Below are positions 1-64,000 of a stretch of DNA of 64,000 bases, piece after piece; positions within the stretch are counted from its first letter, which is position 1; every line of letters starts with the position of its first letter. Under the pieces are notes generated by a model. The model saw only the letters and a program-made list of their open reading frames with translations, was not told the DNA's origin and did no database searches. The position numbers and the translations under genes are program-made. Origin of the DNA: Acidimicrobiales bacterium. GTDB lineage: Bacteria > Actinomycetota > Acidimicrobiia > Acidimicrobiales > SZUA-35. The stretch covers positions 1,166-65,165 of the forward strand of contig JBBKWJ010000175.1 of NCBI GenBank assembly GCA_037968895.1, written 5' to 3'.

Positions 1-173
1 GACGTGTCTATGCCAGGGCTCTTGGCTTCGTCGCCAACCTGGTATGCGGTCACAAACCAGGCTCCATCAATACTGACCGTCGTGACCTCGTCGATTGGTG
101 ACGCCGTTTCTTCGCCGCACGCGGCGAGCAATACGGTGAGGCTCAGCATGGCAAGGAGAGGTTGGAATCGCAC
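1..173 (-). CDS. Lipoprotein, N-terminal part only (runs off window edge); possibly META/HslJ-like
   Basis: Manual translation from GTG at 173: MRFQPLLAMLSLTVLLAACGEETASPIDEVTTVSIDGAWFVTAY..., lipobox LAAC; TAACGT -10 hexamer 6 nt upstream of the start. Confidence 0.65.
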   Translation of the reverse strand, partial: MRFQPLLAMLSLTVLLAACGEETASPIDEVTTVSIDGAWFVTAYQVGDEAKSPGIDT

Positions 174-264
174 CAGACGACGTTACCCGCTGCCCGTCGC
201 TGGTCGGCGCACATCAGGCCAGGGCCGAGGGACGAGACGTTGAGATCGTGGCATCATGCATGGC

Positions 265-1878
265 ATGGCAGAAGCGAATATTGGGCAGGTTGAAGAAGGA
301 CAGATGCGAGCAGTGTCAGTCGGCGACGAGAGACTGGTCGTTATACGCACATCGAAAGGTGTCTTTGCGCTCGACAACGCGTGTCCTCACGAGGGCTACG
401 GCCTCGCAACGGGCGATCTCGCCATCGACGAATCCGGTGAGCCAATAATTACTTGCCAATGGCACAACTGGAAGTTCAATGCCACAGATGGCACATGTCT
501 CAGGGGAGAGGAATCTGTCCGCAGCCACGCAGTGAGCGTCGATTCCAATAACGACGTATCGATTACCGTTGAGAAGACGCCGCTCAACGAAGTGCAGGCT
601 GCGCTGTGGAACAGTTTCCGAAGCGGCTTCGAAAAGAACTACGTCGGCCAGATGTCTCGCGACGCCTTCCGACTGATGCGAAGTGGAATTACGCAAGAGG
701 AGATTCTGTGGGAGGCGGTGAGGCTTAACGCGAAGGCCGAAGAGACCGGACCAGGGCACGCGATGGCGATGGCAGCCGATTGTCTTGCGCTGGCTCAACG
801 ACTTGAGGGTGACGACAGTTTCGTAGCGCTGGCCCAAGGTTTCGCAGGCTTGGCCGAACAGGTATTTGGCTACCCGCCCCGGCCGGTCCCGGCTGGCGAC
901 GCGTCGATTGATCTTTGCGTCGCGATTGAAGCCGAAGACATCGAGGGGGCCATGGCGTCGGTTGTTGGACAGCTTGAGTCTGGCGTCGATCTCGACTCAC
1001 TTCGAGCCCAGTTCATCGAAGCTGTTTCGGTTCACCACATTGGGTTCGGACACGGGGCGATCTACACGCAGAAGGCCTTTGAGCTTCTCGACATGGTCGG
1101 CTGGGAGAACGCGATCGATCTTCTCCCACACCTCGCAGCCGCCATCGCCTGGATGACCCGAGAAGATGTGCTGCCATACATGCGCAAAGAGATGAGGGTG
1201 ATCTCGGCGGTCGACCTCGATCAGTTCGCAGGCCAGAGTCTGGAGACCACCACAACGCCGGTTCGCGATGCTGTCGCCGTCAGCGCTCTCGCTAGTGAGA
1301 TTGTCGACTCGGCTGGCTCCATTACCGAGCGGCTGATCGCTGGTAGTGCTGACCTCGGTATCGAGGGTGTGCTCGACGCCCTGGCGATCGCTGCGTCGCA
1401 GCGTATGTTGCGCTACGACTCCGCAATCGAAGCAGACTCGGCCGCTAATTTTGGGTGGCTCGACATGACGCATGTGCTCACGTACACGTCCGCAATTCGA
1501 TGGGCGTGGCGTCATCACCCCGGCCCAGACGTCGCCCGATTGGTTCTATTTGCCGGGTGGTTCCTCGTCGATTCTGGTCGGGTTGAGCGAAGTCAGGCGG
1601 CGGATGGCCGTGTTGTTGTTGAGCGTTCCGCCGCAGCGCCCCCTGCCGATGAAATGGTGTCAACGGCGCTCCACGATGCCGCTGGCTCGTTCATCTACAC
1701 GGCTCATTTGGTCAAAACCATCGAAGCCGCCAGAATCGAATCAGCCGAGACTGGCTCCGACCTCCCACTGGTTGCCGCCCACGATTTGCTCACCGGTCCG
1801 CGACGGGAACGATTTGTCGCTGCCGGCGCCATTGAGGCCAAGCGTTTTGTCTCGACTGGCGTACCGCCCAAGCGCTAG
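265..1878 (+). CDS. Rieske [2Fe-2S] domain fused to a large uncharacterised His-containing helical domain
   Basis: Rieske ligands CPH...CQWH in first ~100 aa; C-terminal ~430 aa with recurring His motifs; start 256 or 265. Confidence 0.85.
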   Translation: MAEANIGQVEEGQMRAVSVGDERLVVIRTSKGVFALDNACPHEGYGLATGDLAIDESGEPIITCQWHNWKFNATDGTCLRGEESVRSHAVSVDSNNDVSITVEKTPLNEVQAALWNSFRSGFEKNYVGQMSRDAFRLMRSGITQEEILWEAVRLNAKAEETGPGHAMAMAADCLALAQRLEGDDSFVALAQGFAGLAEQVFGYPPRPVPAGDASIDLCVAIEAEDIEGAMASVVGQLESGVDLDSLRAQFIEAVSVHHIGFGHGAIYTQKAFELLDMVGWENAIDLLPHLAAAIAWMTREDVLPYMRKEMRVISAVDLDQFAGQSLETTTTPVRDAVAVSALASEIVDSAGSITERLIAGSADLGIEGVLDALAIAASQRMLRYDSAIEADSAANFGWLDMTHVLTYTSAIRWAWRHHPGPDVARLVLFAGWFLVDSGRVERSQAADGRVVVERSAAAPPADEMVSTALHDAAGSFIYTAHLVKTIEAARIESAETGSDLPLVAAHDLLTGPRRERFVAAGAIEAKRFVSTGVPPKR

Positions 1879-1899
1879 ACCAGCTTCTGCGACTCTGAG

Positions 1900-1928
1900 T
1901 CGACCCGATTCAACAAATTGTTTATACT
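1900..1928 (+). promoter_or_regulatory. Sigma70-type promoter of operon A with embedded palindromic operator
   Basis: TCGACC(1900-1905)-N17-TATACT(1923-1928); TTCAACAAATTGTTTAT at 1909-1925. Confidence 0.6.
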
Positions 1929-1959
1929 GACCGCCGGGTTCTCGACTCATAGGGTGGTC

Positions 1960-2526
1960 ATGTCCAACTTCGTTCATATCGCATTGCCTGACTGGCTGCC
2001 CGGCGAGGTCGCCGCGGCCCCCGCGTTAGAAACCGATGAAGCAAAAATGAAGTTTGCGCTCCGACTCGCGCAACGCAACGTCGACTCAGACGGCGGCCCG
2101 TTTGCTGCCACGATCGTTGACGAGGCGGGTGCCATTGTTGCCGCCGGTGTCAACCGTGTAGTCCCGTCCTCGATACCGATCGCTCATGCCGAGATTGTTG
2201 CCATCGCGGCCGCTGGTCAAGCACTCGGCACTTGGGACCTCTCCTCGAGGGGCTCGTACACTCTCGTGACGACGACAGAGCCATGCGCGATGTGTCTCGG
2301 CGCAATCCCATGGGCCGGTGTGAAGCGACTCGTAATCGGCGCTCGCGATGCCGATGCCAGGGCTGCCGGGTTCGATGAAGGCAACAAGCCAGCCGACTGG
2401 GTCGAACACCTTGCCACGATCGGGGTCTCAGTTACGCGAGACGTCTGTCGCGATGAGGCAGCGCGGGTATTGTCGAGCTACGCCGAGAGCGGCGGACCGA
2501 TCTACAACGGAGCGCAAGATGCATGA
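1960..2526 (+). CDS. Zn-dependent nucleoside/nucleobase deaminase (guanine deaminase-like, cytidine deaminase fold)
   Basis: GGPF, HAE and EPCAMC motifs; first gene of an XDH operon. Confidence 0.85.
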   Translation: MSNFVHIALPDWLPGEVAAAPALETDEAKMKFALRLAQRNVDSDGGPFAATIVDEAGAIVAAGVNRVVPSSIPIAHAEIVAIAAAGQALGTWDLSSRGSYTLVTTTEPCAMCLGAIPWAGVKRLVIGARDADARAAGFDEGNKPADWVEHLATIGVSVTRDVCRDEAARVLSSYAESGGPIYNGAQDA

Positions 2527-3928
2527 CGTTCAGCTGCCGGCCATTGCCGTGCCGCGCTATGTCGCCCCCGAATCTCTAGAAGATGCGTTGACCCTGCTCA
2601 GCGAGTTTGGCAGTCGGGCACGAATCATTGCTGGTGGCACCGATCTCTTGCTTGAACTGGATCGGCGAGTGCGGACCGACGTCGATGTACTTCTCGACCT
2701 CACCCGAATCGAGGGGCTCGACGTAATCCTTCACGATGGCCGCCGTCTCCACATCGGCCCGACCGCTACCCACAACCAGTGCGTCGCCAATCGTGATGTG
2801 GTCAAGTACGCCCTACCACTCGCTCAGGCGTGCATCGAGGTCGCTTCGCCTGCGCTCCGAAACCGGGCGACCGTGGTCGGCAACATCGTCACCGCGAGCC
2901 CAGCCAACGACACCATTAGCGCATTGAATGTGCTCGACTGCGAGGTCACGCTGATGTCGACTCGCGGTCGCCGCACAATCAAGCTCGCCGACTTCCACAC
3001 AGGTGTTCGCAAGACCTTGATGGAACCAGATGAGCTCGTCACGGGGATCTCAATCGAGCCGGTTCCCGATGATGCGAGGGCAGTGTTCCTGAAGCTCGGC
3101 CTCCGCAAAGCCCAGGCCATCTCTGTCGTCCACCTCGCTGCGTGGTGTCGATTTGATGGCAACAAGGTCACCGAAGCTCGCATCGCCCTCGGCAGCGTGG
3201 CGCCGACGATCGTCCGACTTCCCGAGGTCGAGGCCTATCTCGTTGGCAAGGCGCTGGACGACAGCACCGTGGCCGAGGCGAGCGCTCAAGCTCGGACATC
3301 CGTTCGACCAATTGACGACCTGCGGGCCGACGCCGAATATCGGTCTGAACAGGTCGCCTTTATGGTTGCGCGTGCGTTGCGGGCTCTTGGGGCTAACGAG
3401 CAAGCCTCTGCGTTCCCCGTTGATCCACCGTTCCTTGGCGGTCCCGTCGTGACGTCTTCGCTCGCCGCGCTAGACCACTCCGACGGCGATCCTGTGGCAG
3501 CAACGGTCAACGGAATTGATGTGGTCCGCCCGGCGCAGGCAAGCGAGACCCTTCTCGATTGGCTGCGCGAAGCGGTCGGTCTTACTGGGACGAAGGAGGG
3601 CTGCGCCGAGGGCGAGTGTGGGGCCTGCACGGTGCATCTGGATGGAACCTCGGTGCTCAGCTGTCTGGTTCCTGCAGCCCGAGTCGCGGGGTGTTCGGTG
3701 GTCACAATCGAAGGACTGGCAGCGTCAGCCGAGAAGCTCCATCCATTGCAGGAGTCGTTTATTGAGCATGCCGCCGTGCAATGCGGCTACTGCATTCCTG
3801 GCTTCATCATGGCGGGGGCCTCACTGCAATCTGAATACCCCGCCCCAACTCGTGAGCAACTGCAGGTCGGTCTCTCGGGCAATCTTTGCCGATGCACTGG
3901 GTACGTCAAGATTGAGGAGGCGTTCTGA
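2519..3928 (+). CDS. Xanthine dehydrogenase family FAD-binding subunit fused to (2Fe-2S) subunit
   Basis: AGGTDL, RNRATVVGN, ASPAND FAD motifs, then GCAEGECGAC, QCGYC, CRCTGY clusters; ATG 2519 overlaps upstream gene end. Confidence 0.92.
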   Translation: MHDVQLPAIAVPRYVAPESLEDALTLLSEFGSRARIIAGGTDLLLELDRRVRTDVDVLLDLTRIEGLDVILHDGRRLHIGPTATHNQCVANRDVVKYALPLAQACIEVASPALRNRATVVGNIVTASPANDTISALNVLDCEVTLMSTRGRRTIKLADFHTGVRKTLMEPDELVTGISIEPVPDDARAVFLKLGLRKAQAISVVHLAAWCRFDGNKVTEARIALGSVAPTIVRLPEVEAYLVGKALDDSTVAEASAQARTSVRPIDDLRADAEYRSEQVAFMVARALRALGANEQASAFPVDPPFLGGPVVTSSLAALDHSDGDPVAATVNGIDVVRPAQASETLLDWLREAVGLTGTKEGCAEGECGACTVHLDGTSVLSCLVPAARVAGCSVVTIEGLAASAEKLHPLQESFIEHAAVQCGYCIPGFIMAGASLQSEYPAPTREQLQVGLSGNLCRCTGYVKIEEAF

Positions 3929-6168
3929 TGTCGCTCGGCGTATCAACTAAGCGACCAGATGCCGCGGGCAAGGTCACCGGTAGTGCGGAGTACGCGGGAG
4001 ACAAGTTTCCTGAGGGAGTGCTGCACGGGCTGGTGGTCTTCACCGATCAGCCGCACGCACGAATTGCTCGGCTCGACACTTCGAAGGCCGAGGCTCTACC
4101 TGGCGTGCACCTCGTCCTCACCTCGAAAGATGTGCCGGTCAACGAATACGGCCTCACGATGTTCGACCAACCGGTGCTCATCGGGCCCGAGTCGAGCGGC
4201 GCAAGTCGCGTGCCGCACGATGTCTCTCGCTGGGAGGCCGATCATCTTGCGTTTGTCGTTGCCGACACCGAGGAGATCGCGACCCAGGCCGCTCAACTGA
4301 TCGAGGCCGATTGGGAACAACTAGGTGTCATCGCCGACATCGACGCCGCAATGGCGCCTGGTGCAACCATGATCCACCCTGAGAACGGGCTCGATACCAA
4401 CGCCTACTACCACATCGTTATTCGCAAGGGCGACGTCGCTGCTGCGTTCGAATCTGCCGCTGTGGTAATCGAGGGTACGTACGAGTTGCCATACCAGGAG
4501 CACGCCTATCTCCAACCAGAAGCCGGACTTAGCTACATCGATGAAGCCGGTCGCCCAACGGTAGAGATCGCGGGTCAATGGACCCACGAAGATCAAGAGC
4601 AGATCGCTCATGCCCTTGGCATGGCCCAGGACGACGTCAGAGTCATCTATCCCGCAATCGGCGGTGCGTTCGGCGGCCGCGAAGACATGAGCCTGCAGAT
4701 CGTCATGGCGCTGGCAACGACGCGACTCGCGGCGGCCGGAATCAATCGCCCGATCCGCAGCCAGTGGAGCCGCGAAGAGTCGATTGTTGGGCACCACAAG
4801 CGTCACCGAGGCCGCGTGACCACCCGCTGGGCCGCCGATGCCGACGGCAAGATCCTCGGGGTCGAAGCTGACGCTCACCTCGATGCGGGATCCTACAACT
4901 ACACGTCAAACAAAGTCCTTGGCAACCTCCACTTAACGGTGGCGGGATCCTACGAGGTGCCAGCCGCTCGCATTGATAGTTATTGCGTCTATACGACAAC
5001 TGTCCCTGGCGGCGCGTTCCGTGGATTCGGTGGGCCACAGGGCTGTTTCGTCGCTGAGATGCAGATGAATCGGCTTGCGGCCGAGCTCTCAATCGACCCG
5101 GTTGAGATTCGCCGCCGCAACACACTCCGCGAAGGTTCAATCGGCATCACGTCGACGCCTCTTCCTGCTGGGGTCAGCCTGCCTGAGGTCATCGAGGCCT
5201 GCGCCGACAGCGCTCAGTGGCATGAACCACTCGGGCCACCGAAGCCGATTGCCGCATACGCCTCGCTGCCCGCATCAACGGCTACATCTCGCCGAGGTCG
5301 CGGGTTCGCGTGCACATACAAAAACGTCGGCTTTTCATTTGGATTTCCCGAGCGCTCGAACGCCACAATCATTCTTCACGGCGATGATGAACCGTCGTCG
5401 GCCGAGGTCTTCTTGGCTGGCGCCGAAGTCGGTCAAGGGGCGCACACGGCCTTTGTCCAGATGACGGCGGAAGCAACGGGCGTTCCGTTCGACTCGATCA
5501 CTCCGACCTTTTCCGACACGGCAACCACCGCCGACTCCGGGTCAGCATCGGCCTCCCGTCTCTCGTGGATGACTGGAAATGCCATCCTTGGTGCGGCCGA
5601 GGAAGCACAGAAAGCGTGGCTCGACGGCGATCGGCCTGCGGTTGGTGCGTTCCGCTACACGCCACCGCCAACCGAGGCGCTCGACCCTGAGGGTGCGCCG
5701 ACTACACCGAATTTCTCATACGGCTATGTCGCTGAGGCCGTCGATCTTTCGGTCGATATCGAGACCGGCCATATCGTGGTGCACGACGTGGTGTGTGCGG
5801 TCGATGTTGGCCGAGTCATCAACCCGCAGTTGGTTACGGGCCAGGTCGAGGGGGCAATTGTGCAAGCCCACGGCTATGTATTGTCCGAGAATCTGATCGT
5901 TGAAGAGGGCCGTGTGCTCAATCCCCGGTTCAGTAGCTACCTGATTCCTGGCATTGGCGACGTCCCTGAGTCCATCAGATCCGTGCTCGTCGAACACCCA
6001 GACCCGCGAGGTCCGTTTGGTGTGAGAGGCATGGCCGAGATGCCACTCATGCCGTACGCACCAGCCATCGTCGCTGCGCTCCACGATGCCACCGGTGTCT
6101 GGTTCCACTCCTTCCCGCTCACTCCGTCAAGGGTGAGGTCTCAGCTACGAAAGAAGACACATGACTGA
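3928..6168 (+). CDS. Xanthine dehydrogenase family molybdopterin-binding subunit
   Basis: QEHAYLQPE, GGAFGG, AFRGFG, GQG, SASASR, RGMAE (catalytic Glu) motifs. Confidence 0.93.
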   Translation: MSLGVSTKRPDAAGKVTGSAEYAGDKFPEGVLHGLVVFTDQPHARIARLDTSKAEALPGVHLVLTSKDVPVNEYGLTMFDQPVLIGPESSGASRVPHDVSRWEADHLAFVVADTEEIATQAAQLIEADWEQLGVIADIDAAMAPGATMIHPENGLDTNAYYHIVIRKGDVAAAFESAAVVIEGTYELPYQEHAYLQPEAGLSYIDEAGRPTVEIAGQWTHEDQEQIAHALGMAQDDVRVIYPAIGGAFGGREDMSLQIVMALATTRLAAAGINRPIRSQWSREESIVGHHKRHRGRVTTRWAADADGKILGVEADAHLDAGSYNYTSNKVLGNLHLTVAGSYEVPAARIDSYCVYTTTVPGGAFRGFGGPQGCFVAEMQMNRLAAELSIDPVEIRRRNTLREGSIGITSTPLPAGVSLPEVIEACADSAQWHEPLGPPKPIAAYASLPASTATSRRGRGFACTYKNVGFSFGFPERSNATIILHGDDEPSSAEVFLAGAEVGQGAHTAFVQMTAEATGVPFDSITPTFSDTATTADSGSASASRLSWMTGNAILGAAEEAQKAWLDGDRPAVGAFRYTPPPTEALDPEGAPTTPNFSYGYVAEAVDLSVDIETGHIVVHDVVCAVDVGRVINPQLVTGQVEGAIVQAHGYVLSENLIVEEGRVLNPRFSSYLIPGIGDVPESIRSVLVEHPDPRGPFGVRGMAEMPLMPYAPAIVAALHDATGVWFHSFPLTPSRVRSQLRKKTHD

Positions 6169-7927
6169 TGTCGTAAGCAATGAAGAAGAGCCTCTCACGC
6201 CGCAGTCGCTTTCAGTGCTGCTTGACCGCATCACACGAGAGTGGAGTTCACGACAGCGCATCTTCGATCTCCCGACCGCCCGGTTCTACAACGTCGAGGA
6301 CGGACCCGATCTGAGCAGTGACTTCCTTGGTCGGCGCATTTCGACGCCGGTCGGCCCCGCTGCTGGTCCGCACACCCAACTCGCACAAAACATCGTCTTG
6401 GCCTGGCTGGGCGGTGGACGACTTTTTGAGCTGAAAACAGTTCAGGTGATCGACGATCTCGTCATCAATCGTCCCTGTATCGACATGGAGACGATTGGTT
6501 TCAACACGGAGTGGAGCCAGGAGCTAAAGGTTTCGCAGTCGCTCGAGGAATACGTGAAGGCATGGATGATGCTCGACATTCTTGCCAAGTGGGACCCGCT
6601 CACCGACTATCTGGGGTCTGACCCTGGCGACCACGTCTTCGATCTATCGGTTGGCTACGACCTTGAGGGGATCAAGACCGAGAAGGTCGCGGCCTTTATT
6701 CGCGGCATGAGAAACGCGACGCCAATCATCGATGCAATGCGGAAGGAGATGACGGGAGAGTGGGCCCAGTTCGCCGACCTTGACTTCAACCCCGATATGT
6801 CAGACACGCTGACACTGTCGACGTTCCATGGATGTCCTCCAGAACAGATCGAGCTCATCACGAAACATCTCATCGCCGATCATGACCTGAACGTGATCGT
6901 CAAGCTCAATCCGACCCTGCTCGGCTACGACCGAGTTGGTTCGATTCTCCATGACACGCTTGGCTTCACTGAGCTTCAGCTCGACCCAAAGGCGTTCGAC
7001 GCTGATCTCCAGTTTGAGCGTGGCATCGAGCTCATCGGCGATCTGCAACAGTTTGCAGCCGATCATGGCAAGGAATTCGGCATCAAGTTGACGAACACAA
7101 TGATCGTCAACAACCACAAGGGCTTTCTCGGCGACGACACGATGTACATGTCGGGCCCGCCGCTCCACGTACTTGCAATGACCGTCCTCTCCGAGCTCAA
7201 CCGGGCCCTGCCTGGTCAGCTTCGGGTCGATGGGCATTCGAAGAACACCGCTCCAATCCAAGTCAGCTGGTCAGCTGGTATCGACAAGACCAACGTGGCC
7301 GACACGCTTCGACTCGGCATCGTGCCGACGACAATCTGTTCCGATCTGCTGAAACCGGGCGGCTTCGGTCGGCTCGCCCCGCTGGTGAAGCAACTTGGCA
7401 AAGATGTTGTCGCCGCTGGCCACGACTCACTCGCATCGTTTGTGGCGGCCACCCAACCGGGCGCCGTCGATGCATACGTCGCCACCTTGTATGCACCTGA
7501 CACGAATAGTGCGTACACAAAAGAGGGCACGTCGAAGTTGCCTCGATCTGTCGATCACGACCTCGAGATGTGGGGCTGCGTTGCCTGCAACTTCTGTGTG
7601 ACGGTATGCCCTAACGACGCTTTTCTGAAGCTCCCCAGCCCTGAGAGCTGGGGGAATCGCTGGGAATACGTCGTGCTGGCCGAGTCGTGCAATGAGTGTG
7701 GCAATTGCATGGTGTTCTGTCCTGAAGACGGCGACCCGGCTCAAATCAAACCGAAGCTCTACCTGAACGAGCACCGGTTTGAGAACGCTGTTGGTCCCGC
7801 ATTTCTGATCGGCAAGGATGACAACCTGACGGTCATCAGGGCAGGCGATGCGGTCAAAGACCAGGTCGCCAATCTCACCGAAGTGCTGGCGGGCACGGAT
7901 GGGTTACCCATCCGACCGCACCAGTAG
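6161..7927 (+). CDS. YgfK-like protein: dihydroorotate-dehydrogenase-type barrel plus 2x[4Fe-4S] ferredoxin domain, without the NAD(P)H/FAD module
   Basis: GPAAGPHTQLAQNI, ELKTVQ, RPCID, FNTEWS, TLSTFHGCPPEQIE, VKLNPTLLGY, KLTNT, MYMSG; CVACNFCVTVCPN and CNECGNCMVFCP. Confidence 0.85.
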   Translation: MTDVVSNEEEPLTPQSLSVLLDRITREWSSRQRIFDLPTARFYNVEDGPDLSSDFLGRRISTPVGPAAGPHTQLAQNIVLAWLGGGRLFELKTVQVIDDLVINRPCIDMETIGFNTEWSQELKVSQSLEEYVKAWMMLDILAKWDPLTDYLGSDPGDHVFDLSVGYDLEGIKTEKVAAFIRGMRNATPIIDAMRKEMTGEWAQFADLDFNPDMSDTLTLSTFHGCPPEQIELITKHLIADHDLNVIVKLNPTLLGYDRVGSILHDTLGFTELQLDPKAFDADLQFERGIELIGDLQQFAADHGKEFGIKLTNTMIVNNHKGFLGDDTMYMSGPPLHVLAMTVLSELNRALPGQLRVDGHSKNTAPIQVSWSAGIDKTNVADTLRLGIVPTTICSDLLKPGGFGRLAPLVKQLGKDVVAAGHDSLASFVAATQPGAVDAYVATLYAPDTNSAYTKEGTSKLPRSVDHDLEMWGCVACNFCVTVCPNDAFLKLPSPESWGNRWEYVVLAESCNECGNCMVFCPEDGDPAQIKPKLYLNEHRFENAVGPAFLIGKDDNLTVIRAGDAVKDQVANLTEVLAGTDGLPIRPHQ

Positions 7928-7930
7928 CTT

Positions 7931-8650
7931 CTACTTGCTGCGGACTCGGCTGACCTTGACCCGCGAGGCCGTCAGTTGGACGAGTGCCAACAGGGCGATG
8001 CCGGCACCGAGTAATGCCAGCCCGCTTGATGCGATCATGTAGGTCGTTGATGTGCCGGTTACCGGAAGCGTCGCTGAGGGACCAGCGGGAGCCGGTGCGG
8101 TGGTCACTGGGCTGACCACGATGCTGGTGGTCGATTCCACGACCGTTGGGCCTGACGGCTCAGGGGCAGTGGTTGCCGTTGGCGCTGGGACGGTGGTTGG
8201 AACGTCGACAATCGTTGGGGGCAGTGAGATGGAGACTTGTTCGGCGCACTCGCTGAACGAGATGACGAAACCGCCACTCGATATGCCGTCGGAACCAAGA
8301 GTTATGGAGACAGTGATGGTGTCGCCGAGCACCATGACTTGCTCAATTTCGTGGCCCATGCTTGGGATATCTTCGACGTTCTCGACTGTGATTTTGGAGT
8401 CGCCCGAGACAATATGAAGGTCGTTGCCTGGATGAATGGAACCGTTGTTGACGGTGCTCGCTCGGCCGCTACAAACCCAACCAATATGCTCGGCAGGAAC
8501 GGCCTCGGTGGCGACAACGATGGTTTCGCCTGGTTCGCCTACGGTAATTCCTTCGACGGGGAACGAAATGACTTGCTGAGCGAGAGTCGCGGGACCCGTA
8601 ATTGCTACGAGCGCGAAGGCCGTGCTAGCGAGAGCAAAAAACTTCTTCAT
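7931..8650 (-). CDS. Sortase-anchored (LPXTG) cell-surface protein
   Basis: Signal peptide MKKFFALA..., Pro/Thr-rich stalk, LPVTG + hydrophobic segment + basic tail; GGAGG RBS upstream of ATG 8650. Confidence 0.85.
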   Translation of the reverse strand: MKKFFALASTAFALVAITGPATLAQQVISFPVEGITVGEPGETIVVATEAVPAEHIGWVCSGRASTVNNGSIHPGNDLHIVSGDSKITVENVEDIPSMGHEIEQVMVLGDTITVSITLGSDGISSGGFVISFSECAEQVSISLPPTIVDVPTTVPAPTATTAPEPSGPTVVESTTSIVVSPVTTAPAPAGPSATLPVTGTSTTYMIASSGLALLGAGIALLALVQLTASRVKVSRVRSK

Positions 8651-8748
8651 CGGTTCCTCCACCGGATACACCTGTGGTGACAGGTTGGCCACTGCCCGTG
8701 ACACAAGTGATCAGACTAGCAAGTTGTGCTGCGCTTCGTTTGCATCCC

Positions 8749-10569
8749 TCATGTTGGCGTTCGTTCGGAGCCCAAAAGTGTGGCGAGTCCGGATGTGCGA
8801 ACTACTCGTTTGTTGATTCCAGCCCTGAGAGCCGCCTCGGTTGCCACGATCGTGACAGATTCTTTTGCACGCGTTACCCCGGTGTAGAGGAGTTCTCGGC
8901 TGACGACAGGTGACTCGACTGACGGAAGGGCAACAACTATGTGGGGAAACTCTGAACCCTGGCTTTTGTGAATGGTCATTGCCCACCATGTTTGGACTGC
9001 GCCGAGGCGAACCGCCGGAATGGAACGAATATTTTCATGGTCGGGAAAGGCGACGGATCGCACTTCGGCTGTGTCGACGACGACGCCGATGTCGCCGTTG
9101 AAAACCTTCTGCACTGGGTCGTTCTGCGTCACCATGATTGGTCGGCCGACGTACCACGGGTTGTACTGGTCGGCGGGGGCGATCGCATCGGTGCATCGCT
9201 GAGTGATGCGGTCAGACCACCAGTCCACGCCGAGCGGGCCCTTCTTCGTTGCCGACAACACCTTAAAGTCGGTTGCGGCGTGAAGCGATTGGGCTGCGTC
9301 GCCAGCCCTGGCCAGTTTGATGACCGCCTCGGCGGAACGAACCGCTCGGTCTTCGAGCTGAGATACTGACGCCGAATCGGCTGGATCGATGAGCGTGGCA
9401 TCGAGTATGTCTGGGTCACGCAAGATTCGTAGTGCTGCGTCGTCGTCCCCATTGCGAATTGCGGTCGCGAGCGCGGCGATGCCGGAGTCGGCGCTGAAGC
9501 GGTGGACTCGGTCAAGCGCGACCGTGTGGGATCGGAGCACCGAGTCGGGCAGGCCGGATGAGTCGATGAGATCACCCAAAACCGCCCCGGCCTCAACACT
9601 TGCGAGCTGGAACGGATCGCCAACGAGAATCACCCTTGCTTCGGGCCGAAGCGAATCGAGTAATCGGGCCATGAGAGGCAGCGAGACCATCGAGGTCTCG
9701 TCGACGACGACAACATCGAAAGGGAGGGGGTTAAGGCGGTCGTGGGCGAATCGGTTGCCTCCGCCAGGACCGAGGAGGCGGTGAATCGTCGTTGCCTCGA
9801 TAGCGACGAGTTTGTTCGTCGCATCGCTATTGGCGTCGAGGCCTGACAGTTCCCGCTGCACTGCCTCGGTCATTCGAGCCGCCGCCTTGCCGGTAGGCGC
9901 TGCGAGCGCAACGGTCGTCTCGGTCCCATTTGCGGCCGAGAGGGAGAGCAGCGCGATCAGCATTCGTGCCACGGTGCGGGTCTTCCCCGTCCCCGGGCCA
10001 CCCGCGATGATCGCGAGTTTCTCGGTCAGGGCAATTTTGGCCGCAGCTCGCTGGGTGTCGGTCGGATCTGAGCTGAAGAGATCGTCGAGCATCGGTTCGA
10101 GTTCGCTTGATGGCGCTGGCATTGGGCTCTTTGCTCTGGCTCGAAGCGCCTCGGCGACGAGTTGTTCGTAGCGAGCGAAACGATCGAGGTAGAGGCGGGA
10201 CCCATCGATTGCCATCGGCTGACGGTGGAGGCCCTTTGGCTCGCCCGCGAGAAGCGGCCGGACCAGAGGACTTGCGCGAACCAGTTCGATCCATGCGGCT
10301 GCATCGGGCCATGGCAGCTCACACGTTGGATCGTCAACGGGAATTTGCTCGGCCGCACGCATGAGGTCGACACATACGTGTCCCCAAATGGGCGCCCGCA
10401 TCGCGAGCGCAAATGCGAGCAGCACGTCGTTCGGAGTATCTGGCTGCAGCCGGGCGATGGTGGATGCGGCCTGGATCTCAGTGGGACCAAGAACGCCAGC
10501 TTCCCGATAGGGCTCGAGGTCGGGCTGCGAAGGCCGATATGGGTTGACGTCGGTTGCGGTGTCGGTCAT
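8749..10569 (-). CDS. recD: Exodeoxyribonuclease V alpha subunit
   Basis: GGPGTGKT Walker A, APTGKAA, TIHRLL, DETSM, GDPFQLASVEAG, TIHKSQGSE, ELLYTGVTRA; follows recC and recB. Confidence 0.95.
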   Translation of the reverse strand: MTDTATDVNPYRPSQPDLEPYREAGVLGPTEIQAASTIARLQPDTPNDVLLAFALAMRAPIWGHVCVDLMRAAEQIPVDDPTCELPWPDAAAWIELVRASPLVRPLLAGEPKGLHRQPMAIDGSRLYLDRFARYEQLVAEALRARAKSPMPAPSSELEPMLDDLFSSDPTDTQRAAAKIALTEKLAIIAGGPGTGKTRTVARMLIALLSLSAANGTETTVALAAPTGKAAARMTEAVQRELSGLDANSDATNKLVAIEATTIHRLLGPGGGNRFAHDRLNPLPFDVVVVDETSMVSLPLMARLLDSLRPEARVILVGDPFQLASVEAGAVLGDLIDSSGLPDSVLRSHTVALDRVHRFSADSGIAALATAIRNGDDDAALRILRDPDILDATLIDPADSASVSQLEDRAVRSAEAVIKLARAGDAAQSLHAATDFKVLSATKKGPLGVDWWSDRITQRCTDAIAPADQYNPWYVGRPIMVTQNDPVQKVFNGDIGVVVDTAEVRSVAFPDHENIRSIPAVRLGAVQTWWAMTIHKSQGSEFPHIVVALPSVESPVVSRELLYTGVTRAKESVTIVATEAALRAGINKRVVRTSGLATLLGSERTPT

Positions 10570-13500
10570 GGCGTCAGTCCGTCCAACAGGTCGCTGAGTT
10601 CGAGAATCAGAGAGGTCGCAGGGCGCCAGCAGAACACGCCTTGTCGGTGCCCGGCATATGCCTTGTCGTGGCTCACTGGTGTGTCGGGGCCGGTCATGCC
10701 TCGCACGAAGAGGTAGGCCATTCCCCCGAGGTGACGATCGGGGTCGTAATCGGCGAGCCGCCAGCGAAGGAAGCGGTGTAGGGCCACGGAATACAACAGG
10801 CCCTGCAGAGGGTAGTGGTGATGCGCCATCGCTTCGGGCAGTCTGGCAGGCGCGTAGTCGGCCCCGCTTGTTGGCTCGCCTGGTATGGACAGCTTGTTGG
10901 TCTTGTAGTCAACAACGAAGTAGGTATTGTCGATCGGGTGGCGCAGCACGATGTCGATTGAGCCAGTGAGGTGGCCCGCGAGTGTGACGTCGAACGCTCC
11001 ACTGGCAACGTCGGTGGCCCAGGCTTCAAGTGGGTCGCCTGGCGCCATGTGTCGCAAGATCGCTTCGCCAATTTGATAACCGGTAGCACGGCTACCGCTT
11101 TGGCCGAGGTTGAGTTCGAACCCGAGTTCGTCGAGTCGGTCTGCCCGCGTGAACGCTTGAAGCGACAGGTCGCCGAATGGCTGCCCGAGCGGTGTCTGGA
11201 TTGCCTGAACAATCCCGTCGACAATCACATCGTCATCGGCCGGCCAGTCGGCCGAGCGACCGAGCTGCGCGACCCACGCCGAAACCTCGGCTCGGAGATC
11301 AGCGGCGCAAAAGTCAATCTGCTCATAAACCAGGTGGACAAGCGTGCCAAACGCGGCGCTTCCTGGCACGTTGCCCCACGCAAGCTCAGAGTCGCTCAGC
11401 TCAGGCACGACTACAAGCGGCTGCTGCGCCTCGTCGCTTTTCAACCCACTGTCTTCGAGGCGGCTGGCCTGGCGGTTGGTTATGAGAGTGAACGACCACC
11501 GTTCGGGGACCCGGTCGAGGGTCCGGTCGAGTCGCCTGATGCCGAGTGAGTCAGAGCCCTCAAACGTTGGCGCCGTGTAGCGATCGTATGGTTCTTGGGG
11601 ATAGCCGGGCATTGACGAAATCGACAGTGCCGGGCCGCCGAGCCCTTCGGCGCCCCTGGCTATTACGGGAGCGAGAGCGTCGACTGCGTCTTCGTCACTT
11701 GGCACCTCAACCGTTGCACGGGCGAAGGCAACGGGATCAATTGCGCCGGTGGCGTCTCTGGCAAACAGGAGTTTCGCGAGTGGAGTTTTGCCATTGTCGC
11801 CTCGGTCGGCCCACCAGGCAACAACATGGTGTTGTGCCCTAGTGAGCGCGACATAGGCCAGCCGCAGTCGCTCCGCTTGGCGCTCGGCGGCGGCGGCAGC
11901 CCGTGCCTCTTTCGGCGCGCCGTTCTTCTCGGCGTTTTTGCGAAGGTCGAGCACACGTTGGCCTGACGTCGTGTAGACAACGGGCAGCTTCCAGTCAGCA
12001 GTGCCAGGCTGCCCGAGCGAGGGGCAAAGAACGATTGGAAACTCAAGGCCCTTTGAGGAGTGCATGGTGACCACTTGGACGGCATCGGCATCGGTTTCTA
12101 CCCGCCGCTGAGTGGCTTCAGCCTCAGTTTCATCACGGCGAGCGGCGAGTTCGTCGAGCAGGTCAACAAGGCTTGAGGCGCTGACTTGACGACTTCCGGC
12201 TTCGACTTGGACGACCTCGGCCAGGTGTTGGAGGTCAGTGAGCGAACGATCGCCCTCAGGACGGCCAAGGACGTGGCTCGCAACCTCGCTCTGGTTCGCC
12301 ACCTTGTTGAAGAAGGCGGTTAAGCCTCGCCTCTGGAGCGTCTCGGCCCAGTCGTGAAGCTGACCCTGCACCGTGGCGACTTCAGTGTCTGACGCTGCGT
12401 TGAGTTGCTCGGGCGTCCACCCGAAGAACCAACCAATTGCCGCGGCGCGTGCTCGAGCTGGATTGGACGGCTGTGCGACCGCAGCGATTAGTCGGCGCCA
12501 TTGGAGAGCAGCCGGTGATTCGAAAACGTTGCCGCTCCGCAGAACCACCGCGGGGACACCGGCGTCGCTGAGCGCCCGCTGGAATGACTGCGCTTCTCTG
12601 TTGCTGCTCACAAGAATGGCAATGTCTGACGGCACGACCGGGCGGTGTTGCTCGCCGGTAGGTAGTTCGCCAGCATGCAGTAGTTCAAGCACTTGATTGA
12701 CGAGATCTGTCTTCACGAGAACCTGGGCTGCGGGCGACAGGAGATGCTTCCCTTTGGAGTCGCGCCCAAACCCAGATGGACTCGAGAGTCTGATGGCCAC
12801 GCCGGGGGCGGGTGCGCCGTTGAGAAGAAGACGCTGTGGTTCGTGTAAGGCTGTTGCTGCCACCGGCACAAATGGGATGGTGTCGCCGAAAGTTGCACCT
12901 TCGAATAGAACGTGCAGACCGCTGATAACAGCGCCGTTCGACCGCCAGTTTGTTGGCAGGGACGAACGTTGGACTCCCGGCGTCGCCATCGCCTGAAGAT
13001 AGGTGTCGACGCTTGCGCCCCTGAAGGCATAAATGGCTTGTTTCGGGTCACCAACGAGCACGAGCGACGACGGAGGCATGAGACTCTCGGGGCGGTCGCT
13101 CGAGGCGAAAATGGTTGAGAAAATGTCCCACTGCACAAGGTCGGTGTCTTGGAACTCGTCGATAAGGGCAACCCTAAACCTTCGTCGTAGCGCATCGCGG
13201 GCGTCGCCATGTTCGTTGTGGAGCGCGTCGCGTAGCCGGGTCAGGATGTCGTCGAACGACATGGTGCCTGCCGCTTGCCGCCGTTTCTGGACGGTGTCTG
13301 CGATTGCGAGAATCAGTTCTCGCGTGACCGCCATTGGCGCTTCGACTCCGTCGTCATCGAGCTCAGGAGCGAGTCGCATACCAGGGTTGCCGAGTATCTG
13401 TTTCACGCCTTTGATGAGTTCGTCGAGTTGCGGAAGCAGAGCGGCCGGCTCTGTCCCATTCTGCAGCGCGGCGGACGCAATTCTGCCGTAGGTCTGGTCG

Positions 13501-14030
13501 GCCAGGAGAGCGGGCTGTTCTACACCGATTGAGAGGGCGGCGAGGTGGTCGCTCGCCACGGCCAGGACGAGGTCGCTTGTATCGTCGACAAGACGGGCGT
13601 CGGGGTCGCCGGGTGCGCCGACCCCAAGAGTTGCAAGTATCTGCTGGGCGAACCCGTGGATCGTCGTGATGGTGGCGGCGTCGAAGTCGTTGAGTGCGGT
13701 TTCAAGCCGCTCCAACCGAAGCGCCCGTTCGCTATCGTCGGTGTTGAGAAGGTGGGTGAGTAAGCGGTCATCGGGGTTCGCCGAGTTCTCTCGAAGGGCT
13801 ACGACCGCCTCGGAGATTCGGGCCCTGACTCGATCACGAAGCTCGGCTGCCGCCGCTCGAGTAAACGTCACGACGAGGTGTTCGTCGACGGTGACACCGG
13901 CTTCGGCGATGTAGCGGACGACCAGGCTCGAAAGGGTGAAGGTCTTGCCAGTGCCGGCGCTCGCCTCAATCGCGGAGACTCCCCACGGCAGCGGGCCGTC
14001 GAGCAAGAATGGTGTGGGAAAGTCAGACAT
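10566..14030 (-). CDS. recB: Exodeoxyribonuclease V beta subunit
   Basis: ASAGTGKT, TFTRAAAAELRDR, DEFQDTD, GDPKQAIYAFRGA, KGLEF, YVALTRA; C-terminal nuclease GSID...VDYKTN...LQ. Confidence 0.95.
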   Translation of the reverse strand: MSDFPTPFLLDGPLPWGVSAIEASAGTGKTFTLSSLVVRYIAEAGVTVDEHLVVTFTRAAAAELRDRVRARISEAVVALRENSANPDDRLLTHLLNTDDSERALRLERLETALNDFDAATITTIHGFAQQILATLGVGAPGDPDARLVDDTSDLVLAVASDHLAALSIGVEQPALLADQTYGRIASAALQNGTEPAALLPQLDELIKGVKQILGNPGMRLAPELDDDGVEAPMAVTRELILAIADTVQKRRQAAGTMSFDDILTRLRDALHNEHGDARDALRRRFRVALIDEFQDTDLVQWDIFSTIFASSDRPESLMPPSSLVLVGDPKQAIYAFRGASVDTYLQAMATPGVQRSSLPTNWRSNGAVISGLHVLFEGATFGDTIPFVPVAATALHEPQRLLLNGAPAPGVAIRLSSPSGFGRDSKGKHLLSPAAQVLVKTDLVNQVLELLHAGELPTGEQHRPVVPSDIAILVSSNREAQSFQRALSDAGVPAVVLRSGNVFESPAALQWRRLIAAVAQPSNPARARAAAIGWFFGWTPEQLNAASDTEVATVQGQLHDWAETLQRRGLTAFFNKVANQSEVASHVLGRPEGDRSLTDLQHLAEVVQVEAGSRQVSASSLVDLLDELAARRDETEAEATQRRVETDADAVQVVTMHSSKGLEFPIVLCPSLGQPGTADWKLPVVYTTSGQRVLDLRKNAEKNGAPKEARAAAAAERQAERLRLAYVALTRAQHHVVAWWADRGDNGKTPLAKLLFARDATGAIDPVAFARATVEVPSDEDAVDALAPVIARGAEGLGGPALSISSMPGYPQEPYDRYTAPTFEGSDSLGIRRLDRTLDRVPERWSFTLITNRQASRLEDSGLKSDEAQQPLVVVPELSDSELAWGNVPGSAAFGTLVHLVYEQIDFCAADLRAEVSAWVAQLGRSADWPADDDVIVDGIVQAIQTPLGQPFGDLSLQAFTRADRLDELGFELNLGQSGSRATGYQIGEAILRHMAPGDPLEAWATDVASGAFDVTLAGHLTGSIDIVLRHPIDNTYFVVDYKTNKLSIPGEPTSGADYAPARLPEAMAHHHYPLQGLLYSVALHRFLRWRLADYDPDRHLGGMAYLFVRGMTGPDTPVSHDKAYAGHRQGVFCWRPATSLILELSDLLDGLTP

Positions 14031-17000
14031 TGACAGGCCCATCGATCGAGTCGCTTACGATGCTCCAGAGCAGGTTGGCGAATCGCACAAACCGACCGGG
14101 ATGAGCGCCAGTTGGGTCGTGCGGCATCGCGGGTAGGTCGAGCAGAGTGTCGAGATCCTCGCCGCCCCACACCTCTTGGTTGTACGCGTCGTCGGCTTCG
14201 CCGGAGAAACCCCATGGTTTCCAGCTTCCACCGCCAGTATCGCCGAGGAAAAGTTCGCCAGAGGTTTTGGCGAAGAGGGGAAGCGGTTCGTTGAGCGCCC
14301 GTTGATAGAGGTCGAGTAGCTGCGTCAGCGCGGCATCGGCGCGCACAAGACGCTCCTCGGTGCTGTCGCCCGCGATGCTCATAGAAATGGCAACGACGGG
14401 CTGCTTTACCGACTTTTTCTTGTTGCGGGCCACGAGCGTCGCCCGCCAACGCACATCGGGTTGGGCGAGCGTTGCGATAACTAGCTCGAACCAGAGAGCG
14501 AGGACAAGCTTAGGGTTCGACTTGCTGTTACTCAGATGCAGAATGGCGGGCTCTGTCTCGTTTGAGACGAGCCGATCAATGACCCCAATGATGCGTGTGT
14601 GGCCGTGATGCAGGTTGACGTCCAGCGGTTCGACAGGCGCTCCAGGTTGAAATGCGTCGTGTGCTGCTTCGGTCAGCGCGGCCACTGTCTCTGTGAGCTG
14701 ATCGATCGTGATTTTGGCTGCAGCGCCGGCCGGGAGATCGCCTGTTTGTTGATAGAAGTATGCCCAGTCGTCGGTCTCAGATGGTGAGTTGAGAAGCTTG
14801 TCGGCGAGTGTCCAGTTTGCGAGCGAGTCCAGAGTGATCGGTAGGTTTTCGTCTGGCACTTCGTCAACAGAGGTGAGCCTGACCTGCAGTCTGGTAGTGA
14901 AGAATGTACGAACCGGTGCGCTGAGAAACGAACGAAGTTCTTTCAGCGTGAGCTGTGTGATTTCTTGATCGGAAAGCGGGCGTTCCATCCACCGATCGTG
15001 AGTCTCGCGTGATTCTTTCGAGTGTGCTGATCGAAGCGCTCGCTCGTCGAAAGTGGTGGTTGTTCCCGGCTGGAGGTGGCGAGGGTCGAATATTTGGCGG
15101 GCGTGGTCTGAGGTCGTGAACTTGCCGCTTGTCATCGTGGCGAGCACGTCGAGTAATTCAGAAACGGCGATGGCGGGTGGGACCGAAGCGTTGGTCCGTT
15201 CGTTATTGGCGGTTCGGGTGATAATCAACTTGTCGGTGGTGCTGAGGATTGTTTCGAGCACGCTCTGGCGCCGATCGGCTCGAGGCTCAACATCGCCAAG
15301 CGTCGAGTGCTGGGCAACGAGGTCATCGCCTGTGCCAAATGGTGCTGCGAACGCAGATTCATCGAGGCCGACGAGGCATGTGATGCGCGAAGGGAGCCAT
15401 CGCATTGGTTGCATACTCGTGATCGTGACACCTCCGGTGTAGAACCGGTTTCGTCCAGGGGAACCCCGCAACGCTCGACTCAACAACTGGGAGAACTCGG
15501 TGAACGTGACCTCAGGGCTTGCGCCGTCGGCCTCGGCGGCGTCGGCCAGAGAAGTGAGGAGTTCGCGCACTTGATCGTGTTGCCACTCTTCGTCGTCTGG
15601 GGGTGTGAGCAGTTCGTCGGTCGCCAAGCGCCACCAAGTCGTCCAGCCGCCGATGGTGCGGCGCTCGGCGAGCGAGGCAACAAGCTGTTCGAGGAGGTCG
15701 ACGAGACGAGCGAGGCGTCCGAGGAGTTCGACGTCGTTACCTTCGACACCTCGGGCGGCAACGTCTCCGGGACCAAGGGCGGGCAGGTCGTCAAAGATTG
15801 CTACCCCAAGAAGGAGTTGGTCGAGTGCGCTTCGCCACGTGTTGGCCTCGAATACCTCAGGGATAGACCAGCGCTCGCGGTGGCTGGCATTGAGCCCCCA
15901 TCTGACGTTGCACCAGATGCTCCATTGTTCGATTTGGGTGACCGCATCATCGTCGAGACTGAATCTACGTCGGACCGCCGCCTGGCCCGCGAACTCGAGT
16001 AGATCCGATCGCGAGAATCTGCCGGGAAGTAGGCGGAGGAGTGAGAGGACACCCTCAACATATTCAGTTGTCGTTTCTAGCGAGCGATCGGTGACGACAT
16101 AGCGGAGCGAAGGGGTTGGCGCATCTCGTGTGTGGTCGCCGCCGATCGTGGCTGAGGGACCGAACACCGAAGGGATGAGGGGGGCGAACCGAACGAGGTC
16201 GGGTATCAGAATGTTAATGTCAGATTCTTGAAGTGTCGGATCGTCGGCCAACGCAGCGAGCACGGCATCACGACACGCTTCGAGCTGGCGAATCGGTCCA
16301 AAGCAGTTGTGGATCTGCACGCTGTCATCGACGGGGACAACACCTCTCGGAGCTGAGTTTGAGTGAATGTCGGATTGCAGGCTTCGGAGGATTGTGGTGG
16401 CGCCTGACACCGTTCCATTCACCGACACCGTTCCATCCACTGACGGTGTGCCACTTACTGTGTGCTCGGTCAGGCTGTTTTCGCGGCCAAGTTCGGCCGC
16501 CTCGTGTGATGGCTTTCCCCAGGTCCGAAGTAGGGGGTTGATCGGATCGGCAACACGAGAAGCGAGTGACGGCGCGACCAAGTAGAGGTCGACTGTGCGA
16601 TGGACGGCAAGTGCTTCGAGAAGATCGATGAACTCTTGGCCCCCCGGAAATGAGGAGGTGCCGAACACAGTCAGTCGACTCGGTAGCTCGTTGCTGAAGG
16701 CGCCTGGGTCGGTGTGGAGCTGGTGGAGAAGGCTTGGGAGTCGTTCAGCATTGCTTTCTGTACCGATGGCATCTCGAACGAGACGCCACAACGCCGGTTG
16801 CCACCGTTGGTTGGGGGCCAGAATTTCTCCCGACGGGTCGACATCGAAGCCGCTCCGCCATGAACGAAGCATGGCCGGCCGGTGCACGCTGTAGTGATCG
16901 AAGAGATCGGCGATCGAGCGGGCCCGTCCAAACCAAGTTGCGCCAACGGGGAGCGTGCTGAGCGGCCCGAGAATTGGTGCGTTGGCATCGTCTTGGATGA

Positions 17001-17319
17001 TGCGCAGCACGGTCCACACCAGCCGTTCGATCGACCAGGGCTCTGGTAGTCCGGCCGGATCGTGTTCGTTGGTCGTGGCCACGAGCCGTGAACGAATGGT
17101 GCCGGGAAAGACAAAGTCGATATTGGCGGCGACGCCATCGTGGCGCCCTGGTGTTGCGCCGAGGTGGCGTGCGAGCACCAGGCGAATCCAACGATTCATG
17201 CCACCGCCGGGAACAGCTACAAGCTCTCGTTCGAGCGGGTTTGGGCCAGGAACGCGAAGGCGCTCGGCAAGACGCTCACCGAGCGGTTTGATTGATTCGC
17301 CAACGAAGACCTGAAGCAC
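14023..17319 (-). CDS. recC: Exodeoxyribonuclease V gamma subunit
   Basis: ADLFDHYSVHRP, WQPALWR, NPLLRTWGK, SVQIHNC, VRWG, FLSAPVRTF; operon with recB and recD. Confidence 0.93.
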   Translation of the reverse strand: MLQVFVGESIKPLGERLAERLRVPGPNPLERELVAVPGGGMNRWIRLVLARHLGATPGRHDGVAANIDFVFPGTIRSRLVATTNEHDPAGLPEPWSIERLVWTVLRIIQDDANAPILGPLSTLPVGATWFGRARSIADLFDHYSVHRPAMLRSWRSGFDVDPSGEILAPNQRWQPALWRLVRDAIGTESNAERLPSLLHQLHTDPGAFSNELPSRLTVFGTSSFPGGQEFIDLLEALAVHRTVDLYLVAPSLASRVADPINPLLRTWGKPSHEAAELGRENSLTEHTVSGTPSVDGTVSVNGTVSGATTILRSLQSDIHSNSAPRGVVPVDDSVQIHNCFGPIRQLEACRDAVLAALADDPTLQESDINILIPDLVRFAPLIPSVFGPSATIGGDHTRDAPTPSLRYVVTDRSLETTTEYVEGVLSLLRLLPGRFSRSDLLEFAGQAAVRRRFSLDDDAVTQIEQWSIWCNVRWGLNASHRERWSIPEVFEANTWRSALDQLLLGVAIFDDLPALGPGDVAARGVEGNDVELLGRLARLVDLLEQLVASLAERRTIGGWTTWWRLATDELLTPPDDEEWQHDQVRELLTSLADAAEADGASPEVTFTEFSQLLSRALRGSPGRNRFYTGGVTITSMQPMRWLPSRITCLVGLDESAFAAPFGTGDDLVAQHSTLGDVEPRADRRQSVLETILSTTDKLIITRTANNERTNASVPPAIAVSELLDVLATMTSGKFTTSDHARQIFDPRHLQPGTTTTFDERALRSAHSKESRETHDRWMERPLSDQEITQLTLKELRSFLSAPVRTFFTTRLQVRLTSVDEVPDENLPITLDSLANWTLADKLLNSPSETDDWAYFYQQTGDLPAGAAAKITIDQLTETVAALTEAAHDAFQPGAPVEPLDVNLHHGHTRIIGVIDRLVSNETEPAILHLSNSKSNPKLVLALWFELVIATLAQPDVRWRATLVARNKKKSVKQPVVAISMSIAGDSTEERLVRADAALTQLLDLYQRALNEPLPLFAKTSGELFLGDTGGGSWKPWGFSGEADDAYNQEVWGGEDLDTLLDLPAMPHDPTGAHPGRFVRFANLLWSIVSDSIDGPVNV
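16406..16459. repeat. In-frame 18-bp tandem repeat inside recC (2 near-identical units plus 1 degenerate)
   Basis: gacaccgttccattcacc / gacaccgttccatccact / gacggtgtgccacttact; encodes SGTPSVDGTVSVNGTVS. Confidence 0.7.
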
Positions 17320-17365
17320 CAGAGGAACATAGCCGAGCCCAGTGACAGTCGATTAGTCTGCGGCC

Positions 17366-18070
17366 ATGACCTGGAGACTGATTTTGGTGATGGCCGTTCT
17401 GGCGGCGGGTTGTAGCTCCACGCCACCGGTTGATTCTGCGGTGCTAACCGAATCGGGAACCGTCAGCGTTGGCGGGGCGTCGATTCGCTACCAAACCGCA
17501 GGCCTCAGCGACGACGCCCCTCTCACCTTCTTATTCCTCCACGGTGCCGCGTTCACGTCCGAAACTTGGATCGAAAACGGCATCCTTGCTGGATCGAGCG
17601 ATGGTGACGCCCAGTCGATTGCCATTGATCTTCCTGGCTACGGAGAATCAGAGTCTCCATCCCTCAGCGACGAAGAATTCGTGCCCGAAGCAATTCGCAG
17701 CCTCGGTCTCACACCGGAGGAAACGATTATCGTCTCGCCTTCGGTGTCTGGCATGTTCACGCTTCCCGCGTTGAGGCGCGGGTCGCTTGACGGGCTCGCT
17801 GGTTTTGTTGGTGTGGCTCCGGTCGGGTCAGACGGGTTCGCCGATTCGCTCGGAGCACCCCTCGTGATTGCGATGCGAGCGGTGTGGGGTGATGGGGATG
17901 GTGCCGACCCGCTGGCCGCTGCGAATGCGCTGGCAGCCGGATTTGTCGGAGGCGAAACACGTCTGATCTCTGACGCCGGGCATGCGGCCTATAACCAACA
18001 ACCTCAAGTATTTACCGAGCTTCTTCGGGAATTCGCCAACACGCTCGCGCTGTGCGATGGCCGTTGCTAG
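17366..18070 (+). CDS. Alpha/beta hydrolase lipoprotein, ABHD14-like
   Basis: Lipobox LAAGC; LHG, IDLPGYG, nucleophile SPSVSG, GD, GHAAY. Confidence 0.85.
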   Translation: MTWRLILVMAVLAAGCSSTPPVDSAVLTESGTVSVGGASIRYQTAGLSDDAPLTFLFLHGAAFTSETWIENGILAGSSDGDAQSIAIDLPGYGESESPSLSDEEFVPEAIRSLGLTPEETIIVSPSVSGMFTLPALRRGSLDGLAGFVGVAPVGSDGFADSLGAPLVIAMRAVWGDGDGADPLAAANALAAGFVGGETRLISDAGHAAYNQQPQVFTELLREFANTLALCDGRC

Positions 18071-19062
18071 CGAGTGTCGGTCTGGATTTTGAATTCTTGC
18101 GACTCGCTGAACCCCAGGAGGACGGCGGTTCGCCCGTTCGCTCCGACGATCTCGGTCCAGTAGGCAAGCCCCTGGTCATCAGGCGAGCGGTCGAGAACGT
18201 TTTGATAGATGAGGTCGACAAATTCATCGGCACTGAGATCGCCGTAGCTTGTTACCCATTCTTCGCTCGACATGAAGTAGGTCGCCATCTGCCGCACCGT
18301 CAGGCCCGAGTAGCGCCAATGGACGAAACCATCGAGGTCGGGTTCTCGTAGGAACGCAGCTGCGTACAACCGAACGACGGAACCGTTGACGCCTGCCATC
18401 GACTCGTATGAGAAGGCCTCGCCGGCGAGAGTATTGAGACTTATGGCCGATCCAGTTGCTGGCAGGGACTCGACGAAGTTGAAGGGCACGCTGTTGTTGG
18501 TGTCACAGTCGACAACGGTGAAATGAAGGTGATAGCCACGGCCGAGCGGCCGCGTATAGCCGGTGTTGCCGACGAGACCGAGCGTCTCGCCCTGGGCCAC
18601 CGAGGCGCCGACCTGGATGGAGTCAGGCAAGGATTGGTATGACATGTGGAGGTAGCGGGTGCACAACCCGTTGGCATGCTGAATCTTTACGTAGTTCCCA
18701 GCGCCGCCACGGCCGGTTTGTCCCTGGGCATCACGCCTGACGTCCACAACCACGCCGGGAGCGCTCGCCTTGATTTCCCAACCCCTATCGCCAAAGTCGA
18801 AGGCGTAGCAGCTACGTCCGGGGCAGCTGTGGGAGAAGCTACCGTCAGGTTGCTGGGTGATCGGGTGACTCTGTCCTGCAGCCCACGGTAGGTAAAAGTC
18901 GACTGTGGCCTCGGCTGCCGCTGGTGAAGAATTGAGGGGGACGATCCCAACTGCGGTGACAAGAGAAATGAGCAAAAAAGCGAGAGGGCGAAACACGGGG
19001 CGTGAACCTAACGGGCTCTTGGTCGAGCTGCTACCTCTCGCCACGAATGTCACACCTGCCAT
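18067..19062 (-). CDS. Secreted M23 family peptidase with C-terminal DUF4214-like surface domain
   Basis: Signal/TM segment; AFDF, GNYVKIQH, YLHM, GNTG, HLHF; RLYAAAFLREPD, LIYQNVLDRSPD, FSESQEF. Confidence 0.85.
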   Translation of the reverse strand: MAGVTFVARGSSSTKSPLGSRPVFRPLAFLLISLVTAVGIVPLNSSPAAAEATVDFYLPWAAGQSHPITQQPDGSFSHSCPGRSCYAFDFGDRGWEIKASAPGVVVDVRRDAQGQTGRGGAGNYVKIQHANGLCTRYLHMSYQSLPDSIQVGASVAQGETLGLVGNTGYTRPLGRGYHLHFTVVDCDTNNSVPFNFVESLPATGSAISLNTLAGEAFSYESMAGVNGSVVRLYAAAFLREPDLDGFVHWRYSGLTVRQMATYFMSSEEWVTSYGDLSADEFVDLIYQNVLDRSPDDQGLAYWTEIVGANGRTAVLLGFSESQEFKIQTDTR

Positions 19063-19077
19063 CTACAGTCATCACCT

Positions 19078-20244
19078 ATGCGAATTCTGCACACAAGTGA
19101 TTGGCACTTGGGCCGCTCCTTCGGCGATTTCCGACTACTCGACGACCAACGAGACTTTCTCCAGTGGCTCGTCGAGCTCTGCAAGGATCGCGAAGTCGAA
19201 TTGGTCGCAATCGCTGGTGACCTATTCGATCGCTCTGTCCCGCCCGCCGATGCGGTTGCCTTGCTTCGAGACACCCTTCGATCATTTCAGGCCGCTCACA
19301 TCGAAGTCGTCGCGATTGCGGGCAACCACGACAGCGGCGACCGGCTCGCGGCCTACGACGGCTTGACCGAAGCCTCGGGCTTGCTCATACGGGGCGGCTA
19401 CGAACGAGCGGCGCAGGTCGAAGTCCGGGACTTCAGCGATGGCCCGCTCGCGATTGCCGCCGTGCCGTTCCTCGACCCAGTCTTGGCCCCAGAGGGCTAC
19501 CTCGAACCAGACGAGTCCGTGGGTCGACTGCACCGGTATAGCCACGAAGGCGTGCTGCGTGCTTGTCTAGATCAGATCCGAGCATCGGTGGCGGAGCACC
19601 CTCGGTCGCTGGTCTTGGCTCACGCCTTCGTTGCTGGCGGAGCAGAGAGTACGAGTGAACGCGAACTCTCGATTGGGGCGGCGAGCATGGTCTCCGCGTC
19701 CGTCTTCGACGACTTCTCCTACTGCGCCCTCGGACACCTCCACCGTCCCCAGGTCGTCGATAAGCGACCTCATGTTCGCTACTCGGGATCGCCACTCGCC
19801 TACTCGTTTTCTGAGCGCGAAGACTCGAAAGAGGTGGTGTTGGTCGAACTCGATCCTGAGGGAAACGCCTCAATTGAGTCGATCAAGGTTCCTGGCGGCC
19901 GGCGAGCCCGTGTAATCACCGACCGGTTCGATCAAGTGATGCAGCATCCAGGCTTTGACGACGACCCGTTTGTCCGAATCGAGCTGCTCGACCAGACACG
20001 AATTATTGACGCCCATCGGCGACTCCGAGAGAAGTTTCCTTACCTCGCCGAGATCGCCTATATCGCTGAAGACACCAGCCCCACCTCAGCGGCTCCTCGC
20101 TCGGCGGTGCTTCGTGAGCTGTCCCCGCTTGCCCAGGTCCAGGCCTTCTGGAGCGCAAACGCAGCCGGCGAGTTGGAGCCAGATCAAGAGTCTTTAGTGG
20201 TCGACGTACTCGAAGAACTGCAGCGAGAAGAGGCGGCGCGATGA
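19078..20244 (+). CDS. sbcD: Exonuclease SbcCD subunit D
   Basis: HTSDWHLG, GDLFD, GNHD, LGHLH, YSGSPLAYSFSE. Confidence 0.95.
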   Translation: MRILHTSDWHLGRSFGDFRLLDDQRDFLQWLVELCKDREVELVAIAGDLFDRSVPPADAVALLRDTLRSFQAAHIEVVAIAGNHDSGDRLAAYDGLTEASGLLIRGGYERAAQVEVRDFSDGPLAIAAVPFLDPVLAPEGYLEPDESVGRLHRYSHEGVLRACLDQIRASVAEHPRSLVLAHAFVAGGAESTSERELSIGAASMVSASVFDDFSYCALGHLHRPQVVDKRPHVRYSGSPLAYSFSEREDSKEVVLVELDPEGNASIESIKVPGGRRARVITDRFDQVMQHPGFDDDPFVRIELLDQTRIIDAHRRLREKFPYLAEIAYIAEDTSPTSAAPRSAVLRELSPLAQVQAFWSANAAGELEPDQESLVVDVLEELQREEAAR

Positions 20245-23200
20245 AGCCGATCTGGCTGCGAATGCAGGCCTTCGGCCCATACGCGGGCACGGCGGAAGTC
20301 GACTTCCTTCGATTGAGCGAGGTTGGGCTCTTTGTCGTAAGCGGGCCGACAGGAGCAGGTAAAACATCGATTTTCGACGCGATGGCCTACGCCTTGTTTG
20401 GCGATCTGCCGGGTGAGAGGAGTGGTTTCAATGAGCTTCGATCGGATCACGCGGCCCTTGATCTGCTCTGCGAGGTCGAGTTCCATTTTGATGCCGCCGG
20501 CAAACGCTGGCGAGTACATCGTGTGCCGACTCAAGAACGGGCCAAGAAACGGGGGACCGGCACTGCGAAGGAGTTGGCAAAGGCATCACTTGATCGGTTT
20601 GAAAACGGTGAATGGCAGGCGGTGTCGTCGTCGGTTCGCGACGTAAGTGAGCGCTGCAGTGACCTGATTGGTCTCAACGCCGACCAGTTTCAGCGGGTTG
20701 TCCTTCTACCCCAAGGGCAGTTTCAGCAGGTGCTTAAAGCCAAGTCAGCAGAACGCCGTGAATTGCTACGCACCCTGTTCTCGTCGTCGCTTTATAGCAA
20801 GATCGAGCTGAGACTGAAGGAACGAGCCAGCGCCGCCGAATCCGTGCTTGACGACCTCGGTCGCCAACAGGGAAGCGACCATGAAGTCGCACGCACCGCT
20901 CTCTTCGACGCGGCCAAGGTCCTCGAGGCCGATGAGCCACAACTTGATCTCAGTTCGACGCTTGAAACGCTCGACTCGTTAGCTGCTGCCCTCTGCGACC
21001 CCGTCCTCAGCACCAAGCGCGAACTGCTCGTAGGCAGCGTGGCCGCAATGCATGCTGCTGCCACGGCGCGCGAGAAGGCCGAAGCGCAGGTTCGAGTACT
21101 AGAGCGGCTCGAGATGCTAGGGACTCGGCAAGCTTCCCTCGCGGGCCAAGCCGCCCAGCAGGCCGCGACCCGCCACCGGGTCGAGCAGGCAGAACGAGCA
21201 CGGCCATTGGCAAAGACCGCCGAGTCAGTCAACGCCCACGCGGCTCAGGCATCCGAAGCCCGAGATGTTGCACTGCGCCTTACCCGGCAGTTGGCTACGC
21301 AGGGCGAAGAAGCCGGTATCGCAACCGCCGGCGTGGTTGTCGGTGAAGTTCCTGCCCGCCAAGCCATAGCTGACGCTCGATCTCAAGCCGGAGTAGTGGC
21401 CGACGCGACGCGTCAAGCCACAGAGCGTTTGGTCAGTGCCAAGAAGGCGCAGGCTGACGCCTTGGCTGCTACCGCGGCATGCGCCGAAGAGTCCGACAAC
21501 CTAGCGTTGCTTGAGAAGCGCAGATCAGATCTCGATCAACAGCAAATCGAGCGTCGTGCTGCGGTCTCAGCCTTGGAGACCACGGCAGCCGGGACCGAGC
21601 AAAAGGTCGCCGATCACGTCGCCGCGACCGAGCGGCTCTCGCTCGCTCGCCGGCTTGGCGCTTTGGTATCGCTGGCGGCCGAGATCGAGGCCAATGCTGC
21701 AGCACAGGAGGCGATCCAAGAAACGATACTCGCACAGCTGGTCGCTCTTGAGCCAGCCATTGAAGCCATCAGAGAACGAGCCAACGCACTTGATGCGCGC
21801 ACACAAAGAGCGGTTCAACTCCGGTCGGTTCGTGAACGGCGAGACCGGTTGAGTGAGTCTCATCTCGCAGCGGCTGAGCTGAGCACCAAATCGCTGGCCG
21901 CAAGCGAACGGGCCACCGCAACTCTTCGTCGGTTTGAGCGAGCAGCGAGCCCTCGATTGGCGGAATCGCTGGTCGACGGCGAGCCATGCGTTGTGTGCGG
22001 CTCGCGTGAGCACCCAGCTCCCGCAACCGCAGACTCAGCCGATTCCGACAGGGCCGACCTGGCCGCCGTTGAGCAAACCAATGCGGCGGCGAGCGAACTT
22101 GTCCGCCAATTGGGCGAGGCCACGGCTACTGCCGAAGCGCTTATTGAGGCGCTTGGCGAGCACGTTTCGATTGAGATCGACGAACTAAATAGGCAGACCG
22201 GGGAAGCTGAGGCCAGCATCGCTGACGCCGAACTCGCGGTCAGACAGCTCGCTGAATCGCAGGCCGAGCAAGTTGACCTTCGGGCCCAATCGGAGCGCGT
22301 CAGTGCGCTAATTGTTGGAATCAACGACGAGCTCCGCACGGTGCAGTCTGAACGAGCTCATGTTGAAGGGGCGCTCGGCGCGGCGGCAAGTCTTCCAATC
22401 GAAGACCTCAGCGAACGAGTTGCTGCTGCCGACGCGCTCGTTGTCGAGGCCCGAGCGAGCGTGGAGCGCATCGACATCGTCAACGCCGAACTGCAGCAGG
22501 CCGATGTGGCCCTGGCCCAATGTGCGGCCGACATCGTCCAAACCCAACAGGCCCACGCGCGTCACGAGCAAACGAGAGAGATTGAAACAGCACGGGCCGA
22601 CGAGATTCTCGCCGGCATCGACGGAAGCCTCGACGACTACATTGCACGAGGCCTTCTTGTCGACGAGTTCCTCGGTGCCGTCGAACGACTCAGCGACGCT
22701 CAACTGGCGGTGGCTGAGCACGAAGCGAGACGCGAAGCGCTTTCTGTTGCGCTCAGCGAGCAGCTTGGTGAGTCCGACTTCGCTTCAATAGAAGTCGCGC
22801 TGGAATCAGTGCTCGAGCCTGCTCATCAGAAGCAACTACAGGCGTCGTTCGACGATTGGGAGACGAAGTCGGCCGAGGTGGCCGCCGCAATTAGAGAGGT
22901 CCGTCAGGGCGATCTGCCCGATGAGGCACCTAACGTTGAGGCACTGGTCGAGGCCGAAAAGGCCGCAGCCGCTCACGAGCAGAACGTGCGGGCCCAGGTA
23001 ACGGCAGCCGACTTGCACCTCACACAGGCAACTGAGCGGCTCGCTCGTATTCGGACCTTAGAAGCGGCGGTTGCCGAAACCCGCGCCTCGGCTCAGCGGG
23101 TCAAAGAACTCGCCGACGTATGCGCCGGAAATGGCCCAACACGACGCTCACTCGAGTCATGGGTCCTCGCGGCCCACCTTCGTGACGTCGTCGAACTGGC

Positions 23201-23636
23201 AAATAAACACCTCGCACCGATGAGCAGCGGTCGCTATGAGCTTGTGGTTGCCGACGCCCCAGACGACCGTCGCCGCGAGGCTGGCCTCGATCTCACTGTG
23301 CTCGATGCCCGAAGCGGAAAAGCCCGACCCGTTGCATCCTTGTCGGGTGGTGAGACGTTTCAGGCCTCACTCGCACTGGCACTCGGCCTGGCCGATGTGG
23401 TGTCTGCCAACAGGGGCGGGGTTCAGATCGACGCACTCTTTGTCGACGAAGGCTTCGGATCGCTCGACGCGGAAGCGCTAGATCACGCAATTGACGTACT
23501 CGATGGCCTCCGCAGCCGGGGTTCGCTCGTCGGCGTCATCACCCACGTCGAAGCGATGAAGCAGGCGCTCCAGGTTGGGATTGTCGTCGAACGAGACCCG
23601 ACTGGCAACGGATCACGCCTGACCCAGTTGGTGTAA
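20241..23636 (+). CDS. sbcC: Exonuclease SbcCD subunit C (SMC-like ATPase)
   Basis: GPTGAGKT, LLPQGQF, long coiled coil with CVVCGS zinc hook, LSGGE, FVDEGFGSLD, ITH. Confidence 0.95.
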   Translation: MKPIWLRMQAFGPYAGTAEVDFLRLSEVGLFVVSGPTGAGKTSIFDAMAYALFGDLPGERSGFNELRSDHAALDLLCEVEFHFDAAGKRWRVHRVPTQERAKKRGTGTAKELAKASLDRFENGEWQAVSSSVRDVSERCSDLIGLNADQFQRVVLLPQGQFQQVLKAKSAERRELLRTLFSSSLYSKIELRLKERASAAESVLDDLGRQQGSDHEVARTALFDAAKVLEADEPQLDLSSTLETLDSLAAALCDPVLSTKRELLVGSVAAMHAAATAREKAEAQVRVLERLEMLGTRQASLAGQAAQQAATRHRVEQAERARPLAKTAESVNAHAAQASEARDVALRLTRQLATQGEEAGIATAGVVVGEVPARQAIADARSQAGVVADATRQATERLVSAKKAQADALAATAACAEESDNLALLEKRRSDLDQQQIERRAAVSALETTAAGTEQKVADHVAATERLSLARRLGALVSLAAEIEANAAAQEAIQETILAQLVALEPAIEAIRERANALDARTQRAVQLRSVRERRDRLSESHLAAAELSTKSLAASERATATLRRFERAASPRLAESLVDGEPCVVCGSREHPAPATADSADSDRADLAAVEQTNAAASELVRQLGEATATAEALIEALGEHVSIEIDELNRQTGEAEASIADAELAVRQLAESQAEQVDLRAQSERVSALIVGINDELRTVQSERAHVEGALGAAASLPIEDLSERVAAADALVVEARASVERIDIVNAELQQADVALAQCAADIVQTQQAHARHEQTREIETARADEILAGIDGSLDDYIARGLLVDEFLGAVERLSDAQLAVAEHEARREALSVALSEQLGESDFASIEVALESVLEPAHQKQLQASFDDWETKSAEVAAAIREVRQGDLPDEAPNVEALVEAEKAAAAHEQNVRAQVTAADLHLTQATERLARIRTLEAAVAETRASAQRVKELADVCAGNGPTRRSLESWVLAAHLRDVVELANKHLAPMSSGRYELVVADAPDDRRREAGLDLTVLDARSGKARPVASLSGGETFQASLALALGLADVVSANRGGVQIDALFVDEGFGSLDAEALDHAIDVLDGLRSRGSLVGVITHVEAMKQALQVGIVVERDPTGNGSRLTQLV

Positions 23637-23669
23637 CGAGCGAGGTACGCGAATCGGCCAGCGCCATAA

Positions 23670-23698
23670 CTTGACAAATTGTTGAATTGTGGCACCAT
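23670..23698 (+). promoter_or_regulatory. Promoter of operon B with palindromic operator overlapping the -35
   Basis: TTGACA(23671-76)-N16-CACCAT(23693-98), 6 nt before GTG 23705; CTTGACAAATTGTTGAAT at 23670-23687. Confidence 0.6.
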
Positions 23699-23704
23699 GT
23701 ACCA

Positions 23705-24952
23705 GTGATCGGAACCCATTTACGCGTCAGTCGCGATCGACTTCTCGATCGTCTGGCCGAGCTCTCAGCCATTGGCGGCATCGAAGGAACAACGGGTTCA
23801 GCGAGGCTGGCCCTGACCGATGAAGACAAACTTGGTCGTGATCTCGTCGTGTCGTGGATGCACGACCTTGGGCTGACCGTCACTACCGACACGATCGGCA
23901 ACACCATCGGGATTAGAGCCGGCACCGACGACCTTCCAGTTGTTCTGACCGGAAGCCACATAGATACCGTCCGCACCGGTGGTCGCTACGACGGTAATCT
24001 CGGCGTGCTCGCCGGTCTTGAGGCGATTGAGACATTGGCTACCGCCGGGGTTGTGACAAAACACCCCATTGGCGTCGGATTCTTCACCAACGAAGAAGGG
24101 GCCCGCTTCGCACCAGACATGATGGGTTCGTTGGTGTACGTCGGCGGCATGCCGGTTGAAGAAGCACACGACACGATCGGCATTGACGGAGCCCGCGTCG
24201 GCGACGAACTCGATCGAATCGGATACCTGGGGTCGTCGCCTTGCCCCGGACTTACACCGCATGCGTTCGTCGAACTGCACATTGAACAGGGGCCAGTGCT
24301 CGAAGAGGCTGGAATCCAGATTGGCGTTGTCGAGGGCGTCCAAGGCATCTCGTGGACCGAAATCCTCATCACAGGACAATCGAACCATGCGGGTACGACA
24401 CCAATGCGGTTGCGCCACGACCCCGGCTATGCGGCGGCTCGCATCGCCACGTTTGTCCGAGAACTCGTCGATGAGATCGGCCACCCACAGGTCGGAACCG
24501 TTGGTGTCCTTAACCTCGCACCAAATTTGATCAATGTGGTGGCGGCGAGCGCCATCTTGACTGTCGACCTTCGCAATACGGATGAGGAAGTGCTGCAAGC
24601 GGTCGAGGCCAGGTTCGCGGCGTTCTGTGATGCCCTGGCTCAATCGGAGGGTGTCACGATTGAGCGACGCACTCTGGCCCGATTTTCGCCGGTAGTTTTT
24701 GACGATCGGCTGATCGACCTTATTCAGCAGTCAGCGACGACTGCCGGGCTCTCAACCAAACGACTTCCGTCAGGAGCCGGGCATGATGCACAGATGATGG
24801 CTCGAATCTGCCCGACAGGAATGATCTTCACACCGAGTGAAAATGGGCTAAGCCATAACCCTGCAGAACACACAGACGCCGCCGATCTGGAAGCAGGCGC
24901 AAACGTGCTGCTTGACGTATTGGTCACGTTGGCCACTGGAGAAATCGTATGA
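23705..24952 (+). CDS. M20 Zn-dependent amidohydrolase (allantoate amidohydrolase / N-carbamoyl-L-amino acid hydrolase / beta-ureidopropionase family)
   Basis: GSHIDTV, YDG, NEEG, ELHIEQG, HAGTTPM, SGAGHDAQ, SHNPAE. Confidence 0.92.
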   Translation: MIGTHLRVSRDRLLDRLAELSAIGGIEGTTGSARLALTDEDKLGRDLVVSWMHDLGLTVTTDTIGNTIGIRAGTDDLPVVLTGSHIDTVRTGGRYDGNLGVLAGLEAIETLATAGVVTKHPIGVGFFTNEEGARFAPDMMGSLVYVGGMPVEEAHDTIGIDGARVGDELDRIGYLGSSPCPGLTPHAFVELHIEQGPVLEEAGIQIGVVEGVQGISWTEILITGQSNHAGTTPMRLRHDPGYAAARIATFVRELVDEIGHPQVGTVGVLNLAPNLINVVAASAILTVDLRNTDEEVLQAVEARFAAFCDALAQSEGVTIERRTLARFSPVVFDDRLIDLIQQSATTAGLSTKRLPSGAGHDAQMMARICPTGMIFTPSENGLSHNPAEHTDAADLEAGANVLLDVLVTLATGEIV

Positions 24953-25911
24953 TTGCCGAGCGTTCGATAACCGTTGGCGCAGCCCAGATGGGCCCTATCC
25001 AACGAGAGCACACCAGGAAAGAGGTTGTCGAGCGACTCATCGCGTTGCTTCACGATGGAGCGAAGCGTGGCGTCGACCTCGTGGTCTATCCCGAGCTCGC
25101 ACTCACAACGTTCTTCCCCCGGTGGCACATTACCGATCAAGACGAAATTGACGCTTGGTACGAGACAGAGATGCCGGGGCCGGTCACCCAGCCACTATTC
25201 GACGAGGCGAAGCGTCTCGGGATCGGGTTTGCACTTGGCTACGCCGAGCTGCAAACCGATGACGACGGCACGGTGCATCACTACAACACGATGATGTTGG
25301 TCGATCGAGCTGGCGCGACTGTCGCCAAGTATCGCAAGGTCCATATTCCGGGCCACGACTCTCACGAACCCGATCGTCCTTTCCAGCACATGGAGCGTTT
25401 CTACTTTGAACCGGGGCCAGATGGCTTTGGAGCGTGGCGAGCGTTCGACGGCATCTTGGGGATGATGATCTGCAACGATCGCCGCTGGCCTGAGACCTAT
25501 CGCGAGATGGGTCTCCAAGGCGTCGAGATGATTCTCTGTGGCTTCAATACGCCGCTGTATTACGCCCCTGACCCTGGCCAGAATGTGTTGCAGGGCTTTC
25601 ACAACCACTTAGTCATGCAAGCTGGTGCATACCAGAACGGGACTTGGGTGATCGGTGTTGCCAAGGGCGGCGTCGAAGAGGGTGTCGAGTCGCTGTGCCA
25701 AACCGCAATCATTGCACCGTCTGGCCAAATCGTGGCTCAAGCGATCACCCAAGGTGATGAGCTTGTCGTCGCGTCGTGTGACCTTGACTGGTGCAACAAC
25801 TACAAGGACACGCTGTTCAACCTTGAGTATTACCGGATGCCCCAGTACTACACGAGAATTACCAGCCAACGCGGCGCAGTGCTGCCCGCAGAGAAAGTGG
25901 ACCAATCATGA
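24949..25911 (+). CDS. N-carbamoyl-D-amino acid amidohydrolase (D-carbamoylase, nitrilase superfamily)
   Basis: YPELALTTFFPRW (Glu), YRKVHIPGH (Lys), ICNDRRWPE (Cys), MQAGAYQNG. Confidence 0.88.
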   Translation: MIAERSITVGAAQMGPIQREHTRKEVVERLIALLHDGAKRGVDLVVYPELALTTFFPRWHITDQDEIDAWYETEMPGPVTQPLFDEAKRLGIGFALGYAELQTDDDGTVHHYNTMMLVDRAGATVAKYRKVHIPGHDSHEPDRPFQHMERFYFEPGPDGFGAWRAFDGILGMMICNDRRWPETYREMGLQGVEMILCGFNTPLYYAPDPGQNVLQGFHNHLVMQAGAYQNGTWVIGVAKGGVEEGVESLCQTAIIAPSGQIVAQAITQGDELVVASCDLDWCNNYKDTLFNLEYYRMPQYYTRITSQRGAVLPAEKVDQS

Positions 25912-28478
25912 CCATCGCATCGACGGGAACCGTCTCGCTCACAGTTAATGGTGAACAGGTCGAAGTCTCTGATCAGCATCCAAACCTTCTCTTTGCCTTG
26001 CGCGAGGAGCTGAAGCTCATCTCGCCAAAGGACGGCTGCTCGCCGTCAGGGCAGTGTGGTTGCTGCACCGTGCTTGTCGGCGGCAAGGCCATGGTGTCGT
26101 GCACCACCTCACTGGAGAAGGCCATCGGCAAAGAGGTCGTGACGCTCGAAGGCATGCCCGAAGACGAGGTCAATCGGTTCGCCGATGTTTTCGCTGCGTG
26201 TGGTGCCCTTCAGTGCGGCTTTTGCACGCCTGGCATCGTGGTCCGGGCCAAGTCGCTCATCGACAAGAAGGGTGCAGGGCTCAAGCGAGACGACGCGGCG
26301 CGCCACCTTGGCGCCCACCTCTGCCGCTGCACCGGCTACGTCAAAATCCTCGATGCCATTGAGCTGTTGGCTCAGGGAACGGCCGTCACGCTCACACGCA
26401 ATGGTGGTGTCGGGTCGTCTGGCGTTAAGTACGAGGGTCGTGAGCTGGCCATCGGCAAGCGTCCGTTCATCGACGACATGGACCTCGAGGGCATGCTCCA
26501 CGGCGCCCTTCATCTTTCCGAGCACGCCCGGGCAAACATCGTTGCGATCGACGCGTCGGCCGCCTTGGCTATCGAAGGCGTCGAAGCCGTCTACACCGGA
26601 GCTGACGTTCCCGGCGACCTAAGAACCGGCCTGATCCACAAGGACTGGCCCTGTTTCATTCCCGTCGGTGGCCGCACGAGCTATCGCGGCGACGTGCTTG
26701 CCATCGTGGTCGCTACTTCGAAGCAACTCGCCCGCGACGCGGCCGATCTCATCGAGATCACCTACGACGTTCTGACCCCAATTACCGATCCTGTTGCCGC
26801 GGTGAATGGAGCGGAAGATGCGGTCTGGCAACTCGATGGAAATGTGCTGTCGACCTCGGCCTACACAATCGGTACAGATGTGACAGAGGCACTCGACGGT
26901 TGCGCCCACGTGTCGCATGAGATCTTCGAGACTCAGCGAATTGAGCATGCGTTCGTTGAGCCAGAGTCGAGCCTCGCCGAACCACGAGAAGATGGCTCGA
27001 TCTATGTCTGGTCAGGGGGTCAGGGTATATGGGACGACCGTGACTCGATCGCTGCAATTCTTGCGCTTGATCCCTCAAAGGTCACGGTTGAGTTGGTGTC
27101 GAACGGCGGTGCCTTTGGCGGCAAAGAAGACATGTCGAACCAGGGCCAAACCGCCCTTGCGGCCCATCTGATTGGTCGCCCAGTAAAGACCACACTCACC
27201 CGCGAGCAGTCGTTTCGGATGCACGCCAAGCGCCACCCAATCAAGATCGAGAGCTGGGCCGGCTGCGACGAAAACGGTGTCATGCAGGCCCTGAAACTTC
27301 GCATGATCGGCGACTCGGGGCCATACGCCTCGGTCGGTATGAAAGTACTCGAACGAGCGGCCGGACACGGTTGCGGCCCATACGCAATTCCAAACATCGA
27401 CATCGAAGCCATCGCGGCTCGAACGAACAACCCGGTTTGTGGTGCGTTCCGCGGCTTCGGCGCCAATCAGGCGCAGTTCGCCATGGAGGGCCAGATGGAT
27501 CGGCTCGCCGAGAAGGCAGGAATCTCTGGCTGGGAGATTCGTAACCGCAACGTTATTAAGCCCGGCATGACCTGGGGCCCGGGTCAGATCATGGACAGCG
27601 GTGCCGGTGGAGCGCAGGAATGCCTCGACCAAGCGAAGCCGTTCATCGACGCAGCTGTCGCAGCAGGCAAGGCCGTTGGGCTTGGGCTTGGCCTCAAGAA
27701 TTCGGGGCTTGGTAACGGTTTCATAGAGATAGCGAAGGCCGTCATCCACTATCGCGAAGACGGCAAGGTCGAGGTGCGACATTGCTGGACCGAGATGGGC
27801 CAAGGTGTGCACACGGTGGCGATGCAAGTTGCCATTGAGGAGCTAGGCCTCGATCCAGACTGCATTGAAGTGATTGTCGATACTTCCCGTGAGCTGGGCC
27901 TTGGGCAAACGACAGGCTCCCGCGGCACGGTTATGGCCGCTGGTTCGGTGCAAGACGCCTGCCGGGTGGCGAAAGAAGGCGGCTGCCAGATCGGGGTCGA
28001 CTATGAAGGCGAGTACAGGGTCGATTGGACCACCAAGCTCGGTGACCCAAATGTCGTTAACCCTCTAATTCACTCGACGTTCTCCTACGCAGCCCAGATC
28101 GCTATTGCCGACAAGGAATCAGGCAAGATTGAGAAGGTCGTTGCGATCCACGACGTCGGCCGCGCCGTCAACCCACTGCTCGTGATCGGGCAGGTCGAAG
28201 GGTCAGTCCACATGGGCCTCGGCTATGCGCTAACTGAAGACTTCCCAACCGACGACGAAGGTCGGTTGCTCCACACCACACTTCGTTCGCTCGACATCAT
28301 TCGGCCAAAAGATGTTCCCGAGATTGAGGTTGTGCTTGTTGAAGTGCCACAACCAGACTCACCATACGGAATCAAGGGTGTCGGCGAGATCGGTCTAGTT
28401 CCGACAGCAGGTGCAGTGGCGTCTGCACTCCATAAGGTTGACGGTCGCTGGCGCAACAAGCTCCCCATGAAAGATTAG
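25908..28478 (+). CDS. Molybdenum hydroxylase with fused (2Fe-2S)+Mo domains, resembling the selenium-dependent xanthine dehydrogenase family
   Basis: N-terminal GCSPSGQCGCC, QCGFC, CRCTGY; IEHAFVEPE, GGAFGGKED, AFRGFG, LKNSGLG, TTGSR, KGVGE; 856 aa. Confidence 0.88.
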   Translation: MTIASTGTVSLTVNGEQVEVSDQHPNLLFALREELKLISPKDGCSPSGQCGCCTVLVGGKAMVSCTTSLEKAIGKEVVTLEGMPEDEVNRFADVFAACGALQCGFCTPGIVVRAKSLIDKKGAGLKRDDAARHLGAHLCRCTGYVKILDAIELLAQGTAVTLTRNGGVGSSGVKYEGRELAIGKRPFIDDMDLEGMLHGALHLSEHARANIVAIDASAALAIEGVEAVYTGADVPGDLRTGLIHKDWPCFIPVGGRTSYRGDVLAIVVATSKQLARDAADLIEITYDVLTPITDPVAAVNGAEDAVWQLDGNVLSTSAYTIGTDVTEALDGCAHVSHEIFETQRIEHAFVEPESSLAEPREDGSIYVWSGGQGIWDDRDSIAAILALDPSKVTVELVSNGGAFGGKEDMSNQGQTALAAHLIGRPVKTTLTREQSFRMHAKRHPIKIESWAGCDENGVMQALKLRMIGDSGPYASVGMKVLERAAGHGCGPYAIPNIDIEAIAARTNNPVCGAFRGFGANQAQFAMEGQMDRLAEKAGISGWEIRNRNVIKPGMTWGPGQIMDSGAGGAQECLDQAKPFIDAAVAAGKAVGLGLGLKNSGLGNGFIEIAKAVIHYREDGKVEVRHCWTEMGQGVHTVAMQVAIEELGLDPDCIEVIVDTSRELGLGQTTGSRGTVMAAGSVQDACRVAKEGGCQIGVDYEGEYRVDWTTKLGDPNVVNPLIHSTFSYAAQIAIADKESGKIEKVVAIHDVGRAVNPLLVIGQVEGSVHMGLGYALTEDFPTDDEGRLLHTTLRSLDIIRPKDVPEIEVVLVEVPQPDSPYGIKGVGEIGLVPTAGAVASALHKVDGRWRNKLPMKD

Positions 28479-28487
28479 TGTGCAACT

Positions 28488-29516
28488 GTGACTGAAACTG
28501 GTGTAACTCCTGGCCTGGTGTGTGGACACCACCACCTCTACTCTGCACTCGCTCGGGGTATGCCTGCACCACCGGTTACGCCCGGTGGCTTCATCCAGAT
28601 TCTTGAGCAGGTGTGGTGGCGGCTTGACACGGCGCTCGACCTCGAGATGCTTCGGTGGTCGGCCATGCTCGGGGCAATGGAAGCGCTGAAGTCTGGCACC
28701 ACTGCGATCATTGATCATCACGAGTCGCCAAACGCAATTGAGGGTTCGCTCACTGTTATCGCCGAGGCGTGCGCCGAAGTGGGTGTTCGCGTCAACTGCG
28801 CATACGGCGTGACCGACCGGCATGGCGCCGATGGTGCCAGGGCGGGTCTCAAAGAGAACGAACGCTTCATTCGTGGCGGTGGACGAGGCATGGTTGGGCT
28901 TCACGCTGCGTTTACTTGCGAGAACAAGACCCTTGACGATGCAGTTGGTCTTGCTGACGATCTTGGGGTTGGCATCCATGTGCACGTCGCAGAAGGAATC
29001 GGCGATGCGGGCAGTGGAGCGGCGCTAGCCCGACGGGCCAAAGACAACTGGTTGCTCGTGCACGGTGTCAACCTTCCCGATGGCATCGTGACTGCGGGAA
29101 CGCTGGCGCACAATCCGCGTTCCAACATGAACAACTCAGTTGGCTATGCCCACCCAAACCGCTTTGATGTGCCAGTCATACTTGGCACCGATGGCATTGG
29201 CGCCGACATGCTCGATGAGTTTCGCCTTGCGTATGTCCGCCTTCGTGAGCTTGATGTGACCGCAACTCCAGACACGGTTTGGGCATGGCTTGAAAACGGC
29301 TGGAAGTTTTTCCCTGAGGCCAAAGACGACGTCGTGACGTGGAACTACCCAACCATGGAACCGTGGCACCTCGCGTTTACGACTGGCGTTCACCCGGTTG
29401 ACATCGTCGTCGACGGTGAGCACGTGCTTAAAGATGGCAAAACGACGCGCGTCGATGAAGCCGAGGTCAGGGCAAAGGCCGCCGAGCAGGCAGCCCGACT
29501 CCACGCCCTCCTTTAG
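28488..29516 (+). CDS. ssnA: SsnA-like amidohydrolase
   Basis: PGLVCGHHHLYSALARG, WWRLD, IDHHESP, GLHAAFT, HVHVAEG, HNPRSNMNNSVG, LGTDG; shorter than typical SsnA. Confidence 0.8.
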   Translation: MTETGVTPGLVCGHHHLYSALARGMPAPPVTPGGFIQILEQVWWRLDTALDLEMLRWSAMLGAMEALKSGTTAIIDHHESPNAIEGSLTVIAEACAEVGVRVNCAYGVTDRHGADGARAGLKENERFIRGGGRGMVGLHAAFTCENKTLDDAVGLADDLGVGIHVHVAEGIGDAGSGAALARRAKDNWLLVHGVNLPDGIVTAGTLAHNPRSNMNNSVGYAHPNRFDVPVILGTDGIGADMLDEFRLAYVRLRELDVTATPDTVWAWLENGWKFFPEAKDDVVTWNYPTMEPWHLAFTTGVHPVDIVVDGEHVLKDGKTTRVDEAEVRAKAAEQAARLHALL

Positions 29517-30643
29517 TGAACGGCTCGGGGCTTGCGGTTGAGACGGTGGGAACTTGCGACAAACTGCACCGTGAGGCCAGCGATCGTCATGCCGATCAAA
29601 CAGACGGCTCCGAGTAGGGCAAACGAGCCAGCTCCGGCCAGCGTGCCACCGATAATGGGTCCGGCGACCCGTCCCATCGCCATTGCGGCCTGAGCATCGC
29701 CCACTCGATCGGCCGGATGCACCGAGCGATCTTGAAGGATGAAGAAGGTCTCGGGAACTGACGTCCAGAACGCAAGACCCCAGATCCCGAGGATGACGAA
29801 GAACATCCACTCCTGGGTGGCCTGGGTCAACGAAAACGCACAGAATCCGGTCACAATCATCCATAGGCCGGGCATCCGTCGTCGGCCCGCAAACTTTGCG
29901 CCAGGAATACCAGCCAAGGCATTGAAACTCATTGCCAGTGATAGATGAACCCCTGACATGCCGGCATTCTCGCTAGCGAGCACGCTGGCGAAAATGAATG
30001 CGGCCGAGCCGCCGGCGGTGAATACTGCGAGCGCCGCCAATATTGGCTTCACGCCTGAGGCGGCAATGGGGTTTCGGATCTTGGGTAGCTTCACACTGAC
30101 CCTGAAGGTGAACGGAAGCGGTGCCAGAGCAAGCACACCCAGGAAAAGGTAGATGCCTTCGAGACCGGCGTAGTCGGCAGCGAGCGCGACGATAACGGAG
30201 GTGACGATTGCGGATGCCGGTCCGACTGCGGCCACCTCGCCCCGCCCTTTGGAGTCATCGGCTGTGTCGGTCCACGCAATCCATGTGATGAGGCCCATAG
30301 CGAAGCCAGCGACGAAACGAAGAGCGAGCAAACCAGGGTAGTTGGGTGCAAAGGCGCTCAGAAGATTGGCGGCCGCGATGACGAGCACGGTTTGTCGAGC
30401 GAGAGCGACCGTCGGTTTGAACACTCGTGAGCCGAGCAGGTTGGCGAGCGTAAAACCGAAAACCTGAACCGCTGACATCATCGCCGCAGCACCGCGGCCA
30501 ACTTCGAACTCCTCAATGATCTCTGCCACCACGAATGCTGACGCAGTAAACGTCGCCGCCACCACCGCGGCCGCAACGAGTACGCCCGGCGAAGCATTCG
30601 GTTTGAATGCGCTCGCCGCGCTGACCGGAATAGAAACACTCAT
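29513..30643 (-). CDS. MFS transporter
   Basis: About 12 hydrophobic segments; LRFVAGFAMG, GRVAGPIIGG. Confidence 0.8.
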   Translation of the reverse strand: MSVSIPVSAASAFKPNASPGVLVAAAVVAATFTASAFVVAEIIEEFEVGRGAAAMMSAVQVFGFTLANLLGSRVFKPTVALARQTVLVIAAANLLSAFAPNYPGLLALRFVAGFAMGLITWIAWTDTADDSKGRGEVAAVGPASAIVTSVIVALAADYAGLEGIYLFLGVLALAPLPFTFRVSVKLPKIRNPIAASGVKPILAALAVFTAGGSAAFIFASVLASENAGMSGVHLSLAMSFNALAGIPGAKFAGRRRMPGLWMIVTGFCAFSLTQATQEWMFFVILGIWGLAFWTSVPETFFILQDRSVHPADRVGDAQAAMAMGRVAGPIIGGTLAGAGSFALLGAVCLIGMTIAGLTVQFVASSHRLNRKPRAVH

Positions 30644-30724
30644 CGAGTGACACTCTCGCGGGTTGGGTTAGCCGCATGCAACTGAGCTGTGGAGAAGTTG
30701 CTAGGACAGGGGCATCCTAGTGGC

Positions 30725-31981
30725 GTGCAGCATTCTGATTCTCAACAAGACGAGGTCCGACGTAAGGACCTCGCACGGATGAAAACCGCCGCGACCGGCC
30801 TCCTCGTGGCCGTCGCCATCATCTTTGTTATTACTCGGGTGATTGAACAGAACCATCATTGGGTTGGCTACATAAGGGCCACCGCTGAAGCGGCGATGGT
30901 CGGAGCGCTGGCCGACTGGTTTGCTGTGACGGCTCTCTTCAAACACCCGCTCAACCTGCCGATACCCCACACCGCCATTATCCAGAAACGTAAAGACCAG
31001 ATCGGTGAAAGCCTCGGAGAATTCGTCAAAGACAACTTTCTGACTAGCGAAGTTGTCAGCGATCGCCTGGAAGACGCTGAGCTAGCGCTTCGCCTCGGCG
31101 AATGGCTTGAAGATCCTGGCCATGCCAAGAACGTCGGCGAGCAAAGTGCGGCAATCGTCCGAGGCCTCACCGAGGTGCTGCAAGACGACATGGTGCAAGG
31201 TGGTATCGACCAGGTCGTCACAAAGCGAGTGCAAGCGATTCCGGTTGCTCCCCTCGCTGGACGCGTCGTCGACGTTGCAATTGAGGGTCAGCATCACCAG
31301 GTGCTCATCGATTCGACTCTCGTCGGATTGGCCAAGTTCCTGAACGAGAACCGAGGACCGTTTCGCAAGCGCCTAAACCAAGAATCGCCGTGGTGGGTGC
31401 CAGAACAGGTCGATGATCGGATCTTTGAGAAGATCTATGACGCGCTCAACCGCTTCGTCGACGATGTTGGCGTCGATCGAACACACGAACTACGGGTGCA
31501 GCTCGACGCCAGGACGCGTGAGCTTGCAGAGCGGCTGAAGAGCTCGCCTGAGCTTCTAGTCAAGGGCGAAGAGCTCAAGGCCGAGTTGCTCGCCCATCCT
31601 GAGGTTCGGGCCTGGGTGGCGTCCCTATGGGATCGCATTAAGGTCGCCTTGATCGAGGCCACCGAAGACCCCAATTCCGACCTTCGACGCCAGCTCGACA
31701 ACGCGCTCGCCGACGCTGGTCGATCGCTACGGACCGACCCGGCAATGAGGGCCAAAGTTGACAAGTGGATTGTCGACGGGACGAGCTATATCGCCGAGCA
31801 GTTCAGGGGAGAGGTGGCAGGGCTCATAGCGACAACAGTTCAAAGCTGGGACACCCAAGAAACTGCAGATCGGCTGGAGCTTCAGGTTGGGCGCGATCTT
31901 CAGTTCATCCGAATCAACGGCACGATCGTCGGAGGACTCGCAGGACTCTTGATCTACACGCTCTCGGAGTTCTTGCTCTAA
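30725..31981 (+). CDS. DUF445 family membrane protein
   Basis: AEAAMVGALADWFAVTALFKHP, IPHTAII, GRDLQFIRINGTIVGG. Confidence 0.9.
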   Translation: MQHSDSQQDEVRRKDLARMKTAATGLLVAVAIIFVITRVIEQNHHWVGYIRATAEAAMVGALADWFAVTALFKHPLNLPIPHTAIIQKRKDQIGESLGEFVKDNFLTSEVVSDRLEDAELALRLGEWLEDPGHAKNVGEQSAAIVRGLTEVLQDDMVQGGIDQVVTKRVQAIPVAPLAGRVVDVAIEGQHHQVLIDSTLVGLAKFLNENRGPFRKRLNQESPWWVPEQVDDRIFEKIYDALNRFVDDVGVDRTHELRVQLDARTRELAERLKSSPELLVKGEELKAELLAHPEVRAWVASLWDRIKVALIEATEDPNSDLRRQLDNALADAGRSLRTDPAMRAKVDKWIVDGTSYIAEQFRGEVAGLIATTVQSWDTQETADRLELQVGRDLQFIRINGTIVGGLAGLLIYTLSEFLL

Positions 31982-32026
31982 CCATCTGAAGTTGCGTTTC
32001 GGAGCGATGCGGGCTTGCATTGCACG

Positions 32027-32674
32027 ATGCGTTTGCCTCCCGAACCGACGAGCAAAGTAATCCATGACCGCACGTACACCGTGCGGGCATATCGCGAGAG
32101 CGCCGACCGGATGAGGCTGCGGGGCATGGTTAATGACCAGAAGCCACCTTCGCTCTACTTCCCTGATGACCCAGAGCCGCTCGACGTACACCTGATGGTG
32201 GTCGACCTTGTCCTTGATTTTCCGTCGCTTGAGATCGTCGAAGCTGACGTTGTCATGGAGGTCACGCCACACACTGGGTGCACGAAGATCGAAGTCGAAT
32301 ATCAGAAACTGGTTGGCCTCTCGATCGCCAGGGGGTTTTCTCGAAAGGTCAAAGACCTTTTCGGTGGTCCGTCCGGCTGTACCCACATTGGCGCCTTGCT
32401 CCAGGCAATGGCTCCAGTGGCGATTCAGTCGATGTGGTCGATGCGAGCCCTGAACCCTGGCTCATCGGTCTCCATCAACAAGGAAGCTGATGTGGAGTCT
32501 CGTCGCAAGGCCATGTCATTCAACATCAACACCTGTCACATATGGGACGAAGAAGGCGACCTCACAAAGGCAGCACTCGCGGGAGAGCCGATCGAGGTTC
32601 CAGTGTGGGCGGTCGAACGATTGAAGAAACTGGGGCGCTCAACCAGCGAGTGGGGCGATAACAGCGGCGAGTAG
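32027..32674 (+). CDS. DUF2889 family protein
   Basis: IHDR, VHLM, GLSIARGF, GGPSGCTH, INTCH. Confidence 0.8.
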   Translation: MRLPPEPTSKVIHDRTYTVRAYRESADRMRLRGMVNDQKPPSLYFPDDPEPLDVHLMVVDLVLDFPSLEIVEADVVMEVTPHTGCTKIEVEYQKLVGLSIARGFSRKVKDLFGGPSGCTHIGALLQAMAPVAIQSMWSMRALNPGSSVSINKEADVESRRKAMSFNINTCHIWDEEGDLTKAALAGEPIEVPVWAVERLKKLGRSTSEWGDNSGE

Positions 32675-33559
32675 CGTATGGGGTTCACGGGGGAGTCGGT
32701 CGATATCGAATCGTTCGACAAGTTCCTTCGCCGTGAGTGTCTCGGTCGAATCGCACAGCCCGAGCGTCGAAGCTAAGAACGACACGACTTCGGTAGGAGT
32801 CTCACCGAGTTCACGTCTATCGGCCAGGGTCACCGCGCCGTCTCGCTTGGCCAGTCGCTCGCCGCTAGGGGCGAGTACAAGGGGCACGTGTAGGTACGCG
32901 GGAACGGTAAGTCCGAGCAAGCCAGCAAGATAGATGTGTCCAAACGTCGGCTCGATCAGATCATCTCCTCGCACGACCAGCTCGATGCCCTGGGCGACGT
33001 CGTCGACTACGACGGCAAGGTTGTAGGCGGGGAGACCGTCGTTGCGACGGAGGACAAAGTCGTCAACCCTTCCAGCGAGCTCGCCGTGGAGTAGGTCGGT
33101 GAAGCGCGTCGTGGCGCCGCCGGCTCGAAGCCGGATGGCGGGAGCCCGCCCCTTGGCAATCTGCTTGGCTTCTCCAGCCGCGCTGAGCGAACGACAAGTA
33201 CCGGGATACGGGATGGCCTGGCCGTGGGGAGCCTGAGTGGCCTCTCTGATATCGCGTCGGCTGCAGTAACAGGGATAGGTAAGCCCTTGGTCGACGAGCT
33301 CGGCTAGCGCCATTTCGTAGTGGTCAAGCCGCCCGGTTTGGCGAGCTACGGGTCCATCCCAGTCGAGCCCAAGCGCTGCGAGGTCCTCAAGTTGGCTGTC
33401 GTAGTACTCAGGTCGTACCCGGCTTTGCTCGAGATCTTCCATGCGAATTGCGAACGATGACTGGGTCGATCGAGCAGCCAACCAGGCGACAAGCGCGGTC
33501 CGGAGATTTCCGAGGTGAAGATCGCCGCTTGGGCTCGGCGCAAAACGTCCTGTAGGCAC
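32639..33559 (-). CDS. gluQ: Glutamyl-queuosine tRNA(Asp) synthetase
   Basis: RFAPSPSGDLHLGN, CYCSRR..YPGTC, YNLAVVVDD, VRGDDL, LAKR; ~300 aa with no anticodon domain. Confidence 0.92.
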   Translation of the reverse strand: MPTGRFAPSPSGDLHLGNLRTALVAWLAARSTQSSFAIRMEDLEQSRVRPEYYDSQLEDLAALGLDWDGPVARQTGRLDHYEMALAELVDQGLTYPCYCSRRDIREATQAPHGQAIPYPGTCRSLSAAGEAKQIAKGRAPAIRLRAGGATTRFTDLLHGELAGRVDDFVLRRNDGLPAYNLAVVVDDVAQGIELVVRGDDLIEPTFGHIYLAGLLGLTVPAYLHVPLVLAPSGERLAKRDGAVTLADRRELGETPTEVVSFLASTLGLCDSTETLTAKELVERFDIDRLPREPHTLLAAVIAPLAG

Positions 33560-33594
33560 AGCGCGTTATCGTAGTTCGGTCGTAGGATCCTTCG

Positions 33595-34896
33595 GTGCAG
33601 GTCGTCGAACAGGTTTCAGCCGAGGACGCAGTTCCTCATCCATCCCCAGGAGCAGCGGCCGCGGCCCTGCTCTTTGGCTTCAGCTTGCTGATGATCGGCA
33701 ATGGCCTCCAAGGCTCCCTCATCGGTATCCGTTCCGAGGCCGAGGGATTTGCGGGGCTGGCAACCACGCTCATCATCACGGCCTACTTTGCTGGCTTCTT
33801 GATAGGCGCGAAGCTCGCATCGCGGGCCTTGGGTAGCGTCGGCCACGTTCGAGTGTTCACTGCGCTTGCATCGCTCGCCTCGACCGCTGCACTGCTGCAC
33901 GCAACCTTCGTCAATCCAGGGGTGTGGATCGCAATGCGATTCTTAACCGGCGTGTGTATGGCCGGACTCTACGTTGTCGCCGAATCGTGGCTAAACGACA
34001 TAACGACTAACGCCACGCGGGGACGCCTCCTCGCCGCATACCAAATCGTGACAATGGGCGGATTCGCCGTCGGGCAGCTACTCCTCAACGTGAGGGACCC
34101 AAGAAACTTCATCTTGTTCGTCATAGCTTCGGTGCTGTGCTCCTTGGCCCTCGTTCCAATTGCCTTGTCGACCTCGGCGGCCCCGGCCCTACGAGTACCC
34201 GAACCGATGCCCCTCATCGAGATGGCGCGGCTCATTCCGACAGGACTTGTCTCTGCGATGCTCATCGGCGTTATCCAGGGAACGTTTATGGGCATGATGG
34301 CGGTCTACGCGTCTCGCTCCGGTCTAACGCCGGGTGAAATCTCGCGGTTCACGTTTGCGCCAATGATCGGAGCCGTTGTGTTCCAGTATCCGATCGGACA
34401 CTTGTCAGACTCGGTATCGAGGCGTGGCCTGATGCTGGCAATTTGCCTCGTCACGACCGGCTTGTCGCTGGCCTTGATGAATACCGAGACGAGTTCGTGG
34501 CTCGCCGTTGGCCTCATGTTCCTGCTTGGCGGAGCGATCTTCCCGCTCTACTCGCTTTCGTTGGCCTTCATGAACGACTGGGTGCCGGCCAACAAGATCG
34601 TTGGTGCGTCAGCCACCTTCGTACTCGCTGGCGGTATTGGCGCAGTGTGCGGCCCAATTCTCAGTGGAATTATCATGGGCACCTTCGGCACCAGGATGTA
34701 TTTTGTAGGGCTCATCGTGCCAAGCATGCTTCTCGCCGGGTACCTCGTGTGGCGGATCGTGGTCAAGGAAGGCAACTTGACTGAGAACAAGGGCCTGTGG
34801 GTGCCTGTCGCGTCGCGTGGGTCATCGATCATCGCGGCAGTGGTTTCAGCCCCTGGTCGGATCAAGCGACCGCCGAGCAATGGTGATAGCGACTAG
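33595..34896 (+). CDS. MFS transporter (YcaD-like)
   Basis: GNGLQ, VGHVRVF, ESWLN, RGRLL, QYPIGHLSD, FPLYSL; about 12 TM segments. Confidence 0.85.
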   Translation: MQVVEQVSAEDAVPHPSPGAAAAALLFGFSLLMIGNGLQGSLIGIRSEAEGFAGLATTLIITAYFAGFLIGAKLASRALGSVGHVRVFTALASLASTAALLHATFVNPGVWIAMRFLTGVCMAGLYVVAESWLNDITTNATRGRLLAAYQIVTMGGFAVGQLLLNVRDPRNFILFVIASVLCSLALVPIALSTSAAPALRVPEPMPLIEMARLIPTGLVSAMLIGVIQGTFMGMMAVYASRSGLTPGEISRFTFAPMIGAVVFQYPIGHLSDSVSRRGLMLAICLVTTGLSLALMNTETSSWLAVGLMFLLGGAIFPLYSLSLAFMNDWVPANKIVGASATFVLAGGIGAVCGPILSGIIMGTFGTRMYFVGLIVPSMLLAGYLVWRIVVKEGNLTENKGLWVPVASRGSSIIAAVVSAPGRIKRPPSNGDSD

Positions 34897-34899
34897 GGC

Positions 34900-35928
34900 C
34901 TAACCCTGAGCGCCAATCATCTCGATCCAGTGGTCGATCGCTTCCCATGCGAGATAGAGCATTTCTTCCTGGCCCGCTCCGGTACGCGGGATCTGATCAG
35001 AAGGAAGCACGACCCAGTTGATGTGAAGTGTTTTCGCTTGTGGAATAGCTGACCAAAGGTCGGCAATCGTTGCAATCTCGTCAATGCCGGTGTGAGCGAC
35101 GAACACCGCATCTGCCGTCGGGCACGCGGCCAGAGCCGCCTTGGTGCCAGCGGGTCGCGGGGGTAATACATTTCGAAGCTCGGTGGCTCGACGAGCAGCC
35201 AGTTCGTAGCCGCCTTCACGAAGGCGGTCGATCGCACGAAGCCGACGCTGTTCGCTGAAGTTGCCACCCTCAGGGAAGATCACGAACGCGTCGAGGTTGG
35301 TCATGTCAGCCGCAAGCTCAGAGATTGCGATGAGCGTGTCGTCGGATCTACTGGGGTTTGGGGTGATGAACCGATTCGGCAACCGGTTGAGCATGATGTC
35401 GAGCGCCGGGTCGAACTGGAGGAGGTCTTTCGCCACAATCCTGGGGCGGCGACCCCGCCACGACATTACCTGATGTAGCAGGAGGAGCGAATCGGCAGGG
35501 CCGGCATGGCGACTCATCACGATGAGGGGAACTTCGGTGGTGTGCTCGAGCCCGTCGTCTGAAGGCAGGTCAGGGCCATCGGCTGCGATCTCTAGCGAAA
35601 ACAGCCTACGAGCGGCCAGGACGAGCACTCGAACGGCCTGGCGTAGCATCCAGTAGTGGGCAGCAACGAAGCGTTCGGCCTTAAGTTTCCAGCCGAACCC
35701 GCTCACGATCCACAACGCCAGCGAGGCGACGACAATCGCCGCCTCTACGAATAGGTAGATCGTCGCGAGTCCGAGTATTCGAACGGCCCGAAGTTTTCCT
35801 GGCAGGCGGTAGGAGACGATCAATGCCGCAATGAGGAGGAGTGGCACGGTGGTTACATAGAAGAACACGGCCACAACTGGAATGGGCCAGAGCAGCAGTC
35901 GGCGAACCCAGCGGGGAGGTAGTTTCAT
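34900..35928 (-). CDS. Membrane-bound 1-acyl-sn-glycerol-3-phosphate acyltransferase family protein
   Basis: HAGPAD (HX4D), FPEG; N-terminal TM segments; ATGA overlap with patatin stop. Confidence 0.85.
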   Translation of the reverse strand: MKLPPRWVRRLLLWPIPVVAVFFYVTTVPLLLIAALIVSYRLPGKLRAVRILGLATIYLFVEAAIVVASLALWIVSGFGWKLKAERFVAAHYWMLRQAVRVLVLAARRLFSLEIAADGPDLPSDDGLEHTTEVPLIVMSRHAGPADSLLLLHQVMSWRGRRPRIVAKDLLQFDPALDIMLNRLPNRFITPNPSRSDDTLIAISELAADMTNLDAFVIFPEGGNFSEQRRLRAIDRLREGGYELAARRATELRNVLPPRPAGTKAALAACPTADAVFVAHTGIDEIATIADLWSAIPQAKTLHINWVVLPSDQIPRTGAGQEEMLYLAWEAIDHWIEMIGAQG

Positions 35929-36770
35929 TCGCAATTCGATTTGAGGTAGTCGGAGGTCGCCACGTATGAGCGAGCAATACGTTCTTCGACCCCGCCTTCT
36001 GCTTTTTCGCGGTATTGGCTTAGGTCATTAAATGCCTTTGGATCGCCAGTCGGTAGCACGTGCACCTCGACGCCATCGGGGAGCGACTGTAGGGCCTCGC
36101 TAAATCGATGGCGTCGGGAAATCTCGAACGAGATCATCGCTACCTCCCATGGCTTCGAGGGGGCGACGAGCGGTTCCTCGATCCGCCCAACCTGAAGCAC
36201 ATAGATCTTGTTCGCGCCACGATGCACTGCTCGGTCGAGAGGGATCGACGCGACGAGACCACCGTCAAGGAAGTGCTCGCCGTTTATCTCGACTGGGGGC
36301 AGCAGCCCGGGCACCGCGGATGATGCCAGAACCGCGTCGACTATTGAGCCCTCAGAGAAATACCTAGCCCTCGATTGTTCGATACTTGCGGCGACACACT
36401 CGAACGGCACCGCCAGATCCTCAAACCGCTGAACGGTTAGCGCATCGGTCAGGATTTTGCGCAGAGGCTCGTTGCTGTAGATATGAGTCTTCGTCTGAGC
36501 AAGCGTTCGAAGCTGGTCGAACACGGAGCCGCTGAAGATGCCAGCCCGGTTGAGCGAAGTCCAAAGATTCGTGAGGCGTTCGACCGTTGCGATTGTCGGA
36601 TCGGTAGCTACAACGGCACCGTTAACTGCGCCGATCGACGTGCCGATGATCATGTCTGGACTGACGCCATGCTCGAATAGGGCTTGGAGCATGCCGACCT
36701 GATGCGCTCCCAGATGCCCGCCGCCCCCGAGCACGAACGCTGTGGTATCCGAATCGGTTGGCGAGGTCAT
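35925..36770 (-). CDS. Patatin-like phospholipase
   Basis: GGGGHLG, GTSIG, ASSAVP, DGG. Confidence 0.92.
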   Translation of the reverse strand: MTSPTDSDTTAFVLGGGGHLGAHQVGMLQALFEHGVSPDMIIGTSIGAVNGAVVATDPTIATVERLTNLWTSLNRAGIFSGSVFDQLRTLAQTKTHIYSNEPLRKILTDALTVQRFEDLAVPFECVAASIEQSRARYFSEGSIVDAVLASSAVPGLLPPVEINGEHFLDGGLVASIPLDRAVHRGANKIYVLQVGRIEEPLVAPSKPWEVAMISFEISRRHRFSEALQSLPDGVEVHVLPTGDPKAFNDLSQYREKAEGGVEERIARSYVATSDYLKSNCE

Positions 36771-36806
36771 CGTCGAACTCTAACCATCGTGCCGTACCCA
36801 CCCGCC

Positions 36807-36841
36807 ACGAACGGTCCGGGGTCAGACCCCAGACCGTTCGT
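36807..36841. repeat. REP-like palindromic element, copy 1 (intergenic)
   Basis: acgaac-ggtccggg-gtcagac-cccagacc-gttcgt; 17-bp arms, one mismatch, 1-nt centre. Confidence 0.8.
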
Positions 36842-36884
36842 AGGTCGGGCCGCGACAGGCAGACGTCAGGTGCGGGCAACGTAG

Positions 36885-36911
36885 TTAACACAATGGAAAC
36901 AATCCGGAAAC
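36885..36911 (+). promoter_or_regulatory. GlnR-type binding site upstream of amt
   Basis: TTAAC-n6-GAAAC-n6-GAAAC, matching the actinobacterial GlnR a-site/b-site 11-bp periodicity. Confidence 0.8.
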
Positions 36912-36986
36912 ACCGGCGCAAGACCCACCCTGCATCCTGTTGCAGCGAACACACGCTTGTGCTCGTCTGCTTTGAAAGGCTGCTCG

Positions 36987-38201
36987 ATGGATTCTGGTTC
37001 AATCGCCTGGATATTGGTCTCTGGGGCCATGGTGCTCTTCATGGTTCCCGGACTCGCTCTGTTCTACGGCGGCATGGCGCGCAGCAAGAACATGCTCAAC
37101 ATGTTGATGATGAACATGGTTTGCCTCGGCATCGTGCCTGTCGTCTGGGTCATCGCTGGCTACTCGCTCTCGTCGGCTGAGACCTCGCATGGGTGGATCG
37201 GCAACTTTGATCACCTCTTCATGGCCGACATCACGGCGAATCAAGACGGCGGCGAAACCCTGCTTCTCGCCTTCTTCGCGCTGACCTTCGCATCGATCAC
37301 TCCCGCGTTGATCTCGGGGGCGGTGGCCGACCGGATGAAGTTCTCGGCGTGGGTCGCGTTCGTTCCAATCTGGCTCATGGTCGTCTTTGTGCCTGCGTGG
37401 GCCTGGGTGTTCGGCCCGAATGGATGGCTCAAGGCGCGTGGCAGCCTCGACTTTGCGGGCGGAACCGTCGTGCACGTCGCCGCTGGTGCCGCGGCCCTTG
37501 CCCTGGCCATCGTGCTTGGCCCTCGCCGGGGATGGAAGGTCGAGCCGATGCTTCCTCACAGCCTGCCGTTCACCATGCTGGGTGCTGGCATTCTCTGGTT
37601 CGGTTGGTTTGGGTTTAACGCAGGCTCCGCCCTGGCGGCCGACACTGTTGCGATCCAGGCATTCGTCAATACCTTCATCGCAGGTGCGGCCGGAATGTTG
37701 TCATGGCTCGTTGTTGAGCACTACAAGGACGGACACGCGACCACACTCGGTGGTGCGTCAGGAATCGTTGCCGGGCTCGTCGGAATCACGCCTGGTGCAG
37801 GATTCATGGGCGTGTGGGGAGCGATGATGGTCGGCCTCATCGTTGGCGCTGCATGCGCGCTCGCAGTTCGAATCAAATTCAGGTTTGGCTACGACGATGC
37901 ACTGGACGTCGTCGGAGTTCACTTTGTCGGCGGACTTATTGGCGGCATCCTGATCGGCTTCTTCGCTTCGCCGGACTCGCTTGGTGGTGCCGATTTCGAA
38001 GCTGGCCTCTTCGAGGGGGGCGGCATCGGACTGCTGCTTGAGCAGATCTTTGCCAACGGCGTTGTGATGGTGTTCGCATTTGTTGCGACCTTCGCCATAG
38101 CGAAGGGTCTCGATGCCACAATCGGTCTGCGAGTCGGCATTGACGAGGAGCGGGCTGGCCTCGACACCACGCAGCATGCGGAGACTGCATACAACAGCTA
38201 A
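36987..38201 (+). CDS. amtB: Ammonium transporter
   Basis: PGLALFYGG, ISGAVADRMKF, DFAGGTVVH, WFGWFGFNAGS, DDALDVVGVH; RBS GAAAGG. Confidence 0.95.
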   Translation: MDSGSIAWILVSGAMVLFMVPGLALFYGGMARSKNMLNMLMMNMVCLGIVPVVWVIAGYSLSSAETSHGWIGNFDHLFMADITANQDGGETLLLAFFALTFASITPALISGAVADRMKFSAWVAFVPIWLMVVFVPAWAWVFGPNGWLKARGSLDFAGGTVVHVAAGAAALALAIVLGPRRGWKVEPMLPHSLPFTMLGAGILWFGWFGFNAGSALAADTVAIQAFVNTFIAGAAGMLSWLVVEHYKDGHATTLGGASGIVAGLVGITPGAGFMGVWGAMMVGLIVGAACALAVRIKFRFGYDDALDVVGVHFVGGLIGGILIGFFASPDSLGGADFEAGLFEGGGIGLLLEQIFANGVVMVFAFVATFAIAKGLDATIGLRVGIDEERAGLDTTQHAETAYNS

Positions 38202-38221
38202 CGAGCCGCCATACTGGTTCG

Positions 38222-39718
38222 GTGAGCGAATCTCTCAGCAAACTAGATCCCGGTCAGCCAATTTTGTTCGGAGGCAACCGCGTTGTCCGAGTGAGCGACG
38301 CTCTCGCGGCTGAGTTCATCGACGGCGATCAACTGCTAGTTGCTGATGGCGAACTTCTCCATATACCTGCGATCGAGGCAGCTACCGCCGCCGCAGCGGT
38401 TGACCGGGCCGTTCGAGCCTTCGCCGAGATGGGCACGGTGACCGACGATGCCATCACGCTGTTCTTCGACGAGTTTGCGATGCGGCTCGCCGACGACGTC
38501 GCCTTCGCTCCGATTCAGACCGCGAACGATGACGACATCGAGAAGGCTCGAGGTCGCGGTAGATCGACAACAAGGCTCGAACTCTCAGACACCATGCGCG
38601 CCGACATGATCGCCGGTCTCACCGCCTGGCGCGATGCAGCCTCGGCTCGAGACTCGGTCATCGAAACCGTTGAACATGATGGTTGGTCGCTCGAGCAACG
38701 GGTCGCAGGGCTTGGGCCGATCGGATTCGTATTTGAGGGCAGGCCGAATGTCTTCGCCGACGCGTGTGGCGTGCTCCGCAGCGGCAATACTGTTGTGTTC
38801 CGCATTGGTTCTGACGCACTCGGCACCGCGAAAGCGATCGTGAAGCATGCCCTGAATCCAGCGCTCAAGGCTGCGGGCTTACCCGACGGTGCAGCCTCGC
38901 TCGTCACGAGCTCGGCGCACGCAGCTGGTTGGGCCATGTTTAACGACAATCGGCTCGCCCTTGCGATTGCCCGTGGTAGTGGCAAAGCGGTTGCTCAACT
39001 TGGCACGGTAGCTCGGCAGGCTGGTGTGCCGGTTTCGCTGCACGGAACCGGAGGTGGCTGGATTGTGGCCAGTGCCTCCGCCGACGGTGACCGACTGGAG
39101 GCTGTTGTTGCGGCCTCACTCGACCGCAAGGTCTGCAACACGCTCAACACCATGTGTGTGACCGCCGATGCCGCTGAGCGTCTTATTCCTCGGGTGCTCG
39201 CCGGGGTCGGAACCGCGGCAGCAGCTCGTGGCGTGAATCCTAAGTATCACATCTCGAAGTCGGCGTCAGAGTTTGTGCCAGCCGGCTGGTTCGAGGCGTT
39301 AGTTCCCATCCGTCGAGCCGAAGGCGACATCGACGAACCGGTGGCCGACTCAATAGGTGACGACCAGCTCGGGGTTGAGTGGGAGTGGGAAGAGAGCCCC
39401 GAGATCACCCTTGTCGTCGTTGAGTCCATCGGCGATGCGGTCGACGCTTTTAACGTGCAGGCGCCTCGCTTTGTGGCATCCCTAGTGTCAGAAGATGCAA
39501 GTGAGCAAGAGGCCTTCTGGTCAACGATCGACGCCCCATTCGTAGGTGATGGCTTCACGCGCTGGGTCGATGGGCAGTACGCGCTCAACCGTCCCGAGCT
39601 TGGCCTCAGCAACTGGGAGAACGGTCGGCTTTTCGCTCGCGGCGGTGTGCTTTCTGGCGACAGCGTCTACACCGTCCGGTCACGAGTTCGCCAAACGGAT
39701 CCCTCAGTTCACCGCTAG
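38222..39718 (+). CDS. proA: Gamma-glutamyl phosphate reductase-like protein (divergent, N-terminally extended)
   Basis: ANDDD, RLEL, GFVFEGRPNV, RSGN, ARGS, KVCNTLN (catalytic Cys), TRWVDG, ELGLS, ARG. Confidence 0.7.
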   Translation: MSESLSKLDPGQPILFGGNRVVRVSDALAAEFIDGDQLLVADGELLHIPAIEAATAAAAVDRAVRAFAEMGTVTDDAITLFFDEFAMRLADDVAFAPIQTANDDDIEKARGRGRSTTRLELSDTMRADMIAGLTAWRDAASARDSVIETVEHDGWSLEQRVAGLGPIGFVFEGRPNVFADACGVLRSGNTVVFRIGSDALGTAKAIVKHALNPALKAAGLPDGAASLVTSSAHAAGWAMFNDNRLALAIARGSGKAVAQLGTVARQAGVPVSLHGTGGGWIVASASADGDRLEAVVAASLDRKVCNTLNTMCVTADAAERLIPRVLAGVGTAAAARGVNPKYHISKSASEFVPAGWFEALVPIRRAEGDIDEPVADSIGDDQLGVEWEWEESPEITLVVVESIGDAVDAFNVQAPRFVASLVSEDASEQEAFWSTIDAPFVGDGFTRWVDGQYALNRPELGLSNWENGRLFARGGVLSGDSVYTVRSRVRQTDPSVHR

Positions 39719-39733
39719 CAAACGCTGGTTGGG

Positions 39734-40369
39734 TTACGGGAGAACGGCCACGCCTTCGGCGAGTGTTGTTGGATCCCACGCCGGACGGCCGAAAACCTCG
39801 TTCACTTCTCCCCTAAAACTCTCGAGCGGGTCGATCGTCTCGTCCGGCTCGAAGCAGTTCTGGTCGAACCGAGCACAGAAGTCGAGGCAGAGGTCGTACC
39901 ACTTGTGCCCAGCAAATTCGTCTCGGCCGTTGCGGTCTCCGCTGTAGAAGTGGGCGTAGTAGAAGCTCTGGAACACGCCATGCTGCTGAATGACCCAATG
40001 CACCTCTGCTCGAACGTAGGGACGAAGGAGCGCAGCCGCGAGTTCTGAGTGGTTGTACGGGGCAAGTTCGTCGCCGATGTCATGCACGAGCGCGGCCACG
40101 ACCCAATCGATGTCGGCGCCGGCCTTTCGCATTCTTGTCGCCGACTGGAGCGAGTGTTCAAGACGGCTGATCTGGTAGCCACCCATCGAACCGTCGAGAC
40201 GACCAAGTGTGTCCATCACATGGTTTGGCAGGCTGGCCGCGTGGGCACGCTCAAATTGGCCGAGGAGCTCGTAGTCATCCGCCGTTCCGTCTTCCATCGC
40301 ACGGAAACTCACGATGCCGGTTGGCATGTTTCCGTCGAATGTTTCCCTGACGAGAGCTGGTTCGGTCAT
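39734..40369 (-). CDS. HD-domain protein with full H-HD-H-H-D dimetal ligand set (PhnZ/TmpB-related)
   Basis: LEHSLQSA, VHDIGD, YNHSE, QHGVF, RFDQ; ATGA-coupled to the upstream dioxygenase. Confidence 0.85.
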   Translation of the reverse strand: MTEPALVRETFDGNMPTGIVSFRAMEDGTADDYELLGQFERAHAASLPNHVMDTLGRLDGSMGGYQISRLEHSLQSATRMRKAGADIDWVVAALVHDIGDELAPYNHSELAAALLRPYVRAEVHWVIQQHGVFQSFYYAHFYSGDRNGRDEFAGHKWYDLCLDFCARFDQNCFEPDETIDPLESFRGEVNEVFGRPAWDPTTLAEGVAVLP

Positions 40370-41505
40370 AGTTCTTCCCCGGATATGTCAAGGCCGAGCT
40401 GGTTCCGGCGATACGCCAGACGGTACAACGTGTCGATCCGCTCATGATCGATGTAGCAGCCCTCCAAGTGGCGAGGACCGGTGTTGGCATCGAAGGCCGT
40501 TCGACCGTGCAGCAGTCGATGGTTATCCATGATCAGCACTTCGCCCGCTTCCAAGCGGAAGGTCAACTCGTTCGTATCGTCTGCGAAGTAGTCACGCAGC
40601 CACCGTCGACCGCGATAGAACGCATCGAGTCGAGGCGGCGCAGCCGACTCAACGTAGTCGAGCCTGGTCGAGTAGCGAAGCTGTTTGAACCGTCCGGCGG
40701 CATCAAGGGCGATGATCGGTGCTCGGTCGATCATGACTGAGCTTGGCGTGTCGTAGACGAACTCGACTTCGAGTTCTGACAGAGCCGAGAATGCTTCAGG
40801 GTCGGCACTGGCGAGAGCAGCCACAGCCGCCGATCCGTCGACGAGCGTTGAGTCGCCACCGACGGCACCATTGACGATCGCGTGCAACATCTGGATACCG
40901 GCGACTGGTTTGCGATACGGCTGGTCGGTGTGGGCTGCGAGTCGGAGGCCGGTGTAGGCAAGGTCGGTCGGGTTTGGTTTTGACTGGACCTGAAACGTTG
41001 TGCCGAAGGCACTTGGAACCAGAAATCCAAAGTGATTGGCCACGTCGACAACTGAGCCGACGACGGTGGGCACGTTGGACACCACGATCCAACCGAAGCG
41101 GAAGAAGGCGGTGAGTGCATCGAGCATTTCAGGGCCAGTTTGATCGCTGAGCGTTGACCACGAGAACCGCGAGATTGTCGCATTTGCGGTCGACCAATGT
41201 GAGGGAGCCGGTGGGGCATCGGCCCGTTGTTTCCATCCAAGCCACATCGCAATCTGGTCGACGGGAAAGTCAGCTTCGCAGCCGTCGGTAAATACGACCT
41301 GCAAAACGTCGCCAACGAACGCATGGTGTCTGACACCAAAGTGTTCGTTTAAGTCGCATGGGTCGTAGAGACGCTGGCCATTGCTTGGATCGAACGCGCC
41401 AACAACGGGTGCTCGCTCGCGGAGCCAGAGCGGATGAAGCTGGGTATGCATCGCTCCAACGTGAAAGTCGATGAGTCCACTGGTTCGAGGGTTGGTCAAT
41501 GTCAC
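40366..41505 (-). CDS. Fe(II)/2-oxoglutarate dioxygenase, gamma-butyrobetaine hydroxylase/TmpA-like (TauD/TfdA fold)
   Basis: N-terminal WLRER...QRL...FTDG domain; DLAYT, HTDQPYR, GGDSTLVDG, DNHRLLHGR, RHLEGCY. Confidence 0.9.
   Translation of the reverse strand: MTLTNPRTSGLIDFHVGAMHTQLHPLWLRERAPVVGAFDPSNGQRLYDPCDLNEHFGVRHHAFVGDVLQVVFTDGCEADFPVDQIAMWLGWKQRADAPPAPSHWSTANATISRFSWSTLSDQTGPEMLDALTAFFRFGWIVVSNVPTVVGSVVDVANHFGFLVPSAFGTTFQVQSKPNPTDLAYTGLRLAAHTDQPYRKPVAGIQMLHAIVNGAVGGDSTLVDGSAAVAALASADPEAFSALSELEVEFVYDTPSSVMIDRAPIIALDAAGRFKQLRYSTRLDYVESAAPPRLDAFYRGRRWLRDYFADDTNELTFRLEAGEVLIMDNHRLLHGRTAFDANTGPRHLEGCYIDHERIDTLYRLAYRRNQLGLDISGEEL
41314..41349. repeat. REP-like palindromic element, copy 2 (in frame inside the dioxygenase gene)
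   Basis: Minus strand aacgaac-actttggt-gtcagac-accatgc-gttcgtt = 36 nt = NEHFGVRHHAFV. Confidence 0.75.
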
Positions 41506-41586
41506 GAGAGCTAGTTTGACTGATGGTGAATCAATTGGAAAGAGGCAAAATCGTACCCCTACCCCTCATTCAAGTTATGGTGCCGA

Positions 41587-42510
41587 ATGACGAAACAACG
41601 GCCCCGGAAGTTGCTCCAATCGATTCCTCGCCTGCAACGGCTAGCGGTGTTCGATGCTGCGGCCCGATTGGGCAGCTTCACCGCCGCTGCCGCTGAGCTT
41701 GGTATGACCCAACCCGCAGTTACTCGTCACATCAAAGAACTAGAACGAGACCTTGGCGTGACGCTCTTCCTTCGCAGCGCGAACCGCAGCGAGCTTTCGG
41801 AGCTCGGGTGGGCCTTTCGGCACGCGGTCGAGGAGTCGTTCGCTGTTCTCGAACGATCTATAACCGACCTTGTGGCTACGCCGACGGAGTTTGTCCTCGC
41901 GACTCACCCCGGCCTGGCCCAGCATTGGCTTGTGCCCCGCATCGACCGACTGCAAGCAACACTCGGCGATGTCGACCTGCGGCTCTGGATCTTTGACCGT
42001 GATGCGGAACTCGTGCCGAGCGGTTTCGATGCGGCCATTCGTGTTGGCGACGGCTCATGGAGCGGTATTTCATCGAGGCTGCTGTTTCCCGAGGTCGTAA
42101 CTCCCGTTGCGTCGCCCGAATTCGCTGCGCAACACCAACTAAACGCACAAAGTTCAGCGTCCGATGTGTTCGCGGCGCCATTGCTCCACATGGACCATGG
42201 AGACCGCCCGTGGATGTCGTGGGGCGCGTGGCTCGATTGGTTCGACATCGAATTGCCGCGCCGGGCGACCCGAGTGCTTTACAACAACTATCCGGTCGTA
42301 ATCCAGGAAGCGCTCGCCGGTCGGGGCGTCGCACTCGGTTGGAGTCATCTTGTAGATGAATTGCTCGAGAGCGGGCTCCTTGTCCCTGTTGGTCCGACAG
42401 TTGAGGTTGAGGGGATTGGCTATTACCTATGTTGGCCGAACTCTCGCCCTCACGGAGTCGTTCCGCTACTCACAGACTGGCTTGTCGCGGAGTTCGGAGA
42501 AGATTCGTAG
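41587..42510 (+). CDS. LysR family regulator (GcvA-like), divergent from the dioxygenase/HD pair
   Basis: FDAAARLGSFTAAAAELGMTQPAVTRHIKELE HTH; WLVPR, YNNY..IQEALAGRGVALGW. Confidence 0.92.
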   Translation: MTKQRPRKLLQSIPRLQRLAVFDAAARLGSFTAAAAELGMTQPAVTRHIKELERDLGVTLFLRSANRSELSELGWAFRHAVEESFAVLERSITDLVATPTEFVLATHPGLAQHWLVPRIDRLQATLGDVDLRLWIFDRDAELVPSGFDAAIRVGDGSWSGISSRLLFPEVVTPVASPEFAAQHQLNAQSSASDVFAAPLLHMDHGDRPWMSWGAWLDWFDIELPRRATRVLYNNYPVVIQEALAGRGVALGWSHLVDELLESGLLVPVGPTVEVEGIGYYLCWPNSRPHGVVPLLTDWLVAEFGEDS

Positions 42511-42519
42511 GCTCCACGG

Positions 42520-43059
42520 ATGACTTCGATTCTGATCTTCTCCGGTAGCGCCCGCCAAGGTTCGCTCAACACTGCGCTTGTCCGTTCTGCGGGGGACATT
42601 GCTGAGGCGGCTGGTGCAACCGTCGATGAGGTGAATCTCGCAGCTATGGCCCTTCCGATTTTCGATGGCGACTGGGAGACAATTCACGGCGTTCCCGTTG
42701 CCGCCTCCGAATTGGCGACCCGTGTCCAGGCCGCCGATGCGGTGCTCATCGGTTCGCCCGAATACAACGGCGGCCCAACCGCGATGCTCAAGAATGCAAT
42801 CGACTGGGTCACTCGTGTCGACAAGACAGCGTTTCAGGGCCGGAAGATCGGCCTACTCGCAGCCACGCCAGGACAGAAGGGTGGTCAACACGGTCTCGGC
42901 GTTGTCGAGAGCATCTTCACCTGGATGCAGTGTGACGTGCACGAAACTTTCTCGCTCCCAAAGGCGCACGAGGCGGTCGTCGAAGGCTCCGTCGCCGACG
43001 ACGAGCACGAACGTCTTACGACGTGGGTCGACCACCTCATGCAGTCGCTCAAGCCCTAG
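42520..43059 (+). CDS. NAD(P)H-dependent FMN reductase
   Basis: GSARQGSLN, SPEYNGG, LKNAIDW. Confidence 0.9.
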   Translation: MTSILIFSGSARQGSLNTALVRSAGDIAEAAGATVDEVNLAAMALPIFDGDWETIHGVPVAASELATRVQAADAVLIGSPEYNGGPTAMLKNAIDWVTRVDKTAFQGRKIGLLAATPGQKGGQHGLGVVESIFTWMQCDVHETFSLPKAHEAVVEGSVADDEHERLTTWVDHLMQSLKP

Positions 43060-43089
43060 CTAGCTCGCCAGCAACTCGAAGTTGACCAA

Positions 43090-43497
43090 CTAGAGATCGA
43101 GGAACCGCGCTCGCTCCTCGGTCGTCGGGAGCCGACACGCATCCTTCGAGAAACCGAGCCGCAGACGGTGTCGGGCCACCAGTCGGTAGCCAGCGTCTCG
43201 CACCACGCGGGGAATGAATCGCAAGTTTGAGCCGACACGCCATGGCCAATCGAGATGGCTCGCGATCCGGGCAGTCGAATCGCTCATGCGATAGGCCTTT
43301 CCTGCATCGATAAAGACCAGGCTGGTGAGGTCAGTTGGATCGATGCCGTACGGTTCACAAAGCTCGGCCGCGATTGAACTCTGTAGTGCGGCGAACGAAA
43401 TGTCGTCAGCCCCGTTGTGGTCAAGTACGAACTGAACGGATCGCGTGCAAAGCCCGCATTCGCCGTCGTAGAGCAGGACTGGGCCAAGATCGGTCAT
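43090..43497 (-). CDS. DCC family thiol-disulfide oxidoreductase (DUF393)
   Basis: YDGECGLC, FAALQS, RDAGYRLVARHR, ERARFL. Confidence 0.9.
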   Translation of the reverse strand: MTDLGPVLLYDGECGLCTRSVQFVLDHNGADDISFAALQSSIAAELCEPYGIDPTDLTSLVFIDAGKAYRMSDSTARIASHLDWPWRVGSNLRFIPRVVRDAGYRLVARHRLRLGFSKDACRLPTTEERARFLDL

Positions 43498-44402
43498 TGG
43501 GTGGAAGGATAGCCGCCTGGCCGCTGAGGCCATTCAATCTCGACACAGAGACCAGCGTGGTCGCTCGCGATCAGCCCACCACTGCGTGATGTGTCGAAAA
43601 CAACTGCCGCTTCGAGAACCCGCCCGGCGTCGCCGGCCCGAGAATACGCGTCGCCAACAAAGACGTAGTCGATTCGCTTTCTATGGACGTTGAGGCTTGC
43701 CGCGGTCGGGTTGATTCGCCAGTCTTGGGTGATCCCTCGATGATCGGCACCGGCAGTTCGCCACGCGTCCTGGTAGAAGGTGACCTTGCCGTGTAGCGGC
43801 GTCAGACCGGCGAGGAAACGGATCTCGTCACTGTCTGGCTCTGCGTTGAAGTCGCCGCACAGGATCGCGGGCATGTGGATTCGTTTCTCGCCGAAGCGAA
43901 CCATGTCGTCTTTTGGTCCCCTGGACGCCTTGATGTGTTCGTCGATCGCGGCCACCTGGACCCGGCGGTGAAACTGATCAGTTGGCGCGGCGGCAAGATG
44001 AGTGGAGTACAGGTCAAGCCCCGCCGTTTGAGCGTGAAAAAGCTCCCACGGAACCTGACCAACGAACCCGTTGTCGTTTTTGTCGTCGATGGGGAGGCGC
44101 CAATAGTTGGTTGCGTCAATCGGCCAGCGAGAGAGCACTGCCGAGCCAAAGTGCATCGAGCGATCTTTCCACAGCTTCTCAGAAACGGAATCACCGCCAA
44201 AGGCCCAGAACCACGATTGACTCGCATTCTCCGCGAGCCATGACGCCGTGTTCTGTGTGTTGTCGTCTTGCCACGCCTCCTGCAGACACACGACATCGGG
44301 ATCGAGGTGATCGAGCCAGGCGACAATCTCATGCCGACGATTCTCCCAATCGGGCTCGAGCAACGAACCAATGTTGAGCGAGACCACACGGAGCGACGGC
44401 AT
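43494..44402 (-). CDS. Endonuclease/exonuclease/phosphatase family protein
   Basis: SLNI, DVVCLQE, THL, CGDFN, RIDYVF, SDH. Confidence 0.9.
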   Translation of the reverse strand: MPSLRVVSLNIGSLLEPDWENRRHEIVAWLDHLDPDVVCLQEAWQDDNTQNTASWLAENASQSWFWAFGGDSVSEKLWKDRSMHFGSAVLSRWPIDATNYWRLPIDDKNDNGFVGQVPWELFHAQTAGLDLYSTHLAAAPTDQFHRRVQVAAIDEHIKASRGPKDDMVRFGEKRIHMPAILCGDFNAEPDSDEIRFLAGLTPLHGKVTFYQDAWRTAGADHRGITQDWRINPTAASLNVHRKRIDYVFVGDAYSRAGDAGRVLEAAVVFDTSRSGGLIASDHAGLCVEIEWPQRPGGYPSTQ

Positions 44403-44422
44403 TCGGCGAGCTTAAGGGGCGC

Positions 44423-45895
44423 CTATTCTGCGGTCAAAGTGGTTCGATCTGACCTGGATACCGAGCTCGCTGGATCGGCGACGTCATCGACAAAATGAAA
44501 TGTCGGTTGAAGTTCGGTGGCGCTCAACCCGAGCTCGAGCCAACCGTTTGTCGGATCGATGTAGTCGATCGTTGGACTCACAAGTGGCAGTAATGGTGCC
44601 AAATCAATGTATTCCGCCGAGAATTGCGAGCTGATTGCGGGGGCCATGAATTCATGGGCGATGGGTTCCTCGGCCAGATCGAACGACGGGAGGTAGCGCA
44701 ACTGCATCGCGGAGTGCATGTCGCCCGAAACGAGGATCGGGTTTGTCACTTTCCGCAGTGCGGCAGTGAGCCTGTCTCGGTCGGTTGGGTGACCGGCCCA
44801 CGTGTATGCGGTGAGATCACCGTCGAGCTGTTCCACTCCGGTTCCCGTCACGAGGACTGAACTGGCGATGATTGTCCAGGTTGCGGGTTGTTGGAGCTGC
44901 GTTTCGAACCACTGCCACTGCGCCTCGGAGAGCATGTGGTCTGTAGTCGCGTCTTGGCGGCAATCAAGCACGATGAGATTGATCAGGTCGCCGAACGTCG
45001 CCGAGTGGTAGATCGTCGGGGGCTCATCAATTGGGGCCGGCAGACGGACCGGCATGTTCTCCCACCACGCCTGATAGCCCGCGAGCCGACGGTCAGGGTC
45101 GACCGACTGGTCATAGTCGTTGACGACCTCGTGGTCATCCCATGTACAGAACCACGGATGTGCGGCCGAACTGAGCTGAAGGAGCTCATCACGACGGTAC
45201 TGCGCATAGCGGGCCCGGTACTCCGGCAACGTCACAGCCTCTTGGCCTTCGATGAGCCGAACCTCGGTGCCCGATCCGAGTACGTACTCATAGATAAAGT
45301 CACCGAGCCAAACGAAAGCATCTATTGGGGAGTCGGCTATGTCACGATGAGCGGCGTAGTGGCCAGTTTCGAACAACTGGCACGACGAGAAACCAAGGGC
45401 GATCGAGGCCACCTCGTCGGCAGCAGATGGAAGAGTTTTCGTCCGTCCGTGTGATGAAGTCTGACTATCGGAGCGAAATCGATACCAGTAGGTCGTGTGC
45501 GATTGAAGGCCGGTGACGTCGACGTGAACCGAATACCCAAAACGATCGGTGGCCACGGTCTCGCCTGTTGCGACGAGGAGCGCGAACTCAGGATCGGTAC
45601 TGACCTCCCACACCAGTGGCACGTTCGCCGGCAGCTCGCCCACGAAGCGGGTCCAAAGAATGACCGACTCGGCGGTCGGAGCGCCGGATGCGACACCAAG
45701 GCCAAATGTCTCGGCGGGAAGGCTTACAGGTGGTGGTTCGAGACGGTCAACGCTGGCGAGAGTTGTCGTTGCTACCACGCCGGAACCGTCGGCCAACGGT
45801 GTGGTTCCCGATGACACTGCCGTACCAGCCGAGCCGCTTGTGCATCCGGCTGCGAGTAGCCCGGCCATCGATTGTAAGAATCGTCTGCGATCCAT
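44423..45895 (-). CDS. phoD: Alkaline phosphatase D family, Tat-exported lipoprotein
   Basis: RRRFL twin-arginine + LAAGC lipobox; GVASG, ILWTR, GDFIYE, WDDHEV, SGDMH. Confidence 0.88.
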   Translation of the reverse strand: MDRRRFLQSMAGLLAAGCTSGSAGTAVSSGTTPLADGSGVVATTTLASVDRLEPPPVSLPAETFGLGVASGAPTAESVILWTRFVGELPANVPLVWEVSTDPEFALLVATGETVATDRFGYSVHVDVTGLQSHTTYWYRFRSDSQTSSHGRTKTLPSAADEVASIALGFSSCQLFETGHYAAHRDIADSPIDAFVWLGDFIYEYVLGSGTEVRLIEGQEAVTLPEYRARYAQYRRDELLQLSSAAHPWFCTWDDHEVVNDYDQSVDPDRRLAGYQAWWENMPVRLPAPIDEPPTIYHSATFGDLINLIVLDCRQDATTDHMLSEAQWQWFETQLQQPATWTIIASSVLVTGTGVEQLDGDLTAYTWAGHPTDRDRLTAALRKVTNPILVSGDMHSAMQLRYLPSFDLAEEPIAHEFMAPAISSQFSAEYIDLAPLLPLVSPTIDYIDPTNGWLELGLSATELQPTFHFVDDVADPASSVSRSDRTTLTAE

Positions 45896-46016
45896 CTCGC
45901 TCCCCGGCTAGCTCGCTGTGAGTCTGCCTTCAATTGCGCTGCTATACGCCGATGGCCCTCGTTGCCCACGCCAACGAAGACGACGCCCGCGGCTCAGTGC
46001 CTGGTTTGCCTGCTGA

Positions 46017-46898
46017 CTAGCCCGAGCGGAGCGAAAGAGCCACGGCGCCAATAATCAGCGGTGCGCCAATCCACACTGCGGTTGACGGGGCCTCGCTGAG
46101 CAGTAGCCAGGCCAAAAGACCGGCGCCAATAGGCTCGAGGAGAAGCGAGAGCGACACCGGAAGCGAGCCCAGCACCTCAAGAAGATGATTCAGGACCGTG
46201 TGGCCTAGAAGCTGAGGTCCGAGAATCATCGCGCCAACCGCGAACCACGTTTGGGTCGAATACCCGCCGAGACTCGTGCCGGTGATGAGGCAGGCCGGCA
46301 AGAGAACAACGGCCGCAACGGCATAGGTCATGGCCGAGTAGGTCGTGGTGGTAAAGGTGTCTCGCAGGTGTTCGCCCGTGAGCAGGTAGACGGCAACCGC
46401 GGCCGCCCCAGCCACTGCAAGGGCATCGCCTTGTAGCGCACTCCCCGTAGCGCCGAAATCGCCGCCAGCAATGATGGCCGACCCGATGAGCGCAACACCG
46501 ACCGCGATCGTTGTGCGTTTCGTGATCGGCCGGCCAAGGGCAACGGAGAAGAGCGCGACGAAAATCGGAGCGGTGGCGACCAGCGTGGTCGAGGCGGCGA
46601 CCGACGTGAGTTCAAGCGACCGGAGCCACAGCCAGAAATGAGCGGCTAGTGCACTGCCAGCCAAAAGCAGGGCGGCAGCCTGGCGTCTTGTCGGCACTCG
46701 AAAGTGAGAACGAGCAGGAATGATCAGGAGTAGGGCCCCGCCCGCGGTTCGCCAGAAGGACAATGCGAGCGCACTTGCGTCGGCCCAGCGAATGAGGATT
46801 GCCGCCGACGACACCGCAAAAACGGCAACCGCGAGGAGTCCAAGGTGCTTCCCGTCAAGGCGCTTGCCCTCCACGCCGCCCTGTTGAGCCGTTTGCAT
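46017..46898 (-). CDS. DMT/EamA family transporter
   Basis: About 10 TM segments; AAILIR, TSVAAST, PQLLGH, LLEPIGA. Confidence 0.88.
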   Translation of the reverse strand: MQTAQQGGVEGKRLDGKHLGLLAVAVFAVSSAAILIRWADASALALSFWRTAGGALLLIIPARSHFRVPTRRQAAALLLAGSALAAHFWLWLRSLELTSVAASTTLVATAPIFVALFSVALGRPITKRTTIAVGVALIGSAIIAGGDFGATGSALQGDALAVAGAAAVAVYLLTGEHLRDTFTTTTYSAMTYAVAAVVLLPACLITGTSLGGYSTQTWFAVGAMILGPQLLGHTVLNHLLEVLGSLPVSLSLLLEPIGAGLLAWLLLSEAPSTAVWIGAPLIIGAVALSLRSG

Positions 46899-46995
46899 TT
46901 GCTGATCGTAGGGCGAACGGGGTGGTCATGCAGAGTGACGGATTTGATTAGAACGAATCAGTGACTTTGGCGGCGCTGACAGGCAAGATGGTGCG

Positions 46996-47817
46996 GTGAA
47001 ACCGATCTTACTTATCATGGCCGCAGGCCTCGGTTCTCGTTTTGGCGGCGTCAAGCAGCTTGCTCGTGTCGGCGCTAACGGCGAAGCAATCCTTGATTTC
47101 AGCATTTCAGACGCAATGGAGGCCGGTTTCGGCTCTGTCGTCATGATTGTCCGCTCCGAGATCGAAGCTGATGTTCGTGCGCATATCGACGAGCAGCATC
47201 CTGGTCTCGACGTCACCTACGTTCGCCAGGATGACTTCGGTGTTGTGCGAGCAAAGCCTTGGGGCACCCTCCACGCCGTCTTGAGCGCAAGGCCAGTTCT
47301 TGACAAGCCGTTCGCTGTTATCAACGCCGACGACTACTACGGGCCGAAGTCGTTCGTGATTGCAGCTGAACAGCTTGCCTCGATCACGCCCGGTCACGCT
47401 GATCTCATCGCCTTCGAACTTGCCAACACGGTGCCGCCATCGGGTGCCGTCACCCGTGGCGTGTGCGAGATCGACGCCGGAATGCTGGTTGGAATCGTCG
47501 AAACTGACGGGTGCGAGAAGCTGCCTGGCGGCGTCTTGATGGCCGGAGGAGTCGAGGTCGAATACGACACGCCGGTTTCAATGAACCTTTGGTGCTTCCA
47601 CGACAAGGTGCTCGCCGATTTCGACGCCCGCTGGCAAGCCTTCTTTGTTGAATTCGCTGACACGCCAAAGCGCGAATGCCAACTCCCGACTGTTGTCGGT
47701 GAGCTCATGGCTGACGGTCTTATCGAGGTTGCTGCGGTTCATTCGCCAGAGCAGTGGATCGGGATCACGAATCCAGACGACCTTGCGCTGGCCAAAGACG
47801 CTCTAGGGGATCGTTAG
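46996..47817 (+). CDS. NTP transferase (sugar-phosphate nucleotidyltransferase) family protein
   Basis: MAAGLGSRFGGVKQ, KPWGT, VINADDYYG, VSMNLW, WIGIT. Confidence 0.85.
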   Translation: MKPILLIMAAGLGSRFGGVKQLARVGANGEAILDFSISDAMEAGFGSVVMIVRSEIEADVRAHIDEQHPGLDVTYVRQDDFGVVRAKPWGTLHAVLSARPVLDKPFAVINADDYYGPKSFVIAAEQLASITPGHADLIAFELANTVPPSGAVTRGVCEIDAGMLVGIVETDGCEKLPGGVLMAGGVEVEYDTPVSMNLWCFHDKVLADFDARWQAFFVEFADTPKRECQLPTVVGELMADGLIEVAAVHSPEQWIGITNPDDLALAKDALGDR

Positions 47818-47845
47818 CCCTTCCACCATCGCTACCCTGCACAAC

Positions 47846-48709
47846 GTGCGGGAGCTGAGATGGATGCAAACAGTGGTGCCCTTTTGCCTGCTTCTCGCAG
47901 CGTGTGGGGCAAGTTCGTCGACTGCCACCGCGACCGCCGACCAAGAATTCGCGTCGATTGATGACGTCAATATCGACGTCGGCGCGTATGAGGTTGCGGT
48001 CACATCAAGCGGGACTGAGCCGTTTGTTTCGTTATTTCGGCCACCCGCAGTCGGCCTGACCGAGACATACGACGTTGCTATTTGGCACACCGATGCGTCA
48101 GGCCGCGAGCAGGGGACTACGGCGAACGTGGAGATCACCGTCTTAACGTCGGCCGCCGATGGATCGGCGACCCAACTTCTTGCCCGCTTTGACGAGATTC
48201 AAGCCTGGACTGACCCGGACACACTTGACGTTCGTCTGTCTGATGACCTCTCGAGACTCTCCGGAGCGACAACGACATTTTGGCTCGATTCCAACCGAGT
48301 CGTAGCCCAAAGCACCACCGACTCGTCTTCGGCCGTTGTCGGTGCTGAGGCAACCGCGCTCGCCAACGAGCTATTTGATGTCCCCACCCTGCTCGCCGTG
48401 CCAACACCGGCGCAAGCACTTGGCGAGAACGCCACCTGGTCGGGCTCCACGAGGGCTGCGAACGGTGTAGAAACCGTGATCTCGGGGCGCGTCGATTCGG
48501 TGTCATCAGGCCGCTATCAAATCGTCATTGATCTGCAGCTAAACGCAGGCGCAACTGAAGCGAGCGGCTCGCTCGGCACGGGTCAACTCACCATAATCGG
48601 GGACGTCGATGCACCGTTTGCCGACAAGAAGCACCTCGTCGTAGAGGGTGCCGATGGTTCAGGGGCGGTTGCGACGATCGATTTTGTGCTCACCCCAGAA
48701 GGTGGCTGA
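47846..48709 (+). CDS. Hypothetical lipoprotein
   Basis: Lipobox LLAAC; long ORF filling the gap between genes; no recognised domain. Confidence 0.65.
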   Translation: MRELRWMQTVVPFCLLLAACGASSSTATATADQEFASIDDVNIDVGAYEVAVTSSGTEPFVSLFRPPAVGLTETYDVAIWHTDASGREQGTTANVEITVLTSAADGSATQLLARFDEIQAWTDPDTLDVRLSDDLSRLSGATTTFWLDSNRVVAQSTTDSSSAVVGAEATALANELFDVPTLLAVPTPAQALGENATWSGSTRAANGVETVISGRVDSVSSGRYQIVIDLQLNAGATEASGSLGTGQLTIIGDVDAPFADKKHLVVEGADGSGAVATIDFVLTPEGG

Positions 48710-49832
48710 GTTCGGCTCGTTTGATCTTGCCGAGGGCCGTCCGGGGGATCGCCTCGACGACTTTGATTCGGCGGGGGGCGTACCACACCGGCAGCGACTC
48801 CTTCACCAGAGCCCGTAGCTCGACCAGGAGGGGCACCGCTTCTGGGCTGGCCACGACGAGGGCAACAAGCTCGTGACCCCAATCGGGATGGGGCACGCCA
48901 ACGACGGCCACGTCGGTAACGCCAGGCGCCCCCGCGAGCGCGGCCTCTGCTCGTGCGGGCCAGACCTTCTCGCCGCCCGTCATGATGACCTCTTGCTTTC
49001 GACCGCTCACAAACAGTGAGCCATCGTCGTTCCACCCTCCAAGGTCGCCCGTTGCGAACCAGCCGTCTGTCTTTGGGTCGGCGTCGAGGACCTTGTCGCC
49101 AATCCGTTGTCGGTACGCGCGAAGCAGCATCGGGGCTCGAAGATGAATCTCGCCAGACTCGTCAATCTCAATTTCGACCCCCGCGATCGGATGGCGGTCG
49201 TACACGACGCCCGAGCCGGTCTCGGTCATGCCGTAGGTCGCAAACACGTTGGCCGGGCGATCGGCCGGGGGAGCTGCACCTCCGATCACAATGGCTTCGA
49301 AGTCGTCTGGGTTGATCTGCGACAGCGCCCGCGTGACAAGAGAGGTGTGGGTTACGCCAGCCTTGGCGGCGGCAGTCGCGGCAGCGGCACTAAACCGCTC
49401 GTGCACGACGAGGGGCGTGTCAGTGAGGAGAGCTCGTGTAATAACCGAAAGGCCGCCGATATGAGCGACCGGCAGGCACGCAAGCCAGGTGTGGCGCTGT
49501 CGGTCGACGCCGATGTGGCGTGAGGTCGCGATTGCTGATGCGGCCACCGCATCGTGAGTGAGGATCACGCCTTTGGGGAGACCGGTTGTGCCTGACGTGG
49601 CCAAGACGAGTGCATCGCCGGCTTCGGCCGGTTGACCGCCTGCCAGGGCCCGGCGCTCGCCATCGGCCTCGACGATCGCGGTTGGTGCGACTACTGACAG
49701 CACACGATCTTGTTCGGACCTTGGTAGGCGGAGGTCAAGGGGGAAGACGGCGTCGCCTGAATCCCACACTGACTGGAGTGCGTCGACGAAGGCTGTTCCG
49801 GCTGGCAGCGCGAGGGCGACGACATCTGGCAT
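48690..49832 (-). CDS. menE: o-succinylbenzoate-CoA ligase
   Basis: TSGTTGLPKG, HIGG, TYGMTET, TGDLG, TGGEKV, PRTALGK; men cluster context. Confidence 0.88.
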   Translation of the reverse strand: MPDVVALALPAGTAFVDALQSVWDSGDAVFPLDLRLPRSEQDRVLSVVAPTAIVEADGERRALAGGQPAEAGDALVLATSGTTGLPKGVILTHDAVAASAIATSRHIGVDRQRHTWLACLPVAHIGGLSVITRALLTDTPLVVHERFSAAAATAAAKAGVTHTSLVTRALSQINPDDFEAIVIGGAAPPADRPANVFATYGMTETGSGVVYDRHPIAGVEIEIDESGEIHLRAPMLLRAYRQRIGDKVLDADPKTDGWFATGDLGGWNDDGSLFVSGRKQEVIMTGGEKVWPARAEAALAGAPGVTDVAVVGVPHPDWGHELVALVVASPEAVPLLVELRALVKESLPVWYAPRRIKVVEAIPRTALGKIKRAELSHLLG

Positions 49833-49877
49833 GCCGTTAGGCTAATGGCCAAGGTTTGCGACGGCTATGGTCTGGCC

Positions 49878-50798
49878 GTGACGCAGATCTGGATCAACGG
49901 CGAGCTTCGACCATTCGAGGAAGCGACCATTCACGTGCTGAGCCACGCAGTGCAGCGGGGCTCCACTGTCTTCGACGTCATGCGCGTCGTCCAAGGCCCC
50001 GATGGTCCGGCTGCCTTTGGTCTTCGTCAACATGTCGCTCGATTCCAGAGGTCAATGGCGTTGATGGGTATGGAGCCTGAGTATTCGGTTGGTCAGCTTG
50101 AAGAGGCCGTTGCCAAAACGGTAGTTGCGAACGACGGAGCGGCCACCGTCAAGCTCGTCGCGACGTGGGGTGATATTCCGCTTGGAACGATGCCGTCTCG
50201 GCTGGCCCCGACCATAACGGTTGCTGCGTTGCAGCCGAGCGACATGGCCGTCTCGGACAGCGATCCAGAGACAGTCAGGTTGAAAGTGGCAACTGGACCA
50301 AAGATGCCAGCTGCGGTCTTGCCGCCTGCGCTCAAGGTTGGGGCCACCTATACCGCAGCTATTCGTGAGCGATTCGTCGCTCGGAATGAAGGTTTCGATG
50401 ACATCGTCTTTCGCACCGCCGATGGGCATCTCGGCGAATCGACGAGCCAAGCAGTGTTCATCGTTCGGAGTGGCCGTCTACTTCTCCCGAGCCTTGACGT
50501 CGTCCTCGACAGCATCACTCGGCGGGCTGTCTTAGACATTGCGCACTCGGCTGGCATCACGGCTGAGGTTCGAACTGTCGAATGGGACGAGGTCATAAGT
50601 GCAGACGAGGTGTTCCTCTGCTCGACCAACCACCCGATCTGGCCGGTGTCCGCCATCGATCAGGACGAGTTTGTTGCACCCGGACCGGTCACGGCGCGGT
50701 TGGCGGTCCTGGTCAACGATCTCCTTGGCTCGACGCACGAGTTGTCGAAGCGCTGGCTCACGCCGCTCTACGCCGTTGCGGGGCGAGAATCTAAGTAA
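49878..50798 (+). CDS. PLP-dependent aminotransferase class IV (BCAT / D-amino acid aminotransferase / ADC lyase fold)
   Basis: HVARF, ALKVGATY (Lys), GEST, SITRR, ADEVFLCST, PGPVT; GTG start 6 nt after TATGGT. Confidence 0.85.
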   Translation: MTQIWINGELRPFEEATIHVLSHAVQRGSTVFDVMRVVQGPDGPAAFGLRQHVARFQRSMALMGMEPEYSVGQLEEAVAKTVVANDGAATVKLVATWGDIPLGTMPSRLAPTITVAALQPSDMAVSDSDPETVRLKVATGPKMPAAVLPPALKVGATYTAAIRERFVARNEGFDDIVFRTADGHLGESTSQAVFIVRSGRLLLPSLDVVLDSITRRAVLDIAHSAGITAEVRTVEWDEVISADEVFLCSTNHPIWPVSAIDQDEFVAPGPVTARLAVLVNDLLGSTHELSKRWLTPLYAVAGRESK

Positions 50799-51202
50799 GA
50801 GCGGAGACGAGGAATCGTTGCCTCGATCTGCTTGGCGAGTACGGCGTCAAGTATGCCGTTCCAGAACCGGCCGCTGTAGTGCAAGCTCAGGTCGAGGTCG
50901 CTTCCCGTTTTTGACTCTGTGATTGACGACGTGAGCCGCCACTCGGCATGGTCACGACCGTCGACCTCAGACCGCACGAGCACGAACTCATGTGGGTCGT
51001 TCGCTGGTCGTTCTACCATCCGGAGCCGTTTCGATCGAGCAAGTGGCCCGACGTTCGCTCTGAGCGTAAGGAGCCACGCATCATCGTCCGGTTCAGCCTT
51101 TGTGACGAGCTCGAGCCACTCGGGATAGTTCGCCACATCGCGGACGACGCGAATCAGCGCGTCTGGTGTCGATTGGGTTTCCATCGTGATGAGGTGATCC
51201 AC
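50768..51202 (-). CDS. SRPBCC/START-fold protein (Coq10/RatA-like)
   Basis: VRDVANYPEWL motif, beta-strand pattern and C-terminal helix; ~144 aa; start approximate. Confidence 0.7.
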   Translation of the reverse strand: MDHLITMETQSTPDALIRVVRDVANYPEWLELVTKAEPDDDAWLLTLRANVGPLARSKRLRMVERPANDPHEFVLVRSEVDGRDHAEWRLTSSITESKTGSDLDLSLHYSGRFWNGILDAVLAKQIEATIPRLRSYLDSRPATA

Positions 51203-51250
51203 GCGTGCCAGTCTGCCCGCTCTACGATGCTCTTCAATGAATGGACACCA

Positions 51251-52486
51251 ATGACGCTGCGGGCAACCACTCTTCGTATCGATGATGATCTTGACCCCAT
51301 CGCTGTTGGCGCCGCGTCTGGCCTGCTTTGGGCGCATGGTGGCTTTGCCATTGCTGGTGTCGGTGAGGCAACCCGCATCCCGCTCTCACGACCGGGCGGC
51401 GCATCGGAGAGCCAGGCGGCGCTCACCGCGATGGTCGGCGAAGATGACACTCAGCGCCCTGGCACAGGACCGGTTGCGTTCGCCGCACTTCCGTTTGACC
51501 GCGAGCTCGACGGCGAGCTGATCGTGCCCCAGATGGTGCTTGGCTGCGGGCCAGAGGGTCAGCGCTGGCTGACTATTGTTGCTGATGACGCAAGCCGAAT
51601 TGATGTTGATGAAGCGCGTGGTCAGATTCGAGCGGTTATCGCTGCCGAGCAGCGCCCTGAGCCGTCTGACTACACCTTCAAATCGGTCTTGGCGCCTGAG
51701 TTCTGGCGAGATGAGATCGTCGGTGCGGCTCGAGACAGGATCCTCGCTGGCGAATTGCAAAAGGCAGTGTTCGCTCGCGAGCTTCTGCTGACGACCGACA
51801 AACCTCTCGATCCTGCGGTCATCATTGGACGACTTCGGGCTCGATTCGGGTCAGCGATCCTCTTCAACGTCAACGGATTCCTCGGCGCAACGCCCGAGCT
51901 GCTCGTGGCCCGAGCAGGCGACGTAGTCAGCGCCCACCCGCTCGCAGGAACGGCTCCTCGCGGTGCCGACGCGGCCGCCGATGCGCTGCTGGCTGCGGAG
52001 CTTCTCGCGTCGACGAAGAACCAGTGGGAGCATCTCATCACTATCGAATGGCTGCTCGACACGCTGCTCCCCTTTTGCTCGTATGTCGACGCCGAACCCG
52101 AACCGAGCATCCTCACGCTCGCCAACGTGCATCATCTCGGCACGAAGGTCGAGGGTCGACTCTCGACACCAGCCGATTCGGTGCTGTCGCTGGTCGAGGC
52201 TCTTCACCCGACGCCAGCCGTCGGCGGCAACCCTCGTGACACTGCGCTACGGCTCATCGACGAACTCGAACACGCCGATCGGGGCCTCTATGCGGGGCCC
52301 GTGGGCTGGGTCGACGGGGCCGGCAACGGCTCGTTCGCAGTGGCGATTCGATCTGCGCACCTCGAAGGGACCCAGGCGCGGCTGTTCGCCGGGGTCGGTG
52401 TTGTTGGTGGGTCTGACCCCACAGCCGAGCTCGCGGAGACAAGGTCGAAGTTCGAGGCGCTGATGTCTGCCCTCTGCAAGCCCTAA
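51251..52486 (+). CDS. menF: Isochorismate synthase
   Basis: KAVFAR, GATPELL, LAGT, KNQWEH, HL, LHPTPAVGG, RGLYAG, VAIRSA, FAGVG, ELAETRSK. Confidence 0.92.
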   Translation: MTLRATTLRIDDDLDPIAVGAASGLLWAHGGFAIAGVGEATRIPLSRPGGASESQAALTAMVGEDDTQRPGTGPVAFAALPFDRELDGELIVPQMVLGCGPEGQRWLTIVADDASRIDVDEARGQIRAVIAAEQRPEPSDYTFKSVLAPEFWRDEIVGAARDRILAGELQKAVFARELLLTTDKPLDPAVIIGRLRARFGSAILFNVNGFLGATPELLVARAGDVVSAHPLAGTAPRGADAAADALLAAELLASTKNQWEHLITIEWLLDTLLPFCSYVDAEPEPSILTLANVHHLGTKVEGRLSTPADSVLSLVEALHPTPAVGGNPRDTALRLIDELEHADRGLYAGPVGWVDGAGNGSFAVAIRSAHLEGTQARLFAGVGVVGGSDPTAELAETRSKFEALMSALCKP

Positions 52487-52523
52487 AACGAACATTTTGG
52501 TGTCAGACACCAAAATGTTCGTT
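52487..52523. repeat. REP-like palindromic element, copy 3; may act as a bidirectional terminator between convergent menF and menB
   Basis: Perfect 18-bp arms aacgaacattttggtgtc-a-gacaccaaaatgttcgtt filling the entire gap between the two stop codons. Confidence 0.85.
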
Positions 52524-53432
52524 CTAGTAGAAGTAGGGGTAAGGGGACCAGTCGGGCTCTCGCTTTTGGAGGAACGAGTCTCTTCCCTCGACGGCCTCGT
52601 CGGTGCCGTAGATGAGGCGAGTGGCCTCACCTGCGTAGACCTGCTGGCCAACTAGCCCATCGTCGATGAGGTTGAACGCAAACTTTGCCATTCGCTGCGC
52701 CGTTGGTGACTTGCGACAAATCTCGGCGGCCCACGCTAGTGCGGTCGTTTCGAGCTCGGCATGAGGGACAACCCGGTTGACCATGCCCATGCGATGGGCA
52801 TCGTCAGCGCTATAAGTCTCGCCAAGGAAGAAGATCTCGCGTGCGAACTTCTGGCCGACCTGTCGAGCCAAGTAAGCCGAGCCAAAGCCGCCGTCAACCG
52901 ACGCCACGTCGGTGTCGGTCTGCTTAAACCGCGCGTGTTCGGCTGACGCAATGGTCAGATCGCATACGACGTGCAAGCTGTGTCCGCCACCGGCAGCCCA
53001 ACCAGGCACCGCGGCGATGACGACCTTCGGCATGTGCCGAATCAGACGCTGGCACTCAAGAATGTGAAGGCGACCAGCTTGCGCGGGATCGATGGTGTCC
53101 GCCGTTTCGCCATCGGCGTACTTGTAGCCATCTTTGCCCCGAATGCGTTGATCGCCACCAGAGCAGAACGCCCAGCCGCCATCCTTCGACGAAGGACCGT
53201 TGCCGGTAAGGATGACCGCCCCGACATCGCCGCTCATACGTGCATGGTCGAGCGCTTTGTATAGCTCGTCAACGGTGTGGGGCCGGAACGCATTGCGAAT
53301 CTCAGGTCGGTTGAACGCAATCCTGACGGCACCAACATCGTTGGCCCGGTGATACGTGATGTCGGTGAAGTCAAAGCCAGCTACGGCAGTCCACGCGGAC
53401 GGGTCGAAGATCTCAGAAACCATCTCACTCAT
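52524..53432 (-). CDS. menB: 1,4-dihydroxy-2-naphthoyl-CoA synthase
   Basis: RNAFRP, FCSGGDQRIRG, GGGHSLHVVCDL, QKFAREIFF, EGRDSF; actinobacterial-type sequence. Confidence 0.96.
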   Translation of the reverse strand: MSEMVSEIFDPSAWTAVAGFDFTDITYHRANDVGAVRIAFNRPEIRNAFRPHTVDELYKALDHARMSGDVGAVILTGNGPSSKDGGWAFCSGGDQRIRGKDGYKYADGETADTIDPAQAGRLHILECQRLIRHMPKVVIAAVPGWAAGGGHSLHVVCDLTIASAEHARFKQTDTDVASVDGGFGSAYLARQVGQKFAREIFFLGETYSADDAHRMGMVNRVVPHAELETTALAWAAEICRKSPTAQRMAKFAFNLIDDGLVGQQVYAGEATRLIYGTDEAVEGRDSFLQKREPDWSPYPYFY

Positions 53433-53510
53433 GCAGTGAGGCTACGAGTTCTTCGCCTGATCACCCAATTCGTTGGCGCTGGGGTGGTTGACCTTCGCTA
53501 CTCTGCTCTG

Positions 53511-54080
53511 ATGCAGCCAGGTTCAATGCATCGAGTCTCCGTGATTGGCAACTCGGGTTCCGGCAAGTCAACGACGGCCCGACGTCTCGCCGAGATTCTG
53601 GGCGCTGAACACATTGAGCTCGACTCGCTCTACCACCAGGCGAATTGGACGCCCCTGTCGAGAGATGAGTTTCGTCGCGTCTTGAGCGAGCGCCTGAGTG
53701 CTGCTGACGATGGTTGGGTTGTGTGCGGCGGCTACCAGTCGATGGTCGGCGACCTTGTCCAGGGTGGTGCTGACACCATCATCTGGGTTCGGCCACCTCG
53801 ATGGCGAAACATGTACCAAGTCGTCGCCCGCACGGTGCGAAGATTGGTACGGGGTGAAGAGCTTTGGAACGGCAACCGGGAGCGATGGAACGCAATGTTC
53901 AAGCGCGACCCAGAAGAAAACATTGTGCTGTGGACATGGCGCAAGCACCCGGTCTACGAAGAACAGTTCGAAACCTCTCGGACCGATGGCTCGTGGGCCC
54001 ACGCGAGCGTCATCGTGCTGCGGACTCGCCGCTCGGTCCACGAGCTACTTACTCGAGTGTCGCTTCAATCGCAGCAGTAG
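53511..54080 (+). CDS. P-loop kinase (adenylate kinase / FlaR-like)
   Basis: GNSGSGKST, ELDSLY, WVVCGGY, ADTIIW, LWNGNRE. Confidence 0.8.
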   Translation: MQPGSMHRVSVIGNSGSGKSTTARRLAEILGAEHIELDSLYHQANWTPLSRDEFRRVLSERLSAADDGWVVCGGYQSMVGDLVQGGADTIIWVRPPRWRNMYQVVARTVRRLVRGEELWNGNRERWNAMFKRDPEENIVLWTWRKHPVYEEQFETSRTDGSWAHASVIVLRTRRSVHELLTRVSLQSQQ

Positions 54081-55725
54081 TCATTGCGACTAGCTCGGCC
54101 TGCTCGGCCAGCGATCGTGCCCGGTCACTCGAAGCGATCAGCATTCTGACACCGTCGATGGAGGAGAGCGCCTCTGGGCTCCATGGTTCCACCTGAATGC
54201 CGTGAGCAGCGGCCAAAGTGGCAATGTCGGTGCCGTGTGGCGTACCGAAGAGGAACTCAAACTGGGCCGTCGTCAGATTGGATGACTGGGGGAGGTGGGA
54301 GAAGATGCCGCCTCCGTCGTTGTCGACAACAACGATCGTCAGGTCGATTGGCCGCCGACTGAGCGCCGCAAGCGACGAGGCGTCGTGCAATAAGGCGACA
54401 TCGCCGATGAAACAAATAGTTGGACCCGCCGCGTACGCGACGCCAGCAGCCGTAGCGATCACGCCATCGATGCCGTTCGCGCCTCGGTTGGAAAAGACCC
54501 TTCGCTCTCCCGAGTCTCCGGCGAACCACTCAACCTGACGTATTGGCATAGATGATGACAAAACTACGTTCGCCGTTGCCGGAGACGACAAAAGGATGGA
54601 CCGGGCGACAGCAATCTCACTTGCGGGGTGATGCTCAGCGAACTGAGCGACGGCGGCTGACGCGGCGTCATTCGCCGTGGTCCACTCGGTTGTTCTTCCT
54701 GGAACTGTTGTGAAGTCAGCCTCGAGCAACGCAGTAGCGAGACCTTCCTCAGACAGAATCAACGAGGCGGCCCGATCGGGGTCGATCCAACGTCCGTTAG
54801 GCGTAGCGGCGATAATCGTTGCCCCGCTATGCGTGATCCACTGGTTTAGCGCCTTGCTCGACTGCTGCTCGCCAAACCGAAGTATCACCTCTGGCCTCTG
54901 GGCAACGGTGAAGCGGGCCGTGCGGGCGATGAGATCTCCGAACACCACTGCGTCGTCTGCACTCGCACAGCCTGAACGCTGGTCGGCGATCAGGGGCCAT
55001 TGAAGCCGCTTGGCCAGTTCGATCACCGCCTCTGGGTCGGTGATCCCCGAACCGGCAACGACAACGCCATGCCTCCCGTTCAGGATGTCGACGATGCGAG
55101 CGAGATAGGCCGCGGTCGGCGATTTCGGCTCGGGTTTCCAAGGTATGGAGTTGCTGGTGCGTATTGGGAGTTCGTCTGGCGCTCCATCGAGAGGGTCACG
55201 AAAGGCGAGATTGCAGTGGACGGGGCCCGGCTTTCCTCTTGCCCCGATGGCGGCGGCGACGGTTCGTGCGCCAAAGGGCCGCCATTCGGCGAGATCGGCA
55301 GGGTCGGGGACGCCCGGTTCGACGAACAGACGAACGATTGGCCCGTAAAGATTGGTTTGGACGATGGTTTGCGGCGCCCCAACTCCTACGAGCTCGGGTG
55401 GGCGATCGGCGGTGCACACGATAAGTGGAACCGCGCTGAGGTCGGCTTCAACAACTGCTGCATGAAAATGTGTGCCCGCGGTGCCAGACGAGCACAACAC
55501 GATTCCAGGGGTGTGAGTGGCGAGACCGTGACCGAGAGCGGCAAACGAGGCCGACCTTTCGTCATGGAACAGAGCAACGGCAATTTCTTCGCGATCGTGC
55601 AGCGCCAGAGCGAGTGGCGTCGACCGCGATCCAGGAGCGATGAACGCTCTGGTCACCCCGGCGTGTACCCACTCGTCGACGAGTGTGGCGCAGAAGGTTG
55701 CGGCGGCGGTGATCGGTCGGGCCAT
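54049..55725 (-). CDS. menD: SEPHCHC synthase
   Basis: PGSRSTPLA, DERSASF, SGTA, TADRPPEL, GPVHCN, SSMPIR, NRGANGIDG, GD, NDGGGIF, FGTPH. Confidence 0.95.
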   Translation of the reverse strand: MARPITAAATFCATLVDEWVHAGVTRAFIAPGSRSTPLALALHDREEIAVALFHDERSASFAALGHGLATHTPGIVLCSSGTAGTHFHAAVVEADLSAVPLIVCTADRPPELVGVGAPQTIVQTNLYGPIVRLFVEPGVPDPADLAEWRPFGARTVAAAIGARGKPGPVHCNLAFRDPLDGAPDELPIRTSNSIPWKPEPKSPTAAYLARIVDILNGRHGVVVAGSGITDPEAVIELAKRLQWPLIADQRSGCASADDAVVFGDLIARTARFTVAQRPEVILRFGEQQSSKALNQWITHSGATIIAATPNGRWIDPDRAASLILSEEGLATALLEADFTTVPGRTTEWTTANDAASAAVAQFAEHHPASEIAVARSILLSSPATANVVLSSSMPIRQVEWFAGDSGERRVFSNRGANGIDGVIATAAGVAYAAGPTICFIGDVALLHDASSLAALSRRPIDLTIVVVDNDGGGIFSHLPQSSNLTTAQFEFLFGTPHGTDIATLAAAHGIQVEPWSPEALSSIDGVRMLIASSDRARSLAEQAELVAMTTAAIEATLE

Positions 55726-55774
55726 ATCGGAAAGAGAACCACATATCGGCGGCGCCGTCAGGCATGATAAGGAT

Positions 55775-56548
55775 GTGACCCTCCACAAGACAATTACTGG
55801 GTCGGGGCCTCGACTGGTTCTTCTACACGGGTTCACGCAGAACGCCGAGTGTTGGGGGCCGATTGTTGACGACCTCGCCCGCGACTTCACTGTCGTGAGC
55901 GTCGATGCCCCAGGGCACGGCGATTCATTCCATGACGCAGCTGATCTGTGGGAAGCCGGCCGCCTCGTCGGTGAGGCCGGTGGCGCAGGTCACTATGTCG
56001 GCTACTCGATGGGTGGTCGCATGGCGCTCCACCTCACGGCCCAGATGCCCGAGCTCGTAAAAAGCCTGACGCTCATTGGGGTGACGGCTGGTCTTGACAC
56101 CGACGATGAGCGTTCTACGCGGAGGCGGGACGACGCGTCGCTCGCCGCCAAGATCGACGAGATCGGTCTGGAGGCGTTCCTTGAGTGGTGGATAGCGCTC
56201 CCTCTTTTCGATGGAGTCAGCGCCGAACAAGCCTGCCTCGCTCAACGACTAGAAAACCGCGCCGATGGACTGCGAGCGAGTTTGCTTGCGTGTGGCACGG
56301 GACGGCAGGAGCCGCTCTGGCCGCTGTTACACAGACTTCGCGTCCCTGTTCACGTTGTCGTTGGTGAGCGCGACACGAAGTTCGCCGCTATCGGCCAAAG
56401 GCTGGTCGAGTCTTTCGGCCCAAGCGCGTCGATGACGACGATTCGGGATGCTGGCCATGCCGCTCACCTCCAGATGCCGTCTGAGTTCACCGCAGATCTT
56501 CGATCATTCATCGACAGCATCGGTGCCGACGACGTAGCAGCGACCTAG
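55775..56548 (+). CDS. menH: SHCHC synthase (alpha/beta hydrolase)
   Basis: LHGF, DAPGHG, GYSMGGR, R..RR..D, PLF, GERDTKF, GHAAH; men cluster context. Confidence 0.88.
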   Translation: MTLHKTITGSGPRLVLLHGFTQNAECWGPIVDDLARDFTVVSVDAPGHGDSFHDAADLWEAGRLVGEAGGAGHYVGYSMGGRMALHLTAQMPELVKSLTLIGVTAGLDTDDERSTRRRDDASLAAKIDEIGLEAFLEWWIALPLFDGVSAEQACLAQRLENRADGLRASLLACGTGRQEPLWPLLHRLRVPVHVVVGERDTKFAAIGQRLVESFGPSASMTTIRDAGHAAHLQMPSEFTADLRSFIDSIGADDVAAT

Positions 56549-56550
56549 GT

Positions 56551-57657
56551 CTAAGCCGAGCGCTCTCCCGGAGTGACGTGGCATGCGATGGTGAACTTGT
56601 CGAGCATGTCCTGGTCGGGGAGCGGCGCGATCCCAACCCCAGTCGGCGTGATGATGTCGCCATCGAGCAGTTGAATGTCGGGCCATGGGTCTTCAGCCAA
56701 CCAGCGGCGCGCTGGCGACACATCGCCGACGACGGTGAACTCTGGTCGGGCTGCGATGCTGGCGAGAAGATGCCGGCCGAGCCCCGATTCGAGCATGCCG
56801 CCTGCCACGACGCCAATATCGTTGTCGTCTGCAATCCGCAGCATCGCCAGGGTGTTCCGTACGCCGCCGAGCCGTGATGGCTTCACCGCAATGGCCGAGA
56901 CGGACTCAGAGTCGACGTAGCGGAGAAGGGTGTCGACGGAGTCGATTGCTTCGTCGGCGACAACCGTTGCGCCCGTCGCGATGAGCTTGTGGTTTGACTC
57001 GAGATCATTCTGGCGCCAGTCGAACGGTTGCTCGAACACCGTGACACCAAGCGCCTTGAGCCGGTACATCGTCGGGACGCCATCGCGTCCGTATGAACCG
57101 TTCGCGTCGACCTGGATCTCGAGGGTCGGCCACTCCAGCCTGACTGCATGCACCACATCGATGTCGTGACCTGGCTGTATCTTCAGTTTCACCCGGCTAA
57201 TGCCCGAGTCGACAAGCTGTCCGACCTGGCTGCACACGCTGGTGATCTCGCCGAGTCCGACGACCGCGCCAGCAGGAAAGCTCAGTCGGCCTGCACCGAT
57301 ATGCCTCGCGAATGAAATGCCCTTCGATCTAAGGTGTGCGTCAAGGGCTGCCATTTCGAGAGCAGCCGCCGCCATCGGTGTTGAGTCATCATCGGAATCG
57401 CCCCCGATGCGGAACGCAGACAACTGATCAAAGCTGGACCGGGCCGTCTCATGCCAGTATGAGTTGCGGTTCATGGCCGAACACTCGCCCCACCCCGTCG
57501 CCCCTGCGTCGGTGGTCACGGCAACAACGGTGAGTTTTCGATCGTCTGGCGGTGTTTCGTCGTGGGCCGCGGCCATGCTCGCCTTCGTCGGAAGCGAAAG
57601 CAGTCGAACCTCTATACGAGTGAGTGGCGCAAGATCACGTGGCCAATTGATGAGCAT
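56551..57657 (-). CDS. menC: o-succinylbenzoate synthase (enolase superfamily)
   Basis: GWGE, KLK, DAN, EQP, DE, KPSR, GGMLESG. Confidence 0.88.
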   Translation of the reverse strand: MLINWPRDLAPLTRIEVRLLSLPTKASMAAAHDETPPDDRKLTVVAVTTDAGATGWGECSAMNRNSYWHETARSSFDQLSAFRIGGDSDDDSTPMAAAALEMAALDAHLRSKGISFARHIGAGRLSFPAGAVVGLGEITSVCSQVGQLVDSGISRVKLKIQPGHDIDVVHAVRLEWPTLEIQVDANGSYGRDGVPTMYRLKALGVTVFEQPFDWRQNDLESNHKLIATGATVVADEAIDSVDTLLRYVDSESVSAIAVKPSRLGGVRNTLAMLRIADDNDIGVVAGGMLESGLGRHLLASIAARPEFTVVGDVSPARRWLAEDPWPDIQLLDGDIITPTGVGIAPLPDQDMLDKFTIACHVTPGERSA

Positions 57658-57800
57658 CCCAGTCCTACGCTAGAGAGTGCGGGCGGAAAATCTCCTCGGC
57701 TGGCCCCGACGGGCCATTGAGTAGGCCTCGTCCGCTGGCGAATAGATCTTGGTCACACATGGCGCGTAACGCTTGGCCCGCCGTATGCTTGCCCCGCTCG

Positions 57801-57907
57801 GCAAATAAAGCCGAGCCCTTTCCCATCTAGCGAAGTCCGGTGAGATCCCGGCGCTGTCCCGCAACTGTGATGCCGACATTGATCGGTCAGCCAGGTCGCC
57901 TATTTGG
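57801..57907 (+). ncRNA. Cobalamin riboswitch
   Basis: gaagtccggtgagatcccggcgctgtcccgcaactgtga core and agccag B12-box; caaata/tatttg closing helix; directly upstream of B12 uptake genes. Confidence 0.9.
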
Positions 57908-57997
57908 AAGAGGTTTGAAACAGTGTCCTCGGAGGAAGGACCATTTCGCGAGGCACTGCCTCTCGAGAATCACACCTCCGAGCCAAGGAGGTATGAC

Positions 57998-58963
57998 GTG
58001 AAACAGAACACAACATCGGCAACCACGGTGACGGTATTTGCCGCAACTATTGCGTTGCTTTTTGCCGCATGCGGAAGCAGCGATGTGGCGAGCGAAACAT
58101 CGACCGTTGTCGACGAGACGGCAGAGTCGACCGAAACCACTGAGGCCATGGCCGAAGATGAGGCCCACACGACTGAGGCAATGGCTGATGAATCTGCCTT
58201 GCCATCACACATCGTGTCGCTTTCCGCAACGGCGACTGAGATGCTCTTCGCGATGGGCGCCGGCGACCAAGTAGTCGCTGTCGATTCCTATTCAGACTTT
58301 CCCGCAGAAGCTCCAACAACGGATCTGTCTGGCTTTGAGCCGAGCCTCGAAGCGATCATTGGTTACGAGCCCGATCTCGTCATCTTGTCGTTCGATCCAG
58401 GCGAAATCGTCAGCGGCCTTGAGCAAGCTGGAGTTCCGTCACTGCTCCTGCCAACTGCCGCAACGCTTGACGACATGTATGCCCAGATTGCCGACCTCGG
58501 TGTCGCTACTGGTCAAATCGATGGAGCGGCCGCACTAAACGCCTCGATTCAGGCCGACCTCGCTGCGATTTCCGAATCAGCAACTGCCGATGCGGGTGTG
58601 CGGGTCTATCACGAGCTTGATCAGACTTTCTACAGCGCATCGTCTGGCAGTTTCATCGGCCAGATCTACACCATGCTCGGTGCTACGAATATCGCCGACG
58701 AGGCCGACACCGATGGCTACGGCTACCCGCAGCTTGCGCCGGAGTACATCCTTCAGGCTGACCCAACACTGATCGTCATAACCGACCAGGGTGGCTACAC
58801 CGTTGACGACGTCAGCGCTCGTCCAGGGTGGGACGCCATAACTGCGGTTTCATCTGGCAACGTTCTGGTGGTCGATGCCGATATTGCCTCCCGTTGGGGT
58901 CCACGCGTGGTCGACTTTGCCCAAGTAATTGCAGATCAGCTCGCTCTGGTTCCGGCTGGCTGA
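57998..58963 (+). CDS. btuF: Cobalamin ABC transporter substrate-binding lipoprotein
   Basis: AAGGAGG RBS; lipobox FAAC; IVSLS..ATEMLFAMG, VAVD, SRWGPR; downstream of the riboswitch. Confidence 0.88.
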   Translation: MKQNTTSATTVTVFAATIALLFAACGSSDVASETSTVVDETAESTETTEAMAEDEAHTTEAMADESALPSHIVSLSATATEMLFAMGAGDQVVAVDSYSDFPAEAPTTDLSGFEPSLEAIIGYEPDLVILSFDPGEIVSGLEQAGVPSLLLPTAATLDDMYAQIADLGVATGQIDGAAALNASIQADLAAISESATADAGVRVYHELDQTFYSASSGSFIGQIYTMLGATNIADEADTDGYGYPQLAPEYILQADPTLIVITDQGGYTVDDVSARPGWDAITAVSSGNVLVVDADIASRWGPRVVDFAQVIADQLALVPAG

Positions 58964-60039
58964 TGGCCACCTCGGGCGTACTAGTCGGAGCTGACGAGAC
59001 GACTGCGGTTACACGCGCGTTTCGACTGCCGATGATCTCGCTCTTCATTGCGTTGGCTGTCCTGATCGCATCGCTGTCGTTTGGCGTTGCGGTCGGGGCT
59101 GCCGATGTGCCATTCAATGGCATTCTCCGGTCACTTATTGACCACGTTCCTTTTGTGTCGTTGTCGACCGGACTTACCGACACGCAAGAGACGATCTTGT
59201 GGCAGTGGCGGATTCCTCGCCTCTTGCTTGGGGCGCTCGTCGGTTCGTCCCTTGCGGTTTCGGGCGCGGCATACCAAGGCGTCTTCCGCAACCCACTAGC
59301 CGATCCATTCCTGCTTGGCGCTGCGGCGGGCGCCGGCCTCGGGGCAACGCTGGTCATCGTGACGAGTTCCGACCGTTCGTTCGGTCCACTCGGAACCGTT
59401 CCGATGGCAGCGTTTGTCGGCGCCCTCCTCGGCGTCAGTATCTCGGCCGCACTCGGCCGATCGGCTGGTCGTTCAACCGCGTCGCTATTGCTCGCTGGTG
59501 TTGCGAGCGCAGCGTTTCTTACCGCCTGTCAAACCTTTCTAATGCAACGCCACGTCGAGTCGATCCAAGAGGTATACGGCTGGCTCATCGGTCGTTTATC
59601 CACATCGGGCTGGACCGAAGTCAACCTGCTGTTCCCCTATTTCCTGGTGTGCGGTTCGGTGATCTTCTTGCACCGCCGACACCTCGACGTGCTACGACTC
59701 GGCGACGATGAAGCGAAGAGCCTTGGCTTGAGACCAGGTCGAATCAGGCTGGTCGTCATCATTGCGGCGTCATTCTTGACTGCGGCCGCAGTTGCCGTCA
59801 GCGGGCTTATCGCGTTCGTTGGCATTGTGATTCCTCACATTGTTCGACTGGCCGTCGGGAGCAGTTATCGAGTTGTGATTCCGCTCAGCGCAATTCTTGG
59901 TGCTGCGTTCCTGAGCGTCGGCGATGTTGCGGCCAGAACTGTCCTGAGTCCGGCAGAGCTTCCGATCGGCGTCGTCACCGCATTCGTCGGTGCACCGTTC
60001 TTTGCCGTCGTTCTCTGGCGCACGAGGGGGCAAATGTGA
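58963..60039 (+). CDS. btuC: FecCD/BtuC family ABC permease
   Basis: RIPR, FRNPLADP, LGDDEAKSLG, FVGIVIPH, ELPIGVVTA. Confidence 0.88.
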   Translation: MATSGVLVGADETTAVTRAFRLPMISLFIALAVLIASLSFGVAVGAADVPFNGILRSLIDHVPFVSLSTGLTDTQETILWQWRIPRLLLGALVGSSLAVSGAAYQGVFRNPLADPFLLGAAAGAGLGATLVIVTSSDRSFGPLGTVPMAAFVGALLGVSISAALGRSAGRSTASLLLAGVASAAFLTACQTFLMQRHVESIQEVYGWLIGRLSTSGWTEVNLLFPYFLVCGSVIFLHRRHLDVLRLGDDEAKSLGLRPGRIRLVVIIAASFLTAAAVAVSGLIAFVGIVIPHIVRLAVGSSYRVVIPLSAILGAAFLSVGDVAARTVLSPAELPIGVVTAFVGAPFFAVVLWRTRGQM

Positions 60040-60851
60040 CCACCACTATTCGCAGATCTGCCCTGTCGTTCGATGACGTGTCCGTCGTGTATCGCGGCGT
60101 CCCCGTTCTTGATGGTGTGAGCGCGTCGATCGAGTCTGGCGAGTTCGTTGCCGTCATCGGGCCAAACGGTGCAGGCAAGTCGTCGTTGTTGAAGGCGATC
60201 GTTGGCGTAGCCAACCACAGCGGCAACATTTCGGTTTCCGACGGTCGGGGCGCAGTGAACGAGCCTCGAGATCGGGCCAGACAGATCGCCTATGTTCCAC
60301 AACAGCCCGTCTTTCCGCATGGGATGTCGGTCGCTGAATATGTGCTTCTTGGTCGAACTGCTCATCTGTCGTGGCTTGGCGTCGAGTCGCAGGGCGATCG
60401 CAACCTCGCAACAGCGGCGCTTGAGCGGCTCGACCTCGAAAGGTTCGCGGGCCGCGAACTCCATGAGTTGTCGGGTGGCGAGGCTCAACGTGTGTCCCTG
60501 GCCAGGGCGCTGGTTCACGAAGCTCCAATTCTCATTCTCGACGAGCCGACAAGCGCGCTCGACCTCGGTCATCAACTCGCCGTTCTCGACCTAATCGATG
60601 AGTTGCGCCTCGAGCGGGGGCTCACCGTTATCACTGCGCTCCACGATCTCACGTCGGCGGCCCGTTACGCGGACCGAGTGATGCTGCTCAATAACGGCAA
60701 AGTTGCTGAGTTTGGGCGCCCCAACGCAGTAATGACCGAAGCAATTTTGAGTCGGCACTATGGTGCGAACATCGGAGTACTCCACGCTCGCGATGGCAGC
60801 CTCGTTGTGGTGCCGATGCCAAATGTCAATGCTGGCCGACAGGCGAGCTAA
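60036..60851 (+). CDS. btuD: ABC transporter ATP-binding protein (BtuD/FecE-like)
   Basis: GPNGAGKS, LSGGE, LDEPT, LHDL. Confidence 0.88.
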   Translation: MTTTIRRSALSFDDVSVVYRGVPVLDGVSASIESGEFVAVIGPNGAGKSSLLKAIVGVANHSGNISVSDGRGAVNEPRDRARQIAYVPQQPVFPHGMSVAEYVLLGRTAHLSWLGVESQGDRNLATAALERLDLERFAGRELHELSGGEAQRVSLARALVHEAPILILDEPTSALDLGHQLAVLDLIDELRLERGLTVITALHDLTSAARYADRVMLLNNGKVAEFGRPNAVMTEAILSRHYGANIGVLHARDGSLVVVPMPNVNAGRQAS

Positions 60852-60859
60852 GGAGAATT

Positions 60860-61429
60860 ATGGCAGCCGAAGACATTCCACTAGAGAAGGCCGACGCCAC
60901 ATCGATGACGGTGGCAAGCTCGCTCGTTCTCGTGAACACCGGTGACGGCAAAGGTAAGAGTACGGCCGCCTTCGGCACCCTTTTACGCGGTGTCGCTCAA
61001 GGCTGGCCGATCTGTGTCGTGCAATTCCTCAAGAGTGGCGACTGGGGAGTCGGCGAAGAGAAGGTGTGCCGCGATCTTGGCGTCGACTGGTTCGCCGCTG
61101 GAAACGGTTTCACCTGGGACTCCGAAGACATCGACGAGACGGCAGCGATCGCAGCTGCCGCGTGGGCCCTCGCCAAAGAGAAGATCATGTCTGGCGACTA
61201 CCGACTCGTGGTGCTCGATGAGATCAGTTATGCAGCCACTTGGAAGTGGATCAGCACCGATGACGTCGTCGAGGCGCTTGTCAATCGGCCGAAGAAGACC
61301 AGTGTGATTCTTACCGGCCGAGCAATGCCACAGGCCATCGTCGACGTCGCAGACACTGTCACTGAGATGACCCCAATCAAGCACGCCTTTGACAACGGAA
61401 TCGTTGCCAAAAAGGGCATTGACTACTAG
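60860..61429 (+). CDS. cobO: Cob(I)yrinic acid a,c-diamide adenosyltransferase (CobO/BtuR family)
   Basis: NTGDGKGKSTAAFG, VQFLK, GFTW, LDEI, LTGR, ADTVTEM, KH. Confidence 0.93.
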   Translation: MAAEDIPLEKADATSMTVASSLVLVNTGDGKGKSTAAFGTLLRGVAQGWPICVVQFLKSGDWGVGEEKVCRDLGVDWFAAGNGFTWDSEDIDETAAIAAAAWALAKEKIMSGDYRLVVLDEISYAATWKWISTDDVVEALVNRPKKTSVILTGRAMPQAIVDVADTVTEMTPIKHAFDNGIVAKKGIDY

Positions 61430-61976
61430 GGCAGCCCTGTCGACGTTCCTCGTCGGCGGCGCTCGCTCGGGAAAGTCGACCTTGGCCCAACGTCTTGCCC
61501 TGGCCACAGGTGGGCCGGTGACGATCGTGGTGACCGCTGAACCGAGCGATGAAGAAATGGTGGAGCGGATTGAGCGCCACCAACTCGAGCGACCGATGGG
61601 TTGGACAACAGTAGAGGCGCCCCGCGGTCTTGTCGGCGCCGTTGCCGCCGTACCTCCTGAGCGGTGCATCGTGGTCGATTGTCTGACCCTCTGGCTGACC
61701 AATCTCTTGCTCGATGGGCAATCGGTTGCGGCTATTGAGCGTGAGGTCGACTTGGCAGTCACGGCGTTGACACAGCGACAAGCGGACGTCATCGTTGTCA
61801 GTAACGAGGTCGGCCTCGGGATTGTGCCGGGCGACGCTCTATCTCGGTCGTTCCGAGACATCCAGGGGCGCTGTAATCAACGTTTTGCTAGCCAATTCGA
61901 CCGTTCGCTGTTCGTGGTCGCAGGCAACGTTCTCCCATTGGTCGCCCCCGAAACTGCGTGCGAGGAACTCAATTGA
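61419..61976 (+). CDS. cobU: Adenosylcobinamide kinase / adenosylcobinamide-phosphate guanylyltransferase
   Basis: GGARSGKS, EMVERIERH, DCLTLWLTN, VSNEVGLG, FRD..GRCNQ; start (TTG) approximate. Confidence 0.92.
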   Translation: MTTRAALSTFLVGGARSGKSTLAQRLALATGGPVTIVVTAEPSDEEMVERIERHQLERPMGWTTVEAPRGLVGAVAAVPPERCIVVDCLTLWLTNLLLDGQSVAAIEREVDLAVTALTQRQADVIVVSNEVGLGIVPGDALSRSFRDIQGRCNQRFASQFDRSLFVVAGNVLPLVAPETACEELN

Positions 61977-62968
61977 CGGTCGACCATGACGTTGCCCTAG
62001 CTATAGCGACGACGATCGATCAGGCTAGCTTTGACGCCGTTGCTGCTCGCGCGGCGTCGACATTGCGTCCGGCTGGCGCATTCGGTCGGCTCGATGAGAC
62101 TGCAGCGTGGCTTGCGGGCTGGCAGCGGACCGATCAGCCGGCGATCACTAGGCCGGGAGTAATCATTTTCGGGGCTGACCACGGAGTTGCCGCCCGAGGA
62201 GTGAGTAGCTACCCGGCCGAGATAACTGCGCTAATGAAAGACGCAATCTTGAACGGGGTCGCCACATCTTCGGCGCTGGCCGCAGCGGCTGGTGCCGAGC
62301 TTCGCTTCGTAGACGTTGGGGTTGGTAACCCGACTGAAGACTTCACGATCACCGATGCGATGACAGAGGCACGCTTCCAGTCGTCGTGGGATGCCGGCGC
62401 TGAGGCGGTGCGGTCCTGCGACTACGACGTACTCATTCTCGGCGAGCTTGGAATTGGCAATACAACCTCGGCCGCAGCCATTGCCGCTGCGCTGCTTGGG
62501 GGAGGCGGTCAGGCGTGGGCTGGTCGCGGCACCGGGGTCGATGACGACGGACTCGCTCGAAAGGTCGAAACCGTCGATGCTGGTATTGCCCGGCTTGGCG
62601 TCAACCCAGAGCCACGTTCGGTCTGGCGCGCGGTCGGTGGGGCCGAGTTGGTTGCGATGGCTGGTGCATGCGTCGAGGCGCGTCGCCGCTCTATCCCGCT
62701 TGTCCTCGACGGCTTCATTGCCACCGCAGCCTTGCTCCCGTTGCACATCATGGCGCCCGGGATTCTTGACCACACGATTGCGGGACACCGCTCGGCCGAG
62801 CGCGGCCATCACCGATTGCTCGAAGCGATTGGAAAGACTCCGCTGATCGAGCTCGACCTTCGTCTCGGAGAGGCGACTGGGGCCCTTGTGGCCCTTCCGA
62901 TTCTTCGTCAGGCCATCGCCGCTGTGCTCGACTGTGCAACATTCGACGAGGTCGGGTTGGGCGACTGA
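61973..62968 (+). CDS. cobT: Nicotinate-nucleotide-dimethylbenzimidazole phosphoribosyltransferase
   Basis: GRL, ADHGV, GELGIGNTT, GRGTG, DGFI, HRSAE, LRLGEATGA. Confidence 0.93.
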   Translation: MTVDHDVALAIATTIDQASFDAVAARAASTLRPAGAFGRLDETAAWLAGWQRTDQPAITRPGVIIFGADHGVAARGVSSYPAEITALMKDAILNGVATSSALAAAAGAELRFVDVGVGNPTEDFTITDAMTEARFQSSWDAGAEAVRSCDYDVLILGELGIGNTTSAAAIAAALLGGGGQAWAGRGTGVDDDGLARKVETVDAGIARLGVNPEPRSVWRAVGGAELVAMAGACVEARRRSIPLVLDGFIATAALLPLHIMAPGILDHTIAGHRSAERGHHRLLEAIGKTPLIELDLRLGEATGALVALPILRQAIAAVLDCATFDEVGLGD

Positions 62969-62969
62969 G

Positions 62970-63719
62970 GTGCGACGGTTCCGAAACGCGCTTGCTTTCC
63001 TCACGAGGCTGCCAGGAGGGGCGCATCCAGATTCAGGTTCGCAGATCGCCGATTGCGTGCCGTACTTCGGCGTTATCGGCGTAGTTGTTGGTGCCATTGG
63101 AGGCGCCGTCTTTTGGGGCGCGAGCGAGTTGTCGACGCCAGCAATCGCGGCGGTACTCGCGTTAACAGCAACTGCCTTGGTCACGGGCGGTTTTCACGAA
63201 GATGGACTCGCCGACACGTTTGATGCGTTGGCTGGCGGCTGGGACCGAGACCAGCGGCTGAAGATCCTGAAAGACTCGCGGCACGGGACCTTCGGTGTGC
63301 TGTCGCTCGTCCTTGTCTCCTTGCTGAAGTTCGCGGCGCTGTCGTCGCTTGACGCGCAAACCGGGGCGCTGGCGCTCGTGGCGGCGCACAGCGCAGGACG
63401 GGCGGGCGCGGTTGGCCTGATGGGAGTCGCACCGACAGCGCAGGAAGTCGGTCTTGGGGCCGACTACTCGAGGCAGCTACCGAAACGTCTGGCTATGCTT
63501 GGTGTCGTGGTTGGCCTCGTCGTCCTTGGTGCCATCTATATGGAATGGGCGCCGGTGTTTGCTGCGGCGATCGCTCTGGGCGTCGGCCTTCTGGCATGGT
63601 GGAGCCACCGCAAGATTGGCGGCGTGACCGGCGACATCCTCGGCGCGGCCGAGCAGATCGGGGAGGCCATCGTGCTTGTCCTCGCCGCCTCCCAAATAGT
63701 TCACGTACCAGGTACGTGA
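62970..63719 (+). CDS. cobS: Adenosylcobinamide-GDP ribazoletransferase (cobalamin synthase)
   Basis: FLTRLP, TGGFHEDGLADTFD, ILKDSRHGTFG, GGVTGDILGA. Confidence 0.93.
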   Translation: MRRFRNALAFLTRLPGGAHPDSGSQIADCVPYFGVIGVVVGAIGGAVFWGASELSTPAIAAVLALTATALVTGGFHEDGLADTFDALAGGWDRDQRLKILKDSRHGTFGVLSLVLVSLLKFAALSSLDAQTGALALVAAHSAGRAGAVGLMGVAPTAQEVGLGADYSRQLPKRLAMLGVVVGLVVLGAIYMEWAPVFAAAIALGVGLLAWWSHRKIGGVTGDILGAAEQIGEAIVLVLAASQIVHVPGT

Positions 63720-63720
63720 A

Positions 63721-64000
63721 CTAATCGCGGGGGAGAGCGGGGCCCATTTGGCGGTACTTGCCGAGCAGGGTCGCGAGGAACCAGATAAGGCCGAAGACGA
63801 AGATCGGTTGCCAGAACATCGGGCTCCACCGTTCGACGAACTCGTAGCCAAGCGCTCGGCCAAAGGCAGCAGCCGCCAACAGTGTTGTGCCGACCTGCAG
63901 GCGGACCCGGTATCTCATGAGCCCAAGCGCCTCGCCGCAGTAGACAACCGTGGCGGGGATCGAGAAGATCCAGATTGGCCAAGGATCAAAGCTTTTTGGC
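63721..64000 (-). CDS. Membrane protein, C-terminal part (start lies beyond the window)
   Basis: Frame open from the window edge: PKSFDPWPIWIFSIPATVVYCGEALGLMRYR...FWQPIFVFGLIWFLATLLGK, three hydrophobic segments. Confidence 0.55.
   Translation of the reverse strand, partial: PKSFDPWPIWIFSIPATVVYCGEALGLMRYRVRLQVGTTLLAAAAFGRALGYEFVERWSPMFWQPIFVFGLIWFLATLLGKYRQMGPALPRD

Follow-up and report, generated by a model that had tools for sequence, protein, structure and literature searches.

An oxygen-independent route of uric-acid breakdown was recently solved in gut bacteria, in the published account of which XdhD or XdhAC makes 2,8-dioxopurine, YgfK and SsnA convert that product to ureidomethyl-hydantoin, and HyuA, YgeW or UacY, YgeY, and YgeX finish the degradation. 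In the window, which is the 64,000-nucleotide stretch of Acidimicrobiales DNA analysed here, two operons, A (1960-7927) and B (23705-29516), would encode, with a probability of roughly 0.7, a single pathway from purines to pyruvate in two transcription units, which pathway would be a variant, found in Acidimicrobiia, of the reductive degradation of uric acid via 2,8-dioxopurine (yanthine). The analysis established the domain content and homology of the genes, their synteny and co-occurrence, and the conservation of motifs; the substrates, the electron donor, and the pairing of the regulator with the operator are inferred. Such a variant would represent a trimmed, environmental form of the route of the gut bacteria. 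The gene content and coordinates that an initial annotation had given for both operons were confirmed, with corrections to YgfK and SsnA (both short), to the start of the FAD+FeS gene, to the content of the block interrupting the operons, and to the operator statistics.

The genome is a 320-contig bin of 4.34 Mb, 95% complete and with 4.67% contamination, so that the placing of other contigs in the same organism rests on binning; the genes considered on those contigs have orthologues 60-80% identical in relatives of the class, which supports the bin assignment. Relatives with a short YgfK numbered 314 in total, and the counts of synteny and operators refer to 80 listed loci, nearly all of which are labelled Acidimicrobiia or Acidimicrobiales, in agreement with the earlier reading of the host as an actinobacterium. 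Co-occurrence was counted in 121 genomes of the class, 39 of them SsnA-positive and 82 SsnA-negative.

Gene Content of the Operons

Operon A, on the forward strand, opens with a CDA-fold deaminase (1960-2526; PF00383, 78 bits), which matches PDB 2g84 over its full length (E 1.4e-42) and the B. subtilis guanine deaminase 1wkq at E 7e-21; 2g84 is a guanine deaminase as well, and the window protein is probably of that specificity. There follow an XDH-type FAD subunit fused to a 2x[2Fe-2S] subunit (2519-3928; FAD_binding_5, CO_deh_flav_C, Fer2, and Fer2_2; TIGR02963, 299 bits against a cut-off of 467) and an XDH-type molybdopterin subunit (3928-6168; Ald_Xan_dh_C, MoCoBD_1, and MoCoBD_2; pucD, 497 bits against a cut-off of 784), which latter protein keeps the catalytic Glu column in the alignment. 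The frame of the fusion is open from 2348, and the ATG at 2519, overlapping the deaminase stop at 2526, is the most likely start.

The last gene of operon A (6161-7927) encodes a short YgfK of 588 aa, composed of a DPD-like FMN barrel and one 2x[4Fe-4S] domain, whose match to the YgfK model (TIGR03315, 1012 positions; 444 bits against a cut-off of 835) is confined to positions 4-394 and 888-980 and which is 40% identical to residues 5-415 of E. coli YgfK. Its AF2 model (pLDDT 77) has pig DPD (E 4e-8) and DHODH as top PDB folds, and we presume the protein to be a 2,8-dioxopurine reductase. The YgfK-like designation of the initial annotation stands as a family placement, YgfK being the best model, but applies to a protein of half length: to judge from the alignment and the Cys motifs compared, the central GltD-like FAD/NAD(P)H module of the E. 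coli enzyme is missing, which loss, overlooked in the first reading, is the main mechanistic difference.

Operon B, likewise on the forward strand, begins with an M20 amidohydrolase of the L-carbamoylase/beta-ureidopropionase/allantoate-amidohydrolase family (23705-24952; TIGR01879, 416 bits against a cut-off of 204), whose GTG start at 23705 has an alternative in the TTG at 23687, followed by an N-carbamoyl-D-amino-acid hydrolase (D-carbamoylase) of the nitrilase superfamily (24949-25911; PF00795, 161 bits). The former matches N-carbamoyl-L-amino-acid and N-carbamoyl-beta-alanine hydrolases in the PDB at E 1e-85 to 1e-95 and the latter PDB 6lei at E 3e-118 and the Agrobacterium structures 1fo6 and 1erz at E 1e-102 to 1e-104, which results uphold the two carbamoylases read earlier from these genes. 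Those stretches of the D-carbamoylase that we take to be the sites of the Glu-Lys-Cys triad are conserved with respect to four orthologues. The third gene encodes an FAD-less 2x[2Fe-2S]+Mo hydroxylase (25908-28478; TIGR03311, 772 bits against a cut-off of 830) and the fourth a short SsnA of 342 aa (28488-29516), a predicted ring-opening amidohydrolase without the N-terminal beta-sandwich strands, 33% identical to E. coli SsnA. The SsnA-like call held as to the family (NF005540, 260 bits, and TIGR03314, 241 bits, against cut-offs of 444-455) and as to the metal-binding and catalytic motifs HxH, IDHH, HNxRSNMNN, and LGTDG, all of which are kept, but the protein is shortened, spanning model positions 56-437 of 441.

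Of the NCBIfam models, YgfK, SsnA, and TIGR03311 score best for the core proteins, which are the short YgfK, the short SsnA, and the hydroxylase, respectively, so that the placement proposed at the outset prevails over one with the pyrimidine, nicotinate, and aldehyde families; all three proteins nevertheless score under the curated family cut-offs, which circumstance counts against the pathway reading. Among solved structures, those closest to the operon-A Mo subunit give no substrate call, and for both Mo subunits aldehyde oxidoreductase, 4-hydroxybenzoyl-CoA reductase, and nicotinate dehydrogenase are about as close as xanthine dehydrogenase.

Conservation in Relatives

Within the 80 listed loci the neighbours of the short YgfK were the short SsnA (58), the FeS+Mo hydroxylase (51), the D-carbamoylase (39), the XDH FAD/FeS gene (20), the M20 gene (19), and the deaminase (16), this last adjoining XDH genes in all 16 instances; the hydroxylase lay next to the short SsnA in 51 loci, and at least one operon-B gene was present in 67. 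The genes of A and B are contiguous or intermixed in relatives, and in one of these (L036) operon A continues directly into the M20 and D-carbamoylase genes. By this synteny, together with the conserved operator described below, operons A and B are parts of one putative pathway, as had been proposed.

The block that separates them (7931-23636), first read as one of DNA repair, does contain, according to Pfam, recD, recB, and recC (8749-17319, reverse strand) along with sbcD and sbcC (19078-23636), and in addition a hypothetical gene, an alpha/beta hydrolase, and an M23 peptidase. No gene of this block, recBCD and sbcCD included, was found near the short YgfK in the 80 listed loci, and the block stands outside the pathway. 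An MFS transporter gene convergent with that of the short SsnA (29513-30643, reverse strand; PF07690, 38.7 bits) was not found as a conserved neighbour in those loci either, and its role in the pathway is uncertain.

Across the class, SsnA orthologues (339-360 aa) occurred in 39 of the 121 genomes, the hydroxylase in 36, and the D-carbamoylase in 34, the hydroxylase always with SsnA and the D-carbamoylase always with the hydroxylase, by which distribution the D-carbamoylase is a core gene of the proposed variant. A 498-aa PLP enzyme was present in 35 genomes, all SsnA-positive, and in none of the 82 SsnA-negative ones. The YgfK-like gene, found in 22 genomes, was likewise confined to SsnA-positive ones; its not being found with this query in 17 of the 39 counts against the pathway reading, as do the lack of any clustered hydantoinase in the 80 listed loci and the occurrence of the HyuA-like enzyme of contig C189 in 12 of the 82 SsnA-negative genomes as well.

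The Proposed Pathway and the Roles of the Mo Enzymes

In the proposed pathway, guanine would be deaminated by the 1960-2526 product, and the XDH-type enzyme of the FAD/FeS and Mo subunits (2519-6168) would oxidise hypoxanthine and xanthine to urate, from which the FAD-less hydroxylase would take off the 6-oxo group to give 2,8-dioxopurine. The short YgfK would then reduce the ring at its DPD-like FMN site; having no counterpart of the NAD(P)H/FAD module found in the E. coli enzyme, it would be supplied with electrons through its 2x[4Fe-4S] domain by an external FeS protein, ferredoxin or another. The short SsnA would open the reduced ring, and the HyuA-like D-hydantoinase of C189 (41% identity), a cyclic amidohydrolase from outside the two operons, would open the hydantoin, whereupon the D-carbamoylase and the M20 beta-ureido hydrolase would hydrolytically remove the 2-ureido and the 3-ureido group, respectively. 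The place of YgeX may be taken by a pair of PLP enzymes encoded apart from both operons, on contig C237.

The FAD-less hydroxylase is presumed to be a urate/2,8-dioxopurine oxidoreductase similar to the DOPDH of C. sporogenes, to which we liken it by the missing FAD and by length, the latter being some 840-850 residues in DOPDH as inferred from the "amino acids 307-839" of the published Methods. The XdhD loop with Glu606, however, which Li et al. connect with the production of 2,8-dioxopurine, is absent from the window hydroxylase and present in the XdhD-like protein of an XdhD-like/YgfM-like/YqeB/YqeC locus on contig C246, which protein matches E. coli XdhD best (36% identity, full length) and, because it has the loop that the window hydroxylase lacks, could be the real urate reductase. 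Under that assignment, which we consider unlikely, the C246 enzyme, matured by the adjoining YqeB and YqeC and by SelD (whose gene, with an in-frame TGA, is present in the genome), would convert urate to 2,8-dioxopurine as in E. coli; the window hydroxylase, whose top NCBIfam model is named "selenium-dependent xanthine dehydrogenase," would act as a (hypo)xanthine or purine hydroxylase; and a further substrate would fall to the operon-A enzyme. Against such a distribution of roles, the XdhD-like enzyme occurs in just 8 and YqeC in 5 of the 121 class genomes, whereas 36 of the 39 genomes with SsnA also have the window-type hydroxylase, which in most listed loci is the immediate neighbour of SsnA; the three SsnA-positive genomes without this hydroxylase carry an XdhD-like enzyme instead, which suggests that the two types are complementary, and the likeness to DOPDH likewise favours the window protein.

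The Shared Operator

Operator A (TCAACAAATTGTTTAT, 1910-1925), a 6-3-6 imperfect inverted repeat, ends 35 nt before the deaminase ATG and overlaps a TATACT -10-like hexamer, and operator B (TTGACAAATTGTTGAA, 23671-23686) ends 19 nt before the GTG at 23705. The core that they share, ACAAATTGTT, is exact at 1913-1922 and 23674-23683 and, with at most one mismatch allowed, has five matches in the window against 1.45 expected, which number was reached by 1 of 100 shuffles. In a weight-matrix search of the whole 4.34-Mb genome, operator B was the top match (29.0) and operator A the fifth (22.0), four sites attaining at least 22 versus none in each of five Markov simulations; since both window sites and one on C237, some 50-65 nt upstream of the PLP-enzyme pair, had gone into the matrix, only the site on contig C144 is independent. 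This latter (C144:20963, score 23.8), the best match outside the matrix set, precedes a permease-permease-PnrA-ATPase operon by 46 nt; the operon is orthologous (60% identity) to a transporter that clusters with the pathway in relatives.

The closest relatives (L034-L036) have sites homologous to operator A upstream of the deaminase and XDH genes, and the 16-mer of operator B recurs identically upstream of XDH in L035 and nearly so upstream of M20 in L083 and L095. The consensus is a 15-16-bp inverted repeat, TYRACA-N3-TGTYRA; of the 65 sites that reach a score of 17 or more in the 80 listed loci, 57 fall within 300 nt upstream of a cluster gene, and 44 loci have a site so placed, which results substantiate the operator first noted as common to A and B. 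The units would be joined by regulation without positional linkage, through the repeat at both window promoters, the PLP pair, and the PnrA-type ABC transporter, and the operator is probably bound by an HTH_22-family regulator, whose single gene in this genome is on contig C130. That pairing is suggested by the HTH_22 genes of 37 listed loci, often divergent from the operator, and of 31 class genomes, all 31 SsnA-positive and all but one with a single copy.

If, alternatively, the 16-mer were a strong promoter typical of the lineage (a TTGACA -35 box with an A/T-rich spacer) and had no dedicated regulator, the operons would be similarly expressed and not co-regulated, which possibility the TTGACA that opens most sites, and could partly be a -35 box, brings to mind, as does one high-scoring site upstream of an unrelated sulfite-reductase operon. 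We regard it as quite unlikely, because site A keeps the palindrome without TTGACA, the sites are symmetric in many relatives (e.g., TTTACA-N3-TGTAAA) where a -35 box needs no symmetry, the 16-mer is kept while its flanks diverge, and both the placement of the 57 sites and the restriction of the divergent HTH_22 gene to pathway-positive genomes argue for a dedicated operator.

Related Genes Elsewhere in the Genome

Contig C189 also holds a separate dihydropyrimidinase cluster, which, together with YgfK and SsnA models more than 180 bits above every other family, guanine-deaminase and XDH-type genes co-transcribed or adjacent, and an operator common to a transporter of the PnrA-type purine-nucleoside family, makes it very improbable that the genes degrade another N-heterocycle or ureide (a pyrimidine, a hydantoin, or an oxidised guanine derivative) and resemble YgfK and SsnA through shared chemistry of ring reduction and subsequent ring hydrolysis, in spite of the core scores under the cut-offs, the DPD-like fold of the short YgfK, a D- and an L-carbamoylase that are generic to hydantoinase processes, and the weak match of the amidohydrolase to an 8-oxoguanine deaminase model.

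As regards the preferred purine pathway, searches of the 95%-complete genome yielded no uricase, OHCU decarboxylase, or HIU hydrolase, and dpaL/ygeX was the only member of the canonical downstream set missing from the contigs searched, where counterparts of hydantoinase, ygeW, ygeY, selD, yqeB, and yqeC were all found. A contig other than that of the window carries a carbamate kinase/YgeW-like/YgeY-like operon, whose YgeW-like protein is 45% identical to E. coli YgeW. Because these genes, along with the HyuA-like and XdhD/YgfM/YqeB/YqeC-like ones, lie on other contigs, the earlier suggestion that hydrolysis serves nitrogen scavenging over carbamoyl-phosphate conservation cannot be claimed here, although its hydrolytic part agrees with the D-carbamoylase as a core gene of the class. 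The genome also contains two full-length heme-copper oxidase genes.

Gene content of the two strings

The gene content of the window was read from six-frame ORFs in conjunction with Pfam and NCBIfam profiles, and for gene finding in this DNA of 60% GC we used tblastn and HMM matches instead of the strands given by an ORF caller. Two co-directional gene strings were found, in which stops and starts overlap or abut. String A (1960-7927) begins with a deaminase of the CDA fold (1960-2526), whose best solved relative is 2g84 (E 1.4e-42), followed by the guanine deaminase of B. subtilis. Next comes a xanthine-dehydrogenase (XDH)-type subunit that fuses an FAD domain with two [2Fe-2S] domains—its ORF, open from 2348 and with a likely start at the ATG at 2519, overlaps the deaminase stop—and then a molybdopterin subunit (3928-6168) and a YgfK-like protein of 588 aa (6161-7927). 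String B (23705-29516) comprises an M20 amidohydrolase (23705-24952), to which the N-carbamoyl-L-amino-acid and N-carbamoyl-beta-alanine hydrolases are the closest solved enzymes; a D-carbamoylase homologue of the nitrilase superfamily (24949-25911); a 2x[2Fe-2S]+Mo protein of 856 aa without an FAD partner (25908-28478); and an SsnA-like amidohydrolase of 342 aa (28488-29516). The strings are separated by a hypothetical gene, minus-strand recD-recB-recC, genes for an alpha/beta hydrolase and an M23 peptidase, and sbcD-sbcC. The initial annotation had thus described both strings and the intervening repair block correctly; of its interpretation as a split, co-regulated purine pathway of the YgfK/SsnA type, a part was supported.

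Upstream of string A, a gene on the plus strand (256-1878) ends 31 nt before operator A (1910-1925); its product of 540 aa has a NirD-like Rieske [2Fe-2S] domain at the N-terminus, and some 430 of its residues have no family match. We considered this protein as an electron donor and rejected it, because its gene adjoined the short YgfK in none of 80 relatives' loci (the best 80 of 314).

Short forms of YgfK and SsnA

The YgfK-like protein covers the TIGR03315 model (1012 positions) only at 4-394 and 888-980, and its whole-protein score of 444.3 bits lies under the curated cut-off of 835.3. The N-terminal DPD-like FMN catalytic domain is present, with 40% identity to residues ~1-415 of E. coli YgfK, and is followed in the alignment by one dicluster domain (CxxCxxCxxxCP...CxxCxxCxxxCP); the GltD-like FeS/FAD/NAD(P)H module is absent, model positions 395-887 being unmatched and E. 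coli residues ~430-890 aligning to gaps. The AlphaFold model of this protein (26 relatives) had a pLDDT of 77, with a confident barrel and a poor cluster domain, and its top Foldseek matches were the pig dihydropyrimidine dehydrogenase (E 4e-8) and dihydroorotate dehydrogenases. The reduction of 2,8-dioxopurine is its presumed role. GltD-like genes occur in the genome only as an ordinary gltBD pair on contig C237 and as a single gene on C286; the C237 match, considered as the missing module, was rejected as the small subunit of that pair.

The SsnA-like protein begins at model position 56 and scores 260.1 bits on NF005540 and 241.1 bits on TIGR03314, well under the cut-offs of the two models (444 and 455.5). 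When aligned to E. coli SsnA, this enzyme is missing the strands at the N-terminus as well as part of the C-terminal sandwich, while the metal-binding and catalytic motifs—HxH, IDHH, H, HxHxAE, HNxRSNMNN, and LGTDG—are all retained. Because the short YgfK has 314 relatives, those among the best 80 being labelled Acidimicrobiia in nearly all instances, and because SsnA orthologues with frames of 339-360 aa occur in 39 of the 121 class genomes (Acidimicrobiia, this genome included), the two short forms are the rule in the lineage rather than the result of damage.

Molybdenum enzymes

The hydroxylase of string B unites Fer2_2, Ald_Xan_dh_C, MoCoBD_1, and MoCoBD_2 in a single protein, operon B having no FAD gene, and reaches 771.7 bits on TIGR03311 (positions 2-843 of 848), under the curated cut-off of 830.45; annotation pipelines based on such cut-offs would therefore withhold a family name from this enzyme, as from the short YgfK and the short SsnA. 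In the operon-A enzyme the FAD, 2x[2Fe-2S], and Mo domains are present and the catalytic Glu column is retained. Its scores are 497 against 784 for pucD and 299 against 467 for xdhA-small, and among solved enzymes XDH is no closer to it than those acting on aldehydes and 4-hydroxybenzoyl-CoA. A third Mo-hydroxylase locus, on C246:1-4783 (excerpt L116) and C70:1-1277 (excerpt L115), encodes a YgfM-like FAD subunit, an XdhD-like FeS+Mo protein (977 aa, 36% identity to XdhD), YqeB, and YqeC; the assembly break falls inside yqeB, the ends of C246 and C70 overlapping at E. coli YqeB residues 335-376.

In the alignments, the Glu606 active-site loop of XdhD (TIGR03313) is missing from both the window hydroxylase and the operon-A Mo subunit; the C246 protein has this loop, with a Glu at the aligned position. 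The three Mo enzymes of the genome were separated by substrate neither through the residue of the GGxFGxK(E/Q) motif and the catalytic Glu, nor through the nearest solved structures. We assign the urate/2,8-dioxopurine step to the window hydroxylase mainly because this protein and the XdhD-like enzyme (8 of the 121 class genomes) are complementary across the SsnA-positive genomes: the hydroxylase occurs in 36 of the 39, and all three of the others have an XdhD-like enzyme.

A search for selD, yqeB, and yqeC found all three in this genome. SelD, on C219:12140-13060 (excerpt L026), scores 354 bits (cut-off 125) and has one in-frame TGA, as expected of a selenophosphate synthetase that contains selenocysteine, so that the organism is probably a selenium user. 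YqeB and YqeC lie beside the XdhD-like enzyme and not beside the window hydroxylase, and, since YqeC (5 of the 121 class genomes) is found in only 5 of the 36 hydroxylase-bearing ones, selenium dependence is doubtful for most hydroxylases of the class.

Synteny and co-occurrence

The sample for synteny consisted of the best 80 of the 314 relatives' loci, each with a short YgfK and up to 10 kb per side; some of these loci are labelled Ilumatobacter, a genus with cultured strains. At least one operon-B gene was present in 67 of them, which bears out the claim that the two strings belong together. The neighbours were the short SsnA (58 loci), the hydroxylase (51), the D-carbamoylase (39), the XDH FAD/FeS gene (20), the M20 gene (19), and the deaminase (16), whereas recBCD and sbcCD were found in none of the 80. 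Most often the genes run from D-carbamoylase through hydroxylase and SsnA to YgfK, optionally followed by the deaminase and XDH. In L036, the locus of one of the three closest relatives, the series deaminase-XDH-XDH-YgfK is directly continued by the M20 and D-carbamoylase genes; in the complete genome of L035, another relative, M20-carbamoylase-hydroxylase lies ~200 kb from XDH-YgfK-SsnA. From the compact orders, the contiguity in L036, and the split in L035, this sub-lineage is therefore dispersing an ancestrally compact cluster, and the repair block in the window is one such rearrangement; no sign of a mobile element was seen in that block.

The overlaps among the 121 class genomes were obtained by comparing the per-gene genome lists, with the 39 SsnA-positive genomes as the reference set. 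The hydroxylase-bearing genomes (36) are all SsnA-positive, those with the D-carbamoylase (34) are all hydroxylase-positive, and those with a YgfK-like gene (22, of which 16 have the short form and 6 full-length frames of 1116-1275 aa) are again all SsnA-positive. In 17 of the 39 SsnA-positive genomes, which do have the hydroxylase, the window query found no YgfK-like gene, and another ring reductase must therefore serve there. An F420-dependent ring reductase has been proposed for Chloroflexota by Li et al. (2025, PMC12507026).

Carbamoylases and the downstream steps

The D-carbamoylase homologue matches 6lei at 398 bits (E 3e-118) over residues 5-310, and its PELAL, YRKVH, and ICND stretches, which we take to be the seat of the Glu-Lys-Cys triad of D-carbamoylases, are conserved with four orthologues. 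In-frame TGA codons in four D-carbamoylase orthologues, considered as selenocysteine, were rejected as ordinary stop codons at gene ends. With the D-carbamoylase in 34 of the class genomes and a YgeW-like protein in 5, all of these latter being SsnA-positive, hydrolysis by a D-carbamoylase would be the standard solution of the class, as the initial annotation had inferred.

The genome is a bin of 320 contigs (95% complete, 4.67% contamination), whose other contigs are tied to the organism by binning. There, a search for a hydantoinase yielded a D-hydantoinase on C189 with 41% identity to HyuA; the C189 type is found in 31 of the 39 SsnA-positive and in 12 of the 82 SsnA-negative class genomes, and is thus only loosely tied to the pathway. 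A search for ygeW and ygeY led to an operon on C6 that encodes a carbamate kinase (YqeA, 39%), a YgeW-like protein (45%), and a YgeY-like protein (31%). Because the genome also carries this carbamoyl-phosphate module, the further claim that the organism forgoes the conservation of carbamoyl phosphate and ATP fails. The two types of hydroxylase, the window type and the XdhD-like one, thus coexist here with the two modes of decarbamoylation. Upstream of the C6 operon, and adjoining a GH65 phosphorylase, lies a tandem pair of hemolysin-III/PAQR (TrhA-like) paralogues, each 235 aa long (excerpt L022, 13932-15405, minus strand).

YgeX (dpaL) was not found in the genome, the best TIGR03528 match reaching 44.6 bits where the cut-off is 532 and tblastn with E. 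coli YgeX giving nothing at 1e-8; nor were uricase, OHCU decarboxylase, or HIU hydrolase found in this 95%-complete genome. Two full-length genes for heme-copper oxidase subunit I are present.

The operator, its regulon, and a putative regulator

Operators A (1910-1925) and B (23671-23686) have ACAAATTGTT in common exactly, and both fit a 6-3-6 inverted repeat, TYRACA-N3-TGTYRA. With a weight matrix whose sources included these two sites and one on C237, we found 65 sites scoring at least 17 in the 1.29 Mb of the relatives' loci; 57 of them, spread over 44 of the 80 loci, precede a cluster gene by no more than 300 nt. Many of the relatives' sites have the symmetric form TTTACA-N3-TGTAAA, and the 16-mer is retained while the flanks vary between genomes. 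The five best sites in this genome were B (29.0), C237 (26.0), C144 (23.8), C50 (22.4), and A (22.0); five Markov simulations produced no site of at least 22, against four observed. The C144 site (C144:20963-20978), which was independent of the building of the matrix, is followed after 46 nt by a permease-permease-PnrA-ATPase operon, which is 60% identical to a transporter found beside the pathway in relatives. On C50:26079-26094 (L119:4080-4095) the operator-like TTGCCAAATTGTAGAA stands 32 nt upstream of a sulfite reductase/PAPS reductase operon, and may have arisen by chance or may point to wider control. The top 40 matrix matches (at least 14.4) included none near the YgeW/YqeA/YgeY cluster on C6, the C189 hydantoinase cluster, or the XdhD-like cluster on C246/C70.

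The C237 site (C237:19881-19896) is upstream of a pair of PLP enzymes. The first, of 498 aa, has a distant likeness to cysteine synthases (E 1e-11), and its orthologues occur in 35 of the 121 class genomes, all SsnA-positive and often with the gene only a few kb from the cluster; the second, directly after it, resembles the serine/threonine dehydratases. For the step of the missing YgeX, these two enzymes are the best candidates.

A protein of 160 aa with an HTH_22 domain (PF13309) was present in 37 of the 80 loci of relatives, its gene usually being oriented divergently to the operator. HTH_22 proteins occur in 31 of the class genomes, all SsnA-positive and, bar one genome, with one copy each, and by coordinates the gene is near cluster genes in over half of the 31. 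From these data we infer that the HTH_22 protein pairs with the operator. The nearest known regulators with HTH_22 are those of the YheO/DauR type, to which the relatives' protein conforms in its small size, C-terminal HTH_22, and divergence from its putative target genes; unlike that type, it gave no match to a PAS_6-type N-domain, and the one homologue in the present genome is shorter (116 aa) and unlinked, on C130. Operator and HTH_22 protein together offer a handle for finding further pathway genes through the regulon, and here point to two PLP enzymes and a PnrA-type transporter.

Relation to known pathways and a proposed reading

The reductive urate pathway has come from work of 2025 on gut anaerobes. 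In E. coli, urate is converted to 2,8-dioxopurine by XdhD-YgfM (Li et al., 2025, PMC12507026/bioRxiv 10.1101/2025.05.19.654654), which dehydroxylation is carried out in C. sporogenes by an FAD-less selenium-dependent XdhAC (Liu et al., 2025, bioRxiv 10.1101/2025.04.24.650524). YgfK then reduces the ring, SsnA opens it to ureidomethyl-hydantoin, and HyuA opens the hydantoin (Li et al., 2025; Liu et al., 2025); one ureido group is taken by YgeW, a phosphorolytic enzyme that supplies carbamate kinase, or by the hydrolytic UacY, and the other by YgeY, and YgeX converts diaminopropionate to pyruvate, the E. coli yanthine-pathway genes being xdhD-ygfM, ygfK, ssnA, hyuA, ygeW, yqeA, ygeY, and ygeX (PMC12507026).

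On the evidence of gene content, the window probably encodes a variant of this pathway. Shared with E. coli are homologues of YgfK (40%) and SsnA (33%) plus a Mo hydroxylase in the window, and elsewhere in the genome those of XdhD, YgfM, HyuA, YgeW, YqeA, YgeY, YqeB, and YqeC, together with the logic of a dehydroxylation, a reduction, two ring openings, and two ureido removals. The present system differs in that YgfK is without the FAD/NAD(P)H module and SsnA without the N-terminal strands, in that the hydroxylase linked to SsnA belongs to the TIGR03311 type and has no FAD subunit, in that hydrolases of the D-carbamoylase and L-carbamoylase type lie within the operon while no YgeX was found, and in that the genes are spread over at least four operator-bearing units in a host with oxygen-respiration genes.

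With C. sporogenes (Liu et al., 2025) the variant has in common the architecture of an FAD-less FeS+Mo hydroxylase of ~850 aa and a separate XDH as the source of urate; in contrast to the XdhAC (DOPDH) and YgfK (DOPOR) of that organism, YgfK here has no module of its own for the use of NADPH, and selenium dependence is doubtful in most hydroxylase-bearing genomes of the class. Clostridioides difficile (Li et al., 2025) likewise has a reductase with FMN and FeS alone, which requires an external low-potential donor, and removes the 2-ureido group hydrolytically and not phosphorolytically, as would the enzymes predicted here; the reductase in the present instance, however, is a trimmed YgfK and not a PydA homologue like UacX, and the hydrolase is a nitrilase-superfamily D-carbamoylase and not the amidohydrolase-fold (D-aminoacylase-like) UacY.

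A tentative reading, to which we give somewhat less than one chance in five, is that oxygen-respiring, uricase-less actinobacteria possess a redox-self-contained FeS circuit, in which the electrons that XDH takes from hypoxanthine and xanthine would pass to the FAD-less hydroxylase and the short YgfK without NAD(P)H; the net effect on xanthine would be an isomerisation to 2,8-dioxopurine followed by reduction, the route would end in the new PLP-enzyme pair, and the scattered operons would be governed by one HTH_22 protein through the 6-3-6 operator. The loss of the NAD(P)H-reading parts bears on a question that the commentary by Percudani (PMC12990295) names as open, namely which donor supplies the FAD-less hydroxylase with electrons under physiological conditions. 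That commentary calls the pathway restricted to obligate or facultative anaerobes, and Li et al. (PMC12507026) say of SsnA merely that it is 'prevalent' in Actinomycetota; here, the pathway genes are in environmental Acidimicrobiia, in roughly one in three of the class genomes sampled, as counted by SsnA, and in a genome with oxidases in which uricase was not found. The literature on Acidimicrobiia and uric acid yielded no description of this variant, though the supplements of Li et al. may list such neighbourhoods, and, to judge by titles and the openings of abstracts, environmental bacteria were the subject of none of the 2025 papers on 2,8-dioxopurine, isoxanthine, or yanthine among the matches listed.

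The DPD-like FMN/FeS fold, the D-carbamoylase, and an M20 protein close to N-carbamoyl-beta-alanine amidohydrolase are also shared with the reductive pyrimidine pathway and the D-hydantoinase-D-carbamoylase process; the genes here, by contrast, are set among SsnA, a Mo hydroxylase, XDH, and a guanine deaminase, and a separate dihydropyrimidinase cluster exists on C189. That cluster (excerpt L021, 8437-16878) comprises a divergent M20 carbamoylase, an aguB-like CN-hydrolase, the D-hydantoinase/dihydropyrimidinase, an F420-type LLM oxidoreductase (TIGR03842), and an ABC transporter, and may constitute an F420-dependent reductive route for pyrimidines or hydantoins. Its divergent intergenic region holds the palindrome CTTTGTTTACAACAAAG at ~9753-9769, which differs from the window operator, and orthologues of its CN-hydrolase are divergent neighbours of the urate cluster in 17 of the 80 relatives' loci (the best 80 of 314).
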